In this document: positions 1-64,000 of the stretch, one piece after another
How positions within the stretch are numbered: the stretch's first letter is position 1
How the letters are laid out: each line of letters starts with the position of its first letter
Notes under the pieces: model-generated
Database searches by the model: none
What the model was told of the DNA's origin: nothing
Seen by the model: the letters and a program-made list of their open reading frames with translations, nothing else
Position numbers and translations under genes: made by a program
NCBI GenBank assembly: GCA_000091205.1
Contig: AP006501.2
Reading direction: 5' to 3' (one strand)
From: Cyanidioschyzon merolae
Taxonomy: Eukaryota
DNA: 64,000 nucleotides

Positions 1-2339
1 GCGAGCAACTCGCAGTCCAGCGTTTCCTGTGGCTGCATCTCGCAGGGTGCAGGCGATGCGCTGCTCTGCAAAGCGTTCTTCTCATCGGGTTGAATCGACG
101 AATCTATTCTCAGCGGTATGGAGTGATGGATACCATTATTTTTCACGACTTGTGTATAGGGAAACAGTCCTTGGTGTATACATCATGTGCTACGGCCCTG
201 CCGCATCGCTGAATCTTTCGATATGAATGCTTTATCCAGATGAGAATCCAATGATCTTTCTCATGGCCAGTGAGTTTTCATCAAGAATCTGTAGCATTTC
301 AGCACCAAGCAGCAGTGAGTGCGAAACGATATCCTCGAAAACATCGCCGGTGACGTCCTTTCCATGGTCTGAAAGCATGAGATGGTTCCCAGTATTGATC
401 GAGGAGTTCGTGCCTCGGTAAAGGAAAGTGATGGCGCGCAATGTTGCTGGTGGAATCATCCTATAGCAAGCACATCATCTTCGATTTCGACGCCATCTAA
501 AGTTTGCTCTGGTTACCCTACACCAGCCTGTACATGCCTCTCTGTTTCTCCACCGGTTTGACGACGAACGTTTGCTCTTTATGGGTGTGGCTCTTCCTAA
601 ACGCATCGATAGGAAACCTGCAGAATCCATTCCAGCGTTCGTCGTACGCTGTCGTCGAAGGAGCGCATGTTCAGAGGTTGCGCACGACAGCACGCCCAGC
701 GCCCGAGGCTAACAATACAATGCGATGCTTGTCGTCTGTCGTTCCCGTTCCCAGCTTATTGAACGGGTTGGTTAACGCACGAGCCCTGCGCCGTGCAACG
801 GAAACCATTGGCGACACCAATACGTTCTTACGATCGTTCGTCAGATATCACCCGTATGCGCCATTTGGACGCTCCTATACCCTCTCCGAATGAAGAGTAC
901 CAGGCATTCCCCTGCTTGATGCAATCCTCAGATGGCTGGTACATATGCGGCCGCGGTCATACAATCTGTACCCGCACCTCCTGGCGTCCGTGATACCCGG
1001 CTCTTGATACCAACCAGCCTTTAAATATGCAGAACCGCTTCATCTGTCTTCCGTCCAGTTTTTTGATTCCGCTCTCTTGATTTGGAGGTACCGCATCAGC
1101 TAATACGCAATGAAACAAGGGATGCGAGCACACAAACCAGTCTCGCTCTTCATCTACTTTGACAGTCGAAAATGCTTCTCGTTGCTCGACAAAGGCTGAG
1201 GTTTCATAACGGGCATGCGGATGCGTATTCCGCTGGTCACAGTCATTCCTGAAAACTTGTTTCTAATTCCTCCAGGCAACTGAAAAACCTTGAACGAGCT
1301 CCGCTTCTGCCCAACTCGACGTTCAACGATTCCTATGTACTTGCTCGCAGAGACGGGCAATAGCTCACTGAGGAGACCATGCATAACAAAAGCGTCCGCG
1401 GTGGTAGGTCTTGATCTTGAATACGAGTGTTCTATAGAGTAGACGCTTCAGAAGGCGAGCGCGCTCGGATTCCAGAAGCGGACCCCGTTTGCTCTAGAGT
1501 TCTCTGTTCTGAAACATGTATTAGCGAGAGACGAATGCAAGGTCGGCAGTTGTCAAGTTTCAACGAATGTTTTAGATACGACATCCATCGGTGCACGGCC
1601 GAGAGCAACACAGCGGGCTTGGATGATCAGAGGCGACTATCTCACTCTCGTTACGACGTCCTTTCCGACCCTGTTACAGAGTCGATTTCTTCCGTCATCA
1701 ACGGCTGGCTATTTGGTGGCATCAGCACCTCAGGACTGTAGTTTCCAAGTCCGCACTTTTCTAGGCCAGTGCGGAGAGCGTGCAGAACCCGCAGTACGCG
1801 CTTCAAGGAACGTTCGAGATCGATCCTCATATGGTGATGGAGGTTGATTTGATACTTTTGGCACCTGCGTTGGGCATATGACGATCGCAGATGTGGCACG
1901 GGAACGCGTCAAACCATACTGAAAAGCGCCTCTGCAAATCTCTGATACTGCGATCAGGCCGTATTCCAGCCTCTGTGCGGAACATCAGCAGCGTCTTCAC
2001 ACCAAGGTCTGACTGAGAAGTTCTGGGGGAATGCGGACAGCTGCCCGCCCCACGTCCGAAACTCATACAAAAATCAGCTTCTCGAGATGCTTCAAGGCGT
2101 GAGAAGCTGGGCGAGGCCTCTGTGGGTAATAAGACGCGTGATCAACAATGCCATGCCGCATATAGCGTTGTCCCGAATGCGAACGACTCGTCAATGGATC
2201 CGTGAACGTCGAAATGACGTCTGGCAACGAATGACAGTTTTGAATGCATTGAACCAAGCAGAATAGGCTCGCAGCCGCGTCCACCTTGACAGTTTGGGAG
2301 GCATGGAAAGCGACGTCTTCTAGCGGCAGGACAGAAGAA

Positions 2340-2650
2340 TGTGGGCGGTAGACGCCAAGAAGAGTGCTTCGAGGAAGCATGAGGTGTTGCGCGATCCTGT
2401 ACATCTGGTGAGTTTTAGGCTAACGCATGATATAAATCACGCCCCGGCTGATGTTATCGTCTTTATCACTTGTCGCTGCTTTACAAATAGCAGTTTGGAA
2501 CCCGTTGAGCACCCAAATACACGTCTCCCATCTGTCTCGAACAAAGTCTCATCGAACGAGACGAATACCCGTCAATCATGGGTGAAGCTTTCGGATCTCA
2601 ATACGATATCGAGTTTAGATTATCCAACGCACGACAGCCTCCCGTAGACG
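2340..2650 (+). mobile_element. Copy H, a degraded zinc-ribbon/RuvC-III remnant
   Basis: ORF 2339..2647 contains '…DVIVFITCRCFTNSS…' (matches VVKVdpryTSqTCskC), followed about 35 aa later by '…VKLSDLNTISSL' (matches DLNAxINILRL). Confidence 0.35.
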
Positions 2651-2987
2651 CGTACCCGTTTCTTTCATCATCCTCGTCTCTTCGCCAACGCTCGTATCAA
2701 AGGTGCGAAAACCTCAAATCCTGTCGCGTCTTGCATAGTATTTCATAAAGAGCACATGGTTTCGGATGGAAACGTGTCGAGATAGTCCTGGAGATGGCGT
2801 TGGATAAGCTCCGTGTATGGTAAAGGTCGTTCAGGATTGGGACAACGAGACCGGCGGTTCATCCGCCTGGTCACTCCTGAATAACAGATTTGTACCATTG
2901 ACGTCTTTTCTTTCGCAATACAGAACTGAGGGCATGAAATGTTCCCGCGACATTTCTCCAACCTATGGGGTACAATCCGTTTATTGA

Positions 2988-3752
2988 ATGCCTATGAAGA
3001 GAGCGAAAAAGAACAAAGAAGCGCGCTGCTACAAGTGCTCCAGAATTGACTCCTCTGTGTATAACAGAATCGCACCGCTTTGGAGGACAAACTGCACAGC
3101 CGACGTTATCCTCGCGCCCACACGGTTCCTCAAGAAGCCGCACCTGATTGAGGGACGACGAGTCTACCACACATTCGGGTTCTGGCTCGCTGAAACCCAT
3201 CACATACTAGAATGGAAACCGTCCATCAAGCTAGCTCGGGAGTGCAATCTAAAGTTTGAATCTCGTCCCGTCGTCATCAGCACCGTCATTTACGGGCTTT
3301 TTGTGTGGCTGCTTCTGTTTTCTCTGTTCTATCTCGCGCTTGGGATACACCGGTCACTCCATTCCCGCTGGCTCGATTTTCAGCAGGCGGGCAATGTAGA
3401 ATACAGCGTCCAAGTCCCTATTGCACAGCTTACGACTGTTGCCGACGCATTTGATGCACAGACAGGAGTTGCGATCTGCGCTTCGCTTCCTACGTTCATC
3501 ACCTTTGGGTACAGCGTCGGTGCGAGCCTCCGCAGCGATATCACTCGCTTGTGGTCATGTGTTACCGCACAGGTCCACTACAGCTCCTCTTCATCCGAGA
3601 GCCTCCTGGCGGCGAATGAACACTTGCCTCATCGCTTGGTACATGCTCTTGACAAAAAAGGAAGGCTAAACTCGATGCCGTTCTCCGTTTCCGCACCCGG
3701 CGCCCTACGCTTTGATCACGGGCTCCGTCTGGGCGACCTCCCTGGTGAGTAG
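2988..3752 (+). CDS. hypothetical protein with a hydrophobic segment (VVISTVIYGLFVWLLLFSLFYLALG); no family recognised
   Basis: 254-aa ORF from the track. Only a predicted transmembrane-like stretch supports it. Other-frame ORFs overlap it and it sits next to a repeat copy, so it may not be a real gene. Confidence 0.25.
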   Translation: MPMKRAKKNKEARCYKCSRIDSSVYNRIAPLWRTNCTADVILAPTRFLKKPHLIEGRRVYHTFGFWLAETHHILEWKPSIKLARECNLKFESRPVVISTVIYGLFVWLLLFSLFYLALGIHRSLHSRWLDFQQAGNVEYSVQVPIAQLTTVADAFDAQTGVAICASLPTFITFGYSVGASLRSDITRLWSCVTAQVHYSSSSSESLLAANEHLPHRLVHALDKKGRLNSMPFSVSAPGALRFDHGLRLGDLPGE

Positions 3753-3939
3753 TCTGTCCGCAGCATGTACGAGCACGCGCTGCTCTACTCATTAGGGCAT
3801 TAGCGGAAGGCGATGTTCTTCGTGATCAGACGAGGGCTAGATGGCAGATCCAAGCTGGAGGACAAATCGCGAAATTTCTACCCGAATATGCCGCCGTCCG
3901 GCAAATCGGTTACACAGGCCCAATAGAGGCGATCGCTGC

Positions 3940-4570
3940 GATGACAGAAATCCACGATCAAGATCATTTTCCACGCAAGCACAAGAGCCAGGAGTCTGTG
4001 CGAGCGGATCTCGTTCGAGACATCATGCTGCTGTTGAATGTCGTATCAGAGATGTACACAAAAGAACCACACATACATGTAGAGCGGATCCATCTACGAC
4101 GTGAAAAGTTCAGTGAACTTTCGGCATGAGCTTCTGCGAAAACTCTATAACGGCCGACGTCGAGATGATGTCGTCGTCAATACAGCAGCACGACTTGCTG
4201 CGCCCGCGATTTGCTTTCAACAAGAACTTCAGCAAACTTGCAGAATGTGCGGTCCCAGTATGCTATATGTAAGGCATGGAGCAGAGTGGCGGCTTGCGCC
4301 CACGACTTGATGATCAAATCGTTCATTGTACGTACCGTTGATCGAGTGTATCGCGAATCATCTCAAATCCGGTGACTCAACAGGTTCTAATCGAAAAGTA
4401 TCGAAGCAGTCACTCCGAAAACACAACTTGGATCCGAACTTCAGGTATAAAATCGGATACCTCTGTTGCTGCACTTCGAATGTCAACGCTGTATATCTAC
4501 GACAGGGGTCGGGGGAAACGATAAACAGGAACCGATCGCGTATTTCTGTGCTCCATTTTCATTTTTCTCC
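3940..4570 (+). mobile_element. Copy G, a degraded TnpB-like C-terminal remnant
   Basis: Four blocks appear in the expected order: 'ESVRADLVRDIM' (RuvC-II-like, E→A), 'FRHELLRKLYNGRRRDDVVV' (matches FvrqLeYKaewyGkkvvkV), 'LQQTCRMCG' (matches TSQTCSkCG) and 'CCCTSNVNAVYLRQG' (a remnant of CxxC…NAAxNILRxG). Motif-level only. Confidence 0.4.
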
Positions 4571-5001
4571 GTAGAGGTGTAGGATCAGGAATCGTGGTCA
4601 AAACACCTCTAGTGCGTGAACATTACGAGTCCGTAGCAAAGTGACCGTAGCGCTTCAAGAGTCTCGATCCCAGTCCACCAGCCTCAGCGCAGTGTCCCCC
4701 GAAAGCACGGGCTTGGCCCAGCGATCCTCGTGATGTACGGCCTGCTTCAGCGCCTACTGTGCCGCCGGACACCCCGACCCCGACACACGCACCATCTTGA
4801 AACCAAAAGCGTAGCGGTGCGTTGCAGCTGTTGGATCCCAAGCGGCAACCGGACACGGAACGCGAGGCGTTTCAGATGACATGACGCAAATCGCAATTTG
4901 AATCGCATCGGAGTTAAAACAAAGCTTCAGCAGTTGCCTGGTAGTGCGCTGTCGTACAACTGGGCTGCAACGGATCCGCAGCTGACTTTTGAACGTTCTG
5001 G

Positions 5002-5808
5002 ATGGGTCAGTGTGTAAGTGGCGCTTACAATCATGAAGACGACAGCTTCGTATCCATGAGGCAGCTCCTGGAGCGATACGGGAAGTATCTCTACGAGGCA
5101 CGGCCGGATCCCACTATTCAGGATATTGTGTTGTTCTGCAAAGTTTGTAAAGTTCTACCCAGTTTGAGAATAATCTTTGAAATCCCCGTAAGCACTGGGA
5201 GAGACGTTTGGACACAAGAGACATCAAAGTCGTTTTCTGGAAGGCCACGACGAAGACGTGCACTGGCAGATGAGGAAACCGAGGTATGGATAGATGAAAA
5301 CGAGCACGTCGAGACTTGTACCCGGCCCGGAGGAAAAAGCGCACGACTCTCCTTCGATTCGAACCACGCAAACAACACACCGTTGTTCCGTCGCGTGCGG
5401 GCAGAGCTTCGTGGTCTCTGCTTCGAGGCGCGTACAAGCTGGGTGGCCACGCAGATGCATCACGTCCTGACGCAATTGCTTCCTTCTCAGATGATGGCAC
5501 AGCTATGGATCTCAGCATACAAATTAGATGGATCTGTGGTTGCGGACGTTCTCAGGCTCGAAGACCGATTGCATATAAACAGAACGCTGCTCGTTACTGG
5601 TTGGGGATGCCTGCACCCCAGTATGCGAAAAGAACGAATTCTGGAGGAGCTCGAAGGATATGCGAGGCGGCATCGATGCGGAATCTGGGCGTTCCCGAAA
5701 GAGACGAAATCGTTCAACAGCACGCCCCGCAAGCACGTCCCCAGATCACGTTGTCGATCCCTAGCAGAAAGTCAGCATCGAGCACATTTATACGCATGTG
5801 AGCAATAA
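5002..5808 (+). CDS. hypothetical protein; N-terminal MGQCVSG resembles an N-myristoylation (MGxxxS) signal
   Basis: 268-aa ORF. The only supporting feature is an N-terminal Gly2/Ser6 pattern. Competing ORFs overlap it (5114..5518 −, 5316..5801 +). No conserved domain recognised. Confidence 0.3.
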   Translation: MGQCVSGAYNHEDDSFVSMRQLLERYGKYLYEARPDPTIQDIVLFCKVCKVLPSLRIIFEIPVSTGRDVWTQETSKSFSGRPRRRRALADEETEVWIDENEHVETCTRPGGKSARLSFDSNHANNTPLFRRVRAELRGLCFEARTSWVATQMHHVLTQLLPSQMMAQLWISAYKLDGSVVADVLRLEDRLHINRTLLVTGWGCLHPSMRKERILEELEGYARRHRCGIWAFPKETKSFNSTPRKHVPRSRCRSLAESQHRAHLYACEQ

Positions 5809-5899
5809 AACGAGAATCGTTCTACAACTATGCAGGGTAAACATATATGTATCCATTCACAGACATCTCCCAGCCTATTTTGAACAAGCGCATGCTACC

Positions 5900-6440
5900 G
5901 GTTTCAGTGTTTATCCATGCAGATTTCGAGCCTGAGAGGCTGCTCCACAAAGTGAGATCGCGTCAGCACCTCGGATCTCGTCGTCAGCATCGCATATCGT
6001 TTGATATTGATTGCGGAATTGAAGTCTCGGGCCACGACCTTCATGCGTTTATCACCTTTGCTGGAACCCATCCATCCTACGATTCCTGTAACTCACACCC
6101 TCTGTGCCACTACAGTCTCGTCATCGCCCCATCGATCAGATATCTTTTCTCATCTATCTCCGTTTGGTTCTTCTTCCTCTTGTTCTTCGTTATTTGCACC
6201 TCTATGTTCGACGTTTGGCGCCAAGATGTATTTTCAGGTTTTTTCCCGGGAAACCGGCGATGATGACCCTCCTGGATCCCTGACTACCATGTCCATGTCT
6301 TTTGCTTGGATTTTTTACTTGCTCAAATGAACGCACTTCGAATGCATCAGCTACAAACCGCGAAAAAGCATTTGATGACATGCACCTGGATGTGGAATGC
6401 ATTTGGCGTCTCTGAGCATGTAATACGATCTTTGTCTGGG
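5900..6440 (-). mobile_element. Copy A, a short internally deleted derivative that abuts the ALG14 start
   Basis: ORF 6202..6402 (−) reads '…FSRFVADAFEVRSFEQVK…'. An unlisted 46-aa ORF at 5904..6044 (−) reads MKVVARDFNSAINIKRYAML…. Nucleotides 6130–6440 align with 34340–34640, for example CTCAAATGAACGCACTTCGAA[T/C]GC. Confidence 0.65.
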
Positions 6441-6485
6441 ATTTGTTGGCGGCCTTTACCCCTGCTTGGGGCTGCCAAGCCGAGT

Positions 6486-7322
6486 ATGTCTATATATGTA
6501 GGTCTTTTTGCGGTCACGGTAGTGCTAGGCATCGTGTTGATCTTTTCCAAGGGCGTGCTGCTCAGTTCCGCGAACTTGTCGCGGCGCTCGTGCTTCGCAC
6601 GGGAAGCTGAGCGTCGCCGAACGCAGTGCAGCAGCCCAAACAAGCGTGTTTTTGAGGAGCTCTGGGCAAGGAGACCTTTCGAAGAGCTGCGCATCGGAGC
6701 TGATCAGCCGTTGCACTTGCTGGTCGTGCTAGGATCCGGCGGGCACACAACAGAGATGCATAGGCTTCTCAGTCGTGACGGCGGCTTGCTCAGCGAGCGC
6801 TGGGTCGACGCCCCCGTCTGGGTGACGTTTGTATATGCAAAGACTGACAAACGCACCCCTCGTTGGATAGAGCGTTTTCAGAGTGACCTTCCTCCAGGCT
6901 TTCGCGTTCTGAACTGGGTGGCAGTGCCTCGCGCTCGTGAAGTTGGTCAGTCATGGATAACAAGTGTATTCACCAGCATCCACGCTTGTGCCAGTGCGGC
7001 GGGGTTGTTTCTTTCCAGCCACTCACTGGCAACGAACGATCGCATGCGAGCACCAGCACCTAATGTCGTACTATGCAACGGACCAGGAACCTGTGTGCCT
7101 TTTTGTCTGATAGCATTTATCGTTCGAATCTGGAACTCGTTGACGAGAACCAGACCTGCTAGCGCGTATCCAAGAATTATTTTCATCGAGACAGTCGCGC
7201 GTGTTTACAGCTTGTCTCTCACCGGGAAGATCTTGTACAGATTTGCAGATCGTTTTCTTGTGCAGTGGCCAGAGCTCGCCAGGCGTTACGTTTACGCTGA
7301 ATATTACGGACGTCTGGTGTAA
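6486..7322 (+). CDS. ALG14: UDP-GlcNAc transferase subunit ALG14
   Basis: LLVVLGSGGHTTEM, VLCNGPGTCVPFCL, IIFIETVARV and FLVQWPEL are the signature ALG14 blocks. An N-terminal TM anchor (MSIYVGLFAVTVVLGIVLIF) follows Met at 6486. The track ORF begins at 6306, but 6306–6440 lies inside a repeat copy, so the downstream Met is the more likely start. Confidence 0.85.
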   Translation: MSIYVGLFAVTVVLGIVLIFSKGVLLSSANLSRRSCFAREAERRRTQCSSPNKRVFEELWARRPFEELRIGADQPLHLLVVLGSGGHTTEMHRLLSRDGGLLSERWVDAPVWVTFVYAKTDKRTPRWIERFQSDLPPGFRVLNWVAVPRAREVGQSWITSVFTSIHACASAAGLFLSSHSLATNDRMRAPAPNVVLCNGPGTCVPFCLIAFIVRIWNSLTRTRPASAYPRIIFIETVARVYSLSLTGKILYRFADRFLVQWPELARRYVYAEYYGRLV

Positions 7323-8401
7323 CACGAGCATGAGGCAGCGCACGTCGCATGTGGATGCATGCTGCTCCTCCAGTTCGCATGGCTGGATGCCACAGCACAA
7401 GCGCTGCGTGCGTTCGCTCGGCAGGCGACGCGAGGCTTGGAGTCTACTGGAGTGTTCCCAGGCAGAGGGGTGCGAGCTGCGTTTGTTTCGGCAGGTACTC
7501 TGAGGTGACGGCCAGCGGAAGACCACCATTGCATACATGGCCGCCATGGGTGTATCAGCACCCTGGATTAGGAGAATAGAGCGGTCTCGACTTTCCGCTC
7601 GCGCGAACGCGCCAAGGCATTGAGAGCAACGGGTCAAATGAAGTCACTGGGCGAAGGCGGGTACATTTTACGAACCTGAATGCGAAAATGCTCTAGTAGA
7701 ACGCATTCGACAGGCTCACCACGACTTGTGCACGGCACCTTGGCTCGCTAGAGCCTGGCAGATGCAAGTCAGTTCCCATAGCGGCTCGGTTGGTTGGAAT
7801 GCCTCCCGTGAAACCGCATTTGCAAATTGCCGAGAGAAGACTGCGCAAGCGAGAGGCTGATCATTATTGCCGACTTCGAAGGCGCTGACTCGGGGCATTC
7901 GACGAAAGCAAGACGTACCGGCACTGGCGCGCGTGTTCAGAAGAACCTGGCTTTTGCTCAGAGAGGCTAAGCTGCATCGCGTCAGAACCTTATCGGATCA
8001 TTTTACATGCCATTCTGCGGATATCCGCCGGGAAACGTTCGGCGAACCGGAAGTTGTTTTGTGAACTTAATCGACCAAACAATCATTCAGCATTGGCTAG
8101 AGAGAGCATGAAATATGTGCTGGAGTTGCATACTTAGGCGGATTGCCAGAAAGCATTTGCTCTCAGAACGAAATGCTTGCTAGCACAGCTCAAATTGCGC
8201 GATGAGGAGAATGTTCACGCCTAGGCGGGGCCTTCTTCATTCCGGGTGGCTCTTTCAACGAGCAGTGCAATGTTATAGAGACGTGAACGTCAATAATGAC
8301 CCATAGGATGTGTTATGCCTACGAGATATCTACAGGCTGCAGCCATCCGTCCCAACGCAAAGCTCAATCCTATATCTAAGCCCAACCAGAGTTCGATGCG
8401 A

Positions 8402-10246
8402 TCACTGCGCATTGTTTTGCGCGTTCGCAGAGTCTCTCGTGTCCGGTTTGTAGACGTAGACATGCGGCATAGACGCATCCGGCTGCTCTGGGATATCGCG
8501 CACAATAGGCATGCAGAAATGCTCTCCAGGTGACGGGGCGAGTTGCAAACCTCGAATACGGCGAGCTTGTGCGAGCGGATCGCCTCCGTCGAGCATGAAC
8601 AGCTCATATTCATACTCTTCCCTCATGAGCGTCTTTTCAAACAGAGATTCCTTCGTGTCTTCGGCGTACCGCTGGAAAAGGTCAGGCCAATCTTTTTGCG
8701 ATACCTCTGTGGGATATAGCATCTTTGTATCCATTTTGAAATACTTTTTGCCCATCTGCAAGAGTCGCTGTTCAAAGCCGCGACACAGGGCGGCGTGTTC
8801 CGCCTGCATGAAACTCGTCGAATACCCGCACACGCTCAGCGCCTTTTCGACGCAGATCATTTCTAGAAATCTCAAACGTTCACAGATGTCTGCGGGTTGA
8901 TAGGCGCAACGCCGCTCCTCTTGGTCGCGATACTGCAAGACGCGGACGGTCGTACGCTCAAGATCGAGCCGTTTCCGTTCAAGCGCATAGCGCCGTCGGC
9001 GATGCAGCGTCCCTGTCTCTCCAAGATACGAAGCATGCACGGTGCTTATCTGAGAACTAGCCGCTCTATCTAGAAAAATAGGCTTGAACATTGCACATTC
9101 GGTGTAGTGTTCACAGGTAAAAAGATGAAACCTGCGCGGAGCGTCCGGTGTGAGAACAGATATGAATGCCCCGGCTCGAATGGTGTGCTGGGTATCGCTC
9201 GCCTCGGGAAGCACCGACGAGGGCAAATCATGCTCTCGTACCATCTGGATCAAGCTGGCCAAGTCAAGCGGACTCAATGCCGCTCTAGATTTCAATTCCT
9301 TCATCCTATTCACGGAAGCGTTGAGATCACGTGATGATTCAGCCCCCGTCGGATGGAACAACATCCGAAAGTTGATTCTGCCCCGGCCCGATGCAGACGA
9401 TGAAGATCCCACCGCAACGAGGGATTCTAAAGAAGTCGAATAGGTTAGAGGTTCCTCAATGTATAGCTGATCCCTGTACAAGCATATCTCCTTCGAGGTC
9501 TTACTGAGTGCCCAGAAGCCGCTGGCTGTTTCTAGGAGCCAGGCACCGTGCGCGTCCACCAGGACGAAGCCTGGGGACCACTCCGTGCCTGCAGCACGCG
9601 CTGCGGCCTTTACACCTAGCAAGTCGACAATCTTCGAAAGAAGCTGGGCGGCGTGTAGAGCGGTCTTACCGAACCTAAGTGCTAGAAAGGTCAAGCACTC
9701 ACCGGTAACTTGGCCCTCCGGGGGTGTACCCATTGGCCTTGTTGCCGCAAACTTGAGTGCGACTGCAACGCCGTTCTCGTTGACACCGCTTACGACACCA
9801 TGGTCCTTTGATCCCTTATACGTCACGCACCGAAATGCTTCACGACCTTCGAGCAGCTTGGATAGGTGGGTGTTTTCGAGCTCTGGCAACAGGTTCCCTG
9901 TAACACTGTCAGAGTCTCCCGAAATCGATTTAGCGCAATCCTCAAAGAAAAGAACATCCTCGGGGCAACATAAAGAGTCCACTGCGAAAACTGTAGAGCA
10001 CGGGTCTCTCAAACTAGTTCTTTCACCCGGAATAACCCATAGAGTTTGCGCTCTTCGCAACATCGTATACCGCTTGTGTGTTTCCGCAGGCTCACATGGA
10101 GTGCGCGAAAATCGAACATGCGCATCTGGCTGGCGCCGACCGATCGCCGTCGCCAAATCAACCACCCGCGTTGCTGCCAGTGCGCCTGGTGCTTCATCGA
10201 GTTTCAGGAAGTTAGCCTCGATCCTGGTAATGTCAACGAGAATCAT
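8402..10246 (-). CDS. secernin-like / peptidase C69-family (Ntn-hydrolase) protein
   Basis: 614-aa ORF. PCSTVFAV (the nucleophile-Cys context, compare secernin SYCFVAF), GVNENGVAVAL (compare GANEHGVCIAN) and PGFVLVDAHGAWLLETASGFWA (compare SAYLIVDRDEAWVLETIGKYWA) match secernin. The long C-terminal region is secernin-like as well. Confidence 0.6.
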   Translation of the reverse strand: MILVDITRIEANFLKLDEAPGALAATRVVDLATAIGRRQPDAHVRFSRTPCEPAETHKRYTMLRRAQTLWVIPGERTSLRDPCSTVFAVDSLCCPEDVLFFEDCAKSISGDSDSVTGNLLPELENTHLSKLLEGREAFRCVTYKGSKDHGVVSGVNENGVAVALKFAATRPMGTPPEGQVTGECLTFLALRFGKTALHAAQLLSKIVDLLGVKAAARAAGTEWSPGFVLVDAHGAWLLETASGFWALSKTSKEICLYRDQLYIEEPLTYSTSLESLVAVGSSSSASGRGRINFRMLFHPTGAESSRDLNASVNRMKELKSRAALSPLDLASLIQMVREHDLPSSVLPEASDTQHTIRAGAFISVLTPDAPRRFHLFTCEHYTECAMFKPIFLDRAASSQISTVHASYLGETGTLHRRRRYALERKRLDLERTTVRVLQYRDQEERRCAYQPADICERLRFLEMICVEKALSVCGYSTSFMQAEHAALCRGFEQRLLQMGKKYFKMDTKMLYPTEVSQKDWPDLFQRYAEDTKESLFEKTLMREEYEYELFMLDGGDPLAQARRIRGLQLAPSPGEHFCMPIVRDIPEQPDASMPHVYVYKPDTRDSANAQNNAQ

Positions 10247-10514
10247 TGAAACAAGCGAAGCCGTGTGGACAAAAACCCTCCTGGATAACGCTAGGGTAAA
10301 CTTTCAGCGGAACGATGCAGGCGCGAACGACTGCAAAGCAGTTGTCCGATATCACGTGGAAGCGTTGCCTATGATAGCCTCATCTATCCGGATCTGACTC
10401 GAACGATGTGCAAGCCTTGTTTCACCATCACACTTGAATAAACGTTGCAGCAAGTGTTTCATATGTGTCATCCAACTGAAGCACAATACCGTGCATTGCG
10501 CACGCGCTTGCATA

Positions 10515-11573
10515 CTAAGCGACTACACTCGAGGGTGGCGCAACCCCAGATGCGTCTCGTTCATCGTTCCGGGGCGCGCTTTCCACGTGCCAAGGCGCGT
10601 CAGTCGAGCTTCGCGATGGCGTAGCGCTCGAATTCACGAACGCATCCTCCGGAGCAAGCGCCGCTGCCTCTACAGAGGCCTGTTTCGGCGCTGGTTTCGC
10701 TATGATGAGCGCGGGACCAAGTCCAAAAGGCGCTAGCCGTTGAGCTCGTATGGTTTCAAGACAGCATTCATCACGCATCGCCTCCAGAAACTCATCTAAC
10801 GGTGGGAAGAGACGTGCGCTCCTTTGCAGATAGCAATATTCCCGAAGCCGCAGGGAAAAGAGCGCACCGAGCAAGGGTACACATGTTCGCAGAAAGAAGC
10901 GGGCGATAGGTGCTGCGATGCTGCGGCCGCGCGGTTCCGTAATTTCCAGCACCACCAGACGGCTAACAGGGTCAGTGGGGGTCGCTGTTGACGCCTCAGC
11001 TTTTTTTAGCACTCTCCAAACTTCACAGAGACCTTTCTTTCGATCTGCAAAGTTCCGAACTCCGAATCCAATAATGCAGACGTCAAATCTGTTCGTCCAT
11101 TCCTGCGGAAGTTCCTCGGCAACACCTTTCACGAGCAACACCTTATCGGATACCTGAGCTCTGGCGAGCTTCCTGCTCGCAATGTCGAGCATTCGGGAGC
11201 ACGGGTCAACCGCAACAACCTGCTTCACATAACTGCCGTATCTCTGAGCGATATCTATGGCGAGATCAGCGGTTCCCGTCGCCAGGTCAAGGACCTGGAG
11301 CTCTGCTCGCTCGGAGCTGGCTACAAGAAAAGGTTTCAGGGCAGCGTCTACTGCAGTTCGCTTCCAGCCCCTGTGGAGTCCAAGACTGATCACGTTGTTC
11401 ACAAAGTCATAACGCGGAGCAACAAGCTCAAACATCGCACCGGAGCCATCGCGAACGGTTTCCCTAGAGAGTCTTTGCCGCGCGGCCCGGCACTTGTCGT
11501 CCTGCAAACGGTAGAAGAGCACGGCGAGGAACGCTGCTAGGGCTACCTTGCGGCCCTCTGCCTCGTTCGGCAT
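10515..11573 (-). CDS. COQ5/UbiE/MenG-family C-methyltransferase (ubiquinone/menaquinone biosynthesis)
   Basis: YDFVNNVISLGLHRGWKR matches the UbiE/COQ5 YD.mN..mS.G.HR.WK block. VLDLATGTADLAI is a SAM-binding motif I. The N-terminal extension looks like a targeting peptide. Confidence 0.7.
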   Translation of the reverse strand: MPNEAEGRKVALAAFLAVLFYRLQDDKCRAARQRLSRETVRDGSGAMFELVAPRYDFVNNVISLGLHRGWKRTAVDAALKPFLVASSERAELQVLDLATGTADLAIDIAQRYGSYVKQVVAVDPCSRMLDIASRKLARAQVSDKVLLVKGVAEELPQEWTNRFDVCIIGFGVRNFADRKKGLCEVWRVLKKAEASTATPTDPVSRLVVLEITEPRGRSIAAPIARFFLRTCVPLLGALFSLRLREYCYLQRSARLFPPLDEFLEAMRDECCLETIRAQRLAPFGLGPALIIAKPAPKQASVEAAALAPEDAFVNSSATPSRSSTDAPWHVESAPRNDERDASGVAPPSSVVA

Positions 11574-12576
11574 ACGCAGCGTGTGTTCAAATAGCTCTTC
11601 TGCGGGACAACGCTATTCCCTAGTCGAGCGGTAAACACCGTTCACTGAGCCGAGTGCGTTAGCGATGCAACGCCTGCGCGGAGCGCTAGCACCGACGTAA
11701 CTGTTGTTGGCTACTGCGCTCAAGCGAGCTACCCCATGCGCAGTGACAATGCTTTGGATAACATCGACAACGCTTTTGTCGCTCGGATCCGGTTCCATTG
11801 TATGGAGCTTTCAGTTTTCCTCATTCGGCAGTCTCCACATCATGTCCCAGCAAACTGAATAGGCCTGGGCCGAGCTGCAGAGACCCATGCAGGGTCATGA
11901 AGCAGATACGGGGCGGGTGTTCTCAGGCGTCACACAGCAGCATCGAACAGCACCACATGGCCAGCTAAATTGGGTGCGAGCATACAGTTCCATGTGTCGA
12001 ACGAGGTCATAAAAAGCGGAGTTTAACGTAACTGGAGCCTCTTGCCCTGGTGCTCCGCTCCGATATCGCGTTGCCCGTGCAGGACTCTCGGAAGTGGACC
12101 CAAAGACCTCTGTCCATATGCGTGATTGCTTTTCCTGCGAAACTCCTTCGTGCGTCCCGGAGACGACGTGATGGCTGTAGCTGGCGAATGTTTTTCGTTC
12201 CAAGCACAGCGCTGTGCTGCTGTATGTTCTTCATGCAAACCTTGACCGTGAATCTCAACGAGACCGTTCATAAAAATGCAGGATGATGATCACGCTGATC
12301 ACTGTCCTGGAAAAAGATGCTTGCCACGAAACCAGAACAAGAGTGATTCCTGGTAAATGGACAAGAGCTCTCTGGACAATCTGTGGTGGAGGAAAAGAAC
12401 GCACTTTGTTTGATACATGCACAACTCGACACTGCATGGTGTTCAGTTATGCATGATTCGCTTCTTCTAGTAGTCCAACGCAATCTTTTTCCGCCGGCGA
12501 TGCGGTGTCTACCACGAGATGGACATCACGTTGCAATGTACCGTATAGATCGTAGACGAGTTTCCTACAGTATATA

Positions 12577-13330
12577 CTATGTACTGAGCATTGCAAGGAG
12601 GACGACACTCCTATTGAAGGTCGGTAGTACCACACAAGTCAGATGGTTGAGGAACACCGAAAGAAACGAGTACATGGGTTGCGCGTCAAAAACCGATATT
12701 CTCAAAGACTGCTTGGAGTCAATGGTAAAAAAGGACCCATTGATCATCATACGGAAAGAAAACGCAACGAGGCACACCACGGGCGTCTCTGTTTCTTTAC
12801 TGCTAGTTCGTGTGGTCGTGAAAACACGGAGGTACAGTCGCAAAAAATATTCTGTTTCACGCACGGCTATCTTGCACCGAAATCGCAACAACAGCGTTCC
12901 TGGAAAGTCACGATTGGTATGAAGCACAGGAACGTCGATTTGTTTCCCCAGTCGATGAGAGTTGCTCCGGATGAAACGATCGGAGCGCGAACGGGTATAC
13001 GCGGACATGGAGGCCCGCAGAATGTGCGGTCCAAGTCGAAGAGAGCGACGACATCATCTGTGCTGGCGGGAGTGGAGTCGTTTGGCGGCCTCAGTTTCGC
13101 TCGTACAGAAGGCTCATACATCGGCTCCAGCCACTTTGTCGAATCATTCAAGGCTTTTCCCTGACATCAGGCGACGTCCCTCTATTGGCCAACCTGGTAT
13201 TTCAGCATTCCCCTTGCAGTCCAGCTTTTGCCGATTCTATCAGGTTAGAGCTGCTTTTCATTTCTGCACACTCTCTGAGGTCCAAACGCATCCACGGAAT
13301 GTTTTCTGTCGTGTAACGTAACGATCGCTC
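12577..13330 (-). mobile_element. Copy I of the same family, minus orientation, head-to-head with copy B
   Basis: ORF 12577..13008 (−) contains '…GKQIDVPVLHTNRDFPGTLLLRFRCKIAV', which matches the KRIEF…NRDFxAAINV block. ORF 13245..13436 (−) contains 'HSVDAFGPQRVCRNEK', which matches the 'ADAFEVRSFEQIK' N-terminal block. Protein-level similarity only. Confidence 0.4.
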
Positions 13331-13399
13331 CACCGTGCGGATCGCTGAAATGTTCAGCCCACGGTGACACCAGGGCGAATGTCGTCTCTATTTCGCAAG

Positions 13400-14090
13400 T
13401 CCAGTTTGCGCCGGAAGGGTTCTCTCCTAACGGCATGAACCAATGCGTTCATTTCCAAGAAATAAGGAATGAGCTGGGCTGTATACTCCAAAATGTCGAG
13501 ATGGAGGGAAGGTAGCCGACCGCTGCGGCGATAGAAAACCATGGAGAGCTGATAGAGCACCAAATGGCCCAGAGGGCGCGAATTCGCGGACTGCTTACAT
13601 TGACGAATTCAAGAACAGACAATAAACGCATGGAACTCTTGAACCGAGACTTTCAAGGCGCTATCAATATCAGACGATGTGCGGTGTTGAAGACAAGACC
13701 CGAGGATCTGACGCAATCCATTTTCTTGCGGGGCCAGCCTTTCAGGGTCGAAGTGTACAAGGAGAAGCTGAGACCGATCGCAGAGGGTCGGTCAAGAAAG
13801 GCTCGAAGGCGTGTCCAGGTGGGTAGCTATGTTTACCCTCCATGGCTGGGAAGCTTTTTTTTGTTGCAGTGAACGTCTTCTGTAGAACGCCAAGAAACGT
13901 CGCTCCGACACAAAGCGATCTAATACTACGCACGTACTCGAAGGGTGCTGATCGCAAGCAAAGCGTGGATCGCTACTCCCGTCTGTGCATGAAATGTGTA
14001 CGCGGTATCCGGAAGGCGCAAGACAGGAACTTTAACGCTGCCGTGAACGTCCTTCGATTGCTTGCAATCGATCTAAAGCGAACGTAAGAA
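13400..14090 (+). mobile_element. Copy B of the TnpB/Fanzor-like element (5' region + S1 + zinc-ribbon/RuvC-III S2)
   Basis: ORF 13564..13872 (…NKRMELLNRDFQGAINIRRCAVLKTRPEDL … GSYVYPPW) is followed in another frame by ORF 13842..14087 (…YSRLCMKCVRGIRKAQDRNFNAAVNVLRLLAIDLKRT*), which reads CxxC…D-R-N-F-N-A-A-V-N-V-L-R-L. An upstream TGCGTTCATTT box (~13430) resembles the 5' regions of copies A, C and D. Confidence 0.6.
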
Positions 14091-14700
14091 GACAGTCGGC
14101 GTGAAATTCGGAGATAAACGAGAAGAGATGGAAGCATTCACAGATAACGGCCACAAAAGCTCGCGCGTTTATGACAACGGAAAGCGCCCCAAACTTTAGG
14201 ATTCGTGTCCGAGTTAATGGACATGTTCCATGTGATTCTGATACCGGTGAATAGACAGCGTAGGCAATCGTGAAATCGTTAGTAGGTATTTTGTGTGCCT
14301 CTCTCCATGCCATTTGCTGGAAAGTCGTTTTTTCCGTAACATCCGATGGAGTAATGTTTGGGCGGTTCTGTGGGCTCCGTCGTCGTCGCTGACGAAAATT
14401 TCAGTAACCACAGCAGATACCAAATCGTTCGGAAATAACTGGGTACTTAACAGTTCAGGCGGATGCGGTCCGTATCGCTGCGTGGTGCGCGCCCAGCTTT
14501 TGCCCGGTGTGGAACAGTGCTTTCTCTCCAGTGCCGCAGCGGCCGGGCGACTTGCGAGTCACGGCTGGTACGAACGAGAGTGGGTCACTCGACCAGCTAC
14601 TTCGGCAGACCAAAGCTTGGGTTGCCAAGCGTCGTTTCTGAACGTGTGTTTGTGCCACGAGACCCTGCTGCAAGAAACGCCCAAAGGCTCAGGTTGAAGA

Positions 14701-15855
14701 ATGGGAAAGACAGACTTGGAGCAAGTTGTACACGCAACTTACTACTTTCCTAGCCCAACGCCTAGTGGCCACAAGCTCTTTGGTCAGGCTTGGGTGCCAG
14801 AGAGCTGTCTTCTCGACCAAGAGAGGACTCGAGCGGAAATCGAGCGCTCGTTGGCGAAAGCGCCACCGGCTCAGAAGACTGCAAGCAGCAACAACGCAAA
14901 AGCTTCAGACTATGGGGACTTTGGGCGGACACTGTCCGTGGATGAGTTGAAGGTTTTGCGGCACGACCCGCGAAATGTTCGCGCTTATGTCCTTTTCCTC
15001 CACGGTTTGCACTCAAACTCGAGTTTTGGGACCATGGATCCAATTGCACGAGGCGAGCTCCACCGTAAGTACCAGGGCAGTGTCCCTCATCGACTGAACG
15101 AACACGGCATGGTGGTCTTCGCACACGACCACATGGGACACGGGCGCACGCTGACGGCTTCTGGCAAACACGACCATCGTGTCATTGATCGTTTCCAAAC
15201 CCTGGAACTGGACGCCCTTCAGCATATTGAACTGATTCGATCACTGGCGTCCTCTGATAGCGCTACTGAAGACAACGCAGCGATGCAAAACAAACCGCTC
15301 TTCATCATCGGAGAATCCATGGGCGGTCTCCTGGCTGTGTGTCTGGCGTTGCACCATCATGAGAAAGTGTTCCCCACGCGCGAGTCTACCGGCGGCCTGG
15401 TTTTGATCGCTCCAGCGGTGCTGCCTCCTAGTAACATGTTCGGCATTAAGGGGCGCATTTTATACCCACTTTCTGGACTTGTGTCGGCGCTTTTTCCTCG
15501 TCTCGACGCCGTCAAGATTCCAGGATGTGGTTTGTTTCCGGAGATTCAAAAAGAATTCGATTCAGATCCGTGGACAGGTCGAGGTATGCTGAAAGCGCGA
15601 CTGGGACGTGAGATCATCCAGGCACAGAAACAAGTTGAGAAACACATGAAGGAGCTGAAATGTCCTTTTCTGGTTCTTTATGGTACAGAAGATACCTTAA
15701 CCGATCCGCAAAAAGGAGCGGAACTGTTCCAGCAAGCCTCGAGCTCGGATAAGCAAACCATCATTCTCAGTGGTATGTGGCACATCCTGCTTTATGAGCC
15801 CCGCGCAGACGAGGCTCGGTCGGCAGTGTATTCCTGGATCTTTGCACGATGCTAA
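14701..15855 (+). CDS. alpha/beta-hydrolase, monoglyceride lipase / lysophospholipase-like
   Basis: 384-aa ORF with a GESMGG nucleophile elbow (GxSxG), an HGLHSNS block and a C-terminal H in LSGMWHILLYE, which fits the MGL/lysophospholipase fold. Confidence 0.7.
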   Translation: MGKTDLEQVVHATYYFPSPTPSGHKLFGQAWVPESCLLDQERTRAEIERSLAKAPPAQKTASSNNAKASDYGDFGRTLSVDELKVLRHDPRNVRAYVLFLHGLHSNSSFGTMDPIARGELHRKYQGSVPHRLNEHGMVVFAHDHMGHGRTLTASGKHDHRVIDRFQTLELDALQHIELIRSLASSDSATEDNAAMQNKPLFIIGESMGGLLAVCLALHHHEKVFPTRESTGGLVLIAPAVLPPSNMFGIKGRILYPLSGLVSALFPRLDAVKIPGCGLFPEIQKEFDSDPWTGRGMLKARLGREIIQAQKQVEKHMKELKCPFLVLYGTEDTLTDPQKGAELFQQASSSDKQTIILSGMWHILLYEPRADEARSAVYSWIFARC

Positions 15856-16131
15856 TAACGCAAACACATTGCGGGCTCCGTGATCGAGAAAGTGTCGCGA
15901 ATATCTCCACGCTGCGACGTCTCGAGAAGCGCATCCAAATGCGTGACATCCATATGCTCCACGTATTTTTTTCCGGACCATAGATGTCACACTGGGCCTC
16001 GTTGTGAGCCCGATCATGTGCCGACATATGCAAACGAGCACGGGAGACAAGCCGCTTCGCACTCTGTAGCAGACGCTGGCCTGTGAACTGATGTATGCAA
16101 ATTCGCTCTTAAACACATTCCCGTAGGTCTC

Positions 16132-17355
16132 TCAAACGTCGACTCTTAAAATAACTTTCCCAATATTGCTGGATTTTTCCACGTAAGTGTGCGCGGCCTC
16201 CGACTCGCTCAATGGGAAGATCCCATTTGCATCGACGACCGGCAGCAGCACACCGCTGGCGAAGCGCGGGCTCGCAAATGTGGACCATTCTCGCACGAGG
16301 GCCTCGCGGTAGGCTAACGGTCGTGCACGTAACGTCGTTCCGACGAGACGAATATTTTTCCGGAGGATCTGGGAGAGATCCAGATTACCACGGGTACCGC
16401 CGAGGGTTCCGAAGAGGACCCATCTCCCGTGCCTTCTCAGTACCTGTGGATGAATCTCCACATACGATGATCCTACACAGTCGAGCACAATGTCGACCGA
16501 CTCAGGCCCACCGCAAAAGTCAACCAGCATTTCTACCGGCTGGGTGCGATACACCCATCCACGCGACGCTCCGAGCTGCATGCATGCCTGGACTTTTGCC
16601 TGAGAGCCCGCTGTCACGAGAACCTTCAATCCTAATTCGCGAGCTGTTTGTATGGCAGCGAGTCCAACACCACTCGCTCCCGCGTGAATGAGGACGGTCT
16701 CACCTGGAGATGCGTTTCCCAGACTCGGGTCAAATTTCAAAAGCTGGTACGCCGTCAGGAAGGCTTCGGCGATACCAGCACACGCTGCAACCCTATCAGG
16801 ACCTCGGCGCTCAAACTTTCCCAAGCTAGCATCGAAAGAAAGGTAATACTCTGGATATGGGTCCAGTTTGATAAGCGTAGCGCTGTCTGTCACCGCGTAG
16901 CTCGCATAGCCGCCGCCTTGGAGAAGAGCGATAACCTCGTCACCAGGGCGAAACGAGTCGACGTTGGAGGCCTCCACTTTTCCGAAAGCTTCAAGACCGA
17001 GGATTTCCGAAGCGCCCGGCGGTGGTGGATAGCGCCCGCGCTTCTGCAAAAGGTCTGCACGGTTGACCGCAGTTCCGAGGACCTTTAATAGAACTTGGTT
17101 CGGTCCTTTGAGCTCAGGCACAGGCACGCGCTGTAAACGAAGGACGGGGGCATCGGAACCTGCGCTCCCGTTCTCAGTTGTCGGCACAGCAGCTTGCATG
17201 ACGCGAGCACCCGCCGCAGTGGTCGACATTGCTCTCCCAACAGTCTTGTCAAATGACTTGTGAGCGGAACACGTACACCAGCTGGACGCGTACGCAGAGC
17301 TTCCGGTTGCAAGTCGTCCTGCGTAGAGTCTCAGAGGTGTCGCACTGCAGGACAT
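16132..17355 (-). CDS. NADPH:quinone oxidoreductase / zinc-type MDR dehydrogenase
   Basis: The PGETVLIHAGASGVGLAAIQ Rossmann motif plus an N-terminal GroES-like catalytic domain (NQVLLKVLGTAVNRADLLQKRGRYPPPPGASEILGLEAFGKV) are typical of quinone oxidoreductase/zeta-crystallin. There is an N-terminal extension of roughly 80 aa. Confidence 0.75.
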   Translation of the reverse strand: MSCSATPLRLYAGRLATGSSAYASSWCTCSAHKSFDKTVGRAMSTTAAGARVMQAAVPTTENGSAGSDAPVLRLQRVPVPELKGPNQVLLKVLGTAVNRADLLQKRGRYPPPPGASEILGLEAFGKVEASNVDSFRPGDEVIALLQGGGYASYAVTDSATLIKLDPYPEYYLSFDASLGKFERRGPDRVAACAGIAEAFLTAYQLLKFDPSLGNASPGETVLIHAGASGVGLAAIQTARELGLKVLVTAGSQAKVQACMQLGASRGWVYRTQPVEMLVDFCGGPESVDIVLDCVGSSYVEIHPQVLRRHGRWVLFGTLGGTRGNLDLSQILRKNIRLVGTTLRARPLAYREALVREWSTFASPRFASGVLLPVVDANGIFPLSESEAAHTYVEKSSNIGKVILRVDV

Positions 17356-17957
17356 ACAAGACTGCGATCTGGACGCGTTGCGATGTTGTGCCTAACCAGC
17401 ACCAGCTGCACCGCCCTCTGAACTGTACCGTCGGTAAGGCACGTTGCACTGCTCGCGAACGTGTTACCCAGCTGGCTATGCTTTGGACTCTTTTGGACCG
17501 TGATTTTCGTCTGGGCACCGGTTTCGAGCGCAACCGCGTGATCACCTTTTTGAAGTACGCTGCAGGTAGATGATCTTTACCCAGCTCCTACGAGCGAACG
17601 ACAGGAAAAACCTCTGGGGTAGTCGCGCAGCTTGACGCCGTGTTGCAGAGACCAGACAGGGTGAACAAGTCGCAGCGACGAAAGCCCGAGTACCGTAGTT
17701 GTCAGTCGCCGTTTCTGTCCGAGAGAGGCATGGACATTCGTTTGGAAAGCAGGGAACGACTCTGTGGCCTTCGAGAACACGCCGGCGGCTTTCCGCTGGA
17801 GGAACCAAAACGAGGCCGCTTCGACGGGCCAGGGAAATCCGGGCTCAAACGCGTCTCGGAAAGATCCAGCTCTTACGCCGTCGATGTGGCTAGAGAAATG
17901 AATAGCGAACAGCAGGAAATTGATGAATAGGTTTAGGTCCTGGGTGATGGCCTCATG

Positions 17958-18602
17958 CTAACCATCCGCATCCATATCGGGGTTCAAGGCCCAGCTCTGA
18001 TAGTTCAGCGCCGCCGCAATAGTGGCCCATACCTGCGTCGGTGCTAAGAGTGCGGCTGCGGTTGGATTAACAGTCCAGTACATGCCTATGCTTCCAGCCA
18101 GTGTCGCATAGAAACCTCCCATAGCGTACAACGACTTGCGAATCTTGTGTTTCCCAAAAAACAAGTGATTCCATAGCGTCCCCAAACTGATATGGATGAC
18201 ATATAGACCAGTTGCAGTCAATCTTTTGAGTAACGATACATCCTCGCTTGTCCAGACGAGGTAAAGTGCTCCCGTCTGCAGCGCCTTGAGTGGAATCCAC
18301 ACTGCCGGAAATACCCAGTTCGGCGGGTGAAACCACGGCTTGCGCAGCGATCGGTACCAGGGATCCGTTGCCGGTGACGCAACCTCGTTCATTGTACCGT
18401 TCCCTTGGGTAGATTTGCCTTCAGCTTTCTGTCCACCTCGGCGGTACATGACCAGGTTATCGAGGACAGAGGTACTGGACACAACAGCGGCTGCTGCTAC
18501 GGCGTACAGAAACTTCTCCTTCGACGACAGGATGCCCGCAAGTCCATTGGATCCTTGCTCACTGGCAAACCAGCTCGACCACTTTTCACGCAAAGCTTCC
18601 AT
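17958..18602 (-). CDS. TspO/MBR translocator protein
   Basis: LRKPWFHPPNWVFPAVWIPLKALQTGALYLVW and LYAMGGFYATLAGSIGMYWTVNPTAAALLAPTQVWATIAAALNYQSWALN align closely with TSPO. The ORF carries an N-terminal extension. Confidence 0.85.
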   Translation of the reverse strand: MEALREKWSSWFASEQGSNGLAGILSSKEKFLYAVAAAAVVSSTSVLDNLVMYRRGGQKAEGKSTQGNGTMNEVASPATDPWYRSLRKPWFHPPNWVFPAVWIPLKALQTGALYLVWTSEDVSLLKRLTATGLYVIHISLGTLWNHLFFGKHKIRKSLYAMGGFYATLAGSIGMYWTVNPTAAALLAPTQVWATIAAALNYQSWALNPDMDADG

Positions 18603-18866
18603 GTCGAAGCTGTGACGGCTCTGGTAAAAACTGCGTAACCTGAGGTCGTGAAACCTTCCGTTGTGAGCGCCAGCGAATGAATCGAAGCCAAGCGTGCAGA
18701 CGATGAGGCCTGCGCCGCCTCATCGGCAGCGGATCCCGTGTACCGCGCTTCGCGACAATGTACAATATATGAAAGAATGGTCTACTTTTGTCGTAAATTT
18801 TTGCTGCCGACGGCCGCCGATACCCTGCCCGGTGACGCGCCGCAGTGGGCTGAATTCTGTGCGAGC

Positions 18867-18869
<3 letters not shown>

Positions 18870-18902
<33 letters not shown>
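18870..18902. repeat. (GCC)n trinucleotide microsatellite, about 11 units
   Basis: A direct read of the sequence shows gcgccgccgccgccgccgccgccgccgccgccgg. It produces the poly-Gly/poly-Ala/poly-Arg ORFs seen in the track here. Confidence 0.9.
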
Positions 18903-20728
18903 ACACAGGCGTCGACTCAGAGCACCCGGATGCGCGATCGTCGCAGGCAGGCGCGTCCAGCGCACAGTCATACCTGTTCGAATATGAATGCGTACGACAA
19001 GCTCCAGACCTGTCATTCTTTGAAGCGTAAAGAGGTTATTCGTCGATGACGTTGGTGCCGATGTTGTTGCGGATACCTCTGTTGGAGCTGGATGCACCGC
19101 TTCGGACGAGGTACGGAATCAGAATCGCCGTGCAGTGTCGATGTGGGGTGTCGGCTCAATGTATCTCGATGTGGCATGCATCTCCGGCAGGCGTCCGTTG
19201 ACGAGCCACCTTCATTCAGGCTGCGGCGAACTGCGGCTCTCGCGAATCCAATTTGATATCGACGGGCGTCGAGGCAACATGCCATGCTGTTCGTGTGGAC
19301 GGCTGCCTGCGTCTGTTACCGGAGTGCACGGGTACCATTGTCCATACGCATTTTGCGAATGCGAGGTTAGATCAAGTGCATTCGACGTGAGTGATGTATG
19401 TCAGCCACGAGAAACATGCGAAATGAAATAGCGGTCCGTTCATGGAATGCAAACATCATCGTCGATTCTCGTCTGCGCATATGGAGAAGAGTCGTCCCAA
19501 CAACACTGCACTAGCGCAATCAAGTGCCGCTCTGGGGAGTTTTCGTATTTAGTGAGTAAGCCGCATTCGATTACCTGGTTGCTAGCCAGGAAGTACTGCC
19601 TGAACCAGTGGTGTTGTCGTGACGGACGCGCAGCACGAGACCAGGGTCCTCGATACTGGCAACGCTACGTACTCGAAACGGCATGGCTGACCCCCAAAGC
19701 TCGAATGGAATCGAGACGTTGCCAGAATGGTCCATAAGGTAGATTTACCAATGCGTACGAGCGGGAAAAGAGGCTTTTCTAGCTGTAAACTTCGGCTATT
19801 TATCCCGCATGCCCGCTGTGTTCACGTCAGGAATGTACACAAACATGTTCGCAAACTACAGCTTACATCGTAGTGAAACTTCTTGCTGGCGGACCCTGCG
19901 TGAAGTGACGCTGCGAAACGCTGATAGCGAGAAACCGGCGACCGCGACATGGCATGTTCAGGTTTTACCCCAGTGAACCAGGCTACCATCACACCAGGGC
20001 GGCCACGGAGTGCACTCGTCTCCAAATGCTTCAGCATGGTCGTCTGCAACGCTATTGTTCGTGTACATATTGCATAGGGCAACCTGTCCAAGTAGCTGGA
20101 AAGCGGTGATTCTGAGCACAGGACCAAACCTCGCACCTTCTCGGACTTTATTATCGGAAGACACACAAACACCAGTTGTGGACGAAGGTTGCTCAGCGCC
20201 GGCTTGCAACGCATGCGCTGCTTGTTCCTGACGCCGCCTGTGGTACTATGCTGCCGCTTCTGGGCCACAGATTCCCGCCACGATCTGGACGCGTGCATGC
20301 TCCATTCTCTCGAGCGCAATCCAACAGGTTCGCAACCGGTTCCACTAATCAAGCCACTTACTTTCCCATATTCGTACATGTACGTTGCTCATTTCAACTT
20401 AATGCGGTACGCTCTCTTCCAGCTTCTTCGTGCACGCTGCAGTCTCCTCCTCCGAAGATACGGGAGATCACCCGCCTGCGTATTTTTTTTTCGAATCCAG
20501 CACGCCCTTGGATTTTGTAGTCTTTCGATTCCACAGTGCGCCCCTCTGTATTGTAGAGTTTTCTCTAACACAGCGCACGCTCTTGGATTTCGCGGTCTTC
20601 ATATAAGGCAATGGATTACCCGGCATGATGCTTTTTTCATCTAAAGCAGTGCATGCTGTTCCGCTGGTCCGATCATCACGTACAACGCACGCTGGTGCCT
20701 CGCCATCCGTGCAGCAGGAGGCAGCGCA

Positions 20729-23695
20729 GTGCGCGCGCACGCGCCCTACCTCGGGACTGGACTCGATGCACACGCGCACGCATGTCGCCGCTGGATGCAT
20801 GCGTGCCGTGTCGATGCACCGCCGGATCCCGCAGTTGCCGTCGCTGCTGCTGCTGCTGCTGCTGCTGCTTCTGACGCTGCAACCAGGACACTGTGCATGC
20901 CAGTTTGGTCACCTTCCGCGTTCATCCCTCAGGTGAGCCCTCACGGGTCCTGGCTAGCCACTCAAATAAAGTACGGCCTAGGTAAGGATCTTGTCTGCGT
21001 GAGGAACGGCGTTGCCAAAAGACCAAAACTGCGCAGAGCTAGCCGTGTGCGCGACGGCGGGGCGCTTCCGGTCCGGTTGACAGCAGAGGTCGGTGCTGGT
21101 CAGCGTGAACAGGAATTGGACGCTTTGATCGTGAGAAATGGGAGCTCGGGTTTGAGGCACGCCCTGACTGCTGGGCCAAGAGTTGGATATGCAAACTTCA
21201 AAGAGCTTCTGCTTACCCTCGTTTGTGGCATGGTTGTCGCACTGGTGCTTTGGCCGACGCGCAGGCCCCGGTTTGTGCACAGTGCGCGAGAATCAATATG
21301 GACCAAGGTTCTCTTTTCGTGCAGATCTTCGGCACTCGGTTCTCGGAGAGAGCCAGTGGCTACTTCACGTCGCGTTGAAGTTCCGAAAAGCCTACTGGCG
21401 TGTGCCTCGCCAGCGCCGACCGCGATACAAACCACGGATATCGCGAGCGAGCGAACGCTTCGCGGGAAGCTGATCAAAGTGGGGCGAGAAGCCACTCATT
21501 TTGAAATGCATGAACCTGTCGCAGACGCATTGGCGGTGCTCATTGCGACGGTTATTGTGGTACCGATCATGAAGCGATTGAGAATGTCGCCGATCTTGGG
21601 GTTCCTTCTCGCTGGGGTGGTCATGGGCCCGAATGGTTTGAAAATTGTGAAGGAAATCGGTGCGAGCAAAGCCTTGGCAGAGCTTGGAGTTGTCTTCTTC
21701 CTTTTCGAAATGGGACTTGAACTCAGCGTAGCGCGCCTCAAGTCACTGTTTATGGATGTGTTTGGTCTAGGTCTTGCACAGTTCGTCGTGACTGGTGTTG
21801 CACTCGGATTCGCTTGTACAAGCGCAGGCCTCGATATTCGCGCTGCTTTTGTAGTAGGAGGTGCGCTTGCCCTATCTTCATCAGCATTCGTGCTTCAGAT
21901 GCTGAACGAGAGAGGCGAGATCGGAACGCGCTTCGGCCGCGGTGCTTTTGGCATCCTGCTGTTTCAAGATCTCGCTGTGGTGCCGCTTCTTGTTGTAGTG
22001 CCGCTCTTGGGCGCCAGTGGAGGCGGCATGTCGTTGGCGACAGCCTTGAGCGTCGCAGCAGCAAAGGGTCTTATCGCTCTCGTGAGCATCTACTTTGCCG
22101 GGCATTTTCTATTCGATCCCGTCTTCAATGCGACTGCCGGGGCGAAATCGCCTGAGGCGTTCGTCGCCACCATCCTTGCCACTGTTCTCGGTATGAGCGC
22201 GCTGACCGAAGGCTTTGGCTTGAGCGACACACTGGGGGCATTTCTCGCAGGCACGCTTCTGGCGGAAACCAGATATCGACACCAGATCGAAGCAGACATT
22301 ATGCCCTTTCGCGGGTTGCTCTTGGGCTTGTTTTTCATGACTGTTGGCTTCGGAATCGACATGCGCTTGCTGGTGGGAAATCTGCGAGTGGTTCTGCTCC
22401 TCATTCTCGGTGTGTTAGCGCTCAAAGCAGGGATCATCACGGCACTCGCTCGACTATTCGGTTTCAGTTTTGCCAATTCACAGCGAACCGGTCTCATTCT
22501 TGCCCAAGGCGGTGAGTTCGCGTTTGTCGTCCTCGGACTTGCGCAGCGCAGCAGCGTTCTGGATCCTGCACTGACCCAGCTTCTCAACCTGGTGATCGCT
22601 TTAAGCATGGCGTGCACGCCGATACTTTTCGCTCTGGGACTTCGAATCGCGTCTGCAATTGAACAGCGACGAGGGTTAATCGGCACCCGCTCCGAAGATG
22701 TTAGCGCTGCCAGTGATTTCGTGCTCGTGGCCGGGTACGGCCGAGTGGGACAAGCGATTTGTGACATGCTCAGCGCGCGCTTCATTCCATGGGTGGCATT
22801 CGATACGAGTCCCACACGTGTTATTGAAGCGAGAAAGAAAGGTCTTCCCGTCTTCTTTGGTGACGCTTGCCGTCCTGATGTTTTACGGACTGCGGGTGCG
22901 GGAAAAGCGCGAGCGATCGTGGTCACTGTGCGAGATCCGGATGCGGCTTTCCGTGCAGTGACCGCCATTCGCCAGGAATTTCCCGAAAAACCGGTCTTTG
23001 CGAGAGCGCGCGATGAGCGCCATCGAAAAATGCTGTCTATGGCCGGAGCGACAGCCATTGTACCCGAGATTCTCGAATCCAGTCTCCTTCTCGGAGGAGC
23101 CGTCCTTCACGCCTTCAATGTTCCAGCGGAAGAAATTTCTCGTCTGATTGAGGATGCACGCAAACGTGCCGTCAGCGAATTCGGACTCGAAATGTTTGGT
23201 GAACTGTCTTCAGAGAAGATGGGCATGTGGCGGTACAAGGCGGAAGAGACATCACGCCAGAGCCCGAATGGCAGCATCTCGACAGCAGCTAGTGCAGTGG
23301 GCTCTTTACTGGCTGCCGCACCTACTGCACAGGCACATGGCGACCGAGACGGTGACTTTTCTGAAAGCACAGATTCTCAGCTGGAAAATGAAGGTAGAGA
23401 CAAGTCCCGCTCGACTGATGATGAGCAGAACGGAGCCGACTCCGATGCTGGCCGTGAGCGAATCCGAGCAGATACGCATTTGGACGTAGAAACGAGCGAC
23501 GAGGAACTCGAGGTCGATGAGGGTGAGCTCATCCCGGAAAGCGCCCTTCGCATGCCTGGACCCATCACACCGTCAAGCTCCAAACAAGTTCGTCACGAGG
23601 ATGAATATCCCGAATACCCTCCGTATCCACTGGACGAGGACATTTCGACAACCGGCAGCCCGGCCGACGCACGTCGAGAAGGAGGCAATTTGTGA
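20729..23695 (+). CDS. K+ efflux antiporter (KEA/KefB-type, CPA2) with TrkA-N/KTN domain
   Basis: The Na+/H+-exchanger membrane core (ADALAVLIATVIVVPIMKRLRMSPILGFLLAGVVMGPNGL …) is followed by a KTN/NAD-binding domain (FVLVAGYGRVGQAICDML) and an acidic C-terminal tail. The true start is probably downstream of 20729, because the N-terminus contains a (GCT)n poly-Ala tract. Confidence 0.85.
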   Translation: MRAHAPYLGTGLDAHAHACRRWMHACRVDAPPDPAVAVAAAAAAAAASDAATRTLCMPVWSPSAFIPQVSPHGSWLATQIKYGLGKDLVCVRNGVAKRPKLRRASRVRDGGALPVRLTAEVGAGQREQELDALIVRNGSSGLRHALTAGPRVGYANFKELLLTLVCGMVVALVLWPTRRPRFVHSARESIWTKVLFSCRSSALGSRREPVATSRRVEVPKSLLACASPAPTAIQTTDIASERTLRGKLIKVGREATHFEMHEPVADALAVLIATVIVVPIMKRLRMSPILGFLLAGVVMGPNGLKIVKEIGASKALAELGVVFFLFEMGLELSVARLKSLFMDVFGLGLAQFVVTGVALGFACTSAGLDIRAAFVVGGALALSSSAFVLQMLNERGEIGTRFGRGAFGILLFQDLAVVPLLVVVPLLGASGGGMSLATALSVAAAKGLIALVSIYFAGHFLFDPVFNATAGAKSPEAFVATILATVLGMSALTEGFGLSDTLGAFLAGTLLAETRYRHQIEADIMPFRGLLLGLFFMTVGFGIDMRLLVGNLRVVLLLILGVLALKAGIITALARLFGFSFANSQRTGLILAQGGEFAFVVLGLAQRSSVLDPALTQLLNLVIALSMACTPILFALGLRIASAIEQRRGLIGTRSEDVSAASDFVLVAGYGRVGQAICDMLSARFIPWVAFDTSPTRVIEARKKGLPVFFGDACRPDVLRTAGAGKARAIVVTVRDPDAAFRAVTAIRQEFPEKPVFARARDERHRKMLSMAGATAIVPEILESSLLLGGAVLHAFNVPAEEISRLIEDARKRAVSEFGLEMFGELSSEKMGMWRYKAEETSRQSPNGSISTAASAVGSLLAAAPTAQAHGDRDGDFSESTDSQLENEGRDKSRSTDDEQNGADSDAGRERIRADTHLDVETSDEELEVDEGELIPESALRMPGPITPSSSKQVRHEDEYPEYPPYPLDEDISTTGSPADARREGGNL
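20841..20872. repeat. (GCT)n trinucleotide repeat inside the KEA ORF N-terminus (poly-Ala)
   Basis: The sequence reads gtcgctgctgctgctgctgctgctgctgcttctgacgctgc. Confidence 0.9.
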
Positions 23696-24329
23696 GCACA
23701 GAGTCTGCGTTCTTAGAGTGCTCGCACTGGGACTTGTACGCGTGCCATCGGTTTTGGAAAGCGGTCCAAGGTACGGTCCTGTGATGTATATGCGCGCGCA
23801 CCATGTGATAGCTTTGGCGCAGGCTCTACGAAGCGCAGTCAAGTCTGGATCACGATGATCTCCATATCGCGTGCGCTCTCGTGTCTGTCGTGGTGATTTT
23901 CGCCTTTGTAAAAAGTGTTCATGCAATGCCTTTCGGAGATTCGTCGCTTCTCAGCCGACGCGCGCTCATATGACCTCACAAGAACTGCTGCGGCCAGAGA
24001 ATCCGCACTGAACGCTCCAAAGGCTCCGTGTCCGCTTGCAGAATCTGTACGTGACCTGCAGGCCGCAATCCCGCCGAATGATGTTGCAGCACGGGTAAAG
24101 TAGCCGCTGCGCTGCATCGGATTTTTTTCATTGACAAAACGTGTGCATAGGCCAGTGCTCTCCGATTATGCGCATTTTTCTTTTCTTTCTCTTTTATTTT
24201 GTGTTTAACTTCAGTGCGCGGTAATGTATCTATAAAGCCCCCTACCTCCAAGTTACATTACCTATGCTGATTCTCGGATATTCTGGTCGTTTCATACTTC
24301 CTATCGTGTGTGCCTAGAGCCTGCCTTTC

Positions 24330-24640
24330 CGCATCCGCCGTTGCGCTTGAACCGCTGGAGCAGATAGTTCATAGAGCTAGAACAGCTTTTCTATACCCCA
24401 GAGGGCGTCGGCTCGAGGGGTGCTTCACCCGACGTAGAATCGGGTCTCGTCGTCAGTTTGTGCTCGGACAGTCTGCGGATGCAAGCTCGCCTTCGCGGCA
24501 CGACACGCTGGAGAAACTTGGCTGTTAGGATAAATCCTGGGAGTCGCCTCTCTCCTTCGTGATCATGCATGGAATGCGTTGTTGTCGGTTGGCAATGCGG
24601 GTTTGTGCTTGACGCTCACCACAGTGGATAGGCGCAGAAA
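24330..24640 (+). repeat. Dispersed repeat R3, copy 1 (partner at 35860–36160)
   Basis: 24370–24460 aligns with 35895–35985 (CAGAT..CA.AGAG..AGAACAGCTTTTC.AT.CC..ACAGAGGGCGTCG.C.CGAG…TGCT.CACC.GACA). It encodes 'RTAFLYPRGRR', and copy 2 encodes 'RTAFPFHRGRR', a TnpB N-terminus-like block. Flanking blocks also align. Confidence 0.55.
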
Positions 24641-25903
24641 GCATACTAAACCCGTGTGCGCATCCGATTCGCTGGACCTTGCGCCTAGAAGGTAGCATGT
24701 GAGTTTATTCGCCACGAATGAGCGCTGAGGCTCGGTTAGCGGACCACCAGTTGCCAGTGCTGCACTCAGAGTGAGTGTCCGGCCTTCGACTATCACGGTG
24801 ATATCCAGCTGATGCCGTCCTTCAAGGAGCTCGCTGCGCTCCTGCTTCCAGCGCGGGCACTGTAACAGTAAATATGTCAGCGTCTCGGGGTTATCGTCTC
24901 CACAGCAGGGACATTGTGATTCTCAGTGCAATCCCAGTGTTCCTATACGGCTTAGAGTCGGTGCTGCTAGCCAGAAGCCACCAACGCGGATTTTGGCGCG
25001 CCACTGGCTACCGCGCGCAAGTCCCGGGAGCTCCAGCGCCTCCCACCAGTACTTGCATGTGTATGCCGGGTTCTAGTTCCGGTATGGAGTCAAGACGGGC
25101 GTTACTGGCGCGACTGGTTCCGTGTCTACGTTCCCATATTGCTTTCTGGACGGTTCGCTTGAGGCGGCGGGAGCCTTCTACATTTCCGGGAAACGATTGG
25201 AGAGCGTGTCTTCGCCTACGGAGAGATCAGATTGCGCGCACGCTCATCGCCGCTGATTGAAATTGGCCCGTTCGCGCGTCATGACCCGTATCGTTGACAC
25301 GCGGGTCATTCTGAAGCGCGCATCGCGCCTGCGCCCGCGCCGCAGCGGCCGCAGTGCTACGTGTCCACGTATCGAGCGATCCGCATGCGTGCGGTAAACG
25401 GATCAGCACGTGCGTTCGTTCGTGCGTGACAGGGCATCGAGCGAAAACGGATCCCCGCTGAGGCCAGTAACGTCGATGCCTGAAGCAACATGTCAATGAG
25501 CCTGGTCCGTCGATGACGTTTCGTCGGAGGTGTTGGCCTCCCCAGAACGTCGTTGTATGCTCATGTACGGGTTGATATTGGGTTAGGTTTAGGTTCGAGG
25601 TCAAGTCAACTGTGCCTGTTATCTGGTTCGCCATTGACGTGTGGCTCGGTATCGCTGAGCGGTACCCAGCGCTGTGGGCCACTGTGTGCATATAGTTGAG
25701 GTGCACTTTGGGGTCCTCGAGGTTCGGTGGAAGTTGCCTGTTTGCAACTTGTTACTTGCACACAACGATTACGCACCGTTTCGAAGGCGAAACGCCCTCG
25801 TAGCGCCACAGCGAGTACGCGCTTGTAGAACAAGTTCACGGAAAGCGTCTGCAGCCGAGTCGTCTGGTGCCTGTGCGCAGTCGGCTCCGAGTCAGAGCCA
25901 CCG

Positions 25904-26728
25904 GTGTGCTGCGTTGACGCGTGCGACAACGCCGATCGCCGTCCTTCTCCGCGGAAACGACTCGCCACGCTATCGCAAGTTGTGTCGGATTTTCGTTGGA
26001 GCTTGCCCACTGGTACCGCCACCATGCAGCTACGCGAAAACGCTGCAGGCAGCGGACTACTCACGGATAATGCATGTATGGAGATCCATCGACCGGTCCC
26101 GGGTACCGCAGGGCGAGCATCGCCAACGTTTCACATCCTCGTGCCGCTAACCGATCCACGGTACGCTGACGCAGATCCGGGCGGCTCGAAGCAAATGCGG
26201 CTGCCTCTGGTGGTCGACGAGGCGACCGCGTTGCCGACACCACCGCCAAAGTCCGCGATAACCTCGCCAGCGACCCCACATTCGCTGCAACAAGAGACCT
26301 CTGATGTCGTCGACGCCCGTTACCAAAGCGGCCCGCTGCGTCGTTCCCTGAGATTGTCACCGTCGGGCAGCCTCCACGGCGATGAGCTCCTCGACAAGAT
26401 CCTGCGGCACGCGGAATGGCTGCAGGCCTTGGGCGCCGGCGCAGTTGGCCTGGTGCTCCTGTCTCGGTGGTTTCCACAAGTTGCGATCAAAGTATCTCTC
26501 TACGAAACCGGATTTCGAACCGCACTCTTCATGCACCCCACGCGAAGCGAGCCGGCTATGATGCGTCTACTAATGAGGACGCTCCTGGTAGGACGGGCAA
26601 CCTCGCATCTTCCGGTTCTTTTCGGGGAGCGCCACGATGTGCCGTTGTCCGCGCTGCGCATCCCCGAGGCCTTCTGGCGAAGCGGTACCGCCGCAACCGA
26701 GCTTCGTCAGTGGATAGAGCGGCGTTAA
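25904..26728 (+). CDS. protein-kinase-like, N-lobe portion (glycine loop LGAGAVGLV … VAIKV)
   Basis: GxGxxG followed by VAIK corresponds to kinase subdomains I/II. The ORF ends in TAA at 26726–26728. Confidence 0.5.
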   Translation: MCCVDACDNADRRPSPRKRLATLSQVVSDFRWSLPTGTATMQLRENAAGSGLLTDNACMEIHRPVPGTAGRASPTFHILVPLTDPRYADADPGGSKQMRLPLVVDEATALPTPPPKSAITSPATPHSLQQETSDVVDARYQSGPLRRSLRLSPSGSLHGDELLDKILRHAEWLQALGAGAVGLVLLSRWFPQVAIKVSLYETGFRTALFMHPTRSEPAMMRLLMRTLLVGRATSHLPVLFGERHDVPLSALRIPEAFWRSGTAATELRQWIERR

Positions 26729-26760
26729 AACCGCGATCCTGAGCGCTGCAGTATTCTCGC

Positions 26761-27780
26761 ATGGAGCGTTGCACCGGTGGAACGCTCTTTCACGCCCTCT
26801 GTCGGGGCACTGCACCGGGAATCGACATTTCGGCCGTGCGTGAGCTCACTTTTCAGATTGTGTTCACGCTTGCCGTGCTTCTGCGCTTCCATCCGAACTG
26901 GAAGCATAACGACCTCTCGCTTGCCAACGTTATGCTTCGACGGCGTGGTTCGCTCACGACTGCGTGCCTTGGCACGTGTCAGGTCTTGGTTGGTCTCGCT
27001 GGCGCTGGTGCACGGACACCAGCATCGACGCTGCAGCTGGTGCGTCCATCGAGCGCCCCAGAGGCTGGCCCTGTGCGTTACCGCCGATACGCGTTTGAAG
27101 GTCACATTTGGTATCTTGGGTTGCGCCCCGAACAACCGTACGAGGCCGTGATCGCCGATTTTGATTTTGCCTGCATCGAGCCGCTCATCAGCAACGCCAC
27201 AGTAGACTTTTTCGAGCGTCAATCCCGTTACCACTGTTATCGGATCAACAGTGAACGAGACTGGTATGGCGACATCCAAATGCGGTTAAGCAATCTCCGT
27301 GAGGTCGTCCAGCACTTGATTCGGCGCCGCTGGGAGACGCAGCGGCCATCAGGGACCTCGGCGCTGTCGACCTCGGTGGAGCGAGGCGCTCAGGACATGC
27401 TCTTGCCCGAGGAGCGTGATGCCATGGAGTTTTTCGAGCGTTGCGTTCATCCCAACTGCCGCGATACAGCAGATCGCTCACTCCGCGGTCGCCTACCGCC
27501 GAATACTGTAGATCTCGACGAGCGCTACAACCCGATCCATATGCTGCTTTTCGATCCGTATTTTGATCCATTCTTACGAACGCCAGAATGGGGTTCGGGA
27601 GCGATGCTCGAAGCATCTTACGCTTGGCCAATCGAGTGTGCAGCGAGTATCGATGCCAACGGGGCAAGCCGCGTCGAGGGTGCCGGTCTGAGGACTCATG
27701 CCTCACTTTGGAGCGCATCCTCACCGATTCGTTGTGACTGGGAACACATCCGTGGCTCCTGGGCAGCCGACGGTGCCTAG
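26761..27780 (+). CDS. protein-kinase-like, C-lobe portion (HNDLSLANV catalytic loop; IADFDFA)
   Basis: Contains an HxDLxxxN catalytic loop (HND instead of HRD) and DFD in place of DFG. It is in a different frame from 25904..26728, so it continues that kinase domain across a frame break. Confidence 0.5.
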   Translation: MERCTGGTLFHALCRGTAPGIDISAVRELTFQIVFTLAVLLRFHPNWKHNDLSLANVMLRRRGSLTTACLGTCQVLVGLAGAGARTPASTLQLVRPSSAPEAGPVRYRRYAFEGHIWYLGLRPEQPYEAVIADFDFACIEPLISNATVDFFERQSRYHCYRINSERDWYGDIQMRLSNLREVVQHLIRRRWETQRPSGTSALSTSVERGAQDMLLPEERDAMEFFERCVHPNCRDTADRSLRGRLPPNTVDLDERYNPIHMLLFDPYFDPFLRTPEWGSGAMLEASYAWPIECAASIDANGASRVEGAGLRTHASLWSASSPIRCDWEHIRGSWAADGA

Positions 27781-28351
27781 CGCGCTAGCCCCCGTCTCGC
27801 ACGTCAATGCAGCAAATCAGCTGTAAGGCGAGTTTGCTTGGCGCCGGACTGGGCGATATGCGCTGACGCAAGAGTTCTGTGCTACGGGCAGGGGTTTTGT
27901 GTCATCGATTGCATGTCGCAAGTGTATGCTCCTGGGGGAACGCACAGAGCATCCTCGTCGCCGTCTTCGCGGGTGCTTCTCCAGGAGACATCGCGTCCAT
28001 TAACCGCCTTGATGTTCAGCGACAGGAGTCGTCGTCGTGGCGTTCATAACAGTGCAGCCTGATTGTATCGCGTTTGAGCGAGCGCTCTCTGGAATACGCG
28101 CGTTCTTGACGCGTCCGTGACCAGGGACAGCCCCAGACACGTGTAGCCTCAAAATACGGTATGGGCGAGCATAAGCCTCTGGCGGCTTTTCCGTGCTATT
28201 TGATCAACAAGTCCAGTATTTGAGCTCTATTTGCGCAAACGGTGTCAGTTACCAGACGATAAACGCTACCTCTGCAGTGCAGGCTTCCATCTCTCACGAC
28301 TAGTGCAACCACCAGCGGCACCGGCGCGCACGCACGACAATCCTGCGATTC

Positions 28352-28388
28352 GACAGCAGCCGCAGCAGCCGCAGCAGCCGCAGCATCA
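28352..28388. repeat. (CAGCAGCCG)3-4 minisatellite
   Basis: The sequence reads cagcagccgcagcagccgcagcagccgcagcat. Confidence 0.85.
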
Positions 28389-29511
28389 TCCGCTATTGGT
28401 GAGTTTCGCTGGCGGGCTTGCACACGTGAGCGTGGCTGCTACCCATGGTGGTATCAGAGATCATCATTGCTCTGACCGTTGCATATTTGGGTCCAAAAAG
28501 ATCATATCGACTGGTTCTCAAAGGAGAGCGATACCTTTTCCACAAGAGCTTGCTACGGAACTGGTTATGCCGGCGGCGGCGCGAGGGCGGACTCGCCGCG
28601 CATGCAGCCTGCGACTTTCCGCAGTGTCAGTGTTTCCCTCACTTGTTCATTCGTCGAATATTTCATGGTGCATATAGGTTGATGAATCGATCGCATTTGC
28701 GGCGTACCGCGTCCGAGCTCAACGCTGATCGCGGGCCTGACGGAAGCGACTCCAGAAAGGAGTAGCGCGCTGTGTGTTCCAGGGGCGCACGTCCGAGTGC
28801 AGCTGCAAGTTTTGTCTTTCATCTAGTCATATTAGAGCCCTTTGATATTCTGCCGAGCACAGTGTACGTAGCGCTCTTGGGGCCGCAGTTGCACGCCTAC
28901 CCAACGAACGCGTCTATGCCACTGGCGAAGAGGCAAAGTCGCTCCTGCATAGCACGAGCCGCAGCGCATCGCTCGATATGCGTAGACATTCTTCGTGGTC
29001 TGTTGCGATGTCATGGCGCTGAAAGCGAATATCGACAATCGAAACGGACCCATGAAAAGGTGTTGCATGTTCAGAGATAATCGCTCGCATGTTTAAGAAA
29101 CACTGAGTTTTTTGGAATGTAGACTTGTTGAGATACGAGACGGTGATCCCCGATTCCGCAATGGGTATCGGCGTCCGTGAGAACACGTATCGCCGAGAGG
29201 TTTTGTAAGCGTTGCGAGAGCGCACCATATCGGCATTGGGACGTGCAACGATGAAGCAGTTTCCAGCTTGCGCTGCTGCTGCGCATGCGGTTGATGTTTG
29301 CAAATGGAGACGGCGTATTACGTCGCCTCACTGGATACAATGCTGTTGCAGCGCCCCAGAGGTAATGCGCGAGATGCGTGTGTGATACCTGCCTTCCGAG
29401 CACTGCGCCGAAGTGCATTCCACTCGAGACCATATCTCGTACGGTAGGAATCCGTTCTCAGGGTTTTAGGTATCACTGGATTCACTCGCCCAGAGAATGG
29501 GACATGGGAAT

Positions 29512-32500
29512 TCAAGAGCGCGCCGACATCCGTCGCCGTTTCGTTTTGGAACCGGATCCGAACGACGTCCCTGTGCCGTCCATGCATTCCGACGTCGTTC
29601 GCAGCATGAGTTCCTCGGTTTCGGCTAACAAACTCAATGCCAAAGAATCATCGTCTCGATCGCCGTTAGCATCCGGTGGTTGCTTTTCTGCACCACTGAC
29701 CTGTGATGCTCCTGCGCTTAATCCATCGCAAGCCAACTTTCGGACGGCATTCTGAAGACGCGTTGAACGAATACGTGCAAAGCGATGCGGCTGGAAAAAG
29801 GAGTCGATGCGTGTCTGGCGCTCACGATGTCGCTGAAACGCCTGGACAACAGGACCAAGCGCTTGCTCTAACTTGGCCGAGTCCCAGCCGAACAGATCAT
29901 GACAAAATGCCCGCAAAGCGACTGGATCCGGTCCGCAATTCGGAAAAAGTTCGCGACGCCGATGAAGCCAGGAGGTGTCCACTTGCGGCCGCAAGAATGC
30001 TTCAATGACGTGGCGGTTCGGAAACGTCTTGTCAAGTAGGTTCCAATTGCGCTTCATGTTGATGTGGAGCTTTTTGAATGCGGCGCGTCGCGGCTCTGGA
30101 TCGCTCACACTCGCTGGATCATCGCCAAGATGAACAGCGTCTAGCCATTCGCGAAAATCTTGCAGTCCGCGAAATGGCTCGCGTTCGGGACTTGTGTCTG
30201 GACAAGCAGGGTCAGGGTCTCTGCAAAACGCCTCCACGATTTCGGTTGCGTTCACAATCCCAACCCCGTAGACGCCGTCACTGTAATCGCTGCCGAGCAA
30301 CAATCCCAAGCAAATAAGCTTGTCACGTGATAGGCCCATGTTCCGTTCAATGCGATTCATCTCGTACTCCTCTACATATTTTGAGTCCTCAAAGATGTGC
30401 CTGTAAACACGACTAGCGCCAAAGAGGAAAGCGTCAGAGTCCTCCGTCACGACGGCGTCGACGATGCCAGCGCGATCGAGGAAAGCGCACTGTGCTTCCG
30501 CTTCCATCGCTGCCTCAATATACGGGATTCCAAGCAACTGAAGCAGTCTCTTGGTGTCCGCGAACATTTGCTCCGTTACCGAGTCAGCGTGTCTGGCGGC
30601 AGCGGCATATTCCGAACGAAGTTTGGCGAGATCCATCTCCTCGTGCTCAGCAAACATGGGCTCCATGCGCTGGCGCTCAGTGGCGTCATCCGCCCGAGCG
30701 TTCATCGCTAGTGCACCACGATGCTCACCGGTTCCGGCGGCGTTGTTTGCCGCTTCCGTTGTGTCCATCAGAAACGACCTATGCGCTGGTATGAGGCCTC
30801 TCGCGGCTCCAAATTTGGCGCGTTGCTGCGAGCGCCACTCGGAATGATCGCACTCGTGATGCGTGCGCGCTGCGATGCCGCCGTCGAGCGTGCCACACGC
30901 ATCGACCGAGGCCTCTTGTCTTGAATCCTCTGAGCGGTCATCAGGTGATATTCCAGCATCCGATCCAGGTGGCAGTTCTTGCGATATTGAATTGCGCCCT
31001 GGTTCGTGATATGCGGCGGCATCCGCGGGCGCTGCCGAGTTCCAAGTGTTAGCGGCGACTGGGCGGCGACAATCTATCTGTTCATCGGCAAGCAACGGCA
31101 CTGCACGGACGTTCGAAGACTCGCGTGCAGGCTGCGTCGCTTCGAAAGCGGCTGGTCCGACAGCATCGTTTGCTGCGCTACCGATATCGATGCTGGGTGT
31201 GTCCGCAGTTTCACGTGGCTCGATTGCGGGTCTGGTGAGCGAATCTGCGTGTTCTGTGGATACCATCTCAGTATATTTTGCGACAGAGGACAGCTTTTTC
31301 ATTGGCGCTTCTGTGTTTGACTCTGCACCGGATCTATCCAGCGTAGCGTTGCTCAAGTGCTTCGCTTGGGCTGTTCGTTTCTGAAGGTTGTGCTCGCTCG
31401 ACAGGCGTCTGTCAGTCAGTTCCTCCGCGGACGCAAATTGCGCTTCCTGATCAGAGCCCTCGGTAGATACTTCATTCCATTCAATATTTTCCAAGAATTC
31501 AGCATCGCTCTGTTCATCGGCTCGGGCCGGTTCCAAGCGGCCGTCGGAAGAGGGCGCCTCGTTGCTCGTCGTGAACATCGTTCGACGGGTATCCTGGGGC
31601 ATGCCTACGACGTCCGAGGCGCTCAACTCGGCGTGACGCACTCGATGCCTGCAATCGGCTGCTGCATCTCCATCACGCGCATCGTGTGGCGTTTTCAGTG
31701 CAAAGCGAAAGCCGCTCGAGATCTCGCTTGCCCATTCGGTACCCGAAATTGCGTTCACCGTCATCGACTGCACCGCAGCGCTCCGCGAAGGCGCATCAGG
31801 AACGCTCGCACGAACGCATGCACCGGGGCGCTCCGTGCCGCGCGCATCTGCGGCTAGATCCCTGTTTCGGGCGGTATCCAGATTGCGCTCATTCTCTACA
31901 AGTACGTATTCACGAGTTGCGTCCGATGCAAGGCGCCTTCCGAGATGCGTCCCATGAGAGGCCCTCTGCCGAGCGTCCCGTAGTTTCGACCTGAGTTGGC
32001 TCGTACGTAGAAAGCGATCAACTTGCAGCTGTGAAAAGTCACTGGGCGAGCGCAACTCATCCAGATTTTCGACAGTTTCAACAAGCTCTGTATGCATGCG
32101 TCTCCGAATCGAGGCTATAATCTCTTTCTGCACCGACGCGGGGAGTGCCACGACGGCGTCAGCATCGATGTTTTCGAGGTCTGGTAACTCGAACGCTTCA
32201 CAATTGGAACCATCATCTGATATGATTTCTTCTGAGGTAGCGCACGGGAGTCCAAATTCTGTACTGTCCCCTGCCATGAAGTCAAGCTCGTCACGTTGCC
32301 TGCCATTGGTGTTCGCGTAATGAGAGCGCTGCACTTCGGGCTGGTTGCCATCGCTGGGCACGCGCGTTTCGTCGCCGGTAAGGCGTTTCGCACTTGTTCT
32401 ACGGGGCATCGTTGGATGTTTTTCACGTGCAGTATCCGATTGCAGGGCAGTTTCCAGGGCATCTGCTGGCGCTAATGATGCTGACGCCTGCTCCTTCTGC

Positions 32501-32865
32501 CTCGCAGTACGAGTGAGATGCAACTGAGCGAGGAGTAATCGCTCCGCAGCCCGTCGAAGCCGCGCTCGGTGTCGGTTTTGAATGTGCCTCCTTCGCTCCC
32601 GTGTTCGGCGCTTCAACGAAGGCACTCCGCCATCAAATACGAAGACCGCCTCTATGCCGTAATAAAGAAGTTTGCAGCAGCGTCTAAATATGCCCAGAAG
32701 GTGAGCGTTGCGTACCGTGGTCATCGCCTCGGTATCTCGGACGGCTCGAACAAACTGGTTCAGCCAGATGCTCGCATCAACAGCGACTCGCCGCCCCGAG
32801 AGCGTTTCGATACCGACACGCTGGCCTGCTGGTGCCAGCAGTTCCCAGAGGCCACGAACGCCCAT
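29512..32865 (-). CDS. XPG/RAD2 (ERCC5-like) structure-specific endonuclease
   Basis: The XPG-N domain (MGVRGLWELLAPAGQRV … VFVFDGGVPSLKRRT) and the XPG-I domain (LLQLLGIPYIEAAMEAEAQCAFLD … TEDSDAFLFGASRVYRHIF … LLGSDYSDG) are separated by a spacer of about 600 aa, which is diagnostic of XPG/Rad2 class I. Confidence 0.92.
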   Translation of the reverse strand: MGVRGLWELLAPAGQRVGIETLSGRRVAVDASIWLNQFVRAVRDTEAMTTVRNAHLLGIFRRCCKLLYYGIEAVFVFDGGVPSLKRRTRERRRHIQNRHRARLRRAAERLLLAQLHLTRTARQKEQASASLAPADALETALQSDTAREKHPTMPRRTSAKRLTGDETRVPSDGNQPEVQRSHYANTNGRQRDELDFMAGDSTEFGLPCATSEEIISDDGSNCEAFELPDLENIDADAVVALPASVQKEIIASIRRRMHTELVETVENLDELRSPSDFSQLQVDRFLRTSQLRSKLRDARQRASHGTHLGRRLASDATREYVLVENERNLDTARNRDLAADARGTERPGACVRASVPDAPSRSAAVQSMTVNAISGTEWASEISSGFRFALKTPHDARDGDAAADCRHRVRHAELSASDVVGMPQDTRRTMFTTSNEAPSSDGRLEPARADEQSDAEFLENIEWNEVSTEGSDQEAQFASAEELTDRRLSSEHNLQKRTAQAKHLSNATLDRSGAESNTEAPMKKLSSVAKYTEMVSTEHADSLTRPAIEPRETADTPSIDIGSAANDAVGPAAFEATQPARESSNVRAVPLLADEQIDCRRPVAANTWNSAAPADAAAYHEPGRNSISQELPPGSDAGISPDDRSEDSRQEASVDACGTLDGGIAARTHHECDHSEWRSQQRAKFGAARGLIPAHRSFLMDTTEAANNAAGTGEHRGALAMNARADDATERQRMEPMFAEHEEMDLAKLRSEYAAAARHADSVTEQMFADTKRLLQLLGIPYIEAAMEAEAQCAFLDRAGIVDAVVTEDSDAFLFGASRVYRHIFEDSKYVEEYEMNRIERNMGLSRDKLICLGLLLGSDYSDGVYGVGIVNATEIVEAFCRDPDPACPDTSPEREPFRGLQDFREWLDAVHLGDDPASVSDPEPRRAAFKKLHINMKRNWNLLDKTFPNRHVIEAFLRPQVDTSWLHRRRELFPNCGPDPVALRAFCHDLFGWDSAKLEQALGPVVQAFQRHRERQTRIDSFFQPHRFARIRSTRLQNAVRKLACDGLSAGASQVSGAEKQPPDANGDRDDDSLALSLLAETEELMLRTTSECMDGTGTSFGSGSKTKRRRMSARS

Positions 32866-34033
32866 CCTAGCAGAGCAAACCGCGTCTCTGAAACGCTAAA
32901 CAGTCAACAAGCAGGCACCCCTACCCAGGCGACGCTGAGTGTGCGATTCTGGCCCGCTCAAGGCAACGGATTGGTAATTAGCTTAGAGAAAGGTTGTTGG
33001 CACTGCGTCGTGGCCAGAGCTACCGACACGCAGCCTCACGTGTTGATGGTCCAGAGCCAGCGCAAACGAAATCCACAGCAAAATTTAGCGACACTGCCCC
33101 GAAAAACTTTACAATACACAGGAACTGGGGAAAGTTGATCAGTACCCCACACGAGTGAACGTGCACAGCAGCATATATTCGTGCTTGCCCCGAGAAGCTC
33201 CGCGCCAAACAGGCTGCTCGCTGACGGGCAACGAGACGCTGTTTCTTTGTAACGGTACGTTTTCAGGGGCAAAGCCTAGGCGGGCGGCAGCGCGCGAGCC
33301 TGCCTCACGGGGCACGTATTCTCGCAGGAATGGACAACCTATGCAATGCTGTTGTTCTATCGATCTGGATGAAGAACGCGTTCCGTAGGTGTCGCGGGAT
33401 CGCTAATCATGCCTTTTAGTGGATGTTATCCGAGGTTTGCCCGGGAACGGCACCGTTCGATCCAAGTCAGAGAAGCCTGGCGAGGCACGAATGCACGCAC
33501 AGACATTCGGTTGGCAGAGAACTTCTCAGCGTGCCTTGAGGGCGTCTCTGAACACGAGCCATCCCTGCTGGTGGAGCATACCAAAAGAAACGCGGGTCAG
33601 AATGAGTGTAGAAATATGTGTTCCACGGATTCTTCTGGCAATTTTGGTATGCAAAAGCAAACGAAACATGGTGCCCAGAGACGCGCCAATGCACCATATG
33701 TGTAGCGCTGAACAGACACTGTGGCACAAGAGTTAGATGGGGGAAACCTCTGCGTAGAAATACAAAAACCCGAAGTTCAGGGGCACATCAGAACACAGCG
33801 CCACTACGGCATTCTGGGCTATCCCAGCTTCTGGCGAGCGCCGGGTCGAACTGGTACCCACAAGGATACAACAAAGCCGTTCCGTCGCTGTGCGGCATCC
33901 GCACCAGTGATCACCGCGCCATCGTCGGCACAACCGGCAGACTCAGCACCCGCAGGATCGTTTGAACGAAAGAGCACCTACGACGTGATGGCCGTCTCTG
34001 GTTAGAGATGGTACCCGTAAAATGATGAAGGTT

Positions 34034-34640
34034 CTACGAGTACAGAGGGTAAGTATATACACACCTGCAGACGCGTCCCAGTCTTTTTTGATTGGCTGCC
34101 TGCTTTCGGCTGCAGTTTCTCCCTGCGCACTTCGAGTCTGAGATGCTGCCCATAAAGTTCAATCGCGCTAGCTCCTCGGGTCTCGACTTCAACGCCGCAT
34201 ATCTACTGACATTGATGGCGGCTTTGAAGTCTCGGTTCACAAATTCCATGCGTTTCTTGCTGGCGCCGCTGCTTGTACTCACCAGTGTAAGTCGTCCTCG
34301 AAGTCGTGGCCTCGGTGCTACAGCAGTATCGTCGTCGCCGTCCCGTCGGGCAAACACCTTTACTGGACTATCCCCCTACTTCGTCTTCGCCACTTGCTCT
34401 TTTCCGCTCGATGGTCGGCGAAAAGGGGAATTTTTTCGTTTCCTTTCCGGGAGCCGGCGATGATGGCCCTTCAGGATCCCCGGCTTTCATATCCATACCT
34501 TTTCCTTGGGGTTTTATCTCTTCAAATGAACGCACTTCGAACGCGTCTGCTATAAACCGCGAATAAGCATTTGGTGACACACATCTGGATGTGAATCACA
34601 ATCGAGATGAAATCCATAGCATTGAACTCCTGTGCCATCG
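34034..34640 (-). mobile_element. Copy C, a short (~0.6 kb) internally deleted derivative that retains N- and C-terminal TnpB-like ends
   Basis: ORF 34368..34580 (−) reads '…YSRFIADAFEVRSFEEIKPQGKGMD…' and matches the TnpB N-terminal signature 'kAyKfRLyPtkeQ'. ORF 34034..34357 (−) reads '…KKRMEFVNRDFKAAINVSRYAAL … SKCAGRNC … RVCRCV'. The nucleotide sequence is co-linear with 5900–6440 and, in reverse orientation, with 56060–56560. Confidence 0.65.
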
Positions 34641-35859
34641 GAGCACCGCGAATGTCTGGCACGCGAGGCGCCCAGGGGACTGAGGTCCGTCCGCCCTACA
34701 CCAGGGTTGCTGACCCGAGGTCTGCGTACCGGAACCGCGAAGGAGCTTGCCAACTCCTTAGTCAATAGTTTGGTTGGGTTGTATTGGCGTACGCCATATT
34801 CGCCTGACTGCGTTGCAAGGTAGCGTAGCTGCTTTTGAAACGGAGCTAGCCCTGGTCCACGGTTCGAAAGTTGCGGGCGTGATGCGCGGCCCCATGCCCC
34901 GGAGGTTTGCCATTGAGGGCTTCAAGTTCTCGCTGTATTTGATCGTACCGTTTTGCGCTGTTGTGTTCTTTGGTTCCAGCGATCACTCCTGGCTCGAGCA
35001 AGCTGTCGAGCGGTGGCGCTACGTCCAGTATCCCGTCAACGAAGAGTCAACGCTGACCTCCGCTGAAATCACAAGAAGGGTGTTTAAACAGCCGAAAACC
35101 GGGGCAGCTGAGGACCATCGAAAGTGAGCGAGTCTCGCGAAAGGGCGCCGCCCTTGCGCCTTCCGGAAGACACCCGTCTGGTCACTCTCGATGAGGTTCT
35201 GCAATGTTGCTGACGATCTCAACAGCAGGATGCGTGGATGGAAGCGTGGGCTTGCATGCTCGTCGAGACCTGAAATCGAAGAATACCCAGGCCTGCGCAG
35301 ATAACAGCATCGGTTCAGAAGCCAAAGTCGCAGTCTCCATAAGCAGATAAGAAATGACATCGGAACGGCCGGCTGTCAGACACAGGCACAAGCCATCGCA
35401 TATCGAAGAAGCTCGCTGGCCTCTATTAGACATCGTCATCTTACCCAAACGCTCACATCATTCCTTGTGAAAAAGCCATGGACAACGTAACGCCGAGATC
35501 GAGGCCTCTGTGCTGCATAATGCCTGCAACGAGCACGTTGGTAATGTCTAGTGTCAGCGATTTCTCCCATGCGCCACAAGAGATAAACGATTGCATCTCA
35601 AGAGCTCACAAATAGGGAACGGCTTGCCTCGTTCAGCGCTCGCTTCGAAAAATTTTAGCCCTGTCTGCGAGGCGACAACGCGTATCGTAATGCAGATTTT
35701 TCTCTTCGACAGAACCTTGGCACAACCTAGCTATCCCCGATCGCAGCGCCTGTTCGCAGCGCACAGGGAAGCATCAATCGTTCCACCTGCTTCCAAGTTC
35801 CACACGCCGTGCTTTCCCCCGAAGGAACCAGTAATTTTTACGCCATAACGTGTGCCGAG

Positions 35860-36160
35860 TGCATGCTATGAACACCAGCCGTAGCGCCTAAACCGCTGGC
35901 GCAGATGCATCACAGAGACAGAACAGCTTTTCCATTCCACAGAGGGCGTCGCCCGAGCAATGCTACACCTGACACGGAAACAGGGCTAATTATGATTCTG
36001 GGATCCTGCAAGCTGTGCAGACGGACGCACTGCCTGCGACAGCGCGAATCGACATTATAGGAGACCACTGCGACCAGGGCGACGCCCAGGCGCAGGCTAC
36101 CGGCTCCTAGTCCCAGAATGATATGCGTTGCGGATGAGTTGGTCAGGTCTCAATAAAGCA
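35860..36160 (+). repeat. Dispersed repeat R3, copy 2, immediately upstream of element copy E
   Basis: See R3 copy 1. Confidence 0.55.
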
Positions 36161-37470
36161 CCTGCCACTGGGAGGAGCATCAAGCACTAGCCTGGGAGAC
36201 ATGTCCAGCTCGCGGGAGTTTCCGCCTGTAAAGTAAACTTTCGAAGGTATGGATGTCTCTTCCCCAGTTTGCAGTTTCTCGAAGAGGGAAAAGAAATCAT
36301 TATATCGTTGCTAGTGAATCGTGAGTCTCTGTTCTTTGTTCTAAATAGCGCGGTCGATATGCGCACCTCGAGATTTGGGAGTTACGAGACACGACGCGCA
36401 TCTCGCCATGAAGGGAAATACGATCGTGATCATTCGTTGTCTTCTTGCTCTAACGACAAGTTGCATTCGCGTAAAGTCCTAGCAAAGTATTGTTTTCATT
36501 TCAATCGTGTTTCAACTCTCAGGTTAGTGTACTCAAGTGATTTTTCACGGTTTATACCGAATGCGCTCAAAGTGCGTTATAAGAAAAATTAGGAAAAGGA
36601 AAGTTACGGAAAGGGAAGCGGAGGGTCCTGGAGACGCGGTTTCGTCGGCTAGCGGAGAAAAACGAAAAACAGTGCGGAGCAAAGCGGAGCACGAGAAGAC
36701 CAAGGAGCAAATGCAGGAGGCCGCACGTCAATGGCTGCAAGAAAGGCGACACTACGACGATATGGTAGTGAAAGACTGACTTCTCGGACATACCAGGGAT
36801 CCATCCAAGCAAAAGTTGTGAGAGGCCATCAGAAACCGTGTCGATTCGTACTCCATGAGTGTTACAAAGGCTTCGTCAGGGATCATGTATTTGGTGAGGG
36901 AGATGTATCGCGACGTGACGCACATGGAAACAGTCGAGAATCCGGAAGGGTTTTTCAACATGGCGTCTATCCGCCACCTGATGCTCGGCTCAGGGGAGAC
37001 GTCGATGAAACATGAGCGAGTGCACGCCCTCCACGAAAATCACACCAAATATCGCTTCAACGGTATTCGATACAGGGGTGACTGGGGTATTTACACCTAC
37101 GGGGCGATGAAGTACATCACGAACAAGAATAACCACATGATCGTGAACCTCAAACGTCTCGTGATATGCGCCGTCTTTGTGCTGTACCCGGGCCTCTCTC
37201 CAGAGGAATGAGATGGGCCATCGTCAGTGCCATCACCAACGATCGTCATCATGAAGATGAGGTCGAATTTGTGGACAAGAAGACCTCACGCAGGAGCACG
37301 AATAAAGCTTCTGCCCTGCGTGCGGCTACTCAAGAGCATCGTGCAGTCGTGGGGCTGGTCAATCCAGCAGAAGAGGTATCAGATATGGAATAAAGCATGG
37401 GAAAAGAAGTAACAACCAAATCCTGCGCTATTTCGTATTCCTGAACCGAGAACTCGAACACAAGGCGGAA

Positions 37471-38247
37471 ATGGAGCAGGGTGTGGGGAACAATGCAGAG
37501 TCAGAGCAACGGAAGGCTGCGCTTCTGGAGAAGCGCTTCGACGTCGTTCGTATCTGCAACATCAAGTCACAATTTGGTACAATCGGCTTCAGAGTTCTTT
37601 ACGGCATCATGAACGAGATCTGTCCGGAGTTCGATGTAAGGAAGATAGAGTTCACCGGCGAAAACCGGGAATTCCATTGGAAAAATATCTTCGATTTCAA
37701 ACGTCTCAAAACGAGTAAGCAAAAAATATTCACGAGGATGATAGAAACCGATGGGGTATCCATGTGTGTACACTATCCGCGCTTGAAGGCAGATGGTCCT
37801 GTTGCGTCGTCGGCGTCGCCCGTGACGAAGCATGAAGGTGAGAAGAAGGCGGATCCTACGACGCAGAAAGTGCGGGGAAACGACTTTGTCGTTGGCGCGG
37901 CGAAGCATGAAGATGAGAAGGAGGCGGATCCTGCGACGCAGAAAGTGCAGGATAACGACTTTGTCAGTGGCGCGAACCCCGGAAACACGAATATCATAAC
38001 CATTGCAGCATGCAAGCGTGCGGGAGATGGTAAGGACGGCAACTTACGTCTGAAAGACACGCGTCTTTTGAGGTTCTCGAGAGCAAGATACTATCGAGAA
38101 TCCGGTATAATGAATGCGAGGAAGAAAATCGACACATGGAATGCAGGAATGAAGGATCACCTGGAAGCTATGAGCGGGGTAACGAGCCGCGGAGCGGACT
38201 TTGAAGCTTTTCTGAAATTCATGGGAGTTCGTGCTGCTCACTGGTAG
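37471..38247 (+). pseudogene. TnpB/Fanzor-like ORF fragment (C-terminal half, long variant) carrying an internal 75-bp tandem duplication
   Basis: Its start (MEQ…EQRKAALLEKRF) and end (…FLKFMGVRAAHW*) are homologous to ORF 38549..38926 (MEQ…QKHRALTEEQMERRAKF … GVMYARW*). A duplicated block [25 protein letters not shown] / [25 protein letters not shown] lies at roughly 37835–37985. Confidence 0.55.
37835..37985 (+). repeat. 75-bp tandem duplication (2 units) inside the copy-E ORF
   Basis: catgaaggtgagaagaaggcggatcctacgacgcagaaagtgcggggaaacgactttgtcgttggcgcggcgaag is followed directly by catgaagatgagaaggaggcggatcctgcgacgcagaaagtgcaggataacgactttgtcagtggcgcgaacccc. Confidence 0.85.
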
Positions 38248-38548
38248 GCGCTGTGGAGAGAATATACCAAGCCCCGGTGTTCTCGTCTGTGTATGAACTT
38301 GTACTGTGGGAAGAAGCGTGCATTTGCCAACTTTTTCTATCAGTTGAACGCCTTGGCTGGAGGACGAGAGTCAGAGAGTCGTAACAGCGACTGGAGCAGG
38401 GCTCTGCGCGTCCAAGAAAGGGAGCATACTCCCTGTATCGACAAGAGCGTACAATGAGTGCGCTCACCGTTTTGTTGTAATACCGATAGATGAGTTCCGA
38501 ACGTCATACATACACCGTGAACTGGGACGTACACTTCACAGGGTCGAG

Positions 38549-38926
38549 ATGGAGCAGTACCAGCAAAGCCCTGGAGATATACAAAAACACAGAGCGCTGA
38601 CGGAAGAGCAAATGGAACGGAGGGCGAAATTTCGTGGACTAGTCGCACTGGTGAGTGTACCCAACGGCAAGAAACGTATAGAGTTTCTGAACCATGACTT
38701 TGACACAGCAATCAATGTAAGGCGATGTGCGGTGCTGGAGAACAGACCCCCCGCCCCACCCCCCGAGTTGACTAGAGCCAACTTCGTCGGGCGACCTCTC
38801 AAGGTCCCGTTGAACGGAAAGAAGCTGAAACCAATAGTAGCTGGCCGGTCGAGAAAAGCCTGGGAAGCGACTGCGCGTCTGCGTAGAGACATCCACGCTG
38901 TCGGCGTGATGTATGCGCGTTGGTAA
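38549..38926 (+). pseudogene. TnpB/Fanzor-like C-terminal fragment (S1 type: KKRIEFLNHDFDTAINVRRCAVL)
   Basis: Shares the RDFxAAINV block with ORFs 13564..13872 and 34034..34357, with which it is co-linear. Confidence 0.55.
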
Positions 38927-39310
38927 ACCTGATTTGCCGGCGGTAGTTTCTTCAAAAAAAGCGCTCCGCAGCCAGCCATTTTGTGTGCGCAGCGAGCGTC
39001 ACTGCCCCTTTCAAAGCATATATTTCATATCCTAGTATCATAAAAGTGAGGGAGGTGTATTCTGAATACGAATATTCTGACGTGAAGAGCTCTTGATTTT
39101 TTTAAACACGACAGCAGCCCATACACGGAAGGGTGACGGCGACGGTGCGAGCGTGACAGGTTCGTGTACTTATCGAAGCAACATATCGCCCTCTAGGCCA
39201 CTGTTTTGCGCGGCGATATTTCCGCACTGAGGTGGGGTGTTCGTATTTTCTGTTTACAGGTGCCATATATTCCTTCATACGGTGCTAAGCTGTGATATAT
39301 TTCGGAAAAT

Positions 39311-40945
39311 ATGGATCAGGAAGCGGAGGCGCCGAGGATCCAGACTCCCAACGACCGTCCAGAGTCGGAGGGCGCGCCAGGCTCCGAACAGGATGGGAAC
39401 TCCCCATACTATCCCAGGATACATATCAAGTCGTTTGCTTTTGAACAAGAGCCTCATAGCGACATGGGATCTGCATGTTCGCTGTCGCCAACTGCCAAGA
39501 CGGAGGTGAATAAGCATGCCGTGCCTGCTGAGCAGCCCGCTGGTGCCGTTCACATGCAACCAGATGACCAGGGCAAGACACAAAGAAGTGTACAGAAAAA
39601 TGATGATCGTCCATCTGAAAACAGCGGTGGCTCGGAGATGAAACGAGCAGGCGTGGAAACGACGCGCCCCAGCCGAGCAGCGAAATATCGCACGGCTTCA
39701 CCAACACCCTCCACGAAAGGGCACAATCGTGGCACTGGAGCAACAAGAGGTAGGCCGAGAAAATACCCGGTAGCTTCAAGCCCATCAGCGGCGGAAGCCA
39801 GAATCACAAAGCGTCCGTATGGGGCATCGAACTCCATGCAACAGCACCATACCGACCGACACGTTGTGCCGGCGAGCGATGCACCGCAACCAGAGACCCC
39901 CACGGATATCGTCCTCTGCGCCTGCGGCAACGTGATCGACTTTGGGCCGATGATTCAGTGCTCTCGTTGCAAGGGCTGGTCACATAAGGTCTGTACGGGC
40001 CTATCGGACGCGGAATGGGAGCAGCTGCAAATGCAGCACGCCCGCTATCAGTGCTGGCTTTGTGCACCACGTAACGCTCGACCGAACTCCATCGCTGCAG
40101 ATGCAGTGCAGGCGTTGGCATCTGTTCGAACCGGTTCCAAGTGGAATACGATTATGGGCCGCATCATCGAGTCGGCGGCCATGGAAAACGCGGAGATTGT
40201 CGGTATGCCGCTCAGCAAACCGCGAAAGCATCGCATGGTTGAAAATATCATGACGGGCACGGGTCCGGGTCGAACGCATCGCTCGTCGGGCCCTCGAGTC
40301 GCGTCAACCGAGGGTTCAGTGCCGCTTGTGCGAGATAGCGCGAAAGAGAACGAATTTTTCGAAGCGCTCGCTGCACATTGGCAGCGCAAAACTGGGCAAC
40401 CGTGGCAAACCCCTATGTTTCGGGGGAAATTATTGGACCTCTATGCTTTATACTGGGGCGTCAAGGCACGCGGGGGCATTGACGCTGTGATCGCGTCGAA
40501 GCGCTGGCCCGAGATATGGCGCACCATGCGCAACTACTACCGCGAGTCTACGGATCACTCGTTCCGACTTCGCGTAGCGAGCCAGCAGTACTTGGCTGAC
40601 TTTCTGAGGCAGTACGCCGGGCCTCAGCCTTGGGATGTTGAGGTGCTGCACTCTGAGGAAAACGCGGACGAGGCCGTTACCCAGCAAAAAAAGCGAGCAC
40701 CTAGCGACCTGGTTCCAGCAGGCTATAAGGCGAGCCGGCGTGAGCGGGTCGTTACCACGGAGGAGTTTGTCAAACCTGAGCTGGCGCTCCCGAGCTCTGA
40801 ACCAGGTCAAACGAGTGCGAAGAAGTCTGAAACGAACGGCCCGCGGTCAGCACGGAGCCCAGCGGGTTCTGCTGTTCGCAAGGCAAGTGATGCAGTGAAA
40901 CCTGCGCCTCCGCAAAGCGACGACGACGAACTGAGCCTCGGGTGA
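39311..40945 (+). CDS. ARID/BRIGHT + PHD-finger chromatin protein with AT-hook
   Basis: Contains an AT-hook (GRPRKYP), a PHD finger (CACGNVIDFGPMIQCSRCKGWSHKVCTGL … QCWLC) and an ARID-like block (FFEALAAHWQRKTGQPWQTPMFRGKLLDLYALYWGVKARGG). Confidence 0.7.
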   Translation: MDQEAEAPRIQTPNDRPESEGAPGSEQDGNSPYYPRIHIKSFAFEQEPHSDMGSACSLSPTAKTEVNKHAVPAEQPAGAVHMQPDDQGKTQRSVQKNDDRPSENSGGSEMKRAGVETTRPSRAAKYRTASPTPSTKGHNRGTGATRGRPRKYPVASSPSAAEARITKRPYGASNSMQQHHTDRHVVPASDAPQPETPTDIVLCACGNVIDFGPMIQCSRCKGWSHKVCTGLSDAEWEQLQMQHARYQCWLCAPRNARPNSIAADAVQALASVRTGSKWNTIMGRIIESAAMENAEIVGMPLSKPRKHRMVENIMTGTGPGRTHRSSGPRVASTEGSVPLVRDSAKENEFFEALAAHWQRKTGQPWQTPMFRGKLLDLYALYWGVKARGGIDAVIASKRWPEIWRTMRNYYRESTDHSFRLRVASQQYLADFLRQYAGPQPWDVEVLHSEENADEAVTQQKKRAPSDLVPAGYKASRRERVVTTEEFVKPELALPSSEPGQTSAKKSETNGPRSARSPAGSAVRKASDAVKPAPPQSDDDELSLG

Positions 40946-41189
40946 GGCCTCGACCCCCGCAAAGACAGGCGTGCCGGGGCTGTTTCCACCTTATCTGGCT
41001 TCAGGTGCCGTAGCGCGTTGTCCGGTCGCTTCCTACGTCTGCCAGTCTCGATAGACAGACTCGGTCGTTCGCTTCAGCCGTACACAACGGGCTGTGCCCA
41101 CACCGGAGCACGTTCAAGTGTGATCCGGTGGCTTAAAAGCTTCCTCAGTGGGGCGCTGAACGCCGGCAGGCTCCAGAGCACGCTTTCCA

Positions 41190-41216
41190 TACAAACACAA
41201 ACACACACACACACCG
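41190..41216. repeat. (CA)n / (ACAAAC)-type microsatellite
   Basis: The sequence reads acaaacacaaacacacacacacaccgcc. Confidence 0.85.
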
Positions 41217-41732
41217 CCAGCACGGGGTCACTCGTCACAAGCGAGCACTCGAACGTGTGTAAGGCGGCCGCACTGACCACATGTGCACGAGTTCCGGAAA
41301 AACCGCAACTATCAGATACACGGTACTTGAGGTTTGCAATTTCGCCTGTCTTCGCGGTGGACTCTGCGACACTGGAAACGATTTCCAAGCAAAACCGCAA
41401 ATATTAGGTCTGCTGTTGTGCTTGTGCATGGCAGCTTTAACACCTGTTTTCGTGGTGAATCTTGAGATATTGGATAACCGCAATCGCAGCGCTGGAGTGC
41501 ACGCTGGCGCTCCTGATTTCGGTGAGCTTCGCGCGAGGCCCCGAATGACTCTCTGGTAACCGTGATGCTAGCCCCGAGAGCTCCGAGCTGCGAGGCGCCC
41601 GGGGTCCTCGGCTTTTCTGGACGGTATGATGCTAGAGTCTCTCGACACTAGATGCGTCGCGGAGCCGGAATGCGCTCCAGCGTCTGGGGTGCTGCGTGCA
41701 CGCCCCGAGACGCGACACCTGCAATGCATACG

Positions 41733-43832
41733 CTACATGCAGCGATTGGCGGTGCTCCAAAGTCGAACGGTACCGTCATCACTCGCAGACGCAAAGAGCG
41801 CGAGATCCGTTGGACTCCACGCAACCGCATTCACTGTCCCAGTATGGCCTGCAAGTCGAGCACAGAGCTGACCCGAACGTCGTTTCCAGATGTATACGTG
41901 GGCATCTTCGCTGCCGCTCAGCACGAAGCATTCGCGAAAACCACCGAAACAGCTTCGGATCACAAAGCGACCCTGTTGATGCCCAATATAACGCTGAACT
42001 AGAGCGTTATGTTCAAAATCCCATTCGTGGATCTCAGGTCGCGGGCAACCGTCGCCGGAGGTGCTCACAAGCACGACCGGAATCGACTTTAATCGGGAAA
42101 CGCAGAGTGCTGTCATATTCTCGGACTCTTCGATGCAGGGACCTAGAGCGGTTGCCCCATCAGCATCATAGCGACAGATGCACCGGGCGGTGCAGATTCC
42201 CACGATCTCGTTGTAAAAGTAGTTCACCGCGATGTCGTTAAAGATGCGTCCATGAAAGGCGAGTACAACATGCGCTCGAACGCGGTCCATGCCGAGCGTC
42301 GTGCGCTCTCGCAACCCGTCGACGCGCCAGACGTAGAGATTGGAGTCTGTCAGGCTGGTAACGAAGCGCTCGCCGTCATGAAGCCAGGCACATGCAGTAA
42401 TCGCCTGGGTTTGTCTTTCACTTGCGAAACGACATCGACCGGTCCGCGTTTCCCACAGGCGCAAAACATGATCACCCGCTGCCGATAGGATCATCTCGTC
42501 GTCCGGCGACCAGGATACGGCACATATCGCGTCGCTGTGGCCGTCGAGCACCAGACAACCGGCGTGTTCGAACGCATCCGACCCGTTTGCCGATGATGCA
42601 TCATCGGTGGCGGGCTCGACACCATTGGAGAGAGCACGAACATCGGCAGCGGCCAGGTCAGCACGATGCTCGACGATCTGCTCATTGGATTGGCTGAGTC
42701 GCGCAACATCCCAAACGACAATAAGGCCGTCTTTGCCGGCGGAGAGGAGCCAACGACCACTGTGGGAAAACTGGACAAGCCAGACTTCATCCCGGTGCGC
42801 CTTGAGAATGCGCCATGTCTCGCTCGGTATGGCCATCGGTTGAAATACAAGATCCTCCAGTAACGAGGGACGCTCCTGATAGGTATATGGAAAACAAGCC
42901 TGCTGCAAATTCTCTCGCAGTGCTCGTCGCAAAAGCGTCTCCAATCGCCACTTTTCAATCGTTTTTTCCTTGCGGATGTACGGCTGCAGCTTGTGGAAGA
43001 GTTGCTCGCGCATGCAACGCCGCAACTCCACTCCATCCGTCGCTCCAAGTGGTACAGTCTTGGTCGTCTCTGGAACATCCTCGCCCTGTAGCACGGAGCG
43101 TAGAGACTCGCGGATCGCCTTGGAAAGTGAGCCCCTCGCATGTGAGACACGCAGCACAGCGATGGTGAGACGGTGCAGGCGCCAGGCCTCCTGCTGCGCT
43201 ACGGCGTTCGGCGATAGCTCCCGACACAGGCAGTCAACAGCGGCTTGCTGGAGCGCTTCCAGGCGCTGGCAACGCAGCACCCGCGCTGGTGCCGCTTCAT
43301 CGCCCTCTTCGACTTGCCCTAGAAGTTCCAGTAAAATTTCATACAGTTTTTGGGTATAAATGAGGAAGCGAGCCTCATCCACGAGCCTTGAAGCCTCAGG
43401 GGAAAGCGCTTCTTCTGGTGTTTCCGCAGCGGCCTGCTCTTTTTGGTAAGTTGTCCGACCAACCAGTCCAGGGAGGAGTTCTGCTGCTTGTTCCCACTCA
43501 CCGGAGAGCAGCAGTGTTTTCAAGCGACGCACGTCTGGTGAGCGTGCGAGAATACCTGCCTCGCGTTCGAGTGCCTGCGCTGTGCGGTGGTAGCCAAGGT
43601 CCTCCAGTTCCTGGAGCATAAGTCGCGTTATCTCTCTGCGATCGAGTTCCATGTCAGCGGGGTCACTCCAGCGCTGGCTGAGGCTCGCTGCCCTGCGTGT
43701 TACTGTACCCGCACTGTCGTGAAGCTCTTCTCTCGGTTCGTTCCGTCCGTTGCTACCTACTTCCGTGCCTGACCGCACATCTATCTCCATCAACTGGTCA
43801 GGAATTGGCGCTGCAGTGTGCGTGTCCGTCAT
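41733..43832 (-). CDS. LisH-CTLH-WD40 protein (WDR26/GID7-like)
   Basis: LisH/CTLH sits at the N-terminus (REITRLMLQELEDLGYHRTAQALEREAGI …). Several WD40 repeats follow at the C-terminus (GHSDAICAVSWSPDD, GHTGTVNAVAWSP, WD dipeptides). Confidence 0.8.
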   Translation of the reverse strand: MTDTHTAAPIPDQLMEIDVRSGTEVGSNGRNEPREELHDSAGTVTRRAASLSQRWSDPADMELDRREITRLMLQELEDLGYHRTAQALEREAGILARSPDVRRLKTLLLSGEWEQAAELLPGLVGRTTYQKEQAAAETPEEALSPEASRLVDEARFLIYTQKLYEILLELLGQVEEGDEAAPARVLRCQRLEALQQAAVDCLCRELSPNAVAQQEAWRLHRLTIAVLRVSHARGSLSKAIRESLRSVLQGEDVPETTKTVPLGATDGVELRRCMREQLFHKLQPYIRKEKTIEKWRLETLLRRALRENLQQACFPYTYQERPSLLEDLVFQPMAIPSETWRILKAHRDEVWLVQFSHSGRWLLSAGKDGLIVVWDVARLSQSNEQIVEHRADLAAADVRALSNGVEPATDDASSANGSDAFEHAGCLVLDGHSDAICAVSWSPDDEMILSAAGDHVLRLWETRTGRCRFASERQTQAITACAWLHDGERFVTSLTDSNLYVWRVDGLRERTTLGMDRVRAHVVLAFHGRIFNDIAVNYFYNEIVGICTARCICRYDADGATALGPCIEESENMTALCVSRLKSIPVVLVSTSGDGCPRPEIHEWDFEHNALVQRYIGHQQGRFVIRSCFGGFRECFVLSGSEDAHVYIWKRRSGQLCARLAGHTGTVNAVAWSPTDLALFASASDDGTVRLWSTANRCM

Positions 43833-45289
43833 TTCACGTTCAAGGTGCTAGGCAGCAATATAACGCCCGACTCGAACGTCGTGTCGCCGTCCAAAAGAAA
43901 GAAAGCGCCGCACTTGGGAACGTCCACGACCTGCACCGAACAGCGCTTGTGAGCGGAACGGTCTACTGGACATCTCGCGGCCGTTGCTGCGAGGTTGTAT
44001 GGTACGAGTGCTGCCGCGGTTTGCGAAGAAACTCGGAGATGGAGACGGGTGCCATGGGTTTTGTCGGTTCCTGCTTATGAACGCGTCGAGCTGAGCTTGG
44101 ACGCTGTAGTAAAGTTATGGAGGAGCGTTCAAGCGGTCTGCGGGGAAAACTGGTGATCGGCAGGTGCATCGCCTACGGCTCGTCTGGGCTTGTCTATGAA
44201 AGCGTCGACTTGAGTTTCGACGCTTCGATCACGCGCCGTGAACCGTTGTCAAGTGCACTCGTCTTGCAAGCTGCATACGACTAGGCATGTTTACACATTT
44301 TATACCGCAATCGCTGTACTGGCGTCCCGAAACACTCACTTGCAGATGTTTCTCTTGGAAAACGAGCTCGAAAACTCCTCGTGAGCTCGATGAGCGATAA
44401 AGCTCGGCTGCGGGCTCCGTTCAAAGGCTGCCACGGTCCAGCTCGGTGCAGTGGTCGCGGTGCTGCCTGTCCTTAGGGCGCTCAAACCGTTCCGAGCGGC
44501 TAAAGAGCCGGCTCGCTGAAAAAGCATCAGGTAGTGTCACTGTATTCGCGACTCGGTGGCTGAGTTCTTGTGCGATGTGTCGAGCGAGAGAATCGGAGAA
44601 CGTCTGCCGGTTTCGTCCGTCAGGGAGGTTTTGGTTACCGGGGCAGGTCGCTGCAGTGCCGACTGCTGAAACGCGGCCTTTGCATGCCCATAACAAAGTC
44701 CAAACTTTCTGTGAGCCAGTACGCATCTTTGTCCTTCTACGCATCGGCGATTGATTCGGATATTGTCGTTTACTGAAACGGTTCAATGCCAGCAGCTATT
44801 CGGATTTCATCCTGGACAGCACCGAAACTCGACCTGCATCACATGCTCTGAGACTTTCAGAGCGTGCGCTCGATGCGGAGCATGAACCTGTGGAGCCGCT
44901 CCACCGCTGTCGAGTGCGGCAGCATGCGCGCGTTCATGATGCACCCGGCTTTTTTGCCCCGTGACGAGCTCTTTTTTTAGATGGGCTATGAGGCGCCACC
45001 GTGGACAAGTCGCAGCATACCACGCCTCGGGAGACGCATCGTCAACTGCTTGCTCCGGAGAGCGGCTCATCGTGACCGTCCTGCAATCGCACGGTTCCGG
45101 TATTCATGAGCCAACGTACGCGACTTGACGTGATGTAGGGCGCTTGACCCTAACCAGGCAATTCTGGAGACGCGAACGCTACGAGCAATCAGGGAAGAGA
45201 CCATCACGACTCAACGAAAGATTTCACGTTCCGCGAAGCGTAGGATCATATCCTAACGCCGCGATGGCTGGCGCTCTCAAGGACATCGT

Positions 45290-45830
45290 TTGCTCGCATG
45301 CCTCCTTGCCATTACGGACAGGCGGACTGGAAGCCTATCGGTTTTGTCTGCAAAATCGTTTAGAATTCGGGTTTCGTGCTGAGCTGAACAAGGCTACACG
45401 CTTGGATGGTCTATGCGATATCCTGAAACGACTTGTGCAGTCATCATCCCGTAGAGTTCAAGTAAACATCGGCACCGCCACGTGATAAACCGCCGCACTT
45501 GTCCTGTATGTGCCTCCGCGCCAATCTTGCGCTAAAAAGCTTCATGTACAGCACTGCAACTTCATATTTGCTCCGAGAGCTTTCATAATCCACCGTGCTC
45601 TCTACGCGAACACCCCCTCATCTCGGTACATGCGCCTTGGCTCTACAGCACACTCTTTCTCACAAAGGTTTGCCGATCTTCGCAACAAATACAATGCAAG
45701 TTGTTCCCGCTGTTCGGGATCCTTGTTACCCAGCGCAGCTGCGAGCCTCAAACGCCGACGCTTATGAGCGCTGGACAAGTTGCCGTCGCGGCACAGTCGT
45801 ATATGCTGTGCTCCGCGCGCGCGCACTAAC
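45290..45830 (+). mobile_element. Copy L, a degraded TnpB-like remnant adjacent to the gyrA 3' end
   Basis: ORF 45144..45485 contains '…LEAYRFCLQNRLEFGFRAELNKA' (matches kAYKFRLYPTKEQ…fG). ORF 45510..45767 contains '…KYNASCSRCSGSL' (matches yTSQTCSKCGhv). ORF 45595..45897, in another frame, contains 'PCYPAQLRASNADAYERW' (second Cys + decayed RuvC-III). Confidence 0.4.
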
Positions 45831-45864
45831 GCAACCTCCCTCGTCGAGCCGGAGCCCACAAAAG

Positions 45865-48792
45865 TCAACCACGCGAGTCCAAATCCCAGGCAGGTGAAGG
45901 CATCGGTTCCGCTTCGCTGCCGTTCGTGAAACTTACCTGCGCAATACGATCTCCAGTATCGAGTCGCTGTACGTAAACACCGGTAGCCCAGCGACCCTGA
46001 ATGGGGATGCTATCGCACGGTACGCGCACCACAGTACCCCGCTCAGTGATAAGAATAATCTCTGAGTCCGGTTCTACGCAACGCAGGCAGAGCAAACGAT
46101 CCTCCGTATCCATCTTGAAGCTGGTCGCACGCTTACCCCCGCCGCCTCGCCTCTGAATACGAAACGCATCCACATGGAGGCGTTTTCCGTAACCCTGTTC
46201 GGTAATCGCCACCAGGTAGCGCTCCGAGGTGGTGACGTCTGCACAGCCGTCGACCACATCCATATCGGCTATCGCGTCGTTCTTCCGCAGCCGCATGGAA
46301 CGCACACCCTGGGTTCGGCGTCCCGTCGACCTAAGCTGCGCTTCCGAGAGCGAGAAACGAACCGCAAGACCAGTTGTCGATGATATGATCACCGAGTCGT
46401 CGTTACCGCAGAGACGTACCCAGCGCACCGTGTCGGTATCACGCACATTCATGACAATCAGACCCCTGGCGTTCATGTTCGCAAATGCGGAGAGCGGCGT
46501 CTTTTTCAGCCAGCCCTGCTGTGTGAGTAGAAGCAGATAGCGATCCGGGGTAAAGGCGGATATGGGTACCAGCGCCGCGAGACTTGTCTCTGCATTGCCG
46601 ATGCTCGCATCGAAAACCGGTAACAGAGCGCTCAGCGGTGCACCGCGAGCTACGCGCGACGCCTGTGGTATCTGGAACGCTCGAATCGCATAGGCAGTGC
46701 CTCGTTGGGAGATCGCCAAGATGGTATCGTGATCGCGGCAGGAGAAGAAGTGAGCGACTTGGTCGTCTTCGCGAATACGCGCCGCAGCCTTGCCCCGAGT
46801 ACCGCGCCGCTGCGCTTCGAATTCGCGCATCGCCATTCGCTTCACGTAGCCTTGTTTGGTGGCGATGATCACCGATTCCTCATTGGGAACCAGGTCGATA
46901 TCGGAGAGTTCTGGCTCTTCGGGTGAAATCGCGGATCGACGTGGTCGTCCAAATTGTGACTGGATTTCCTGCAGCTCCCGAGTGATCATGGCCATAACGA
47001 GTTCACGTCTCGCGAGTGTATTCTCGAGCTCCGCGATTTGCGCCAGGAGCTCCTGATGCTCCTGATCGAGACGACCCATCTCTAGTTGGGTCAGGCGACG
47101 TAGCTGCATTCCCAAAATTGCATCTGCTTGGCGCTCGGAGAGTCCAAAGGCACCATCAGGGTCAACGAGTGCCCTGCGGGCGAAACTCACGTCGCGGGCG
47201 TTCCGCACGATGCGAATGACGGCGTCGATATCGCGGAGCGCAAGACGCAGGCCCTGCACGATGTGCTCTCGGTCTCGTGCCTTGTTCAGCTCAAAAGTGC
47301 AGCGTCTTTGAATCACCTGCACTCGATATTCGAGGAAGACTTCGAGCGCACGTCGTAGACTCAGTTTTTCAGGGCGTCGCCCTACCAACGCAAGCATGTT
47401 ACCATTGAAAGCCGCCTGCAGAGCAGTCTTCTTGAACAGCTGATTGAGCACAACGTTCTTATCTGCATCACGCTTCAGTTCAATGACGATGCGCATGCCG
47501 TCGCGGTCACTCTCATCCCGCAGATCCGCAATACCGTCCAGTTTCTTCTCGTTCACGAGTGTCGCCATTCGTTCCAAAAGTTGCGCTTTGTTCACCTGAT
47601 ACGGAAGCTCGTGGACAATAATTGCTTCACGCACGGGGCGGTTTTTCGCTCGAACCGTTTCGAACGAGGTACGCGCGCGCAAAATAATAGCTCCCTGGCC
47701 GGTTCGATGCAGGTCGCGGGAGCCGCGGAGACCCATGATAATACCACCGGTGGGAAAGTCCGGTGCGGGAATCAGCGCTTCTAGTTCCGCTTCCAGTAGT
47801 TTGGGATTCTTGATAAGGGCAATGAGCGCGCTCACGAGCTCGCGCAGGTTATGTGGCGGAATGTTCGTAGCCATCCCGACGGCGATCCCTGAGGCGCCGT
47901 TCAAAAGTAGCTGTGGCAGGCGTGCGGGTAGCACCACGGGTTCCTGGTCCGAGGCATCAAAGTTTGGCACCATATCGACCGTGTCTTGGTCAATGTCCGC
48001 GAGAAGGACGCGTTTGCTGAGCGAGGTCAGGCGACACTCGGTATAGCGCATGGCAGCTGCCTTGTCGCCATCGACAGAGCCCAGATTCCCTTGGCCATCC
48101 ACCAGGGGCTCCAGCATCGAGAAGGGCTGAGCCATGCGTACCAGTGCATCGTAGACCGCGCTGTCGCCATGCGGATGATATTTTCCCAACACTTCACCGA
48201 CCACGCGAGCACACTTGCGATACGGGCCGTCCGGATCCAAGCGCAGTTGATTCATTGCGTAGAGAATGCGGCGATGAACGGGTTTCAGCCCATCACGCGC
48301 GTCGGGAAGCGCCCTCGCGTGGATCACGCTCAGAGCATATTCCAAGTACGATCTCGCAAGAACGCTACTCACCTCCGTGTTAATAATGCTTTCATGCGGG
48401 GAGGCTTCCAGAGTACCAGCTGAGCCTGCTTCCGAAGGCTCTTCGCCCGCCGCTGGTGCAAGTTGCGCCCGAAGCTGATACGCACTGGCGCCTAGCGAGC
48501 GGCTCGCTCGGCGCCGACAGCCACCGCTCCCGACGAATGAGGAAGCGCCTGATCGCGCCGGGATAGAGAACCAGCCTAGGGCTCTCGGCTGTCGCCCAAA
48601 AGGAGCGGAGACACGGCCTTGTCTGAGCGTCACACGACAAGTGATGCCGCGTTTGACGCTCAGGTCAGTTGTGGGCAAGGCGCCCAAGTTTCGTTGCTCC
48701 GGGCCAGCGAGCACCCCCACAAAGACCAAAGCGCAATACGAGCAACCATGTTTGTAAGAATCAAGTTCCTGCATTGCCAGTAAAACCTGCAA
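45865..48792 (-). CDS. gyrA: DNA gyrase subunit A (organelle-targeted, nuclear-encoded)
   Basis: [55 protein letters not shown] and the active-site context are GyrA N-terminal signatures. A C-terminal beta-pinwheel is present. The ORF has a ~130-aa N-terminal presequence, Ser/Arg-rich over roughly its first 80 residues. Confidence 0.9.
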
Positions 48793-49899
48793 GGAAATAT
48801 ATAGGGCAGCTCCGAGTTATAAACCCCGCAACGAGCGCGCTATGGCTTGAAAGTCCTCGCGCCGCGGTGTCCAGTGAACGGCGCTGGTGCGACACCAACG
48901 CTCTCGCAGAGCAGTTATCTCCCAAACATAGTCTTTGAACAAGTAAATCACCTACTGGTGGTCAATGCAGGCGCTGGGTCACAGAATGCACGGACTGGAG
49001 CTTTGAACAAATTAGTTGCAGGAGTTGAAGCACTGGTGTTTGCAGCGTTTGGTGCAGACGCAGGCTCAGGGCCGAGTTTTCCGCGCTTCGTTGCGTACTA
49101 AGAACAGTAAACGCGTTGTACGCATGTATTCCGAAACTAGAGCACTCCGGACTATTTGGTTTGCACCCTGTGAAGATAACTTGTTGTGAGTGAGCAATAT
49201 GCCCACGAGTTAGCATATACAATATTTTCGATTCTTCAAGTTTTCACCGGCGAATACCAAGCGCGGTAGCTGCACCGGTTCGCTCCCAGGCCGAATAGAC
49301 TAGTCCGCGTCTGTTAGTTGTATGGAGCAGAACCTGAAACGAACCGGATTTCTCCCGAATCCACAGAAAATCCTACGTATCAATTCATGAACCCCATGTC
49401 GAGTGCTGTCTACTATTGAACTGCGCAACTGAGCTGGCACTGCCGGTATCGTTGGGCGGCTCACGCCACAGCGCCAGCAGACACCAGTCTCGCACAGGAC
49501 GCTTGTTGCAGGGCAAATATGCAGAAGGCTAGCACCCGTGCTCCGGTGCTGTGTGGGAAGCTCAGTCGCGTCGGCTTATGCGTTGAACTTGCGGAAGATG
49601 AAAATGGCACTTTTGACTCAGACATCCGAGCGAAACCTGCAAGGAATGGGATCTCGGAAACCCACGTACCTGTTTCGCTGCACCAACATGTCTATGCAGC
49701 AAGCAGCGCTTCAGCGATGCGCTCTGGTGGCGGCAGTCTGTATTTACGTCGACGCAGGATCGAACAACAGAAACCAGAGACTGGATATGACCCCAGGAGA
49801 GCCGCGTTCTACGCTCGTTCGGGCATTTCCGTGCAAACGATCAAAGCAGCGTCGTAGACTGCGTTGCATCAGTGTGAACGACCCGCGGCAGTGACGTGA

Positions 49900-51200
49900 A
49901 ATGCTCAAGCCGTTTGCATCCTGGTCCCATACAAATGCATGGTGTGCGCGAAACCCCACGTAACATGAACGTGGAACGCTGAACCGCTTGCAACGTTGCT
50001 GGCATTCGATATTTTCCGAACTTTTCCGAAGATATGCAACCTGAAGATTCGAATTGCATGAATGAAGGCTGGCGGATCCGTATGTAGTTTCAGGATTGTG
50101 GGTCATGTCCAGGGAGTGGCTCCCGCGATTTCTCGGCACTGGAATTCGATACGTCACCGTCATCAAGATGATTTTTCGTGGCGCGCTCGAACAAGGGCTC
50201 CTAAAAGAATCGCTATCAGCATCGAGGGCACGCGCAAAAGCCTCTGCTCGTCCATTTCCGTACTCGTAATAGGTTCAAATCACGCATTCTTCAAGGTTTC
50301 GATCTTTGTGTTGCAGGGCGCCTGTTGAGTGCAGCGATTCGCACCACTCAATTGACGACGATGAAGAACATTCCACGTGATCCATTGACGATGTTTTCAT
50401 GCGCTCACGCCGAAACCTCGCTGACCGCCTCTCGGCATATCATCGATTCTGTTCGCTAGATCAACCATCATCTGTTCCGTGTCATCGATGAAATGGCACT
50501 GGGCTGCAGCATGATGCTTTTTGCGGGAGTTGCTCCCAGACGTTCAAATCTCTTCTATTCCTTTTACACGGAAATGGGTCTTGGACTAGGAGTTCAGTTA
50601 CGGTAGCGATCGTTGCCACTGCAGTGTGCGTCATCATGTCGCATAAAGGGAACGGAGACAATTGAAGACTTCTCGGTGCGTTCTCTAATCAGGCGTTCCC
50701 CTCCGGTACCCGTATCACCATGGAAAACATCGCGTTCAAGATCTCCTCTGTCGAATGGAATAGCATGTGCTTGCATATGCAGTCGATAGCGTACTCACCG
50801 AGGGTATCGCGCAGACGCAGCCCGTGATCGATGTTACGTCAACGGGCGCGAACATGGAGCAGAGCACCCTGATGAGCTGCATGGAACCCCAGGGGGCACG
50901 TATCAAACGATGAAGCAAGCCTTCTCGTTCCAAGGGGCGGCTATCGGGGAAGCATTTATAATGGATATACGGAAACACCTGATCATTGCCAAGTGTCGTC
51001 CCGGTGAAGCGCGCAGAAAGGCGGTATGTAAAAAATGAGAATAGAAAGCGATGCGCAGATCGCAGCGTTCGCTTTTAGCATAAAATACGTCGACAACTGC
51101 CGAGAGAAACAATGTAGAGACTTTCAGGCTGCCATCAGCACACTTCGACTGCTGACAATCAAGCTGAAGGGAAAGGAAAACCAAGCAGTCGCAGAAACGG
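49900..51200 (+). mobile_element. Copy F1, a ~1.2 kb repeat; direct partner of F2, lying 3' of HisA
   Basis: Nucleotide similarity to 52880–54210 across several blocks: CGATATTTTCCGAACTTTT, GCAGCGATTCGCACCACTCAATTGACGACGA, CATGGAAAACATCGCGTTC. It ends with ORF 51035..51301 '…YVDNCREKQCRDFQAAISTLRLLTIKLKGK', a CxxxC + RuvC-III-like motif. Confidence 0.6.
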
Positions 51201-51713
51201 CCCCTGGAGGCTGGTCAATACTCGTGTTGATGACAGTGAGAGTCATCCAAAACTTGAGCGTTTATGCCAGGGCCCGACGCCCTTTTTCCATTTCATTCTG
51301 ACATGGGTGCTGATGGAAGCAACCGAACGCATCAGCGTTCACCTCATGCCGGGGATGCCAGTCAAGCCCTATAGACACTGATCAACGGTACCGTTTTGCG
51401 GGGCAGCAGCAGCGGCAGCAAGTCCCTGTTTAACATTCGTGTCCAAATGCTTTGCGGACACGTGCCGTGCTGCTGCGAGTCGCGGCACTCGGTAACGGGT
51501 CGAAGACCTCGTACCCAGCGAATTGCCCGAAGCCTCCCGAATTCAAGAAGCGAAAAAGATTGCCACCGACTCTCCGAAACAGCAGCGCATCTGGTGCACG
51601 GAAGCAGCTCATGTAACAAGCGACAGCGTTCCAGCGCTAGACCCGGGGCCAATGGCAGTCTGGTTGCCTTTTGCAACATGCCTAGGATTTGTATTTGCCA
51701 TTTCGAGGTACTT

Positions 51714-52688
51714 TCATCGAGCAAGCATTTTCTCCAGTCTTCGTTGCCACTCCACAACCATATCAAAGGAAAGCGCGCCTCCGAAGATATCCAAAGCGGA
51801 ACCGATTGTGACATCTACTCGGCCGCAACCAACAAGTCGAACGCGTTCCAGGTCGGCTAGGTCTCGAACGCCACCCGCATACGTTGCCGGTACTGGGGAC
51901 CCGACAGCCAGCTCATGCACCAATGCTTCGTCGATACCGATTTGCTTGCCTTCAACGTCCACGGCATGTACTAAAAACTCTGCACAGTATTCGCTGAGCC
52001 ATTCCAGGAGCTGGCCACTTATTCGCAAGTCAGTTCGTCTTGTCCATCGATCCGTGTAAACGTAGTATGCGCTTTCGCTCCCCGAAATATGACTTCGGCA
52101 GCTGAGATCAAGAACCAGACGCTCTCTGCCAATACGGTGGGCTAGGCGAAGCAGTCGGGACTCATCCAGCCGACCATCCCGAAACACGTACGAAGTGACG
52201 ATCACATGGCTGGCACCGGCCTCCAAAAACCGTTCTGCATTCTCCTCCGTAATGCCACCTCCGAGCTGCATTCCCTGCGGATATGCGGCAAGAGCAGCAA
52301 GCGCAGCACGTTCCGATGCTTCGCGATCCCCTCCGAGGAGGATGATATGGCCTCCAGGCAGCGCATGCTCGCGGTACAGCGAGGCGTAGTAGGCCGCGGG
52401 TTGCGTCGCTTCGAAGTTCACCACTGACGCCCGGCTCCCGTCTGCTGATAGTGATGACCCGACTATCTGTTTAACCTTTCCGTTATGAATGTCAATGCAG
52501 GGTCGAAACCGTGTCACGCGTTCAGCAGTCGCACGAGCGGTCGGCGTCCCGGCTGTGAGCCTGGGTCGCGCTCGAACACGGGCAACTGGCGGGTGCCTGG
52601 CGCCCTCCGGGGATATTCCGGTGATTCGTCTCGTCAACGGCGGAGCGTGAATCCCCGAACTGGTGCTTGGAAAACAGAAGAGGAGCAT
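51714..52688 (-). CDS. hisA: ProFAR isomerase (HisA / HIS6)
   Basis: FRPCIDIHNGKVKQIVGSSL is the eukaryotic-type HisA N-terminal motif, and a (beta/alpha)8 fold follows. There is an N-terminal extension of about 60 aa that resembles a transit peptide. Confidence 0.85.
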   Translation of the reverse strand: MLLFCFPSTSSGIHAPPLTRRITGISPEGARHPPVARVRARPRLTAGTPTARATAERVTRFRPCIDIHNGKVKQIVGSSLSADGSRASVVNFEATQPAAYYASLYREHALPGGHIILLGGDREASERAALAALAAYPQGMQLGGGITEENAERFLEAGASHVIVTSYVFRDGRLDESRLLRLAHRIGRERLVLDLSCRSHISGSESAYYVYTDRWTRRTDLRISGQLLEWLSEYCAEFLVHAVDVEGKQIGIDEALVHELAVGSPVPATYAGGVRDLADLERVRLVGCGRVDVTIGSALDIFGGALSFDMVVEWQRRLEKMLAR

Positions 52689-52879
52689 GAGAACGGCTCA
52701 GCAGGTGTAGGCTCATGCGCAGTGCTCGACGGCTGTCACAGGTACCTCGACGACTGGAGACTCAAGGGTTGTGTATGAAAGTCGTCCGGAGACACGAAAA
52801 CACGCGTTTCAAAAACTTTTCCCTGAGGTCCACCACGCTCCGCTCTTCACCACTGGGTTTCGGGAATGCGCCTCGCAGC

Positions 52880-54210
52880 TACGCCAGAGCAGTTCAAGCC
52901 TTGTGCACGCCAGACAGGCACAGGCGCGCTGCGTCTTCCACGGCAACACCCGTGTCGGATGAAAGTGGAACACTGGGCTGCTCGCATTGGTGCAGCTTTA
53001 CGATTTTTTCCGAACTTTTTTAGATGTAAAACCGCGGCTTTCGGAAAGAAGGAATATCGGCTTACGGGTTTATACGTAGTTTTAGGATTTTTGGGTGTCC
53101 TTATGGAATGGCTTCTTCGAACTTTGTCCGCTACAGCTCGTTTCGTCACCGGAATCCAGATGGGATTCTAGATCAGAATCTGGATGATTCGCAAAGTCGC
53201 CGAACATGAGTTCGAGAATCAGTCGACATCAGTTCCCGATTCATTCGAGCATGCCTCCAGTCTTCTACATTCCTTTCATGTTTCATGTTTAAACCAGATT
53301 TTCTTCAACTCTCCGATCTATGCCTTGCAAGGTGTTTCGTGGGCGCAGCAATTCGCACTTCTGGATTGACGACAAGAAAAACTCGCGGCCGTCGCTTGAC
53401 GACAAGTTCCAGAGCTCATGTCGAAAGCTCACCCAAGTCGTCACGTTTCGTAAACGATTCTGCTCGAAAGACGAGTCCTCCTCTATTTGTGGCCCTCTAC
53501 AAAACGACATTCGACTCCAGCACGACATCGCTTTTAGGGCTTGCTCCTAGAGGCTCCTATTTCCTCTGTTTGCGTCGAAACCGGATTCGGAGTCAGACTT
53601 GAGCCATCGCACCGATTGCTTCTAGTGGAGCGTTTGTCACCGCTGTGCACGAAGAGCGTGAAGACGAATCTTAATTTCTCGACACGTTCTCTGGTCTGGC
53701 TTTTCCTTCCGGTGCTCGTTTCATCATGGAAAACATCGCGTTCCACAAATCCTCTACCGAATGGAACAGCGTGTGCGTGTGTGTGCACCCGGCATCCTTC
53801 TCACAGAGGGATCCTCCAGAAAACACCTGTTACCATAGATTACGTCACCTGGCACGTAACTGGAGCAGGGCATCGAGGGGAGCCCCCTGTACCTGTCAAG
53901 GGATGTATCGAGCCATGAAGCAAGCCTTCTCGCATCAAATGGCGCTGGCCGAACGAACGAATGAGCGTGGTGAGCTTGTAGGAACACTTGACTTGGTCCA
54001 AGTGTCACCGATGCGACGGGCACATTGAGACTGTACGCATCGAAGAGGAAAATTGCAACTGACGCGTAGATCGCGACGACTTCCTGTGCACGAAATGCGT
54101 TGACAATAGCTGGAAACTGCGAATTCCGGACTTGAACGCTGACATCAACATCCTTCGACTTGTGAGAATGGAGCTGGAGAGACTAGCACATTTAAAGCCG
54201 GGTATGAGAG
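52880..54210 (+). mobile_element. Copy F2, the direct partner of F1, lying 5' of HisA on the minus strand; it carries the best-preserved zinc-ribbon/RuvC-III block
   Basis: The boundaries and motifs are the same as in F1. The C-terminal segment is listed as a separate feature at 53982..54218. Confidence 0.6.
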
Positions 54211-54218
54211 AAAGCTAA
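53982..54218 (+). pseudogene. TnpB/Fanzor C-terminal zinc ribbon + RuvC-III, interrupted by an in-frame TGA and a +1 shift
   Basis: Frame-0 translation reads EHLTWSKCHRCDGHIETVRIEEENCN[TGA]RVDRDDFLCTKCVDNSWKLRIPDLNADINILRLVRMELERLA. The blocks are 'TWSKCHRCDGH', 'CTKC' and 'DLNADINILRL'. This corresponds to the OrfB_Zn_ribbon consensus 'TSQtCSkCGh…CpnCG…DRDlNAAiNILR'. The preceding frame-2 ORF 53726..54028 ends '…FSHQMALAERTNERGELVGTLDLVQVSP', which matches 'F..qLeYKAewyGkkVv.Vdp'. Confidence 0.6.
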
Positions 54219-54320
54219 AGTACGAGATTACAGAAAAAGCCTACCAATTCTGGTATCGTCGGCAATTGAGCAAGAAAGCGCTCCCAGGAGCCGAAACATC
54301 CCTGTTCGGCGCTGTGGACC

Positions 54321-54340
54321 TTCACACACACACACACAGA
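54321..54340. repeat. (CA)8 microsatellite
   Basis: The sequence reads cacacacacacacacaga. Confidence 0.85.
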
Positions 54341-54383
54341 TATACAGCGGCTTTCTGCATTTTTCTCAGCCCAAAATGAGGTT

Positions 54384-55805
54384 TTAGACGAGATAACCTA
54401 CCTCGGGATACGTTTTGGCAAAGTACTGCGTCCACTGCTCCAGGCTGTGACGCTGCTCAGATGTGAGCATCTTGATATCGAGCGGTGGCTTCGTCGGATC
54501 CACCATCTCTGCGGAGAGGTCCGCAAACACCAGTGCTCGGCTGGCGTCGCGCCCTGCTAGGATGTGGTACGGCTCGCCTGCTCGATAGTGGTGCGCGGCC
54601 TGGGTCACATCGAACACCCGTCGATTCACAGCGACATAAATAGGACGCTCCGACTGAGATCCGTCAAACATTGCCAGTTCCTCTGTGGTGAACGGCCGAA
54701 CGGATGGCACCCTCTCCAGTGGTGAAGCTGTGCGCTCCCAAGCGCCGGCATCGCGCTTCGCAATCGTACCGTCGGCGCGGGGTGAACCCTTCTGGGCCAG
54801 CAATTTGCGAAAATATGTCCAACTGGTCTCGTTCGGTGTCATGTAATTCGACGGTGCGTGCATGTACTCTGGATGGTGTTCCTCGACGTATGCACGGACG
54901 TCCTCGGGTAGATCCTGGTACCCGTTCTCGAGCTTCTTCGTGAAGCAATGATACACGAGACGGCCAGGGCGTTCACCCATCTCCATCCAGGGTAGCCACT
55001 GACCCATGCGAACCCAACTGCCCTGGCATGGAACGGATACGAGATTCGAATCATGAAGATCATCCACGCGTGCGTAAAGTTGGAAGAGCTCCGCGCTCTC
55101 ATAAAAGGGGCTCGCTGACTCAGCGGGGAACTCGGATGGCGGCAACGGATTCGGGTAACGGAGGAAAATTTCAATATGCCAGCAGAGGTCTGCCCCGACG
55201 CGTGTGAACGGAACCAAGAATGGTTTGCCATCACGCGGATTCTTCTCCAGAAACTGCAGGTTGACCGGGTCGTTCCAAACGTGAACGACTTGATTCTCCA
55301 TTCCCGTGAACGGGTTGTTCCAAGTTCCGTGTAGAATTCGACGATTGTCCGGATCCCTATACAGTCCTACTTCGCGGGTGAGAATGCGCCAGCCGCCTTC
55401 TACTTTCACGCAGCGCGCGATATTGTAACCCTCGAAGCCGAGGATGTGTCGCGCACCCGCGTCAGCGATGTAGGCGTGAATCTCGCCGCCAAACCAAAAC
55501 ACGACTTCTTGATCCGGAACTAGGGACGCTCGAGTTTTGATAAAGGCTCGTAAGTTTTCCTCTGAGCTGTTGCCGATCTTCTCAACATCTATTTGCGGGC
55601 GTAGTGCGAGCAAGTCGCGAGCGCTCGTCACCAGAGCTCGTTGCTGCCCCTCGGGACCGTTCACCTGTTGTGCAAGCACCACTCGATGGCGTCTTGACCC
55701 CGCTTTTCTGTACACGGCGTCGTCTGCGTGCCGCAACGAACGACTTGGTCCATAATTCGTCCGCCTGAACGAACACGGTATTGTTATGTACATAGTCTGA
55801 ACCAT
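54384..55805 (-). CDS. fusion protein: uncharacterised ~340-aa N-terminal domain + C-terminal MAPR/cytochrome-b5-like heme/steroid-binding domain
   Basis: The C-terminus (FTTEELAMFDGSQSERPIYVAVNRRVFDVTQAAHHYRAGEPYHILAGRDASRALV) aligns with PGRMC/MAPR cytochrome-b5-like domains. I do not recognise the N-terminal domain. Confidence 0.7.
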   Translation of the reverse strand: MVQTMYITIPCSFRRTNYGPSRSLRHADDAVYRKAGSRRHRVVLAQQVNGPEGQQRALVTSARDLLALRPQIDVEKIGNSSEENLRAFIKTRASLVPDQEVVFWFGGEIHAYIADAGARHILGFEGYNIARCVKVEGGWRILTREVGLYRDPDNRRILHGTWNNPFTGMENQVVHVWNDPVNLQFLEKNPRDGKPFLVPFTRVGADLCWHIEIFLRYPNPLPPSEFPAESASPFYESAELFQLYARVDDLHDSNLVSVPCQGSWVRMGQWLPWMEMGERPGRLVYHCFTKKLENGYQDLPEDVRAYVEEHHPEYMHAPSNYMTPNETSWTYFRKLLAQKGSPRADGTIAKRDAGAWERTASPLERVPSVRPFTTEELAMFDGSQSERPIYVAVNRRVFDVTQAAHHYRAGEPYHILAGRDASRALVFADLSAEMVDPTKPPLDIKMLTSEQRHSLEQWTQYFAKTYPEVGYLV

Positions 55806-56059
55806 AATTTCCTAAAACATGCCACAACGCGAGTCACCTTCCCTGAGGGTTCTCTCGACCATCCGTTGTACCGTTTTGCCTGGCGATGATGATGCTGATG
55901 GCGCTGGCTGCGGCGCCTATCGAGCGGTTGATGAAAACGATGCGCAGCGCGAGGCAGGCCGCGTACCGCCGCCTCCATCACCGTTCACGGGGGGAATGGA
56001 TGTGAAAAACGCCGCCCTCGGGCGCGCGAGGCGTGCGCCATGGAACGCACCGGCATCGC

Positions 56060-56570
56060 GACTGGCGGGTTTACACGTTCACCTGAATTGTGTTCCACAT
56101 CCAGATGCGTGCCATCCACTGCGTGTTCGCAGTGTACAGCAGATGCGTTCGAAGTGCGTTCATTTGAACAGATAAAAATCCAAGGGAAAGATATGGACGT
56201 GCAAGTCGAGGATCCTGAAGGGATTTCAAAGCTACCTGCTTGATAAAACCCTCATCTTGCTGATTATCAAAAGGCGAAGAAGTAGAAAAAGGAGGTAGGT
56301 GAGATAACGTGCGTGCTCGACGGGATGATGTCGAGACTGTAGTGGAACATGGGGCACCAGTCTGAAGACTCCTAGCGTTGACGAGTTCATCTAGCATCAA
56401 TATATGCAAGGAGTTCGTGAACTGCGACCCCATCACCACCATCAATATCAGATGACGTGTGGCGCTGAAGACGTGAGACCCCAGGAGCTGACGCGATCCA
56501 GTTTTATGGGGCAGCCTCTGATGCTCGGAATGTGCCTGGATAATAACTGAAGCCAATAGCAGCGGGTGCG
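56060..56570 (+). mobile_element. Copy D, a short degraded derivative in plus orientation
   Basis: ORF 56040..56243 reads '…CTADAFEVRSFEQIKIQGKDMDVQVEDPEG'. A degraded '…EFVNCDPITTINIR*' lies at ~56420–56470 in a broken frame. 56075–56250 is the reverse complement of the 6250–6440 / 34470–34640 block. Confidence 0.6.
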
Positions 56571-57813
56571 CCGGTCAGAAAGGTTCGGGGGCGGGCAGGC
56601 GGCGCCTGCACGTCGGTATTCGTTTACCCCATATGATCGCGAAAAGGTTTCGCTCCACTGAGCGTATCTTGAATCTGTGATTCCACAAAATGCAACCACG
56701 ATTCCATTTCAAGTATTCGCAAAAGCTCATCGCCAATATGCAGCGACACCACCACTGGAGGACGGTGGCGTTTAAGCGCTTGGAGCAGTGTTGCAGATGC
56801 ATCTTATGCACGCGCTATTGGTACGTTCGTGTGCGTCACCCGAGCCAGGAAACAAAATGCTTTGGTAAAGCGTTCTTGATTCCGTGCAGCGTCCACACAG
56901 GCGTTATACGTGGTATGACACACCCTCACGTCAGGCTCGGTACCCGGCGGAGCACGCGAACGAACCGCTGTCTCTGAAGAGAAGTTTGTGGCAATTAGAG
57001 AAACCTGTCGATGGAGTGCGGCGTGATGGGTGCTCCCGCGACGGCGAATGCCACCTGCTCTGCCGGAGTTTTTCCAAGATGAAAGATCTTCCGATAGAGA
57101 AAATTCCTTCCACGTTGGATATCGCAAATTGCGGGCAATCGAGCAATTGCCCGCACGGAGATAGCGAGGCTGTCCCGTCTCGTAGCTAGGTGCGCGGTAT
57201 GCTCGGCACGCAGGGCACGGGGTTTACCACACCGAACCTGTACTTGCAACGAGAAGACCGGTCTGGGGCTTGTGGAACGTAGAAGCAACTGGAAGAGGAC
57301 CGCGGTCTCTTTCCTGGTAAACGGCGACATTCGTGCATCCGGATGTTCTGGTTTGAATCGTCGATCCCTTATCATCCAAAATACCGCCACTCGTTGTGCT
57401 CGTTGCAGTGCACGCGAACGTGCACACCATGGCTCGTGCTTCGCTACCAACCGCTGCGATGACTCGAGCGACGCATCGTGTGCTTCGACCCGAACGCCGA
57501 ACGCGATGCAGCCTCGCAATCACCAATAGTTGATGCACACATTGTTCTCGGCATGCGGCTCCGAGTACAGGATGGCGTCGTTTGCGCAGGAATGGTAGTC
57601 AAAATCCAAATGGAAACCTGTTTGCGGCACGAGTGCCAGCGAAACGCGAACGCGTACCGCGAGGATTATACAAGAGCATCACCCTTCGAGCGCGTCTCTT
57701 CTCCCCAGTGGTATCGGTGCTCTTACTAGGTAGCCTGCGTCACGCGTCATGCAAATCGCATATCTTCTCGAGATCACAGAAGCCGCCCTAATCGACTTTG
57801 GCGCTGGGCATTA

Positions 57814-59526
57814 TCAAGAAGTGGCTTGGTACACCAGTCCGGCGGATCGCTTGAAGGTGACCATGTGAAGCTCACGGTTTCGATCAAGCACGTACAGTGT
57901 AGTGTCCACAAAAAATATCGCACATACCGGAGCTTGAATCCTATCGTACAGACGTTGCAATTCAGAGCGACTGCCCCGTTGATTGTGTGCTGCAGCGTCG
58001 TGCGATAAATAGCGGGTAACTCGTCCAGACCAGCGATCAACGGCCAGGATGAGCAAACCTCCATCACGCGGCAAGAGCATGCCTATGCCAACCACAAGAA
58101 TGCCCAATGCAGGGCTAAATGCGTGGTAGCGTATTCCAAAGAGCGAGACCTGACGCACTCGGACATCGCGCGCAAGGTCCAGTGCCGCGATGCGCTCCGG
58201 ATGTACTGCATTAGGGTGCCGGCGTATCCGCCACACGGACACAACGCTGCCGGTGCCAATAAGCCAGACGCTTGTTTCCTGATACGCCCGAATGTGCCCA
58301 TCGAATGGCTTTTCTGTTAGAAACCCCTGGTGAACATCATCGACGGCAGCGGCGATATGGGCCTGCTCAAACGCATCCAAACAGGTGTCGATGGCGACGA
58401 GCTCGCTGGGTGCCGCCTCCGACGCCGACGCCGGCACCGACGCTGCAACCCTTGTATTCGCAGCCGCCTCGGGAGAGAGGAGCACGATTGCACCGGCATG
58501 CCAAAAGTACCACGGTATGGGTTCAATGAACCAGCCACCATCCCGCTGCATCCCGCCGGTGCCCAGCGAAACTCGAAATCGAACGCTTCCACGGGACTCG
58601 TGCGGTGGATCCCGCTCCACACCAGGCACAACACTAGTCCAGTGCGCCGTGCAGTCCAGAGACACCGAAGCGACCATACGAACATGCGCATCATCCACTG
58701 CAAAGCATTTCGCTCCGAATGAAACACAGGGAATGTTGTGTGCATGCTGTGCAAGCACCCTGCAGCGAATACGAATCTGTGAGGCGACGTACGGCAGGCA
58801 CGATGCGTCGTTTGGCGCCATCGTTGCCGGCATCACCCGCTCAGCCTCATACGCACATGTCTGCGTTCCTTCGGCACCTGCGAGACTAAACTCTAGCAAA
58901 TTCACCGTGTGTGCATTGCTGCCGTACACCAAGAGCGGAGCTTCAGCGCAAACTGAGGCCGACCAAGTCGAAGCCGCCGTCCGAATCTTCACTGGAAAAC
59001 AATCCCCGGATGATTGCTCGCTGGCATAAGGCCGAAAGATCACGATAGAGCCAGCGTCTTCCAAAAAATCTCCACAGCAGGCCACGACGACGAAACCGAG
59101 GCACGGCATCACGCCACAGGTCAAGTAATTGATGGCCTCGACGAGGCCAGCAACCGGACCCTGCTCGGTCTCTTCCGTGCTCCTGCCTGGACCCGACGCT
59201 GATACGGGAAAATAATCCACCGGACAGCGCAGGATGCGCCGCTCTCGCATGAAATCTCCATCGCGCTCAAACTCTAGGATACACGGAGCGATTTCACCGT
59301 TGAGAAAACGGTGACCCGCATCCACCCCATAAAATCGTCTTCCATCCGGACTGGGGCCGGTAAAGCAGCTCAGTCGAAAAGCATCCGGAAGACTATGAAT
59401 CGCGTCCAGTCTTTGGGTATGCAGTCGCACCTGGATGCCACGCGACGCCATGATTGCTCCATGCCACCTACGAACAGCGATAGGTTGGTGTCCGTCCGAG
59501 GCGCCGTAGACAGACGCTCGACGCAT
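57814..59526 (-). CDS. hypothetical protein (570 aa), no recognised domain
   Basis: A long uninterrupted ORF that may be beta-rich. It is placed divergently from DDX1, with an intergenic gap of about 0.8 kb. Confidence 0.4.
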   Translation of the reverse strand: MRRASVYGASDGHQPIAVRRWHGAIMASRGIQVRLHTQRLDAIHSLPDAFRLSCFTGPSPDGRRFYGVDAGHRFLNGEIAPCILEFERDGDFMRERRILRCPVDYFPVSASGPGRSTEETEQGPVAGLVEAINYLTCGVMPCLGFVVVACCGDFLEDAGSIVIFRPYASEQSSGDCFPVKIRTAASTWSASVCAEAPLLVYGSNAHTVNLLEFSLAGAEGTQTCAYEAERVMPATMAPNDASCLPYVASQIRIRCRVLAQHAHNIPCVSFGAKCFAVDDAHVRMVASVSLDCTAHWTSVVPGVERDPPHESRGSVRFRVSLGTGGMQRDGGWFIEPIPWYFWHAGAIVLLSPEAAANTRVAASVPASASEAAPSELVAIDTCLDAFEQAHIAAAVDDVHQGFLTEKPFDGHIRAYQETSVWLIGTGSVVSVWRIRRHPNAVHPERIAALDLARDVRVRQVSLFGIRYHAFSPALGILVVGIGMLLPRDGGLLILAVDRWSGRVTRYLSHDAAAHNQRGSRSELQRLYDRIQAPVCAIFFVDTTLYVLDRNRELHMVTFKRSAGLVYQATS

Positions 59527-60354
59527 AGACCGTACAGAGCATCAAAAGCGGCGTCTGTCTTTCAAAGTACGAGCAGAACCGTACAGACTCGAGTCCGTTC
59601 GGCCTTACGGGCTGACGCAGGCCTATCGCACACCAGCGACGCACTCGGCAGCAGCTGCGCGGAGAGTCTGGTGCCGCCAGCGGTGCGTACAAGCTGGCTT
59701 TTGCACCAGTCCGGAACGCTGAAGCCTCTATGCAGGTATTCTATGGTTGATTTTCGAATTGCTCAGTAGTCTTCGTGCCGCTCTGGCTCGCAAATCGTCC
59801 AACCTTTGCATTTTGAAGCAGAAACGAAGCGAGCCGATGAACGCCGAGGCCGCGTTTCCGGAAAGCCGCTACCGCCGCCGCCGCACCTGTTTGCCGTCCC
59901 TGTTGAACGCGCCAGCAATGCTGTTCTGCGACGGAGAACCGTACTGAACGAACGATTGCGGTACCAGGCACACGTCCAGACTGAGACTCGTTTTCGTTGG
60001 TGCCGCTGTCGACACGAACGGTGTCGTGCGAGCCCCACGAAAGTCCTCAGGGCAGTGGCTGAGGCAGTGTGGCGGCGGCGGCGGCGGCCGTCCGCCCTCG
60101 GCGTTCATTTCCACGGAACACGTCTGGTGCCTGAGACTGCACCGTCGCGAGGCAGTTCACAGAGACGTTGTGGTCGTGAACATAAAGTTCTTCTCTGTGG
60201 AACGCTCTCGACGCGATAACTGGGGCCAGTTCGCGTGTCTGGTGCACCTGAACGCAATCCCTCCAGGAGTAACAGCGTCGCACGCTGCACCACCGTGGTG
60301 TGGCGTTGGGGTCCACGACGCCCGAGTACCCGCTGACGGAGGTAGTGACCCGAG

Positions 60355-62634
60355 ATGGCGGCTGCTTTTGCTGAACTCGGGCTCATGCCCGAGCTCATTC
60401 AAGCTATCGACGATATGGGTTGGGTTTTCCCGACACCTGTTCAATCGGAGGCGATTCCGCTGATCCTCGGCGGTGGTGATGTTTGCGTCGCCGCTCCGAC
60501 CGGCTCCGGAAAGACGGGCGCTTTCTGTTTGCCAACGCTCCAGATCGTTCACGAGACACTAAACTATACTTCAGCTGCCGATCAATCGCGATCGGGAGCC
60601 TCCTCGAACCCTGACAGATGGAAGATGAGCGCGCTTGATCGCGCACCGCACCTGATCCTGGACGCGAGCGGCTTGCTGTGCGCTTCCACAGAGCTCCACC
60701 AATGGAGTGGCGGTCGGGCGGCCTTTGGCATGCTACCATCGGCACGGGGCAAATGGTACTATGAAGTGCAGGTCCTTGGTGATGGACTTTGTCGGGTCGG
60801 TTGGAGCGCTGCTTGTTCGACGCTTGCGCTCGGCGAGGACGACTTGTCGTACGGATTCGGGGGCACTGCCAAGAAGTCTCATTGCGGAAAATTCGAGTCC
60901 TACGGGGGGGCATTCGGAAAGAACGATGTTGTCGGTGTGGCACTCGACTGGGAAAACGGTGAGATTTGGTTCTCAAAAAATGGTGAGCCGCTCGGTCGTG
61001 CGTTCAGCATTAACCGCAAAACTCTGGGCGATCGTGCACTATACCCGCATGTTTACTTGAAGAACAGTCAAGTGCGCGTCATCTTCAGCGACACGAGCTA
61101 TTTGCCTGGAGCTGGCTTCCGAGAAGTCGGCTCCGCAGGTCCACAAGAACGAACGACGCCTGAACGAGAAGGCGCTGTTGACTTGCAAGGCACGCACCGA
61201 CCCTCGAATGCACCGTTGATGCTGATCCTGGAGCCAACGCGAGAGCTGGCACTCCAAGTGCATCAGGAGCTGCACCGCTTTAGCCGCTTCCTCGACGAGG
61301 ACCAGACGTCGTCATCAGAGAAAGTACAGTGCGTCTTGTTCACAGGCGGCTCCGCGAGCCAAAACGAGGCACTCGGCGCTCCCCAGTCGCGAATCGATAT
61401 TGCAACCTGTACACCGGGGCGCCTGTTTGATGCGATACGTACCAAACAACTAGATGTACGGGCAGTGCGCTTTCTTGCCCTTGATGAGGTAGACGGGTTG
61501 TTGACAATGGGATGCGGTTCCCAGATTATGCAGTTGCTGGGCATGATTCCTCGTCAGGGTCGGCGGCATCGGCTCCAGATCATCATGTTTTCGGCGACCG
61601 TGAACGCACCACGGGTCCGTCAGCTCAGTGATCGAATCCAGGAGCACGCCACCTGGGTCGATGTACGCGGCCCAGAGACCGTTCCATCCACGGTGGATCA
61701 CCTGGTGGTGCGTATCGACCCGGGGACTGCCCTCCAGCTGGTACAGGAGGAGGAGGGGATAGCACCAGCACCAGCAGCATCGCTTCCAGCCACGGATGCG
61801 GTTCATGTTGGTGTGGACTATCGCGATGCGGAAACGGCCTCATTATCGCAGAGGATCAAACTTGCGAAACCTATTCTATGCCTGCGACTTTTAGAGGTCT
61901 TCCAGATGGACCAGGTGATGATCTTCTGTCGCACGCAACTCGACTGTGACTTGCTGCAGCAGTTCCTGGAGCAGCACGCAGCGATCCGAGGAGCGACTGC
62001 AACGCTGCATGCTGGACTCGCTGACCAGCAACGGCGGCAGCATTTCACTGCATTCAAAGAAGGCCAAGTGCGCATCCTGATCTGCACGGACGTTGCCGCC
62101 CGAGGTATTGATATCAGCGGTTTACCGTTCCTCATTAGTATGACGCTACCCGATGAGGTTGAAAACTACCTGCATCGCATTGGACGCGTCGGTCGCGCGG
62201 ATCGTCTAGGTCTCGCGATATCGCTCGTGAGTACTGTCCCTGAACGCGTCTGGTTTCACAGCTCGTGCCGCAAACGCGCCAAGGGCAAATGCCAGAACCG
62301 AGCCTTGACCACTGAGGGCGGCTGCACGATCTGGTACGATGAGTCGGAAATCCTCCGACGCCTCGAGGCCCAACTCGGGGAAGCGAACATGCCCGAAATC
62401 CTGGACGTGAACCAGGTATTGCAGGCGAAGGATCCGGCAGCGTTACAGGCGTATGTACGCGGCCTTGCCCAGTACGGTAGGAAGCGCGGAGAAATCGGAG
62501 CCGCCTGTGTCAACGCTGTAGATCCAGAGCTAGAACAACGGCTTCACCATACGCAACAAGTGGCCAGACGAGTGCAGGAACTAGAGAAAAACGTTCAGTG
62601 GCGTTTCCTCCGACGGCTGCAGAACGCTCGCTAG
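60355..62634 (+). CDS. DDX1: ATP-dependent RNA helicase DDX1 (DEAD-box with SPRY insertion)
   Basis: Motif I (AAPTGSGKTGAF) is followed by an inserted SPRY domain (LCRVGWS … GFGGTAKKSHCGKFESYGGAFG … IWFSKNG). Motifs II (DEVD), SAT and VI (HRIGRVGRA) follow. The match to DDX1 is near-colinear. Confidence 0.93.
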   Translation: MAAAFAELGLMPELIQAIDDMGWVFPTPVQSEAIPLILGGGDVCVAAPTGSGKTGAFCLPTLQIVHETLNYTSAADQSRSGASSNPDRWKMSALDRAPHLILDASGLLCASTELHQWSGGRAAFGMLPSARGKWYYEVQVLGDGLCRVGWSAACSTLALGEDDLSYGFGGTAKKSHCGKFESYGGAFGKNDVVGVALDWENGEIWFSKNGEPLGRAFSINRKTLGDRALYPHVYLKNSQVRVIFSDTSYLPGAGFREVGSAGPQERTTPEREGAVDLQGTHRPSNAPLMLILEPTRELALQVHQELHRFSRFLDEDQTSSSEKVQCVLFTGGSASQNEALGAPQSRIDIATCTPGRLFDAIRTKQLDVRAVRFLALDEVDGLLTMGCGSQIMQLLGMIPRQGRRHRLQIIMFSATVNAPRVRQLSDRIQEHATWVDVRGPETVPSTVDHLVVRIDPGTALQLVQEEEGIAPAPAASLPATDAVHVGVDYRDAETASLSQRIKLAKPILCLRLLEVFQMDQVMIFCRTQLDCDLLQQFLEQHAAIRGATATLHAGLADQQRRQHFTAFKEGQVRILICTDVAARGIDISGLPFLISMTLPDEVENYLHRIGRVGRADRLGLAISLVSTVPERVWFHSSCRKRAKGKCQNRALTTEGGCTIWYDESEILRRLEAQLGEANMPEILDVNQVLQAKDPAALQAYVRGLAQYGRKRGEIGAACVNAVDPELEQRLHHTQQVARRVQELEKNVQWRFLRRLQNAR

Positions 62635-63276
62635 GGAGTCAGCGGTGGCGCTGCGCAAACGGCAACAGCGACCGGCACCAAGCGCACCTGCATTAGACCA
62701 TACGAGTTGACGTCTCGTCCAAAACTCGTGATGCTCATGGTTCGCGTCGCTCACAAACGCTAGTCCGAGAAACTATGCTGAACGATGCCCCATGGGCTGT
62801 CCTCTTTCCGAATCCGTGAAAACGACGTCGTGTGTTGCGAACGCCCAGCGCGCCACTGTAGACGCGCACCAGACGACACTGAAGGCGGCACCACTCGACC
62901 AAGCCGCTGCAGCAGCATATCCGAGGATCGAGCACCAGCAAAGGCGCCCGACCTGTGTGAATGTGTACTAGGGACGGTGCATGTGGTAAAGCGCTCTGCT
63001 GTACAACTGGTGACAGCGAAAGCATGGAGCTTTTCACGCTCGGGTATGGAACGCGGCCTTTTGTCGCCTGCAGCGTGTCTGCACGCAGCGACACTCGTTT
63101 ACACGTGAAGAAGCACGCCCACCGATGAAAACCAACCATCCCGTGGTCTGCGAGAGCCCGAGAAATCAGTTCCCTCGCAACTCACCGCACTGGACTGCAC
63201 TGAACGTTTTGTACAATGCTGCAGTGCTGGCGCTTGAAGCCAGCTAGCACCAAAATCCACGTCCGTACCAAACCAT

Positions 63277-63942
63277 CTACCGTGATTGCCTCTGGACAAG
63301 GCGTAGTCCGGTGAATCTGGGCAGAAAGAGAAAGCCCCTGCGGTGACGGGCCTCGTTGTCTGCAGCTAGCTCCGTGACATTCGGTTGATGCAACCGATCC
63401 AACGCACCAGCGCTTGTCGCCGCGTCTCCCGCCAGAGCCGGTGCTATCCGCTGATCAGGCCTGGAGGTAGCAGGGTCTGCAGCAGGCTCCTGCACGCTCG
63501 ACCGCTCCGGTGCCTGGCGTGCGGTTTTCAGGCTCGACAGGTACGCATCGGTCGTGAAATGCGGGTTCGATGGTATCAGAAACGGATCTGAACGTGAGCT
63601 TTTCTGAAAGCGTTGCAGGAACGAGGTACGCCGCAGCCTCGATAACGCCAGTGCATTCCGCCGCACACTGCGTCGATATTTCAGTGCAGTTTCGCGAGCG
63701 CGGAGAATTTCGTCCAGTTTCTCGTCGCTGAACACTCTTGCTGCGAAGCGAGCGCCATCACCAGCCGGGCGTTGATACGGTGCTACCAGCATCTCGTATG
63801 CAAGCCCAAACCCGTAACGCGTAGCCTCGAAAATCACCTCAGGTCTGGTTTCCAGCTGGCTTATTTCGGGATCTCCACGCGGTGGAGCGATCGCCAGAAT
63901 CGAGGCCTGCTCCGGCAGCGCCGAGCACCAGCGTTCTTTCAA
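63277..63942 (-). CDS. hypothetical protein, possibly truncated by the window edge
   Basis: 221-aa ORF starting 58 bp from the window end. No family recognised. Confidence 0.25.
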   Translation of the reverse strand: MKERWCSALPEQASILAIAPPRGDPEISQLETRPEVIFEATRYGFGLAYEMLVAPYQRPAGDGARFAARVFSDEKLDEILRARETALKYRRSVRRNALALSRLRRTSFLQRFQKSSRSDPFLIPSNPHFTTDAYLSSLKTARQAPERSSVQEPAADPATSRPDQRIAPALAGDAATSAGALDRLHQPNVTELAADNEARHRRGFLFLPRFTGLRLVQRQSR

Positions 63943-64000
63943 GATGCTCCGAACATGGACGTGGCGAGCGCTTTTCCTGTCTTCTAAGATGCGAATATCT

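Follow-up and report, generated by a model that had tools for sequence, protein, structure and literature searches.

The window, meaning the whole 64,000-nucleotide stretch that was analysed, is nuclear DNA of Cyanidioschyzon merolae 10D. It is part of a 1.28-Mb record and carries the genes BAM82837–BAM82850, identified by exact protein matches. Self-blastn and tblastn revealed two repeat families in the spacers between these genes, on both strands and decayed throughout. A sequence-only reading had previously described related interspersed copies on both strands at eleven positions; decayed repeats of this kind were confirmed on both strands, but they form two families, not one. Eight of the eleven positions (3.9, 5.9, 13.4, 34.0, 36.3-39.0, 49.9, 52.9, and 56.1 kb) hold such a copy.

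CMe-1A copies in the window

Family 1 comprises six pieces: a near full-length copy (copy F), a 3' fragment, three derivatives of about 550 bp, and one old divergent copy. They are listed below together with the RuvC motifs of copy F.

35766-38890, plus strand: copy F, near full-length CMe-1A Fanzor1 pseudogene, ~3.1 kb
37969-37992, plus strand: RuvC-I of copy F, GANPGNTN (family consensus GADPGNTN)
38486-38506, plus strand: RuvC-II of copy F, IDEFRTS, Glu kept
38690-38719, plus strand: RuvC-III of copy F, NHDFDTAINV (consensus NRDFNAAINI)
13469-13827, plus strand: CMe-1A 3' fragment, last ~100 codons including NRDFQGAINI (13642) and the 3' end
5860-6397, minus strand: ~550-bp derivative 1, internal deletion of CMe-1A, ARDFNSAINI
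34059-34617, minus strand: ~550-bp derivative 2, internal deletion of CMe-1A, NRDFKAAINV
56076-56618, plus strand: ~550-bp derivative 3, internal deletion of CMe-1A, NCDPITTINI
425-1870, minus strand: old divergent Fanzor1 copy, heavily decayed, P0227/P0109-like subfamily, outside the range of the earlier reading

Copy F aligned with positions 62-3089 (3.0 kb) of the published CMe-1A consensus at ~82% identity, in agreement with the ~80% reported for that family (PMC3627910). It was covered by the protein profile at 63-730 of 741 positions and by the DNA profile at 61-2717 of 2820, and its stitched translation had 125 homologues, with E values down to 1e-186. The copy is clearly dead: the start codon has changed from ATG to ACG, the frame is broken by at least three frameshifts and at least three in-frame stops, and GANPGNTN in place of GADPGNTN means that the catalytic Asp has been replaced by Asn. 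The tandem repeat at 37821-37970 has one extra 75-bp unit. The 3' fragment matched protein profile positions 629-727 (E=1.5e-28), and the old copy was detected by tblastn with P0227 (E=3.8e-18) and P0109 (E=3e-15). The 5' end of the old copy may extend to ~2.3-2.4 kb, where a repeat had also been proposed, at a similarity below statistical support.

Family 1 is CMe-1A/CMe-1, which Bao & Jurka described from this very species (2013, Mobile DNA 4:12, PMC3627910). The two agree in length (~3.1 versus 3.17 kb), in a single 734-aa ORF, and in the absence of terminal inverted repeats (TIRs), with no essential difference. The earlier observation was real in part and its central reading correct, and the family 1 repeats are dead copies of a family already described in 2013 from this genome.

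The ~550-bp derivatives (consensus ~793-969 joined to ~2851-3088) are not described in that study, in which TE-N2_CMe corresponds to the 5' 635 bp of the element. Their 5' piece (consensus about 793-970; ~830-970 in derivative 1) holds the TATA-like box, the 5'UTR, the ATG, and the first ~20 codons; their 3' piece (about 2850-3090) holds the last ~80 codons and the 3' end. One deletion junction is common to all three and to the metagenome locus L037. The derivatives were presumably mobilised in trans. They have the architecture of the ORF-less 'ghost' relatives of Spu-1, loci of ~550 nt that yield ωRNA functional with SpuFz1 (PMC10432273). It is conceivable, then, that at least one window copy is still functional or domesticated, for example a derivative expressed as a guide-RNA 'ghost' locus. 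The shared junction, the retention of the TATA-like box, 5'UTR, and whole 3' ~240 nt, and the similar size of the functional ghost loci would fit this idea, as would the intact ORFs that Bao & Jurka report elsewhere in the genome (PMC3627910). However, the three derivatives share only 65-70% identity, and the 3' regions of the window copies folded no better than shuffled sequence (z -0.6, -0.1), with no covariation found. We consider continued function, including a role as guide-RNA source for intact Fanzor copies at other genomic sites, unlikely. Every copy in the window carries stops, frameshifts, or truncations, as had been claimed, and the window holds no active element.

An older Fanzor-like family

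Judged by their sequences, four further pieces constitute a second, older Fanzor-like family (family 2), which shows no similarity to the CMe-1A consensus at the nucleotide level. A single Fanzor family is listed for C. merolae in PMC3627910.

52894-54190, plus strand: best-preserved copy, ...VVSL*EHLTWSKCHRCDGH...FLCTKCV...PDLNADINILRL
49965-51191, plus strand: copy with frameshifts and stops, ...CRDFQAAISTLRLL
3358-4335, minus strand: copy, VVDLCGNT*...CLCIKCV...NRDLDAVFYIARLL
13951-14108, plus strand: 3' fragment, RLCMKCV...DRNFNAAVNVLRLL, ~120 bp downstream of the CMe-1A fragment 13469-13827

Only the C-terminal third (the last ~165 codons) is recognisable, in the order RuvC-II Glu, CxxC…CxxC zinc ribbon, and RuvC-III "NRDLNAAINILRLL". 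Three in-frame stops fall within the C-terminal ~130 codons of the best-preserved copy. The RuvC-III strings quoted in the earlier reading all lie in frame within confirmed copies: DLNADINILRL (54129) in the best-preserved copy, RDFQAAISTLRLL (51116) in 49965-51191, DRNFNAAVNVLRL (14022) in the 3' fragment, and two more in family 1 (13642 and 38690). The quoted zinc-ribbon string TWSKCHRCDGH (53991) likewise lies in frame in the best-preserved copy.

Alternatively, family 2 could be an unrelated repeat or gene fragment in which CxxC…CxxC and an 'RDxNAAxN'-like string coincide. Its resemblance to Fanzor is confined to the C-terminal part, and the ~800 bp upstream showed no detectable similarity. 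The consensus also remained just under the curated cut-off of PF07282 (E=2.2e-5, 25.0 versus 26.3 bits), its profile found neither Fanzor nor TnpB in the PDB, and a search of 5.8 billion proteins returned only two homologues, both fragmentary. Against this, profile-profile comparison with Fanzor1 (hhalign) gave a probability of 97.7% and E=1.8e-12 over 118 columns, and the two profiles stay colinear from the 'GAG…PVPV' strand, past the RuvC-II Glu and the zinc ribbon, up to RuvC-III. The motifs E…CxxC…CxxC…RD follow one another in the same order and at the same intervals as in the Fanzor/TnpB signature described earlier (PMC3627910). Like a transposon, family 2 is scattered over intergenic sites, in four decayed copies. 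A coincidental resemblance is thus very unlikely, and we retain family 2 as Fanzor-like.

Assignment to Fanzor1

The main intergenic repeat had been attributed to TnpB/Fanzor-type RuvC nucleases, an attribution borne out by Fanzor1 profiles, by fold, and by the CMe-1A consensus. The deep profile of the family matched PpFz1 of Parasitella parasitica (9CF0; E=2.5e-22), SpuFz1 of Spizellomyces punctatus (8GKH; E=3.7e-16), and GtFz1 of Guillardia theta (9CER; E=2.6e-10). Among 39 diverse members, the D, E, and D catalytic columns were invariant or nearly so. An AF2 model of the relative P0227 (pLDDT 85.8) had SpuFz1 as its top Foldseek match, followed by PpFz1 and GtFz1 (E about 1e-17), and superposed on SpuFz1 with a TM score of 0.63/0.71-0.74. 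The solved Fanzor1 proteins (SpuFz1 also as 9CEU) thus share profile-level homology, overall fold, and the RuvC D-E-D triad with CMe-1A, at only 12-16% identity.

In the Pfam check that had been suggested, the OrfB/TNB model stayed below its curated threshold on all window sequences, and no Pfam model reached its gathering score on either the window sequences or intact CMe-1A-type homologues. PF07282 matched only 7 of 39 relatives, and weakly. The canonical CCCC zinc finger, present in SpuFz1 and described by Bao & Jurka as strictly conserved in Fanzor (PMC3627910), is missing from the CMe-1A clade; THHELGC is present, but the second CxxC is absent.

Taken together, the spacer repeats are, with high confidence, the fossil remains of DNA transposons that carried Fanzor1 in the C. 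merolae 10D nuclear genome. They make up ~10 kb, or 16%, of the window. The accompanying statement that Fanzor occurs in few lineages no longer holds (PMC10432273, PMC10530073).

Some quoted motifs were indeed chance six-frame matches. The proposed 'copy G' at 45.3 kb (45330-45719, plus strand; EAYRFCLQNRLEFGF, NASCSRCSG) contains no repeat, profile match, or notable ORF, and its strings were rejected as evidence of a Fanzor member. ITCRC at 2465 (plus) found no support, and LQQTCRMCG at 4227 (plus) falls within a copy that is encoded on the opposite, minus strand. The 12.5-13.4 kb position belongs to another repeat without Fanzor coding similarity. That all motifs arose by chance in GC-rich eukaryotic spacers, with no true element family, is nevertheless refuted by the nucleotide kinship among copies (self-comparison E down to 1e-53), by the homologues of copy F and its identity to the published consensus over 3 kb, and by a RuvC-III regular expression whose matches in the six-frame translation of the whole window are confined to confirmed copies.

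Recent horizontal transfer of, or assembly contamination by, a prokaryotic IS200/IS605 or IS607 TnpB can be dismissed just as firmly, despite the weak PF07282 (Cas12f1-like TNB/OrfB zinc ribbon) similarity, because the flanking genes are exact C. merolae nuclear proteins on a chromosome record and Fanzor1 gives the closest matches in both sequence and structure. TnpB structures were unmatched by the family sequence profile, and Cas12 variants, Cas12f, and Fanzor2 ranked far lower by fold. Bacterial TnpB of IS200/IS605 and IS607 (OMEGA systems), the ancestor of Cas12, is borne on mobile elements, as is CMe-1A. Further shared features are the split RuvC, the TNB/zinc-ribbon insertion between RuvC-II and RuvC-III, and the D…E…[Zn ribbon]…RD signature; family 2 resembles it further in keeping the canonical CxxC…CxxC and nearly reaching the PF07282 threshold. 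No TnpA was found, however, and one ORF plus UTRs accounts for the whole element. The ~734-aa CMe-1A protein is about twice the length of TnpB, with a long Fanzor1-type N-terminal half, and it sits in a eukaryotic nuclear context, behind a TATA-like promoter. Four copies do conserve the block ADAFEVRSFEQ(I/V)K that was previously likened to the IS605-OrfB N terminus. The block falls between the TATA-like box and the start codon (consensus about 850-890), and in copy F its frame differs from that of the ORF; it is therefore untranslated 5'-UTR DNA rather than a protein motif.

The CMe-1A element and its expected activity

CMe-1A is a ~3.2-kb element (published as 3.17 kb) with sharp ends across 80 related loci. 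A TATA-like box and 5'UTR precede the ATG at consensus 906, and the single intronless ORF of 734 codons encodes a Fanzor1 protein whose N-terminal half is REC-like and whose split RuvC bears the Asp-Glu-Asp triad. Beyond the stop codon the element continues for about 60 bp, with a small hairpin at the end. Neither a transposase nor a TIR or TSD could be identified for the elements; Spu-1, in contrast, has 30-nt TIRs. A conserved 3' RNA structure was not supported: RNAalifold gave -10.5 kcal/mol with hardly any covariation, the best hand-derived hairpin showed covariation no higher than shuffles, and Rfam returned zero matches.

Previous work counted ~150 CMe-1A copies at ~80% identity to the consensus, some of them intact and located elsewhere in the genome; it described the element as free of TIRs and left the TSD undetermined (PMC3627910). 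Fanzor1 is an ωRNA-guided dsDNA endonuclease (PMC10432273); ωRNA and cleavage have been demonstrated for SpuFz1. By analogy with the characterised Fanzor1 and TnpB enzymes, we infer that intact CMe-1A would produce ωRNA, cut DNA at guide-specified sites, and help to maintain the element. An active copy would yield the nuclease together with an ωRNA whose template is the 3' end of the ORF plus the element's right end, and the guide part would continue into the neighbouring DNA. Cleavage by the complex would fall on DNA that matches the guide, for instance a site that is empty or from which the element has been excised, and repair after the cut would restore or spread the element.

Dispersed Fanzor-derived repeats in the locus

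Both strands of the window contained long ORFs without introns, and the G+C content was 50 to 60%. Pfam analysis of its genes yielded a eukaryotic nuclear set (XPG/Rad2, ARID, a WDR26-like protein, an organelle-type gyrase A, an Na+/H+ exchanger, and a UbiE methyltransferase). Eight ORFs were identical to C. merolae 10D proteins in BAM82837–BAM82850, including CMS239C and CMS247C, from a 1,282,939-bp record; an exact look-up of the 1117-aa XPG ORF returned no record. The exact ORF matches and the gene content therefore identify the window as nuclear DNA of an intron-poor red alga.

Self-blastn, together with a tblastn search of the window with every stop-free frame, revealed dispersed, diverged repeats on both strands with 65 to 75% nucleotide identity. 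The sequence-only reading had attributed the spacer repeats to a single TnpB/Fanzor-like family; eight of its 11 positions were recovered by these searches, but the repeats belong to two families with no nucleotide cross-match in self-comparison. Here, family 1 denotes copies of the published Fanzor1 family CMe-1A, and family 2 denotes a distinct set recognized by its C-terminal part.

Table. Fanzor-derived features of the window (P0227 is a homologous protein)
About 5.9, 13.5, 34.1, 35.8–38.9, and 56.1 kb, both strands: family 1 (self-blastn, tblastn)
About 3.4–4.3, 14.0, 50.0–51.2, and 52.9–54.2 kb, both strands: family 2 (self-comparison)
35766–38890, plus strand: copy F, the long family 1 copy; start codon mutated to ACG, three or more frameshifts, three or more in-frame stops, RuvC-I Asp changed to Asn (GANPGNTN)
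13469–13827, plus strand: 3' fragment (protein profile, E = 1.5e-28)
425–1870, minus strand: old copy of a divergent subfamily (tblastn with P0227, E = 3.8e-18)
6397–5860, minus strand: ~550-bp derivative, CMe-1A consensus ~793–969 joined to ~2851–3088
34617–34059, minus strand: ~550-bp derivative, CMe-1A consensus ~793–969 joined to ~2851–3088
56076–56618, plus strand: ~550-bp derivative, CMe-1A consensus ~793–969 joined to ~2851–3088

Confirmed Fanzor-derived DNA (~10.2 kb in sum) made up 16% of the window and about one-third of its non-genic DNA, and calling it the dominant intergenic repeat of the locus was therefore fair. Its density far exceeds the genome-wide average expected from ~150 copies in a genome of Cyanidiophyceae size, given as at most ~18 Mb (PMC13353863). 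A regular expression for RuvC-III matched twice in the whole six-frame translation, both times within confirmed copies.

Most of the motif strings quoted in the earlier reading lay in frame inside confirmed copies, and the exceptions came from 45.3 kb and from positions 2465 and 4227 of the plus strand. At 45.3 kb ("copy G"), EAYRFCLQNRLEFGF and NASCSRCSG lay in unrepeated DNA without a profile match; of the two plus-strand strings, ITCRC at 2465 likewise had no support, and LQQTCRMCG at 4227 was read from the opposite strand of a minus-strand copy. All were rejected as family members on these grounds. The 2.3-kb position could not be demonstrated to be the 5' end of the old copy at 425–1870 (−), and a Pfam check on six-frame pieces of 12.0–14.4 kb found nothing relevant. 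The block ADAFEVRSFEQ(I/V)K, which had been compared with the N terminus of IS605-OrfB, is real and conserved, but it is untranslated DNA: an alignment of many elements puts it downstream of a TATATA-like box and ahead of the conserved ATG (consensus position 906), and in copy F its frame differs from that of the ORF. Pfam gave no match for an HTH_OrfB_IS605-type N-terminal motif (the "kAyKfRLyPtkeQ" analogy).

Family 1 and the Fanzor1 nuclease

Copy F (window 35766–38879) was ~82% identical at the nucleotide level to positions 62–3089 of the published CMe-1A consensus, and the other family 1 copies were 68 to 76% identical to the matching consensus segments. As reported by Bao and Jurka in 2013 (PMC3627910), CMe-1A is a Fanzor1 family of C. 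merolae with ~150 copies that individually share ~80% identity with its ~3-kb consensus; no terminal inverted repeats (TIRs) were found, and some copies were still intact. The supplementary consensus (PMC3627910) is 3,169 bp long and carries an ORF at 906–3110 encoding 734 aa. The TnpB/Fanzor-type interpretation was thus supported, and family 1 is an already published family whose presence and abundance in C. merolae have been in the literature since 2013.

When copy F was stitched over three frameshifts, a ~480-aa conceptual protein containing NHDFDTAINVRRC was obtained, which matched 125 proteins with E values down to 1e-186 and ~60% identity. All 125 were derived from metagenomes (JGI, ENA, Logan, and Metaclust), and both source contigs examined were eukaryote-like. 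The precomputed label PF26935/DUF8286 was encountered in this search; with a Pfam set that did not contain PF26935, neither the stitched protein nor its intact homologues P0001, P0002, P0004, and P0109 matched any Pfam family. When 25 close relatives served as a shallow profile, the PDB search found no Fanzor, and AlphaFold with a shallow alignment gave an unusable model (pLDDT 35). A profile search of 1.84 billion representative proteins returned 1,917 relatives, and 39 diverse members from these representatives, mostly ~600 to 780 aa long, formed the deep family profile. With the profile deepened in this way, matches to solved Fanzor1 chains appeared: Parasitella PpFz1 (9CF0, E = 2.5e-22), Spizellomyces SpuFz1 (8GKH, 3.7e-16), and Guillardia GtFz1 (9CER, 2.6e-10). 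In the 39-member alignment, D421 ("DPG") and E592 ("VDEFRTT") of the RuvC triad were invariant and D658 ("NRDxNAAxNI") was nearly invariant.

The test for the Fanzor1 fold (a REC lobe plus a split RuvC/NUC lobe) was run on the family member P0227 rather than on a decayed window copy. With the deep alignment, the AlphaFold model of P0227 reached a pLDDT of 85.8. Its best seven PDB matches in Foldseek were all Fanzor1 (E of ~1e-16 to 1e-17), with TM scores against SpuFz1 of 0.63 (query) and 0.71 to 0.74 (target), and Cas12 variants, Cas12f, and Fanzor2 ranked far below. The family 1 copies were shown to be transposon fossils that encode, or once encoded, a Fanzor1 RuvC nuclease. RNA-guided double-stranded DNA cleavage has been demonstrated for other Fanzor1 proteins (PMC10432273, PMC10530073).

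An intact D-E-D triad was absent from the window copies: copy F has Asn at RuvC-I, and both RuvC-I and RuvC-II are missing from the other copies. Considering also the frameshifts and stops of copy F, the window copies are therefore dead members of the family. Just upstream of RuvC-I, a tandem repeat with a unit of 75 bp (25 aa), "KHE(E/D)..." (37821–37970 in copy F), occurs in the Fanzor1 ORF; its unit number varies from one in the published consensus to two in copy F, which thus has one additional unit, and three to five in some metagenome proteins (homologues including P0001 and P0002).

A prokaryotic TnpB element of the IS200/IS605-IS607 type would have a companion TnpA, or IS ends with TnpA-type hairpins, whereas family 1 lacks them. 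Neither a TnpA transposase nor TnpA-type hairpins at both ends were found in the 3.1-kb CMe-1A element, which is wholly accounted for by one ORF and its untranslated regions (UTRs); the only hairpin seen is small and 3' terminal. A C4 (CCCC) zinc finger between RuvC-II and RuvC-III was absent from the CMe-1A clade consensus, DEFRTSYTHHELGCTL…VRGLLALVST, which contains no CxxC…CxxC. At this place the clade has THHELGC without the second CxxC (39-member alignment and CMe-1 consensus protein; window 38486–38560), whereas SpuFz1 has a canonical CxxC…CxxC zinc finger. PF07282 touched seven of the 39 family relatives, weakly.

Deletion derivatives, element ends, and neighboring repeats

In the ~550-bp derivatives, the first segment comprises a TATA-like box, the 5' UTR, the ATG, and the first ~20 codons, and the second comprises the last ~80 codons, including RuvC-III, and the 3' end. 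One junction (consensus ~970 to ~2850) is common to the three window derivatives and the metagenome locus L037, indicating that a non-autonomous deletion derivative itself spread. The Spizellomyces Fanzor element has ORF-less "ghost" loci of ~550 nt (Saito et al. 2023, PMC10432273). The window derivatives resemble them in that both element ends are kept, the ORF is missing, and multiple copies are dispersed; they are a structural counterpart of these loci. The folding statistics of the ~550-bp window copies were no better than those of shuffles.

In 80 related loci on metagenome contigs, similarity to the element begins and ends sharply, with several alternative 5' extensions; no TIRs, target site duplications, or transposase gene were seen. 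The 3' end consists, in order, of "…CCACTACTGTAC", ~12 variable nt, and a small terminal hairpin, which is also present in the published CMe-1A consensus. Two variants of this hairpin, CGTTCGA/TCGAACG and CGTTTTTC/GAAAGACG, occur at the 3' ends of loci L003–L082 (for example, L007:3960–4007), and two of the short window copies likewise have small hairpins beyond their "GTTTACCC" end, at 5790–5830 (−) and 56640–56660 (+). The terminal hairpin may serve as a signal for transposition, act as a terminator, or belong to an ωRNA. The 3' hairpin also raised the possibility of a Replitron or Helitron affiliation; a CTRR end was not seen, and the Replitron paper reports none of these elements from red algae.

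By analogy with characterized Fanzor1 and TnpB systems (PMC10432273, PMC10530073, PMC11423790), an active copy would yield two products, the nuclease and an ωRNA whose template spans the ORF's 3' end and the element's right end. The guide part of this RNA would run on into the flanking DNA, and the complex would cut matching DNA, leading to retention or spread of the element. An imperfect hairpin of ~95 to 100 nt at the 3' end beat shuffles in three of six well-preserved relatives (z of −2.6 to −4.6); in the window copies, the ~95-nt hairpin folded no better than shuffles. The RNAalifold consensus for the 3' structure was weak, pair counting in a hand-derived 3' hairpin detected no covariation above controls, and conservation of the region is confounded by its also being coding. 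Rfam at gathering thresholds gave no match in the whole window.

Other repeats were observed beside Fanzor elements. A 1.1-kb repeat at 24118–25218 is 82 to 88% identical to parts of the metagenome loci L004, L038, L039, and L076; this type of repeat abuts a Fanzor element in L038, L039, and L076 and ends ~230 bp upstream of one in L004. Window 24241–24444 is 78% identical to CMe-1A consensus 84–282, and 24663–24694 matches 503–534. In view of these matches to the 5' part of CMe-1A, the repeat is probably related to TE-N2_CMe, an element that shares the 5' 635 bp of CMe-1A (PMC3627910). A separate ~890-bp repeat at 12513–13402, ~70% identical to L053:1957–2851 and L069:7005–7885, adjoins Fanzor pieces in both of these loci and lies just upstream of the 13469–13827 fragment in the window. 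It has no Fanzor coding similarity and could be another transposable element or an alternative 5' module. At the metagenome locus L002, a Fanzor fragment and a UbiE/COQ5 methyltransferase are merged in the gene call for protein P0119; the UbiE gene of the window (10515–11573) also lies near Fanzor fragments, and the fusion is probably a gene-calling artifact at a similar locus of a related alga.

A second family of Fanzor/TnpB-like fossils

The family 2 consensus, a 1.3-kb majority of four window copies, reads …GAGHRGEPPVPVKGMYQAMKQ…VVDLWEHLTRSKCHRCEAH…CLCMKCVDNSRKLRNRDLNAAINILRLL over its last ~165 codons, a stretch in which every window copy has stops or frameshifts. A zinc ribbon, KC(H/Y)(R/C)C…LCMKC, is present in the consensus and in the relative P0372 and is partly mutated in individual window copies; unlike the CMe-1A clade, family 2 has thus retained a canonical CxxC…CxxC. 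Against PF07282 (Cas12f1-like TNB, formerly OrfB_Zn_ribbon), the consensus scored 25.0 bits (E = 2.2e-5; cut-off, 26.3). With hhalign, the family 2 and Fanzor1 profiles aligned along 118 columns (probability, 97.7%; E = 1.8e-12), starting at the strand that precedes RuvC-II and extending past RuvC-III. The relationship between the two families was seen at the profile-profile level alone, as family 1 protein and DNA profiles gave no significant matches to family 2. Neither in the 1.3-kb consensus nor at the metagenome locus L083 was similarity corresponding to RuvC-I or the N-terminal (REC/WED) half detected in the sequence that precedes the final ~165 codons. Among 5.8 billion proteins, the consensus had only two homologues, both fragmentary (175 and 188 aa), and no intact relative was found.

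The CMe-1A consensus had no nucleotide match to family 2, and a single Fanzor family was listed for C. merolae by Bao and Jurka (PMC3627910). On these sequence comparisons, with the profile match and the zinc ribbon, family 2 is best read as a second, older, apparently extinct Fanzor/TnpB-like lineage. A 254-aa ATG ORF at 2988–3752 (+) overlaps the family 2 copy at 3358–4335 in antisense orientation. Its similarity to 53.8–54.2 kb is due to the family 2 repeat and does not count as evidence of a gene, and the ORF is likely spurious.

A more tentative, and on balance doubtful, picture is that C. merolae has had two Fanzor lineages, CMe-1A without the canonical CCCC and the unreported, extinct family 2 with it, surviving as ~1.3-kb fossils, and that the ~550-bp derivatives act or once acted as ghost suppliers of guide RNA in trans to intact Fanzor copies at other sites of the genome.

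Among the RNA-guided nucleases of the TnpB/Cas12 type, Fanzors form the eukaryotic branch, and they attract interest as compact tools for genome editing. C. merolae is a genetically tractable red alga with a minimal genome. Since CMe-1A and its abundance were already known, no new kind of system is added here. The additions are modest: a fossil family with a canonical zinc ribbon, ghost-like derivatives, and a CMe-1A clade without the canonical zinc finger. With its Fanzor copies, their ORF-less derivatives, and any guide RNAs catalogued, C. merolae could be well suited to in vivo study of the role that Fanzors play for their transposons.

Follow-up and report, generated by a model that had tools for sequence, protein, structure and literature searches.

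The three short copies of a repeated sequence (A, C and D) found in the 64,000-nucleotide stretch of DNA analyzed here (the window) are likely to be members of a family of old and dispersed non-autonomous relics, ca. 0.55–0.6 kb long, whose ancestor was a single copy of a Fanzor1 transposon of the CMe-1 group with an internal deletion. The copies have a common origin and a common deletion junction, have been dispersed and have decayed, and are devoid of the termini of the published element CMe-1A. The window corresponds to region CMS of chromosome 19 of Cyanidioschyzon merolae 10D, and eight of its ORFs have exact matches among the proteins of this strain (XP_005538873-886, with locus tags CMS2xx). 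Its large ORFs code for eukaryotic housekeeping proteins (XPG/ERCC5, Alg14, DDX1 with a SPRY domain, ARID/PHD and WD40 proteins), a plastid-type GyrA is also encoded, the G+C content is ca. 55% and few introns are evident. Two pairs of direct repeats, 49965-50025/52959-53019 (61 nt) and 50895-50939/53900-53944 (45 nt), are 75–78% identical and ca. 3.0 kb apart, a layout that suggests an old tandem duplication of ca. 3 kb around the HisA gene region.

CMe-1A and the related copies in the window

The Fanzor (eukaryotic TnpB) elements of C. merolae have been described before (Bao and Jurka, 2013, Mob DNA 4:12; PMC3627910). CMe-1A is represented by about 150 copies, ca. 80% identical to a consensus of ca. 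3 kb; no terminal inverted repeats (TIRs) were found, target-site duplications (TSDs) were undetermined or not found, the class was given as “unknown” and no Y1/HUH TnpA was reported (PMC3627910). According to the supplement of the same work, the consensus measures 3169 bp and the CMe-1 protein 734 aa, with an N-terminus that reads MEKEVEDPGGPVSP. A second, 635-bp element with ca. 70 copies, TE-N2_CMe, equals the 5′ 635 bp of CMe-1A (PMC3627910). In the CMe-1A consensus we located the start codon (ATG) at position 906 and the stop codon at 3108. A profile of eight CMe-1 homologues had SpuFz1 (8GKH) as its best match in the PDB, a weak one (E = 0.022) made of three collinear stretches that include ETDG... 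and DEFRTS/DEYKTS. The only Pfam match of the long homologues was Cas12f1-like_TNB, also weak (E = 0.1–0.2), and phmmer of protein P0220 against the PDB gave no match. The assignment of the parental protein to Fanzor1 rests on the listing of CMe-1 in that class by Bao and Jurka (2013; PMC3627910). The Fanzor1 ORF of the window also contains a tandem repeat of 25 aa (75 nt) at 37821-37970, directly upstream of the RuvC-I motif GADPGNTN, with one unit in the published consensus, two in the long copy of the window and up to about five in metagenome homologues (proteins with the tandem repeat are P0003, P0008, P0011, P0019, P0093 and P0220).

Self-comparison of the window revealed A, C and D, which measure ca. 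0.55–0.59 kb and are collinear from end to end, junction included, at 66–69% identity. Copy A (ca. 588 nt) was delimited with nhmmer at 5833-6420 on the minus strand, with a 5′ segment at 6420-6199 and a 3′ segment at 6111-5833. By blastn, 6375-6231 corresponds to CMe-1A 832-968 and 6064-5925 to CMe-1A 2881-3020, and tblastn with the CMe-1 protein placed aa 640-710 at 6119-5910. The region of the junction, where CMe-1A ~1020 is joined to ~2790, spans 6112-6198 (alignment of eight copies and mapping on the long-copy consensus). The minus-strand ORF of A bears ...DKRMKVVARDFNSAINI, the RuvC-III motif of TnpB/Fanzor, and a six-frame motif scan located its remnant ARDFNSAINI at 6003-6029 (minus strand). 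Copy C (34041-34635, minus strand, nhmmer) matches CMe-1A 793-969 and 2851-3088 by blastn and has KKRMEFVNRDFKAAINV at ~34208-34234. Copy D (56064-56624, plus strand, nhmmer) matches 843-934 and 2854-3010; it is the most degraded of the three, and no protein-level match to it was obtained by tblastn of the CMe-1 protein. A pattern search for the box GATGACAYRCAYCTGGATGTGGAAYRCA with up to three mismatches gave three matches in the window, at 6374-6401 in A (minus strand), 34573-34600 in C and 56089-56116 in D (minus strand), with none expected from 100 shuffles. Homology among the copies stops ca. 15–25 nt past the box. At the other end there is also a common stopping point, at which the mean pairwise identity per 20 columns drops from ~0.5–0.7 to ~0.2–0.3.

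The retained parts are CMe-1A ~790-1020, i.e., an untranslated leader of ca. 115 nt plus ca. 38 N-terminal codons, and CMe-1A ~2790-3090, i.e., the last ca. 100 codons (roughly aa 630-734) including RuvC-III, followed by a private tail of ca. 55 nt. At the place that corresponds to the published N-terminus, the short consensus has ATG GAC ATG GAA GTC GGG GAT CCT GGA GGG CC. By comparison of the short and long consensus sequences and the CMe-1 protein, what is left of the genuine Fanzor1 start codon was located in A at 6294-6296 (minus strand), where the sequence reads ATG GAC ATG GAA GTC ..GAT CC (compare MEKEVEDP in CMe-1). The box of A, which aligns to CMe-1A ~805-835 (it is found at 809 in the published consensus, upstream of the ATG at 906), is located in the leader, ca. 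78–105 nt upstream of this ATG and ca. 20 nt from the point where the short family begins on its 5′ side. The leaders of short and long copies show 74% conservation. The regions of RuvC-I (GADPGNTN) and RuvC-II (DEFRTS) are deleted, the RuvC-III remnant RDFNxAIN alone is left, and a Fanzor1 protein with the RuvC D...E...RD motifs is not encoded by the short copies. No Pfam match was found for the short ORFs of A or for a 258-aa ORF of the long copy described below. On the strand opposite to A, a 138-aa ORF (5847-6263, plus strand) has been annotated as a gene in several metagenomes (e.g., at 14355-14771 of L005). This ORF, which lies within the transposon relic, is almost certainly spurious.

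Other pieces related to CMe-1 are present in the window. The only more complete one is L, a near-full-length copy at 35766-38879 (plus strand) that is 82% identical to CMe-1A 62-3089; a profile made from long copies matches 35497-39028. L retains all three RuvC motifs yet it is frameshifted, and tblastn recovered aa 2-722 of CMe-1 in four frame-shifted pieces. Fragment B (13469-13860, plus strand) is a 5′-truncated 3′ piece that corresponds to CMe-1A 2737-2971 and onward. It ends in the same private tail as the short copies, but extends ca. 100 nt deeper into the ORF than their 3′ segment, and therefore is not itself a short copy. At 24124-24694 (plus strand; nhmmer 24124-24453) there is a fragment of the 5′ module of CMe-1A, similar to TE-N2_CMe and with no Fanzor part attached (blastn, 24241-24444 = CMe-1A 84-282 and 24663-24694 = 503-534), and at 539-787 (minus strand) tblastn detected an isolated and highly diverged internal relic of the CMe-1 protein (aa 543-624). 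Directly 3′ of B, an 81-aa ORF (13842-14087, plus strand) terminates in ...CMKCVRGIRKAQDRNFNAAVNVLRLL, an end that resembles the zinc finger and RuvC-III of another, distinct TnpB/Fanzor-like relic. Weaker matches to this ORF, in the form of short DNA repeats, were seen at 3445-3488 (minus strand) and 54064-54158 (plus strand), and Pfam gave no support for it.

An earlier note, made from the sequence of the window, had described A, C and D as short derivatives at the places where we found them, sharing a box near which homology ends and with a stop between the N- and C-terminal remnants, and on all these points our analysis agrees (stops are seen between the ORF remnants, and alignment of the copies gives common boundaries). 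The box and the 66-aa “MHSTSRC...” ORF, which is fortuitous, are not N-terminal coding sequence; the box is part of an untranslated leader. The note had also mentioned a fuller copy with ca. 0.8 kb more in between, but the only fuller copy of the window, L, has ca. 1.9 kb more, and B is devoid of the 5′ part.

The shared junction, dispersal and decay

A search with the C-terminal peptide added 79 loci on metagenome contigs of the C. merolae type, and orthologous contigs were used as well. With one profile for the 5′ segment and one for the 3′ segment, we measured the distance from each 5′ match to the following 3′ match in the same orientation. The distribution was bimodal, with 60–100 nt in 22 instances that represent 8 distinct loci, and a second mode at 1.8–2.2 kb that comprises 29 distinct long copies. 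The eight distinct short copies are A, C, D and five metagenome loci, the metagenome loci having been chosen for good long copies. All eight are collinear through the junction and their flanks are unrelated. They match CMe-1A ~790-969 and ~2840-3088 with 66–77% identity and E values from 1e-5 to 1e-36. The 5′ match to CMe-1A stops at 934-969 in all eight, in six of them precisely at 968/969 (968 in A, 934 in D), and the 3′ match begins at 2840-2907 in every copy; finer mapping on the long-copy consensus places the join at about CMe-1A 1020|2790. One junction common to the eight copies indicates one ancestral deletion of ca. 1.8–1.9 kb followed by dispersal, and the presence of the deleted form at no fewer than eight unrelated loci indicates that it was propagated after the loss of the protein, i.e., that it is non-autonomous.

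The short copies could instead have arisen by recurrent, independent deletions in separate long copies at recombination-prone short repeats (e.g., GAGCAAATG-like microhomology), without ever having moved. The long consensus does contain short microhomologies, GGAG and GAAGAGCAA, close to each of the two breakpoints. However, the short copies have derived characters in common, a box of the CCACATCCAG type and a 3′ tail with the insertion GGGTATATGTTTACCC, that appear in all of them and in no long copy, and this leads us to reject recurrent deletion as an extremely improbable origin. They also have the same 5′ start, and none has the 5′ module carried by most long copies. Furthermore, they group together by identity: in the shared segments it is 0.68 among short copies, 0.76–0.83 among long ones and 0.60 between the two classes, and each short copy has its nearest neighbors among the remaining short copies or in B, for which the closest sequences are in turn short copies. 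Only the short copies and B have the private 3′ tail, GTTTACCC..., which was seen in no long copy. The proposal of the earlier note that the short copies are non-coding, internally deleted, non-autonomous derivatives of a TnpB/Fanzor element, with a single shared deletion and not random ones, is thus upheld.

A different deletion derivative, ca. 1.62 kb long, was found at L084:4729-6345, L086:2902-4518, L087:6527-8143 and L094:2923-4541. Here the 5′ module of CMe-1A is joined to the last ca. 950 nt (1114|2862 of the long-copy consensus) and, unlike the short family, both published termini of CMe-1A are retained. L084, L087 and L094 had been considered as solo TE-N2-like elements, an identification that was rejected since they are 5′ parts of this derivative.

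The age of the short family is apparent from its decay. Identity along the short element is uniform (~0.5–0.75), falls to background at both ends and has no block that stands out, and stops and frameshifts break both ORF remnants. From the pairwise identity of ca. 68%, each short copy would be roughly 18% diverged from the common ancestor. Copy A is present at the orthologous site in eight environmental contigs with 98–99.5% identity, and C likewise in the environmental contigs that cover its locus (with the exception of L013/L014, which are mosaic, 90%). No empty orthologous site was found among the environmental contigs L003-L018, which share 98–99.9% identity with the window and in which A, C and L are always present. 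The short copies are therefore old, fixed in natural populations and inactive, and the present tense of the earlier note, in which such elements “are maintained”, does not suit them. In the mosaic contigs (L013:880-1060 and L014 compared to window 34041-34200; L018/L002:1-800 compared to window 36800-37600) the last ca. 150 nt of C and the left ca. 700 nt of L are replaced by paralogue-like sequence, 60–75% identical. The switch point is sharp and the neighboring genes are 99.5% identical; either ectopic recombination between copies or assembly chimeras at repeats would account for them. Hypermutation as the reason for the 90% identity (C in L013/L014, L in L018) was rejected, given the sharp switch and the 102 transitions against 97 transversions.

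Ends of the short copies and rival explanations

In most long copies homology extends 600–900 nt upstream of the box. The short copies start at CMe-1A ~790, which corresponds to 1264-1297 of the long-copy consensus in six of them and to ~1350 in the other two, the boundary being resolved to about ±15 nt only (the copies are ca. 68% identical). At the opposite end, long copies have ca. 60–80 nt in common past the stop codon, GGGCGCG..GCCGCCACTACTGTACAC...CGTTCGACTTTCGAACGGCG, finishing in a hairpin that is the end of the published consensus. The short copies and B end in ...GGTGGGTATATGTTTACCCTCTATGGTCGTGAAACGTTTTTCGTTTTACTG instead, and among 58 distinct 3′ ends no long copy had the 3′ tail of the short family. 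The end alignments agree that the short copies are devoid of the 5′ ca. 790 nt and of the 3′ ca. 60–80 nt, conserved terminal hairpin included, and no match to CMe-1A 1-790 or 3090-3169 on the same strand and at the corresponding place was found up to 1.2 kb from the short copies. The terminal hairpin of the long copies (CMe-1A 3147-3169; L063:4387-4407; 19 other long copies) comes in two versions, CGTTCGAC-TT-TCGAACGG and CGTTTTTC-TTTT-GAAAGGCG, both foldable and with shifted registers, and a second hairpin just past the stop codon (GGGCGCG...CGCC) has swaps between CG and GC (9 vs. 5). Together, these two hairpins may constitute either the 3′ portion of an omega-RNA or an end that acts in cis. 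At the other extreme, a T-rich (GA)TTTTT(C)TC precedes position 1 of CMe-1A in most copies (L094:2883-2927, L058:1207-1251, window 24113-24157); CMe-1A probably runs at least ca. 10 nt beyond its published 5′ end or inserts beside a T-rich target. Three long copies (L041:1226, L045:1821, which equals L031, and L052:76) all start at ~1207-1212 of the long-copy consensus, ca. 55 nt upstream of the start of the short family. They have no ca. 0.8-kb 5′ module, so that “core” long elements without the TE-N2-like part do exist.

These ends bear directly on the interpretation of the earlier note, that the short copies retain only the element termini, in the manner of MITEs or of the PATEs of IS200/IS605. 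Like MITEs, the short copies are non-coding, multi-copy, smaller than 0.6 kb and generated by internal deletion, but they are highly diverged and not homogeneous, and no TIRs or TSDs accompany them. The best local match between the 5′ end and the reverse complement of the 3′ end scored 5–8, with shuffle means of 5.1–6.6, and only chance repeats of 5–7 nt at inconsistent offsets were found as TSDs in the eight copies. Absence of TIRs and TSDs is also what characterizes IS200/IS605 PATEs, which are likewise short, non-coding and derived from an element of the TnpB family, and the boundaries of the eight copies are shared and sharp at both ends. A PATE- or MITE-like element would keep exactly the two cis-acting termini of its parent (hairpin ends in IS200/IS605) and use a transposase supplied in trans. 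As shown above for CMe-1A and the 29 long copies, the parental termini are precisely what the short copies have lost, as they begin ca. 790 nt inside. The subterminal hairpins that define PATEs at both ends are not consistently seen either: DNA folds of the 5′ 58 nt in six copies all differ and are no better than shuffles (z from +0.55 to −1.85), and a small hairpin in the 3′ 45–50 nt (GTGAAACG-TTTTT-CGTTTTAC in the consensus) folds in four of the eight copies (−3.6 to −6.2 kcal/mol, z from −1.5 to −2.3), being too weak and inconsistent to call. In the flanks of the eight copies no shared motif, tetra- or pentanucleotides included, is evident with boundaries at about ±15 nt. No Y1/HUH TnpA partner is known for CMe-1A, of class “unknown” (PMC3627910). 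Altogether, we consider an origin as PATE- or MITE-like elements unlikely. The Fanzor1-derived elements CRe-1/2/3 of Chlamydomonas (Helitron2-type; PMC3627910) provide another comparison, since they also have internal deletions, 5′ truncations and an excess of 3′ ends (here, 133 3′ vs. 79 5′ segments and eight distinct 5′-truncated copies). However, the Helitron hallmarks, 5′ TC and 3′ CTRR, are absent from the short copies, which end in ...CGTTTTACTG or variants; long copies end in the hairpin followed by GGCG(TT), not CTRR, and no Helitron Rep/helicase is linked to CMe-1A.

Two further explanations start from the position of the ends with respect to the ORF. The short copies might be functional, either as satellites that consist only of an omega-RNA and use the Fanzor1 protein of long copies, or as a domesticated small gene or regulatory element. 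The omega-RNAs of TnpB/Fanzor usually begin at the 3′ end of the ORF, and the short copies retain that end together with the promoter-proximal region, with a leader that is still recognizably conserved. Nevertheless, the 3′ segments of the short copies plus B, folded jointly with RNAalifold, gave −10.9 kcal/mol over ca. 300 nt with a positive (penalizing) covariation term, the long-copy hairpin CTGGAG/CTCCAG and the post-stop region of the long copies are not kept, and no Rfam match was found (whole window at gathering thresholds; 5700-6600 at E ≤ 1). With broken ORFs and no block conserved above the background of ~0.5–0.75, a present function is very unlikely. No more credible is the idea that the short copies arose by retroposition of a Fanzor transcript, either truncated or aberrantly spliced, with RNA ends (transcription start and 3′ end) as their ends. 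It would fit boundaries that are near the ends of the ORF and not of the element, but both a poly(A) tract and a TSD are absent. In addition, the 5′ boundary is ca. 65 nt upstream of a TATA-like TATATAA/TATAGCA, itself ca. 50 nt before the ATG, so that promoter DNA would have been copied.

Proposed origin and significance

The most probable history of A, C and D remains that of a relic family descended from one deleted CMe-1-type copy. A single ancestral deletion of ca. 1.8–1.9 kb (CMe-1A ~1020 to ~2790) would have removed the REC region, RuvC-I and RuvC-II, leaving a leader of ca. 115 nt with the box, the first ca. 38 codons, the last ca. 100 codons with RuvC-III (RDxNAAxN) and a lineage-specific tail of ca. 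55 nt. The deleted unit would then have been copied to at least eight unrelated loci, presumably by the same machinery that spread the ca. 150 copies of CMe-1A, after which all copies would have decayed neutrally, becoming fixed in natural populations, and today would do nothing. That the copying was transposition in trans we infer from dispersal with sharp shared boundaries only. As to the parent, fragment B, which may be a relic of its long subfamily, suggests a subfamily that is sister to CMe-1A and has another 3′ tail.

The family is close to CMe-1A in the same genome, being 68–76% identical to its positions 790-969 and 2840-3088 and equally free of TIRs and TSDs. It differs in the missing 1-790, ~1020-2790 (the body of the Fanzor1 gene) and 3090-3169, in its private 3′ tail and in being older and more decayed (68% pairwise identity vs. 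76–83% among long copies). TE-N2_CMe is also a short non-coding relative of CMe-1A in this genome (PMC3627910), but it equals CMe-1A 1-635 and the short copies start at ~790, so that the two sequences do not overlap. We found no description of the ca. 0.55-kb family in the searchable literature, and it may exist in Repbase.

The short family might also represent a minimal cis-acting core, made of the leader (box included) and the final ca. 300 nt of the ORF, sufficient for propagation of the CMe-1 type, although we regard this as quite improbable. If true, propagation could do without the published 5′ module and 3′ terminal hairpin, and copying would be expected to depend on Fanzor1 and its guide RNA (homing by cleavage and repair) and not on a classical transposase. 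We know of no transposase ever linked to the ca. 150 CMe-1A elements.

For annotation, the finding means that relics of ca. 0.55 kb are scattered over the intergenic regions of a model red alga whose genome is very compact, and that their spurious ORFs, such as the one opposite to A, are called as genes in metagenome annotations. Otherwise, this is ordinary decay of a transposable element. Still, a Fanzor1 element without its protein and without both published termini reached at least eight loci, and this dispersal constrains where the cis-requirements for the spread of CMe-1 are located.

Follow-up and report, generated by a model that had tools for sequence, protein, structure and literature searches.

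A decayed copy of the Fanzor1-encoding transposable element CMe-1A on chromosome 19 of Cyanidioschyzon merolae

RESULTS AND DISCUSSION

Identity, boundaries, and age of copy E

Copy E (positions 35704 to 38963, plus strand, of the 64,000-nucleotide [nt] stretch of DNA analyzed here, termed the window herein) is an old, fixed, and inactivated copy of the transposable element CMe-1A, an assignment to which we give a probability of roughly 95% and against which nothing was found. The window is part of chromosome 19 of C. merolae 10D, and eight of its open reading frames (ORFs) agree exactly with proteins of C. merolae 10D (BAM82837-BAM82850). CMe-1A is a transposable element family of ∼3.2 kb, the sole gene of which has no introns and encodes a Fanzor1 protein of 734 amino acids (aa). 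It was described with a consensus of 3169 bp and ∼150 copies, each ∼80% identical to the consensus, and without terminal inverted repeats (TIRs) (Bao & Jurka 2013, Mob DNA 4:12; PMC3627910). The family is also found in Repbase, and its consensus has been available since 2013 both as DNA and as protein (PMC3627910, supplementary files 2 and 3).

Blastn with the published consensus matched consensus positions 62-2196 to 35766-37900 (82.3% identity) and positions 2117-3089 to 37896-38879 (81.9% identity), which gives an overall identity of 82% across positions 62-3089. In a global MAFFT alignment, copy E reaches both consensus ends (1-3169) and measures 3260 bp. Its first ∼60 nt and last ∼80 nt were placed by this alignment and not by blastn and, because the terminal ∼60 to 80 nt have diverged beyond what blastn can detect, the two ends are precise to a few bases only. 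The preliminary description of this DNA, which had been made from the letters alone and had placed the element at 36250-39060, thus began ∼545 bp inside the true boundary and ended ∼100 bp beyond it. It correctly recognized a mobile-element copy with a degraded TnpB-like protein, since copy E belongs to an ∼3-kb repeat and its broken frames are homologous to Fanzor1, the eukaryotic branch. It was also right in ranking copy E as the most complete of the window's copies, since it is the only near-full-length one found with the consensus.

The published element and copy E have in common the host organism, the single-exon gene order, a 5′ module resembling TE-N2_CMe, and the lack of TIRs and target site duplications (TSDs), and the identity of 82% corresponds to the divergence reported for typical copies. 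CMe-1A has no transposase, TIR, or TSD; scores of end-to-end local alignments did not exceed those of shuffled sequences for either the consensus or copy E, and no duplication common to the flanks of copy E was found. Copy E differs from CMe-1A only by its own decay, that is, by a lost start codon, three stop codons, frameshifts, an aspartate-to-asparagine exchange, an additional 75-nt repeat unit, 12 inserted nucleotides, and decayed ends. An empty site that could define the ends or a TSD was sought among metagenome contigs carrying the orthologous locus, and all seven of these contigs were occupied by the same dead copy (95 to 99.5% identity).

As the preliminary description had judged by eye, the region is comparatively rich in AT: the GC content of 36250-39060 is 50.0% versus 55.0 ± 2.2% for non-overlapping windows of equal size, every one of which is higher, and that of 36200-37400 is 49.0%. 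The low value arises because the CMe-1A consensus itself (52.3%) already lies below the genome average (54.8%) and because decay brought a net drift from G to A. CpG deamination or RIP-like decay was considered as a cause of the AT shift and rejected: C-to-T changes were found at 26 of 240 CpG sites versus 36 of 459 non-CpG sites; the excess is modest, and there is no RIP signature.

Copy E is the remnant of one collinear gene

The element begins with the 5′ module (consensus 1-635, located at 35704-36336 by alignment), followed by a non-coding leader (36337-36605) for which the consensus has stop codons in all three frames; in two relatives (L001 and L002) the leader stops lie at differing places. 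The start codon at 36606-36608, aligned to consensus position 906, has been lost (ACG for the consensus ATG). What had been taken for a frameshifted N-terminal signature, FSRFIPNALKVRYKKN (36542-36592), is therefore translated leader upstream of the true start at 36606: the consensus shows the same frame offset together with stops, and the FSRF frame is not that of the ORF.

Tblastn aligned the CMe-1 protein to copy E as four consecutive frame-shifted pieces that together cover residues 2-722, and translations and the alignment agree with this order. Residues 2-198, from the N-terminal WED/REC part, are found in frame 2 at 36609-37199 (69% identity), residues 191-261 in frame 1 at 37175-37390 (67% identity), residues 262-563 with the RuvC-I motif in frame 0 at 37393-38382 (70% identity), and residues 559-722 again in frame 1 at 38360-38860 (65% identity). 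In two relatives (L004, 1581-3929, and L007, 1558-3918), by comparison, one tblastn segment covers CMe-1 residues 1-734. The question of whether the stretch between 36.7 and 37.5 kb has any homology to TnpB/Fanzor proteins can thus be answered positively, since after frame correction 36.6 to 37.5 kb corresponds to CMe-1 residues 2-261 (67 to 69% identity). ORFs 36731..37015 and 37227..37412 lie in the wrong frames.

The same map bears on the proposal that a partial tandem duplication doubled the C-terminal unit and left a zinc ribbon in the middle. ORFs 37471..38247 and 38549..38926 are both of considerable length and do follow each other, and there is a genuine tandem duplication at 37821-37970, which a repeat search recovered as a pair of 75-nt units (family D2, 87% identity) just before RuvC-I. 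However, the two ORFs correspond to successive portions of CMe-1 (residues 262-563 and 559-722) and not to one portion twice; a stop at 38245 lies between them, as does a +1 frameshift near 38357, and self-tblastn showed no second copy of either piece within copy E. The supposed zinc ribbon, LCMNLYCGKKRAFANFFYQLNA, aligns with a conserved helix, RLRMNLYCGKQRAFANFFNQL, and its cysteines are not conserved: the first is a private arginine-to-cysteine change, and the second is glycine in the wider family consensus (LYGGKKRVFA). We consider this proposal highly improbable and read copy E as one collinear gene remnant.

The 75-nt units encode a 25-aa repeat, KHE[GD]EK[KE]ADP[TA]TQKV..NDFV, of which the consensus has one unit, copy E two, and the relatives one to about six. 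In the model of one relative (P0001, residues 378-469), the segment is predicted to be disordered.

Inactivating lesions

The lesions of copy E were read from the alignment to the consensus and from translations. Three codons have become in-frame stops, at 36777-36779 (TGT to TGA), 36819-36821 (CGA to TGA), and 38245-38247 (GAG to TAG), and the frame is shifted at least three times, by +2 nt near 37201, +2 nt near 37388, and +1 near 38357. In-frame indels (−3 nt near 38664 and +12 nt near 38746) and additional +1 indels (near 38853 and 38883) were also observed. The longest stretch that is still open spans 258 aa.

At 37975-37977, the RuvC-I codon GAC has become AAC, which turns GADPG into GANPG. 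This aspartate is the equivalent of SpuFz1 D383 and is invariant in 58 of 58 CMe-1 family members. The RuvC-II glutamate (IDEFRTS, codon 38492-38494) and the RuvC-III aspartate (NHDFDTAINV, codon 38696-38698) are kept. An intact Asp, Glu, Asp triad in an open frame is present in the family and absent from copy E. Because the first catalytic aspartate is replaced and the frame is broken, copy E is a Fanzor1 pseudogene and not a working Fanzor1.

Two other readings of these lesions were weighed. Fanzor genes of other eukaryotes have gained introns. Multi-exon Fanzors are listed in a supplementary table of Bao & Jurka (PMC3627910), and several frame changes are needed to read copy E, so that the frame changes might be taken for spliceosomal introns and copy E for an intact, intron-containing Fanzor gene. 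Against this, the family consensus gene is a single exon of 734 codons, each frame change is an indel of 1 to 2 nt relative to the consensus with unbroken homology across it, the three stops are point substitutions within conserved codons, and the start codon is ACG. In addition, the only gene annotated between BAM82843 and BAM82845 is an ARID/PHD gene; an exact match to its 544-aa ORF was absent from the records, and the annotated start probably differs. Introns are thus scarcely credible here.

Alternatively, copy E might be a domesticated, nuclease-dead Fanzor derivative that serves the host, for instance in RNA-guided regulation. One of the three catalytic residues is exchanged for asparagine while the two others are kept, and the locus is conserved at 95 to 99.5% in related strains. 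That conservation, however, holds for the whole 33 to 41 kb including the non-coding flanks, the strains simply being very close, and the lost start, the stops, the frameshifts, and the short longest open piece all speak against this reading. Domestication therefore has a negligible probability in our view, and the pseudogene reading is retained.

Fanzor1 membership of the CMe-1 clade

Independent tests with sequence profiles and with a predicted fold place the CMe-1 clade among the true Fanzor1 proteins. A profile built from 58 family members (A2) matched Parasitella Fanzor1 PpFz1 (9cf0; E value, 1.1e-20), SpuFz1 (8gkh; 6e-12), and GtFz1 (9cer; 1.4e-4). This depth was required: a shallow profile of 23 sequences (A1) yielded only a chance angiogenin match, and phmmer with the reconstructed C-terminal half of copy E found no match in the PDB. 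A Pfam scan of the frame-corrected copy E protein and five relatives gave no significant family, including OrfB_IS605 and OrfB_Zn_ribbon, and the precomputed database annotation PF26935 is only a weak DUF8286 match.

The modeling against the TnpB/Fanzor fold that the preliminary description had proposed was carried out on an intact relative, P0001, rather than on copy E. With the shallow alignment A1, AF2 gave no usable model (pLDDT 31.5), and the model of P0001 reached a pLDDT of 80.6 and a pTM of 0.78. In a Foldseek search of the PDB, the best seven matches of the P0001 model were all Fanzor1, with TM scores against SpuFz of 0.58 to 0.60 (query) and 0.70 to 0.73 (target) over ∼770 columns, the whole length (SpuFz1, 0.6/0.73). 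This match takes in both the WED/REC N-terminal half and the RuvC/NUC C-terminal half. The N-terminal half, too, aligns with solved Fanzor1 structures by both profile and fold. The predicted catalytic residues of P0001 (D484, E656, and D725) are invariant or nearly so in the family.

Like SpuFz1, PpFz1, and GtFz1, the CMe-1 proteins have the D/E/D RuvC positions (D383, E541, and D606 in SpuFz1) and are encoded in a multicopy transposable element. They differ in that sequence identity is just 12 to 14%, in that only 0 to 3 cysteines lie between RuvC-II and RuvC-III, where the PpFz1 and SpuFz1 sequences have cysteine-pair motifs, and in the disordered 25-aa tandem repeat before RuvC-I. The likeness to prokaryotic TnpB (IS200/IS605 and IS607) consists of a remote RuvC similarity (Foldseek match to ISDra2 TnpB 8h1j, 273 columns, E value of 0.02) and of a guide RNA that, by analogy, would be read from the 3′ end of the element. 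In contrast to TnpB, CMe-1 is about twice as large, with a big N-terminal REC/WED part, has no TnpA partner, and resides in a nuclear eukaryotic host. Across ∼80 copies of the RuvC half, conservation was 0.80 at codon position 3 versus 0.88 to 0.95 at positions 1 and 2, which shows that the protein was under purifying selection while the family spread.

Modules and short relatives

Bao & Jurka (PMC3627910) report 95% identity between the 5′ 635 bp of CMe-1A and TE-N2_CMe, a separate element of ∼70 copies. Copy E may contain a junction at which TE-N2_CMe (35704-36336) abuts a Fanzor unit (∼36337-38963), CMe-1A then being a composite whose two parts spread together. Several observations agree with this: in about half of 80 related loci, the match to the consensus starts at ∼640 to 700 and other sequence lies upstream, a TE-N2-like fragment stands alone at 24241-24694 of the window, and the short derivatives in the window have no 5′ module, their first positions lying near consensus ∼800. 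On the other side, consensus 1-3169 is present in many loci as an undivided block that has a common left boundary and a T-rich left flank, which indicates that any composite transposed as a unit, and the upstream sequence common to relatives may partly be orthologous host DNA; one stretch of a related locus (L029, 2251-3330), for example, resembles, by eye, a host short-chain dehydrogenase gene. We regard a composite origin as possible, though somewhat doubtful; it would refine and not replace the CMe-1A explanation.

The three short relatives in the window (5925-6375, 34063-34612, and 56126-56519) are 0.45 to 0.55 kb long and internally deleted, with consensus ∼800-969 (leader and first codons) joined to ∼2851-3088. 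The earlier remark that the short copies jump straight to the C-terminal part is therefore borne out.

The 3′ end and a candidate guide RNA mechanism

In nearly all of 33 relatives, a terminal hairpin is found at the extreme end of the element. It occurs in three sequence variants with pairing kept, CGUUUUUC/GAAAGGCG, GUUCGA/UCGAAC, and GUUCUA/UAGAAC. The RNAfold energies of the two common variants were −6.7 (z −3.5) and −15.9 (z −5.9) kcal/mol. In copy E, the hairpin site (38941-38963) lies in the decayed 3′ tail (38900-38963), and its folding energy is 0 kcal/mol, the hairpin having been destroyed. Two of the variants stand in different registers. RNAalifold on 33 aligned 3′ tails found no pairs and no consensus structure, and the 116-nt consensus tail as a whole was no more stable than shuffled sequences (z −1.3). 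A search of the whole window with Rfam (gathering thresholds) gave no match, and neither did a tRNA scan of it. The flanks of full-length copies are T-rich on the left (..TTTTTC|) and start with TTYG on the right, which is only a hint of a target-adjacent motif.

By analogy with the experiments on SpuFz1, GtFz1, and PpFz1, intact members of the family would make an RNA-guided endonuclease that introduces double-strand breaks in DNA. Transcription of the element's 3′ end would yield an omegaRNA, its scaffold stopping at the element boundary and its guide running into the flank; the complex would then cut matching DNA beside a short target-adjacent motif, and such cutting might help the element persist or home. 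Copy E is incapable of any such step, because its start codon, its frame, its first catalytic aspartate, and its terminal hairpin are all broken.

A further reading, which we think unlikely, is that consensus ∼640-3169 is a self-contained Fanzor unit, with a scaffold ending in the conserved and compensated terminal hairpin, the T-rich left flank as its target-adjacent motif, and the short copies as non-autonomous carriers maintained in trans. If this were true, the short copies, which keep only the leader and start together with the 3′ end, would be maintained by intact Fanzor1 copies. No part of this has so far been reported from C. merolae, and copy E, being dead, is not directly concerned.

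Significance

CMe-1A has been known as a family since 2013 and copy E is an ordinary pseudogene, so that the discovery value is small: the consensus DNA and protein were already at hand. Copy E had been suggested as the best candidate in the window for recovering the ancestral protein; that reconstruction had already been achieved by the published consensus DNA and protein. The value of the present analysis lies in the corrected anatomy (one gene, no zinc ribbon, and a non-coding "signature"), in the boundaries and the list of lesions, and in the placement of the CMe-1 clade in Fanzor1 by independent tests of profile and fold. Four side observations may be useful for testing an intact CMe-1 protein of this thermo-acidophilic alga as an RNA-guided nuclease: the terminal hairpin with its compensatory variants, the motifs in the flanks, the zinc-finger cysteines that the clade has lost, and the disordered repeat with its variable number of units.

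Identity and extent of copy E

The CMe-1A family of C. merolae was already described in 2013, with its consensus and protein: Bao and Jurka (PMC3627910) reported a Fanzor1 family of ~150 copies, each ~80% identical to a ~3 kb consensus and without terminal inverted repeats (TIRs), and they supplied both the 3169-bp consensus DNA and the 734-aa CMe-1 protein as supplementary files. The 5' 635 bp of CMe-1A is 95% identical to TE-N2_CMe, a separate element of ~70 copies (PMC3627910). When the consensus was compared with the window by blastn, positions 62–2196 aligned with 35766–37900 (82.3%) and positions 2117–3089 with 37896–38879 (81.9%), and both consensus ends were reached by global alignment, which places the element at 35704–38963 (+). 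CMe-1 residues 2–198 (frame 2), 191–261 (frame 1), 262–563 (frame 0), and 559–722 (frame 1) were matched by tblastn at 65–70% identity, and a three-frame translation of 36100–39100 allowed the protein to be traced across four frame changes. The combined blastn, global alignment, and tblastn coverage identifies copy E as one full-length CMe-1A copy. The preliminary description had delimited it at 36250–39060, which the global alignment shows to start ~545 bp inside the element and to end ~100 bp past it. No transposase, TIR, or target site duplication was found for CMe-1A in the consensus or in the ends and flanks of copy E.

The preliminary description, which was right in kind in calling this a degraded TnpB-like element, recorded largely real features but misread their anatomy. 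The peptide FSRFIPNALKVRYKKN (36542–36592), taken for a frameshifted N-terminal signature, falls 5' of the start codon, in a ~270-nt leader. In the family consensus, it lies in a frame other than that of the open reading frame (ORF) and is bounded by stops, the ORF frame has a stop immediately ahead of the ATG, and the leader stops are placed elsewhere in L001 and L002 (loci related to copy E are numbered L001–L082). Judged from these alignments, the FSRFIPNALKVRYKKN region is conserved non-coding DNA; the true N-terminus is GPGDAVSSASGEKRKTV (CMe-1 residues 7–23). What had been seen as 0.8 kb of additional sequence corresponds to the protein's N-terminal half, where 36855..37211 and 37166..37393 are correctly framed ORFs and 36731..37015 and 37227..37412 are in wrong frames. 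The "zinc-ribbon-like" LCMNLYCGKKRAFANFFYQLNA is the counterpart of RLRMNLYCGKQRAFANFFNQL, its first Cys being a private R>C change and its second a Gly in the wider family consensus. The supposed second partial unit (38549..38926) continues the same protein, covering its RuvC-II to RuvC-III end; self-tblastn detected no duplicated C-terminal part within copy E and, elsewhere in the window, only short, diverged relatives.

Decay, age, and genomic setting of copy E

Copy E has lost its start codon (ATG>ACG, 36606) and carries in-frame stops at 36777 (TGT>TGA), 36819 (CGA>TGA), and 38245 (GAG>TAG). Alignment and translation also placed frameshifts near 37201 (+2 nt), 37388 (+2 nt), and 38357 (+1 nt), extra single-base indels near 38853 and 38883, and in-frame changes near 38664 (−3 nt) and 38746 (+12 nt). 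The RuvC-I Asp is changed to Asn (GAC>AAC at 37975, GADPG>GANPG), and the RuvC-II Glu (38492–38494) and RuvC-III Asp (38696–38698) are retained. By its sequence, copy E is a pseudogene. The orthologous locus is 95–99.5% identical in seven metagenome contigs, among which no empty site was found; gene calls of the contigs reaching the element include a 258-aa fragment and, in most, 118- and 75-aa ones. Since these contigs hold the orthologous dead copy, the insertion is old and fixed in this lineage.

The dip in GC content noted earlier is real: 36250–39060 has 50.0% GC, compared to 55.0 ± 2.2%, and no equal-sized, non-overlapping window is as low. The CMe-1A consensus (52.3% GC) already lies below the window mean of 54.8%, and copy E has drifted further from it (108 G>A versus 79 A>G changes). 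C>T changes were only mildly enriched at CpG (26/240 sites versus 36/459 others) and so give no RIP-like signature.

The ORFs of the window are long and intron-less, and eight of the nine large ones exactly match C. merolae 10D proteins from the series BAM82837–BAM82850 (CMS locus tags, chromosome 19). The neighbours of the flagged region are an ERCC5 gene (BAM82843; 29512–32865, −) and an ARID/PHD gene (39311–40945; Pfam ARID, 1.5e-12). The WD40 gene is BAM82845, so the accession series can hold just one gene between it and BAM82843, and that single number fits the ARID/PHD gene. Separately, a 61-nt direct repeat pair (75% identity; 49965–50025 and 52959–53019, spacing 2994 nt) is unrelated to the Fanzor element.

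The family belongs with Fanzor1

Searches of Pfam and single-sequence searches of the PDB were negative for this protein family. Searched against 5.8 billion proteins, the frame-corrected C-terminal half of copy E gave 108 matches at ~60% identity, all metagenomic. The longest of these matches, P0001 (752 aa), aligns collinearly along all of copy E. From 1.84 billion representatives, a full HMMER scan recovered 1232 relatives, many of which have 600–700 aa and ~35% identity; 58 of the relatives were used to build a profile, A2. Against solved Fanzor1 chains, A2 matched Parasitella PpFz1 (9cf0, 1.1e-20; the alignment takes in part of the N-terminal half), Spizellomyces SpuFz1 (8gkh, 6e-12), and Guillardia GtFz1 (9cer, 1.4e-4). 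The AlphaFold2 model of P0001, an intact stand-in for the copy E protein, was confident with the A2 alignment (pLDDT 80.6, pTM 0.78). All seven of its best PDB matches by Foldseek were Fanzor1, with SpuFz at E ~1e-15 and TM 0.58–0.60 and 0.70–0.73 over ~770 columns; Fanzor2, Cas12i, and TnpB ranked far below. The metal-binding residues of SpuFz1, D383, E541, and D606 (PMC10432273), align with P0001 D484, E656, and D725, three positions that vary little or not at all across the family. Given these profile, fold, and catalytic-residue matches, the absence of Fanzor homology at 36.7–37.5 kb that the preliminary description had named as refuting its reading does not hold. Between RuvC-II and RuvC-III (P0001 654–728), all 58 sampled clade members have 0–3 Cys, whereas the PpFz1 and SpuFz1 sequences show pairs.

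A 25-aa (75-nt) tandem repeat directly precedes the RuvC-I strand, with one copy in the consensus and up to about six among copies (L001, L009, L011, L024, L044, and others). The sole internal repeat of copy E is such a 75-nt pair (37821–37970), in-frame and one unit more than the consensus; the corresponding segment of the P0001 model (residues 378–469) is predicted to be disordered.

Other relatives and fragments

Short, internally deleted relatives of ~0.45–0.55 kb lie at 5925–6375 (−), 34063–34612 (−), and 56126–56519 (+). In all three, which are ~68–76% identical to CMe-1A, a segment running from the leader through the start codon to about codon 20 (consensus ~800–969) is joined straight to the RuvC-III/C-terminal part (~2851–3088). 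Their common boundaries, "..CACATCCAG" to "..TTTACCC", suggest an older non-autonomous subfamily. Isolated C-terminal fragments occur at 13469–13824 (+; CMe-1 residues 611–729, 52% identity) and, more weakly, at 539–787 (−; residues 543–624, 37% identity). Fragments of the 5' module only, at 24241–24694 (+; consensus 84–282 and 503–534) and 33872–33907 (−; consensus 193–228), are probably TE-N2_CMe copies without a Fanzor part. Upstream of consensus ~640–700, this module is absent in about half of the related loci (L001–L082), and at least three other common sequences are found in front of the Fanzor core, in groups that include L012/L026/L050, L004/L010/L023, and L029/L038/L045; some of this common upstream sequence may be orthologous host DNA and not element.

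Predicted function of intact members

Compared across ~80 copies, conservation in the RuvC half falls from 0.88–0.95 at first and second codon positions to 0.80 at the third. This indicates that purifying selection acted on the protein during the spread of the family, in agreement with the remark that some CMe-1A copies still encode an intact Fanzor1 (PMC3627910). Judging by SpuFz1, GtFz1, and PpFz1, intact copies would most likely encode an omegaRNA-guided double-stranded DNA endonuclease, and the omegaRNA would derive from the 3' end of the element, with the guide in the flank. A hairpin exactly at the element end in nearly all of 33 non-redundant relatives is weakly consistent with such a 3'-end omegaRNA. 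Pairing is kept in all three of its variants, CGUUUUUC-UUUU-GAAAGGCG, GUUCGA-CUU-UCGAAC, and GUUCUA-CUU-UAGAAC (fold z-scores of −3.5 and −5.9 for the first two); at the terminus of copy E, the hairpin no longer folds. The 116-nt tail as a whole was no more stable than shuffles (z −1.3), RNAalifold found no consensus structure in the 3' tails of the 33 relatives, and Rfam gave no match in the whole window. Full-length copies have T-rich left flanks (TTTTTC|CGATGA) and right flanks that start with TTYG. The terminal hairpin (consensus 3146–3169; L004–L077) and these flank motifs are possible candidates for an omegaRNA 3' stem and for target-adjacent-motif and target-site signals of the family.

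Follow-up and report, generated by a model that had tools for sequence, protein, structure and literature searches.

The HisA gene of Cyanidioschyzon merolae lies between two similar sequences in the same orientation. The first-pass annotation of this DNA regarded the arrangement as composite-transposon-like, which raises the question of whether the pair forms a unit with the gene, and of what kind of sequence the two flanking copies represent. The analysis covered a window of 64,000 nucleotides (contig AP006501.2), in which the repeat is called F and its full-length copies F1, F2 and F3.

Similarity and geometry of the copies beside HisA

Sensitive blastn of the 49-55 kb region against the window aligned 49965-51172 with 52959-54182 on the same strand at 62.0% identity over 1247 columns (E 1.1e-95). 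This confirms the same-orientation, co-linear placement around HisA that had been noted, rather than the short and patchy similarity (<60% over <200 bp) against which it had been set. The collinear span that brackets the gene is about 1.25 kb. A gapless repeat search recovered only two short blocks from the pair, at a spacing of ~3.0 kb, so the likeness is genuine but ancient; the longest identical run between F1 and F2 is 19 nt. The limits of the copies were set by anchoring on their terminal motifs (F1 49951-51309, F2 52945-~54350), and the features of the locus and of the other copies in the window are collected in Table 1.

F1 is located in the spacer that separates GyrA (start 48792) from HisA (stop 51714). 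The 5' end of F2 is 256 bp away from the HisA ATG, in agreement with its earlier description as lying immediately 5' of the HisA start, and its other end comes within ~33 bp of the DUF1838 stop. The HisA/DUF1838 spacer is thus occupied almost entirely by F2, and the 3' UTR of DUF1838 must extend into it because the stop codon is so close to the F2 end. That element sequence might be placed in the HisA promoter was also proposed; what holds of this is that F2 abuts the HisA upstream region and fills the spacer. The 3' end of F2 is degraded.

Table 1. Positions of F copies, their termini and neighboring genes in the window.
Feature	Position	Strand	Evidence
F3, third full-length copy, opposite in orientation to F1/F2 and 46 kb distant	3194..4581	-	blastn, nhmmer, terminal motifs
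5'-truncated F copy, last ~315 nt with 3' terminal repeat	13934..14249	+	nhmmer, terminal motifs
GyrA-type topoisomerase gene, downstream of HisA	45865..48792	-	Pfam DNA_topoisoIV 2.8e-149, synteny
F1, full-length copy, 1359 bp	49951..51309	+	blastn, nhmmer, terminal-motif anchoring
F1 5' terminal repeat, degenerate, AAACCCCACGTAACATGAACGTGGAAC	49951..49977	+	terminal-motif anchoring, TIR tests
F1 3' terminal inverted repeat, TTCCATTTCATTCTGACATGGGTG	51286..51309	+	exact 3' TIR match
HisA/HIS6 (ProFAR isomerase), intronless, 324 aa	51714..52688	-	Pfam His_biosynth 5.5e-26, homologues, synteny
F2, full-length copy, ~1406 bp	52945..54350	+	blastn, nhmmer, terminal-motif anchoring
F2 5' terminal inverted repeat, AACACCCGTGTCGGATGAAAGTGGAAC	52945..52971	+	22/25 match to F1 3' reverse complement
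(CA)n microsatellite replacing most of F2 3' terminal repeat	54323..54338	+	direct read, alignment with other 3' ends
DUF1838 + cytochrome-b5 gene, upstream of HisA	54384..55805	-	Pfam, synteny

F is a dispersed family with fixed ends

An nhmmer profile of F identified exactly three full copies in the window and a 3'-terminal fragment (13950-14084, E 1.9e-17). The third full copy was also matched by blastn (3358-4565, minus strand) at 58-61% identity. A 29-nt degenerate motif is present in 3/3 full copies and was matched 0 times in 100 shuffles. At least four further copies were found, at the CMT031C locus on C. merolae chromosome 20 and at one additional site. The F unit is ~1.36-1.4 kb in size and is found in intergenic spacers, where copies in unrelated flanks nevertheless begin and finish at common motifs.

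Four independent copies were compared in pairs; every identity falls at 55-61%, and the informative sites for the three possible quartet groupings are distributed 45/42/40, i.e., star-like. F1 and F2 therefore look like independent insertions and not like a duplicated pair. The proposed tandem insertion into a regenerated target site is not supported. An (F1,F2) grouping has 79% distance bootstrap, on account of which a very old local duplication is possible.

The ends of F form an imperfect terminal inverted repeat (TIR) of ~25 nt, CACCC.TGTCAG.ATGAAA.TGGAA. Comparison of the F2 5' end with the inverted F1 3' end gave a local score of 16, versus 5.9+-1.3 for shuffles (z 7.7), with the alignment starting from the outermost bases; the F1 3' terminus was also the best match of the F2 5' end among 332 windows of the element. 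For 4/4 independent 5' ends, the reverse-complement match to the F1 3' terminus ranked 0-2 of 332 windows, and end comparisons had a mean of 8.55 when inverted versus 4.85 in the direct-orientation control. The TIR matches at 16-22 of 24-25 positions. Inside any single copy it is no stronger than internal chance inverted matches, and in the window-rank test it was weak or undetectable at the degraded 3' ends of F2 and F3. Searches for more TIR sites, or for TIRs common to an unrelated ~0.3-0.6 kb module in the window (G), returned true F ends only. Each F copy has its own two ends. The sequence TGT...ACA lies just inside the outer bases; the outer CACC.../...GGTG are part of F, since independent copies conserve them and they are mutually reverse complementary. 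Nothing convincing as a target-site duplication (TSD) was detected at F1, F3, the young F-C, L015A or L015B, and the youngest complete copy was no exception; old copies may have lost theirs.

HisA has kept its ancestral position

The HisA ORF shares 64% identity over 99% of its length with HisA of Cyanidiococcus, and the gene is single-copy. Cyanidiococcus (L002) and a closer relative from metagenomic data (L003) both keep the gene order DUF1838-HisA-GyrA-WD40. The comparison with orthologous loci that had been suggested thus gave a clear result: synteny is conserved, and neither F homology nor any other repeat flanks HisA in L002 or L003. Because both relatives have these neighbors without F, HisA was not carried in by F. 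We conclude that HisA never moved and that its position is ancestral. F itself is, on the sequences compared, apparently lineage-specific, as it is missing in Cyanidiococcus and the closer relative at conserved synteny, an absence that decay beyond recognition would resemble at ~60% identity. Among environmental contigs with ~99% identity, the F1-HisA-F2 arrangement is unchanged in all that cover the locus, and no structural variants were found in the six that span all or part of it.

Composite transposons and macrotransposons are expected to have near-identical flanking copies that can supply or bind transposase, cargo that has moved, and one TSD around the whole unit. Known examples, such as Tn10 and Tn5 among the former, in bacteria, and paired Ac/Ds or P elements among the latter, in eukaryotes, likewise have two copies flanking a cargo-like gene; the F copies differ in being non-autonomous, 62% identical and individually complete, and they bear no sign of joint movement. 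We consider it highly improbable that F1 and F2 jointly mobilize or duplicate HisA through their outer ends, or that a tandem insertion or duplication created both of them around it. The bracketing of HisA by two complete copies in the same orientation does invite such a view. So does the similar bracketing of CMT031C by a nearly identical pair, and experiments in C. merolae have shown that pop-out between identical direct repeats works (PMC13353863). Against this, two relatives that lack F have HisA beside its ancestral neighbors, the divergence between F1 and F2 is as large as that from unlinked copies, neither a TSD nor matching flanks were found around the whole F1-HisA-F2 unit, F has no coding signature, and no transposase or RT is encoded anywhere in the window. 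The environmental contigs give no structural variant, and by our estimate an adjacent pair is expected about 1 in 4 times by chance, given three full copies and ~22 spacers. Tandem duplication of an F-HisA unit was rejected, as the flanks of F1 and F2 share no similarity and the two copies have no sister relationship. The composite-transposon-like reading of the first-pass annotation is not upheld.

The pair had also been proposed as a substrate for recombinational excision or duplication of the gene. At 62% identity and with a longest identical run of 19 nt, F1 and F2 are a poor recombination substrate, in line with their constant arrangement; the idea gains some support only from the young copies at CMT031C (see below). 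For HisA, present as a single copy in its ancestral position, the flanking repeats are of little consequence, being too decayed to recombine or transpose.

F is non-coding and evolves nearly neutrally

A six-frame test for a coding signal in F gave a synonymous fraction of 0.12-0.19 and 11-30 stops with no preferred frame, and tblastx matches between copies were scattered over all frames. The longest ORFs of the youngest copies had no Pfam match, and a 210-aa F-derived ORF used as a protein query matched nothing beyond its own locus. F as a frameshifted coding sequence or pseudogene, as chains of short minus-strand ORFs might indicate, was rejected on the tblastx and six-frame (synonymous, BLOSUM and stop) results. 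The window contains no tRNA and no match to an Rfam family at gathering score, and RNAalifold gave -128 kcal/mol over 1487 columns with a covariation term of +2.56, i.e., no conserved structure in F. A known or structured RNA was rejected on these grounds.

Compared with the ~99% identical relatives, F has diverged by 0.89%, against 1.23% for other intergenic DNA and 0.43% for coding sequence; the difference between F and other intergenic DNA has p=0.057. F evolution is near neutral, at about the intergenic pace. It seems unlikely that F is a selected functional non-coding unit beside genes, whether a lncRNA family or a promoter, terminator or insulator module. Several observations are in keeping with selection: indels are scarce given the ~40% divergence (gaps in 42 of 1200 columns), short blocks are conserved across all copies, F is slightly slower than other intergenic DNA, the DUF1838 3' end must fall within F2, and transcription of C. 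merolae interspersed repeats has been reported (PMC1955436). These are opposed by the lack of covariation, of a stable consensus fold and of an Rfam match, and by a divergence twice as fast as that of coding sequence. In addition, F has no consistent orientation to neighboring genes (it is antisense at HisA but sense at CMT031C), relatives have the same genes without F, and some copies are truncated or overwritten by microsatellites.

F as a probable TIR transposon relic

Fixed ends that form a ~25-nt TIR make F most likely a relic of a non-autonomous cut-and-paste (class II, TIR) element. Its features agree with such a transposon, with TIRs at the exact unit ends, dispersed copies, unrelated flanks and non-coding content. 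F resembles the non-autonomous TIR transposons that EDTA assigns to Mutator, CACTA or unknown groups in being non-coding, dispersed and intergenic with fixed ends and TIRs, and in having old decayed copies along with a few young ones. It differs from TIR transposons generally in that neither a TSD nor a known autonomous partner was recovered. At 1.36-1.4 kb it is longer than the usual MITE, and its TIR starts with CACC, not with the canonical CACTA. We consider it probable that F1 and F2 are separate old insertions of a decayed non-autonomous TIR DNA-transposon relic into the spacers around an unmoved HisA.

Judging from anatomy only, F would have relied for its movement on a transposase acting in trans from another locus. 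Copies would have inserted into intergenic spacers, presumably the sole tolerated targets in a compact genome, and two of them may have reached the spacers on both sides of HisA, in the same orientation, by chance. F1 and F2 would afterwards have decayed almost neutrally to ~60% identity, and the pair is probably now inert as a mobile or recombining unit. The only plausible present effect would be passive, with F2 making up nearly all of the DNA from the DUF1838 stop to the HisA promoter region. In practical terms, promoter or terminator fragments taken from such spacers (HisA upstream, DUF1838 downstream) are largely repeat DNA.

Spacers in C. merolae have been doubled in length by repeats, as compared with those of Cyanidiococcus (PMC9812998), and EDTA calls the C. 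merolae transposable elements class II (bioRxiv 2022.10.24.513474). The F family fits this published repeat expansion in spacers, and the anatomy of one of the families behind it (size, ends, TIR, non-coding content and near-neutral evolution) is now concrete. Such families are labeled inconsistently by pipelines, as LTR, class II or unknown.

Other element classes

LTR elements have 5'-TG...CA-3' termini, a 4-6 bp TSD, a PBS and PPT, and a gag-pol internal region. F shares with solo LTRs its size, the appearance of a direct pair and TG..CA inside the ends; its size of ~1.1-1.4 kb agrees with the mean 'LTR element' piece (2.09 Mb / 1930 pieces), F reads TGT...ACA just within its outer bases, and a direct pair around a segment resembles LTR-internal-LTR. 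RepeatModeler also assigns 12.7% of the C. merolae genome, most of its repeats, to 'LTR' (PMC9812998). That F represents solo LTRs or LTR-retrotransposon fragments is nevertheless, in our judgment, not likely. The conserved inverted CACC.../...GGTG extends outside TGT/ACA, the terminal inversion, at 25 nt, is longer than would be expected of an LTR, and no TSD or LTR-retrotransposon partner was found. The 'internal' regions are the host genes HisA and NT5C in ancestral synteny, and the window encodes no RT. LTR retrotransposons were not detected in the original genome papers (PMC1955436), and EDTA found class II elements only (bioRxiv 2022.10.24.513474).

Two further classes were rejected. A 3'-only F fragment would equally fit 5' truncation of a retroposon, but a poly(A) or simple-repeat tail is absent from the 3' end of every copy. 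By inspection, the ends of F do not fit a Helitron, with 5'-TC...CTRR-3' termini and insertion at AT sites.

Young copies at CMT031C

On chromosome 20, the NT5C gene CMT031C is bracketed by a direct pair of F copies that are 99.3% identical. NT5C of L015 is 100% identical to CYME_CMT031C, and gene order near CMT031C varies between contigs, adjacent to F copies. The arrangements are NT5C-F-PRPS, NT5C-F-Ubl and GLTP-NT5C, which may be true haplotypes or chimeras of metagenome assembly. This suggests that the younger copies at CMT031C still undergo conversion, and they may underlie strain-level rearrangements. A broader proposal, that young F copies are active substrates of gene conversion and of ectopic recombination, by which the order of genes would come to differ among C. 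merolae strains, is tentative and rather doubtful. If it is true, gene-bracketing direct pairs such as that at CMT031C would be poised for pop-out deletion or for joint movement of a housekeeping gene, and the HisA pair would be a fossil of this condition.

Relation to the WSV486-like repeat

The best-known C. merolae repeat is the 'WSV486-like' repeat, with 253 copies and ~5% of the genome (PMC1955436). It corresponds to CMe-1A, a Fanzor1/TnpB-bearing element of ~3 kb with ~150 copies, and ~70 more of its 635-bp derivative TE-N2_CMe; TSDs are likewise undetectable (PMC3627910). CMe-1A is like F in being intergenic, abundant and old in the same genome, with no determinable TSD. Membership of F in this repeat is very unlikely, as CMe-1A is described as ~3 kb long with a TnpB-like ORF, ~80% identity to its consensus and no TIRs (PMC3627910), and this description sets it apart from F, which is 1.4 kb long and ORF-less with TIRs and copies at 55-61% identity. 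Separately, the unrelated G module in the window would be a better candidate than F for TE-N2_CMe.

F copies around HisA

A gapped, sensitive blastn comparison of 49-55 kb with the whole window aligned the two copies of F, the dispersed repeat on either side of HisA, on the same strand (49965-51172 with 52959-54182) at 62.0% identity over 1247 columns (E 1.1e-95), confirming the co-linear, same-orientation pair described by the first-pass annotation. The same search returned a third full copy (F3) on the minus strand at 3358-4565. A gapless repeat finder gave just two short F1/F2 blocks, spaced ~3.0 kb apart, and the similarity is therefore old yet continuous. An nhmmer profile built from the three copies detected these and a fragment at 13950-14084, which covers solely the last ~135 profile positions and stretches to 13934-14231 in a whole-window self-comparison. 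On the strand opposite F3, a 254-aa ORF without a Pfam match (2988-3752, +) overlaps the element's 3' third; it is probably a chance ORF, not a gene.

Coordinates of HisA and of repeat copies in the window and at the CMT031C locus (contigs L015 and L019).
Feature	Position	Strand or orientation	Remark
F1	49951-51309	+	refined limits
F2	52945-~54350	+	refined limits
HisA ORF	51714-52688	-	bona fide His_biosynth protein
F pair, CMT031C	L015 1995-3105 and 4774-5881 = L019 7950-9232 and 10712-12060	direct	
G	5802-6404	+	58-70% identity
G	13470-13867	-	58-70% identity
G	34018-34618	+	58-70% identity
G	36488-36669	-	58-70% identity
G	38518-38901	-	58-70% identity
G	56078-56562	-	58-70% identity

The window contains long intronless ORFs with ~55% GC and spacers of 1-3 kb. 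Hot-spring metagenome contigs match it at 98.9-99.5% identity, and the best named relatives of HisA are from Cyanidiococcus (64%) and Cyanidium (62%). Cyanidiococcus (L002) and a closer metagenomic relative (L003) keep the order DUF1838-HisA-GyrA-WD40, and at neither locus was F homology or a repeat on both sides of HisA found. Since this gene order occurs in relatives without recognisable F, HisA is at its ancestral place; the comparison suggests that F came later or, less likely, decayed beyond recognition in the relatives. The DUF1838-HisA spacer of L003 has its own short repeats (8525-8703 with 9546-9722) and a ~235-nt palindrome (9408-9642), all unrelated to F, indicating that its long spacers were filled by different sequence.

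Judged by their sequences, F1 and F2 do not appear to be sisters: identity is 55-61% for all pairs among F1, F2, F3 and a chromosome 20 copy, parsimony-informative patterns number 45/42/40, and F1+F2 receives a distance bootstrap of just 79%. Each has a 5' and a 3' end of its own and is complete, and their longest common identical run is 19 nt. The arrangement is unchanged in all six environmental contigs from this locus (L001, L007, L008, L009, L013 and L014), which cover parts of it. With three full copies and roughly 22 spacers, we estimate that an adjacent pair would arise by chance about 1 in 4 times, and one in the same orientation 1 in 8. Together with the ancestral position of HisA, these results leave the composite transposon, tandem insertion and recombination substrate proposed for the pair unsupported. 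We conclude that the initial observation was real and its interpretation largely wrong, and that F1 and F2 are nothing out of the ordinary: two old transposon relics, in a genome whose spacers were already known to be filled with repeats.

The spacer between the DUF1838 stop and the HisA ATG is 1695 bp long; F2 takes up ~1406 bp of it, and ~33 bp remain downstream of DUF1838 and 256 bp upstream of HisA. F2 is thus next to the HisA start, as first annotated. We infer an element-derived 3' UTR for DUF1838 and, possibly, element-derived sequence in the distal upstream region of HisA.

Termini and classification of F

All F copies share a 5' start, (AA)CACC.GT.TC.G.ATGAAA.TGGAA, within unrelated flanks, and end, where the 3' end is intact, in TTCCATTTCATTCTGACATGGGTG; start and end are reverse complements of one another. 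The F2 5' and F1 3' ends match at 22/25 positions counted from the outermost base (local score 16 vs 5.9+-1.3 for shuffles). Over 20 end combinations the inverted orientation averages 8.55 and the direct-orientation control 4.85, and all four independent 5' ends have their best or near-best reverse-complement match, among ~330 element windows, at the F1 3' terminus. A putative terminal inverted repeat (TIR) is moderately well supported, and not more strongly, because F2 and F3, whose 3' ends are degraded, lack the signal there and, within a single copy, it is not distinguishable from chance internal pairs. In F2, most of the 3' terminal repeat has given way to a (CA)n microsatellite (54323-54338) that lies ~45 bp from the stop codon of DUF1838.

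Neither a target-site duplication nor a poly(A) tail was found at the F copies, nor RT or transposase in the window. The most economical reading is that F is a family of non-autonomous class II (TIR) transposons, now decayed. This fits published reports that C. merolae spacers are twice the Cyanidiococcus length "due to repeat expansion", with repeats making up 25.9% vs 3.2% of the genome (PMC9812998), and that EDTA re-annotation put every C. merolae TE in class II (bioRxiv 2022.10.24.513474). RepeatModeler assigns many C. merolae repeats to LTR, and this disagreement with EDTA indicates that such relics are poorly classifiable. The "WSV486-like" repeat of C. merolae, 3.2 kb in length (PMC1955436), was identified by Bao and Jurka as CMe-1A, ~3 kb, Fanzor1-bearing and without TIRs (PMC3627910); compared by description, F, at ~1.4 kb, non-coding and with TIRs, is a different repeat.

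F as coding sequence was ruled out: tblastx matches between copies are scattered over all six frames, the synonymous fraction is 0.12-0.19 and the stops number 11-30 in every frame (four independent lineages), and Pfam has no match for the longest ORFs in the youngest copies. F was likewise excluded as a known RNA or a structured one by the lack of Rfam or tRNA matches and by RNAalifold, which gave only -128 kcal/mol over 1487 columns and a covariation term that penalises the fold (+2.56). Per-contig divergence from ~99% environmental relatives is 0.43% for CDS, 0.89% for F and 1.23% for other intergenic DNA (F vs CDS, p=4e-4; F vs intergenic, p=0.057), and F is not noticeably constrained.

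Young F copies at the CMT031C locus

A single metagenome scan with a conserved 29-nt F motif recovered the three F copies of the window from a 99% population, as well as new copies at a chromosome 20 locus around CMT031C (NT5C). One of the metagenomes with contigs matching the window also yielded a contig that carries F and a gene whose product is 100% identical to CYME_CMT031C of Cyanidioschyzon merolae 10D, which, with the metagenome matches, assigns the window to C. merolae or to a relative at ~99% identity. The single gene CMT031C lies between two direct F copies that share 99.3% identity over 1111 bp, then just 85% toward the 3' end before becoming unalignable; copy B has a 73-nt tandem duplication. 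An identity drop as abrupt as this is typical of gene conversion or recent partial duplication, and the pair is a plausible pop-out substrate. In a comparison of L011 with L015, 1/593 positions differ in the NT5C gene and spacer, 87 differences lie in patches in the neighbouring F copy, and the downstream flank differs, with the break ~90 nt inside the element.

An outgroup relative (L023-L025) has the order FGase-RPS30-NT5C-Ubl with an F-free spacer of 890 bp, vs NT5C-F-PRPS, NT5C-F-Ubl or GLTP-NT5C in C. merolae-type contigs (L011, L016, L019-L022); in L016, F is directly upstream of the Ubl-side flank. The gene orders differ at F copies, so the breakpoints of the rearrangement fall at F, suggesting that young copies recombined ectopically; metagenome assemblies may be chimeric at repeats, and the differences reflect either such chimerism or F-mediated rearrangement.

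On the chromosome 20 contig L019, a further F copy, old and in fragments (2076-2590 and 3414-3752, -), lies between SOD and FGase, which indicates that F is common in the C. merolae genome. In the young chromosome 20 copies, the conserved ATTGACGAC motif has grown into a (GAC)n run (L015 ~2640-2700 and ~5420-5480; L016), giving poly-Asp and poly-Arg in spurious ORFs called there.

Other repeats in the window

G is a second dispersed module of ~0.3-0.6 kb, unrelated in sequence to F and not sharing its terminal repeat. Its size would fit the published 635-bp TE-N2_CMe / CMe-1A 5' region, for which it is a candidate. Several G copies are directly upstream of genes (Alg14, DUF1838), and one is next to the truncated F copy at 13.9 kb. 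The 6.4-kb stretch 32866-39310 lacks a convincing gene, its only ORF (258 aa) having no Pfam match, and contains three G copies and an arm of a further repeat pair (24212-24503 with 35757-36047, 64%); this is a repeat-rich island within an otherwise compact region.

Follow-up and report, generated by a model that had tools for sequence, protein, structure and literature searches.

The window, by which we mean the whole 64,000-nucleotide stretch of the Cyanidioschyzon merolae nuclear genome analysed here, contains a decayed element, copy C, in the spacer between a HisA-like gene and a DUF1838/cytochrome-b5 gene. We call the repeat to which it belongs family 2. Four open reading frames of the window match C. 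merolae 10D proteins BAM82847-82850 exactly. The features of copy C and its relatives are:

52945..54241, plus strand: copy C, the whole decayed family-2 element holding a probable Fanzor1 tail (self-blastn, sensitive local alignment)
52959..53760, plus strand: upstream part of copy C, probably derived from a DDE transposase gene of IS630/Tc1-mariner type (profile searches, Smith-Waterman)
53763..54218, plus strand: highly probable Fanzor1 C-terminal pseudogene fragment (tblastn, hhalign)
53903..53954, plus strand: out-of-phase stretch 'MYRAMKQAFSHQMALAER' (DNA alignment of copies, P0053)
53979..53981, plus strand: in-frame TAG, immediately 5' of the conserved Glu in 'EHLTW'
54003..54014, plus strand: first zinc-ribbon CxxC (CHRC)
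54060..54062, plus strand: in-frame TGA
54087..54098, plus strand: second zinc-ribbon CxxC (CTKC)
54126..54155, plus strand: RuvC-III motif remnant 'PDLNADINIL'
54216-54218, plus strand: terminal TAA
49952..51191, plus strand: copy B, called F1 in the initial annotation (self-blastn, local alignment)
3212..4565, minus strand: copy A, with its Fanzor1 tail at 3818-3297, which includes 'CIKCVGNSRKLCNRDLDAVFYIARLL'
13926..14231, plus strand: copy D, a 3' fragment only, reading 'CMKCVRGIRKAQDRNFNAAVNVLRLL'

Self-blastn aligned 52959-54182 with 49965-51172 (62% identity, E=3e-96) and, on the minus strand, with 4562-3371 (61%, E=7e-83). Sensitive local alignments pushed the ends of copy C out to 52945 and 54241, and its 3' end may extend to about 54340. 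The window holds three family-2 copies of about 1.25-1.4 kb and one 3' fragment, which share some 150-300 bp of 3' tail and are about 60% identical in pairs (58-62%). Lesions differ from copy to copy. The tail of copy B is the most decayed, having lost both zinc-ribbon CxxC pairs, and its transposase-like part keeps 'VIDE'. The initial annotation had suggested dating the duplication against this copy (51035-51200); that comparison gives 62% identity across 1247 bp, or about 0.5 substitutions per site by a Jukes-Cantor estimate. Judged by divergence, the duplication is ancient and older than the copies of CMe-1A, the published Fanzor1 family of this alga, since those are 66-71% identical in pairs. 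A metagenome scan returned no new family-2 paralogues, just loci 99% identical to the window from wild C. merolae strains, so the majority-rule consensus could not be improved past four copies. Rfam and tRNA scans gave no match, and no recombinase-like open reading frame adjoins any family-2 copy.

The tail of copy C opens with a 'PVTIDY' strand (the counterpart of PVIIGYG), continues through 'GHRGEPPVPVKG-MYRAMKQAF' to 'EHLTWSKCHRC', and then passes through 'CTKC' and the RuvC-III segment 'PDLNADINILRL' to the TAA stop. In the phase of base 53808 it translates as '...TWSKCHRCDGHIETVRIEEENCN*RVDRDDFLCTKCVDNSWKLRIPDLNADINILRL...', and the other phase of the same region gives 'MKQAFSHQMALAERTNERGELVGTLDLVQVSP'. 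The only out-of-phase part of the tail is 'MYRAMKQAFSHQMALAER', bounded on the left by a 1-bp deletion at 53902/53903 and on the right by a +1 shift within or beside the (CGAA)3 run at 53950-53961. The DNA alignment of the copies places a 1-bp gap in copy C after 'GTCAAGGG' and surplus bases at the CGAA run, and the segment 'PVKAMYRELKMAF' of P0053, an intact 610-aa open reading frame from a related alga, fits the phase of 'MYRAMKQAFSHQMALAER' alone; the frame joins in our corrected translations are our own choice. The initial annotation had described a zinc ribbon and RuvC-III segment starting near 53900 and broken by one TGA and one frameshift. Its quoted peptides are present exactly as given, and the TGA lies at 54060-54062. 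Alignments of P0053 and intact Fanzor1 proteins move the beginning of the homologous frame farther upstream, to about 53763-53808, and the frameshift resolves into the compensating pair described above. Its 'GELVGTLDLVQVSP' block had been read in the wrong frame, the homologous reading being 'NERMSVVSL*EHLTW', which exposes a second in-frame stop, TAG at 53979-53981, in addition to the TGA.

Motif residues have decayed as well. Before the first CxxC of copy C the expected [TS][TS] has mutated to TW (TT in the consensus), and Asp stands in place of the usual Gly following the second Cys. The RuvC-III remnant 'PDLNADINIL' differs from the family consensus 'NRDLNAAINIL' by R to P and A to D, leaving the catalytic Asp codon intact; the consensus and copies A and B have RD where copy C has PD. 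The Fanzor1-specific Glu is present ('EHLTW'). The Fanzor1-specific Gly is replaced in copy C and the consensus alike ('DYV'); P0053, the intact homologue, alone retains it in full ('GYG'), and copy A does so in part ('A*G'). The stops and the frameshift pair are also present in wild strains, and none of the five wild-strain contigs spanning the tail (L001, L006-L009) differs at the TAG at 53979-53981. In wild strains the 406-bp tail shows 0-1 differences where about 2.5 would be expected, versus about 0.7% in the remainder of the element; these counts are far too small to show constraint.

The corrected translation of copy C (about 107 aa) gave no match above noise to Pfam PF07282 (OrfB_Zn_ribbon; E=7.5) or NCBIfam TnpB, an outcome that the initial annotation had named as refuting its finding, and Pfam scans of individual family-2 copies in the relevant frames were equally blank. 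The four-copy majority consensus, built from only 3-4 copies, does match PF07282 across profile positions 3-60 of 60 (E=1.2e-7 to 4.3e-7, 30-32 bits, cut-off 26.3), and in NCBIfam it finds Cas12f2 (E=2e-4) and guided_TnpB (E=4e-3). The PF07282 feature would accordingly be a property of the ancestral sequence, not of copy C itself. The assignment to the TnpB superfamily, in which the zinc ribbon (TNB) precedes the RuvC-III 'RD-NAA-NI' motif, stands on the consensus and on Fanzor1-specific profiles, and fails for the single copy in Pfam and NCBIfam.

Intact proteins carry the identification further. An initial database search with the four-copy alignment as query found the orthologue of copy D alone; searching 5.8e9 proteins with the consensus retrieved P0053 (E=6.7e-10). 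In tblastn with default statistics P0053 matches 53808-54017 (E=1.3e-6) and 54063-54200 (E=3e-4) of the window, with identity of up to 44% over 70 aa; without composition correction it covers 53808-54200 in a single frame (31% identity, 181 aa, E=2.6e-13). It also matches copies A (E=2e-7) and D (E=1.2e-5). Because the E values with default statistics are low and a wrong-frame control gave no score, the resemblance of the tail to P0053 exceeds chance. The alignments of two intact Fanzor1 proteins, P0055 and P0070, begin at 53763/53769. A phmmer search with P0053 returned 152 proteins, all on its residues 356-564, and many of these relatives are 536-898 aa long and match at their C-terminus; P0053 itself carries an unrelated, host-like N-terminal domain before the same Fanzor1 tail. 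The closest full-length proteins among 11 retrieved relatives (P0055, P0057, P0062 and P0064) have a 'DPGRVNLY'-type RuvC-I, 'SIETDGVG', 'WE..TT.KC..C' and 'NRDFNAAINIL', and P0064 has a precomputed PF07282 match. Hot-spring or algal metagenomes are the source of the nearest intact relatives of family 2, and one of these relatives lies on a virus-like contig.

Profile comparison separates the branches of the superfamily. Against a Fanzor1 profile made from eight published C-termini (Bao & Jurka 2013 sequences), hhalign gave 95.8% (E=7.3e-9) for copy C alone, 97.3% (E=2e-11) for the four window copies and 98.7% (E=3.9e-16) for the copies with P0053 and the consensus, with controls at 0.3% and 0.1%. 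A Fanzor2 profile (ACa-1/ACa-2/a viral Fanzor2) gave 0.5% (E=0.12). As judged from these alignments, the homology is to intact Fanzor1 proteins, and to Fanzor1 specifically rather than Fanzor2. The earlier label of IS605 OrfB or Cas12 type does not suit a eukaryotic nuclear sequence that matches Fanzor1 and not the Fanzor2/IS607-type profile. Sequence searches of the PDB, run with the alignment of copies, with the consensus and with the upstream part, yielded no TnpB, Fanzor or Cas12 chain and noise only; one match was a His-tag/thrombin-site artefact.

The published TnpB/Fanzor motif, D-X(125,275)-[TS]-[TS]-X-X-[C4 zinc finger]-X(5,50)-RD (Bao & Jurka 2013, PMC3627910), is represented in family 2 by its C-terminal two thirds only, and copy C departs from that part too, having the C4 finger with TW for [TS][TS] and PD for RD. 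The RuvC-I Asp segment is absent from every family-2 copy, so none of them could encode a nuclease, and copy C falls well short of an intact Fanzor1 open reading frame, which would span about 600-900 aa and include the whole RuvC triad. It is very probable that the copy C segment is a non-functional Fanzor1-tail pseudogene. We propose that it represents the final ~150 codons of a gene of Fanzor1, the eukaryotic branch of the TnpB/Cas12 RNA-guided nucleases. The order preserved would be the 'PVIIGYG' strand, the relocated catalytic Glu ('WEHLTT'), the C4 zinc ribbon and RuvC-III 'NRDLNAAINIL'. The tail closes copy C on its 3' side, copy C being one member of an old dispersed repeat of low copy number in the C. 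merolae nuclear genome. It is disabled by its two in-frame stops, by the -1/+1 frameshift pair and by motif-residue substitutions.

The family-2 tail shares its C-terminal architecture and motif order with Fanzor1 (Bao & Jurka 2013, PMC3627910): 'vvvGyG', a 'P.k.l' helix, 'dE.rTS..C..C', a second CxxC, 'NRD.NAA.N' and 'l.G..RP'. The closest Fanzor1 sequences are the metagenomic proteins P0053/P0054/P0055/P0057. Unlike these, copy C has the last ~150 codons only, lacking RuvC-I and the N-terminal region, and is broken by stops and frameshifts, a pseudogene fragment and no gene. The zinc-ribbon/TNB domain and RuvC-III motif (PF07282) are common to TnpB (OrfB) of IS200/IS605 and IS607 and to type V Cas12f. 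Family 2 differs from all of these in its eukaryotic nuclear context, and from TnpB and Cas12f in that its lineage has the Fanzor1-specific 'GyG' strand and relocated Glu. It also lacks a Fanzor2/IS607-type profile match and any TnpA partner.

The ~800 bp upstream of the tail do not represent the Fanzor N-terminus; their likeness to an IS630/mariner DDE transposase is weak but consistent. In copy C this part keeps 'LFVALYKTTF' at the first catalytic D position (where copy B still reads 'VIDEMAL'), 'GLAPRGS', 'AIAPIASSG' and, at the second D position, 'IMENIAFHKS'; the third catalytic DDE residue is missing. Over about 330 codons the consensus frame stays nearly open. It scores below the cut-off against Pfam DDE_3 (E=0.0086, 16.4 bits, cut-off 28.6) and gives E=0.017 against the NCBIfam IS630 transposase. 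In Smith-Waterman comparison with the PUl-1/PUl-2 transposases the upstream part reaches z=5.2-6.8, with 16 of 16 controls between -1.4 and +1.1, and aligns colinearly with their residues 82-224; hhalign against IS630/mariner-type DDE gives E=0.0021 at a probability of only 13%. The similarity is visible only by Smith-Waterman with shuffling and by profile methods: single copies of the upstream part have no Pfam match, and tblastn of the PUl-1/PUl-2 transposases found nothing on the window or the consensus. Intact Fanzor1 proteins match nowhere in 52959..53760, and across the transposase/Fanzor junction copies A and B show the same offset between their motif frames. We considered 'YSPRDRPDE' as the third DDE motif and rejected it; the likeness is probably coincidental, because it overlaps DNA whose Fanzor origin is demonstrable in a different frame. 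On balance we favour the view that this part of every copy came from an IS630/mariner DDE transposase gene, cut after the second catalytic Asp.

A precedent exists in the PUl-1 and PUl-2 elements of Pythium ultimum, mariner/IS630-Fanzor1 composites with the DDE transposase 5' and Fanzor1 3' on one strand (PMC3627910 supplement 2). Family 2 has the same proposed gene order. The PUl elements are 3.6-3.8 kb long and carry two complete genes, TA duplications and terminal inverted repeats of 24-33 bp. Family 2, at about 1.3 kb, is missing the transposase end and the first ~75% of Fanzor1, and neither inverted repeats nor duplications can be demonstrated in it. No inverted repeat is consistent across the family-2 copies, and the reverse complement of the 5'-terminal 15-mer is absent from all 3' ends with up to 3 mismatches allowed, short terminal repeats being hard to see at about 20% decay per copy. 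The 3' tail of copy B holds 'TTCCATTTCAT', and homology among the copies runs on beyond it. Where the context of the nearest intact Fanzor1 relatives is readable, no DDE gene stands beside them. We suggest that the transposase remnant was joined out of frame to the Fanzor1 tail, and that the repeat may be a non-autonomous element derived by internal deletion from a composite "transposase 5' - Fanzor1 3'" element (cf. PUl-1 and PUl-2), mobilised in trans and decaying neutrally since then.

CMe-1A is a 3169-bp family encoding a 734-aa Fanzor1, with about 150 copies (PMC3627910), and is the WSV486-related repeat, with 253 copies of 3.2 kbp, in Nozaki et al. 2007 (PMC1955436). In tblastn the CMe-1 protein finds six copies or fragments in the window; internal-deletion derivatives also occur there. 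One copy, at 36609-38860, is near full-length (E=0; about 720 residues align with the published protein at 65-70% identity), so copy C is neither the most faithful copy in the window, as the initial annotation had it, nor the best TnpB-type evidence there; within family 2 itself, copy D has a cleaner 'DRNFNAAVNVLRLL'. With so abundant a family (about 150-253 copies, six of them here), and with one CMe-1A 3' fragment abutting copy D at a distance of about 100 bp on its upstream side, copy C might be thought a very decayed copy or fragment of CMe-1A. The comparisons make this very unlikely. In tblastn against copies A-D the CMe-1 protein yields no significant match, its best being isolated pieces of motif length (E=6.7 over 17 aa, and E=9.8), and sensitive blastn of copy C is blank on the CMe-1A copy at 35.7-38.9 kb. 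Protein likeness is confined to the RD-NAA-N motif, family 2 still has the C4 zinc-ribbon cysteines that CMe-1 has lost, and it is nearer to P0053/P0055/P0057 than to CMe-1. The two share a genome, a superfamily, a Fanzor1 clade type, age and mostly decayed copies. Family 2 is the older (58-62% versus 66-71% pairwise identity), is far lower in copy number and has a different 5' part. On sequence comparison, we regard family 2 as distinct from CMe-1A.

Closer to the IS605 OrfB interpretation, the whole ~1.25-kb repeat could be a single compact gene of TnpB/Fanzor2-like type, complete at about 400 aa, with 'IMENIAF' as the RuvC-II Glu strand and 'LRFFPN' as the N-terminal TnpB motif. The size suits bacterial TnpB, inter-copy homology starts at an ATG (52959) from which the consensus frame is nearly open, and 'AFHKS' may resemble the 'D.lHK.S' helix preceding RuvC-II in TnpB. 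We nonetheless find this gene unlikely. The upstream frame is unlike Fanzor1, Fanzor2 and CMe-1 (z -1.4 to +1.1) and gives 0.1% in hhalign against the Fanzor1 profile; intact Fanzor1 relatives align from 53763 onward only, although in that search their middle regions do detect the diverged CMe-1A copy, and the tail matches Fanzor1, not Fanzor2. The Fanzor1 equivalent of RuvC-II, 'PVIIGYG', lies downstream of 'ENIAF' and in another frame in copies A and B; once P0053 had fixed the Fanzor frame, 'IMENIAF' was ruled out as that strand. That family 2 arose from a natural fusion of an IS630-type DDE transposase with the Fanzor1 zinc-ribbon/RuvC-III tail as a C-terminal DNA- or RNA-binding module, and not as a dead product of deletion, is a distinctly slim prospect. 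Repeated reuse of the tail in Cyanidiales would follow from P0053, which joins a host-like N-terminal domain to the same tail; if true, this would be modular exaptation of a TnpB-family domain in eukaryotes. We think it extremely unlikely that the fragment still functions, whether as a guide-RNA locus, as a gene expressed by read-through or recoding (TGA as sense codon, programmed frameshift) or as a domesticated zinc-ribbon protein. The low divergence of the tail in wild strains and the intact P0053 of a related alga would suit such a function; two different stop codons, two frameshifts, mutated motif residues (TW, CD, PD, NAD), distinct lesions in each paralogue, an element entirely without RuvC-I, polymorphism counts far below what constraint would need and a blank Rfam scan all oppose it. 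We give virtually no credence to chance resemblance in a non-coding spacer, despite the failure of a single copy in Pfam and NCBIfam and the commonness of CxxC pairs. The consensus is more TnpB-like than any one copy, which fits decay from a real gene, and under default statistics the matches to independent intact proteins have E values of 1e-6 or better, with profile-profile E values of 7e-9 to 4e-16 and clean controls.

The copy C tail is a real but ordinary genomic fossil. Fanzor1 relics have been known in C. merolae since 2007/2013, so a TnpB-type tail in this window was to be expected, and it alters nothing about how TnpB and Fanzor nucleases work. What is new is a second, older Fanzor1 lineage besides CMe-1A in a very compact genome, a lineage that had not yet lost its C4 zinc ribbon. 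If the assignment of the upstream part is true, this lineage travelled with an IS630/mariner transposase, and the mariner-Fanzor1 association seen in oomycetes and algal viruses reaches red algae. A standard Pfam scan of one decayed copy misses relics of this kind; a few-copy consensus or a clade-specific profile finds them.

We identify the zinc-ribbon segment of copy C (52945-54241, plus strand) as a non-functional Fanzor1 gene fragment inside an ancient, decayed transposon copy. Fanzor1 is the eukaryotic branch of the TnpB/Cas12 nucleases. Profile-profile comparison with eight aligned C-terminal Fanzor1 sequences published by Bao & Jurka 2013 (PMC3627910, supplements 2 and 3) gave 95.8% (E=7.3e-9) for copy C alone, 97.3% (E=2e-11) for the four window copies, 98.7% (E=3.9e-16) for the copies with the metagenomic protein P0053 and the consensus, and 0.3% for a wrong-frame control translation. 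Against a Fanzor2 alignment the four copies reached only 0.5% (E=0.12), and these scores together identify the segment as the tail of a Fanzor1 gene. This profile match rules out the IS605 OrfB or Cas12 identity favored by the initial annotation, whose broader placement in the TnpB superfamily stands on the Fanzor1 profile and on the consensus match to PF07282, and proves correct with suitable profiles. The test it suggested, a search with the ~107-aa frame-corrected translation, returned no match to PF07282 or the NCBIfam TnpB models, and a better frame join reached PF07282 only at E=7.5. Sequence searches of the PDB returned no TnpB, Fanzor or Cas12 chain.

The peptides quoted in that annotation occur verbatim and were assigned coordinates. 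Motifs (from translation) and lesions of the tail, all on the plus strand, are as follows.

53763/53808 to 54216-54218: homologous Fanzor1 frame (alignment to P0053 and other intact Fanzor1 proteins)
53902/53903: 1-bp deletion after 'PVPVKG' (versus the other copies and P0053)
53950-53961, (CGAA)3 run: compensating +1 shift within the run or adjoining it (versus the same sequences)
53979-53981: in-frame TAG, the second stop besides the TGA
54003-54014: first CxxC, CHRC
54060-54062: in-frame TGA
54087-54098: second CxxC, CTKC
54126-54155: 'PDLNADINIL'
54216-54218: terminal TAA

The frameshift pair puts only 'MYRAMKQAFSHQMALAER' out of phase. In the upstream block, 'MKQAFSHQMA' proved homologous; 'GELVGTLDLVQVSP' was read in the wrong frame, the homologous reading being 'NERMSVVSL*EHLTW'. 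Motif residues of copy C are also substituted (TT to TW, CxxCG to CxxCD, RD to PD, NAA to NAD). Both stops are unchanged in wild-strain contigs ~99% identical to the window, five of which (L001, L006-L009) span the tail, and their polymorphism (0-1 differences in 406 bp) is too sparse for a test of constraint.

Sensitive self-comparison of the window aligned 52959-54182 of copy C with 49965-51172 of copy B (49952-51191, plus strand; ~62% identity) and with 4562-3371, minus strand, of copy A (3212-4565; ~61%); the final 145 bp of the matching stretch also match 13938-14081 of copy D, a 3' fragment (13926-14231, plus strand), and copies A and D have another ~150 bp of 3' tail in common. The comparison with copy B, proposed earlier for dating the duplication, corresponds to ~0.5 substitutions per site (Jukes-Cantor). 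The majority-rule DNA consensus, built from all four copies and following copy C at ties, translates as '...VIVVNLW*HLTTTKCHRCEAH...CLCMKCVDNSRKLRNRDLNAAINILRLL' and is more TnpB-like than every single copy. It matches PF07282 (now Cas12f1-like_TNB, earlier OrfB_Zn_ribbon) at E=1.2e-7 to 4.3e-7, its 30-32 bits exceeding the gathering score (26.3) and the match spanning profile positions 3-60 of 60; the same stretch matches the NCBIfam models Cas12f2 (E=2e-4) and guided_TnpB (E=4e-3). Such decay from a recognizable ancestor is what real homology would predict and chance would not. Two simple repeats lie in copy C: a (CA)n microsatellite in its 3' tail (54320-54338), where the other copies read 'TTC-CAT', and an imperfect (GT)n at 53771-53785 that creates a spurious 15-nt inverted repeat.

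Among 5.8 billion proteins, the 407-aa consensus had a single match, P0053 (610 aa, E=6.7e-10), which lies on eukaryotic metagenome contigs with a G+C content of 52% and has the C-terminus 'RPVIIGYGTGRGNGGGHKGEPAVPVKAMYRELKMAF...GGIVNVWEHLTTKKCHRCEQ...DRDFRVCEHCSQDEQTRKIRNRDLNAAINILKLL'. A single frame over 53808-54200 aligns with P0053 (31% identity over 181 aa, E=2.6e-13 uncorrected; two pieces with E=1.3e-6 and E=3e-4 under default composition statistics), and alignments of further intact Fanzor1 proteins begin at 53763. Querying 1.84 billion representatives exhaustively with P0053 (phmmer, E<=1e-3) recovered 152 proteins, all of them matching P0053 residues 356-564; many are 536-898 aa long and match at their extreme C-terminus. 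The closest full-length proteins among 11 retrieved, one with a precomputed PF07282 match, carry RuvC-I 'G(L/I)DPGR(V)NLY', 'SIETDGVG', a 'PVIIGYG' strand, 'WEHLTTKKC..C' and 'NRDFNAAINIL', motifs by which they are unmistakable as intact Fanzor1 proteins. The P0053 locus (L015 4950-6833; also L016-L019) is an intact 610-627-aa ORF adjoining Rpb2 in a related eukaryote. It joins a host-like N-terminal domain, seemingly paralogous to that of a neighboring 640-aa gene, to an undamaged Fanzor1 tail that keeps the Glu, C4 finger and RD and is without RuvC-I, making it either a candidate exaptation or a very young fusion. P0055, a close intact relative (551 aa; gene 5569-7224 on L021, contig Ga0399894_004485), neighbors RNA-ligase, 2H-SAK and Peptidase_S74 genes, a setting suggestive of a large DNA virus and consistent with the association already known between Fanzor1 and algal viruses.

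Fanzor1 relics were already known to be abundant in the C. merolae genome. One family has been listed, CMe-1A (3169 bp, 734-aa protein, ~150 copies; PMC3627910), described earlier as a 3.2-kbp repeat of 253 copies weakly related to WSSV WSV486 (Nozaki et al. 2007, PMC1955436). The window contains these remnants, the ORF remnant and the fragments being placed by a search with the CMe-1 protein:

35873-38899, plus strand: near full-length CMe-1A copy, with Fanzor1 ORF remnant 36609-38860
539-787, 5910-6119, 13468-13824, 34148-34312, 56333-56623: CMe-1 protein fragments

The ORF remnant is 65-70% identical to residues 2-722 of 734 (E=0, a few frameshifts), and the initial claim that no TnpB-type C-terminus in the window is more faithful than that of copy C does not stand. 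On copies A-D the CMe-1 protein gave nothing significant (best E=6.7), and copy C DNA had no match in the CMe-1A copy, and the copy C repeat, family 2, thus represents a second Fanzor1 lineage in C. merolae, previously unlisted. Pairwise identities of 58-62%, versus 66-71% for CMe-1A fragments, mark it as the older of the two.

The CMe-1A copy contains a 75-bp tandem duplication (37821-37970, 87% identity) that, by comparison with CMe-1, appears to lie immediately 5' of the 'GADPG' region of RuvC-I. A 79-nt direct repeat (24332-24410 and 35873-35951, 81% identity) matches the CMe-1A consensus 5' region, also common to TE-N2_CMe; 24332-24410 may be a solo TE-N2_CMe-type element. The CMe-1A 3' fragment 13468-13824 (plus strand) precedes copy D head to tail by ~100 bp, and several metagenome assemblies annotate the short ORF that overlies copy D (P0052, 81 aa) as a gene.

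Family 2 begins ~800 bp upstream of its Fanzor tail, in a part whose consensus is nearly open in one frame (3 stops in ~330 codons). We had read 'IMENIAF' there as a RuvC-II strand and dropped this, the evidence favoring an IS630/DDE_3-type transposase. This upstream consensus matched Pfam DDE_3 at E=0.0086 and the NCBIfam IS630 transposase at E=0.017; hhalign gave E=0.002 with a probability of 13%. In Smith-Waterman alignment with the IS630-like transposases ('Mariner') encoded by PUl-1 and PUl-2, two Fanzor1 elements of oomycetes (translations of supplement 2, PMC3627910), z was 5.2-6.8 and 0 of 300 shuffles reached the score; all 16 controls (the other two frames; CMe-1, CRe-1, ACa-1, ACa-2) fell between -1.4 and +1.1. 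The alignment is colinear, pairing 'IDE' (copy B 'VIDEMAL') with the first catalytic Asp and 'MENIAFHKS' with 'LLDNCATHHAS'. The sequence 'YSPRDRPDE' resembles a third DDE motif, probably by coincidence, since it overlaps Fanzor-derived sequence in a different frame. The upstream part draws no match from intact Fanzor1 proteins, whose middle regions do detect the diverged CMe-1A copy in the same search.

We propose, with reasonable though incomplete confidence, that family 2 derives by internal deletion from a composite element of the PUl-1/PUl-2 type, transposase 5' and Fanzor1 3'; the deletion would have joined the transposase-like part to the Fanzor1 tail. At the junction (~53755-53790) the offset between the two frames is equal in copies A and B, so the join was already out of frame in their common ancestor; copy C has one extra 1-bp deletion. 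Internal deletion is a common process here, given three CMe-1A derivatives of ~0.5-0.6 kb (5893-6404 and 34045-34611, minus strand; 56078-56623, plus strand). In each, the leader and first ~45 codons ('M..V.DPGG..SP') run nearly directly into the last ~90 ('..NRDF.AAINI.R'), and the three resemble a non-autonomous deletion subfamily. Neither terminal inverted repeats nor TA duplications are demonstrable in the family-2 copies, and the relatives with readable context have no DDE neighbor. The lineage is probably mariner/IS630-associated. It may be among the eight 'class II' elements that Nozaki et al. found closest to bacterial transposases (E=0.071 to 6e-7; PMC1955436).

Four long ORFs are identical to C. 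merolae 10D proteins BAM82847-BAM82850 (including locus tag CYME_CMS247C), which are annotated on a chromosome record of 1.28 Mb, and Pfam identifies a eukaryotic gene set (DDX1-like SPRY+DEAD helicase, WDR26-like, ARID/PHD) along with GyrA and HisA-type genes; copy C therefore resides in the red-algal nuclear genome, not in a prokaryote. Gene coordinates are:

45865-48792, minus strand: GyrA ORF (975 aa as listed)
51714-52688, minus strand: HisA-like gene, one side of the spacer containing copy C
54384-55805, minus strand: DUF1838/cytochrome-b5 gene, other side of the spacer

The GyrA ORF has a ~150-aa N-terminal extension ahead of the topoisomerase domain, consistent with an organelle-targeting peptide and thus a putative plastid-targeted GyrA; the TTG given as its start is unlikely to be the true one. 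Copies B and C lie in direct orientation on either side of the HisA-like gene, both antisense to the genes around them and with starts 2994 bp apart, an arrangement that may stem either from separate insertions of the two or from an old local duplication.
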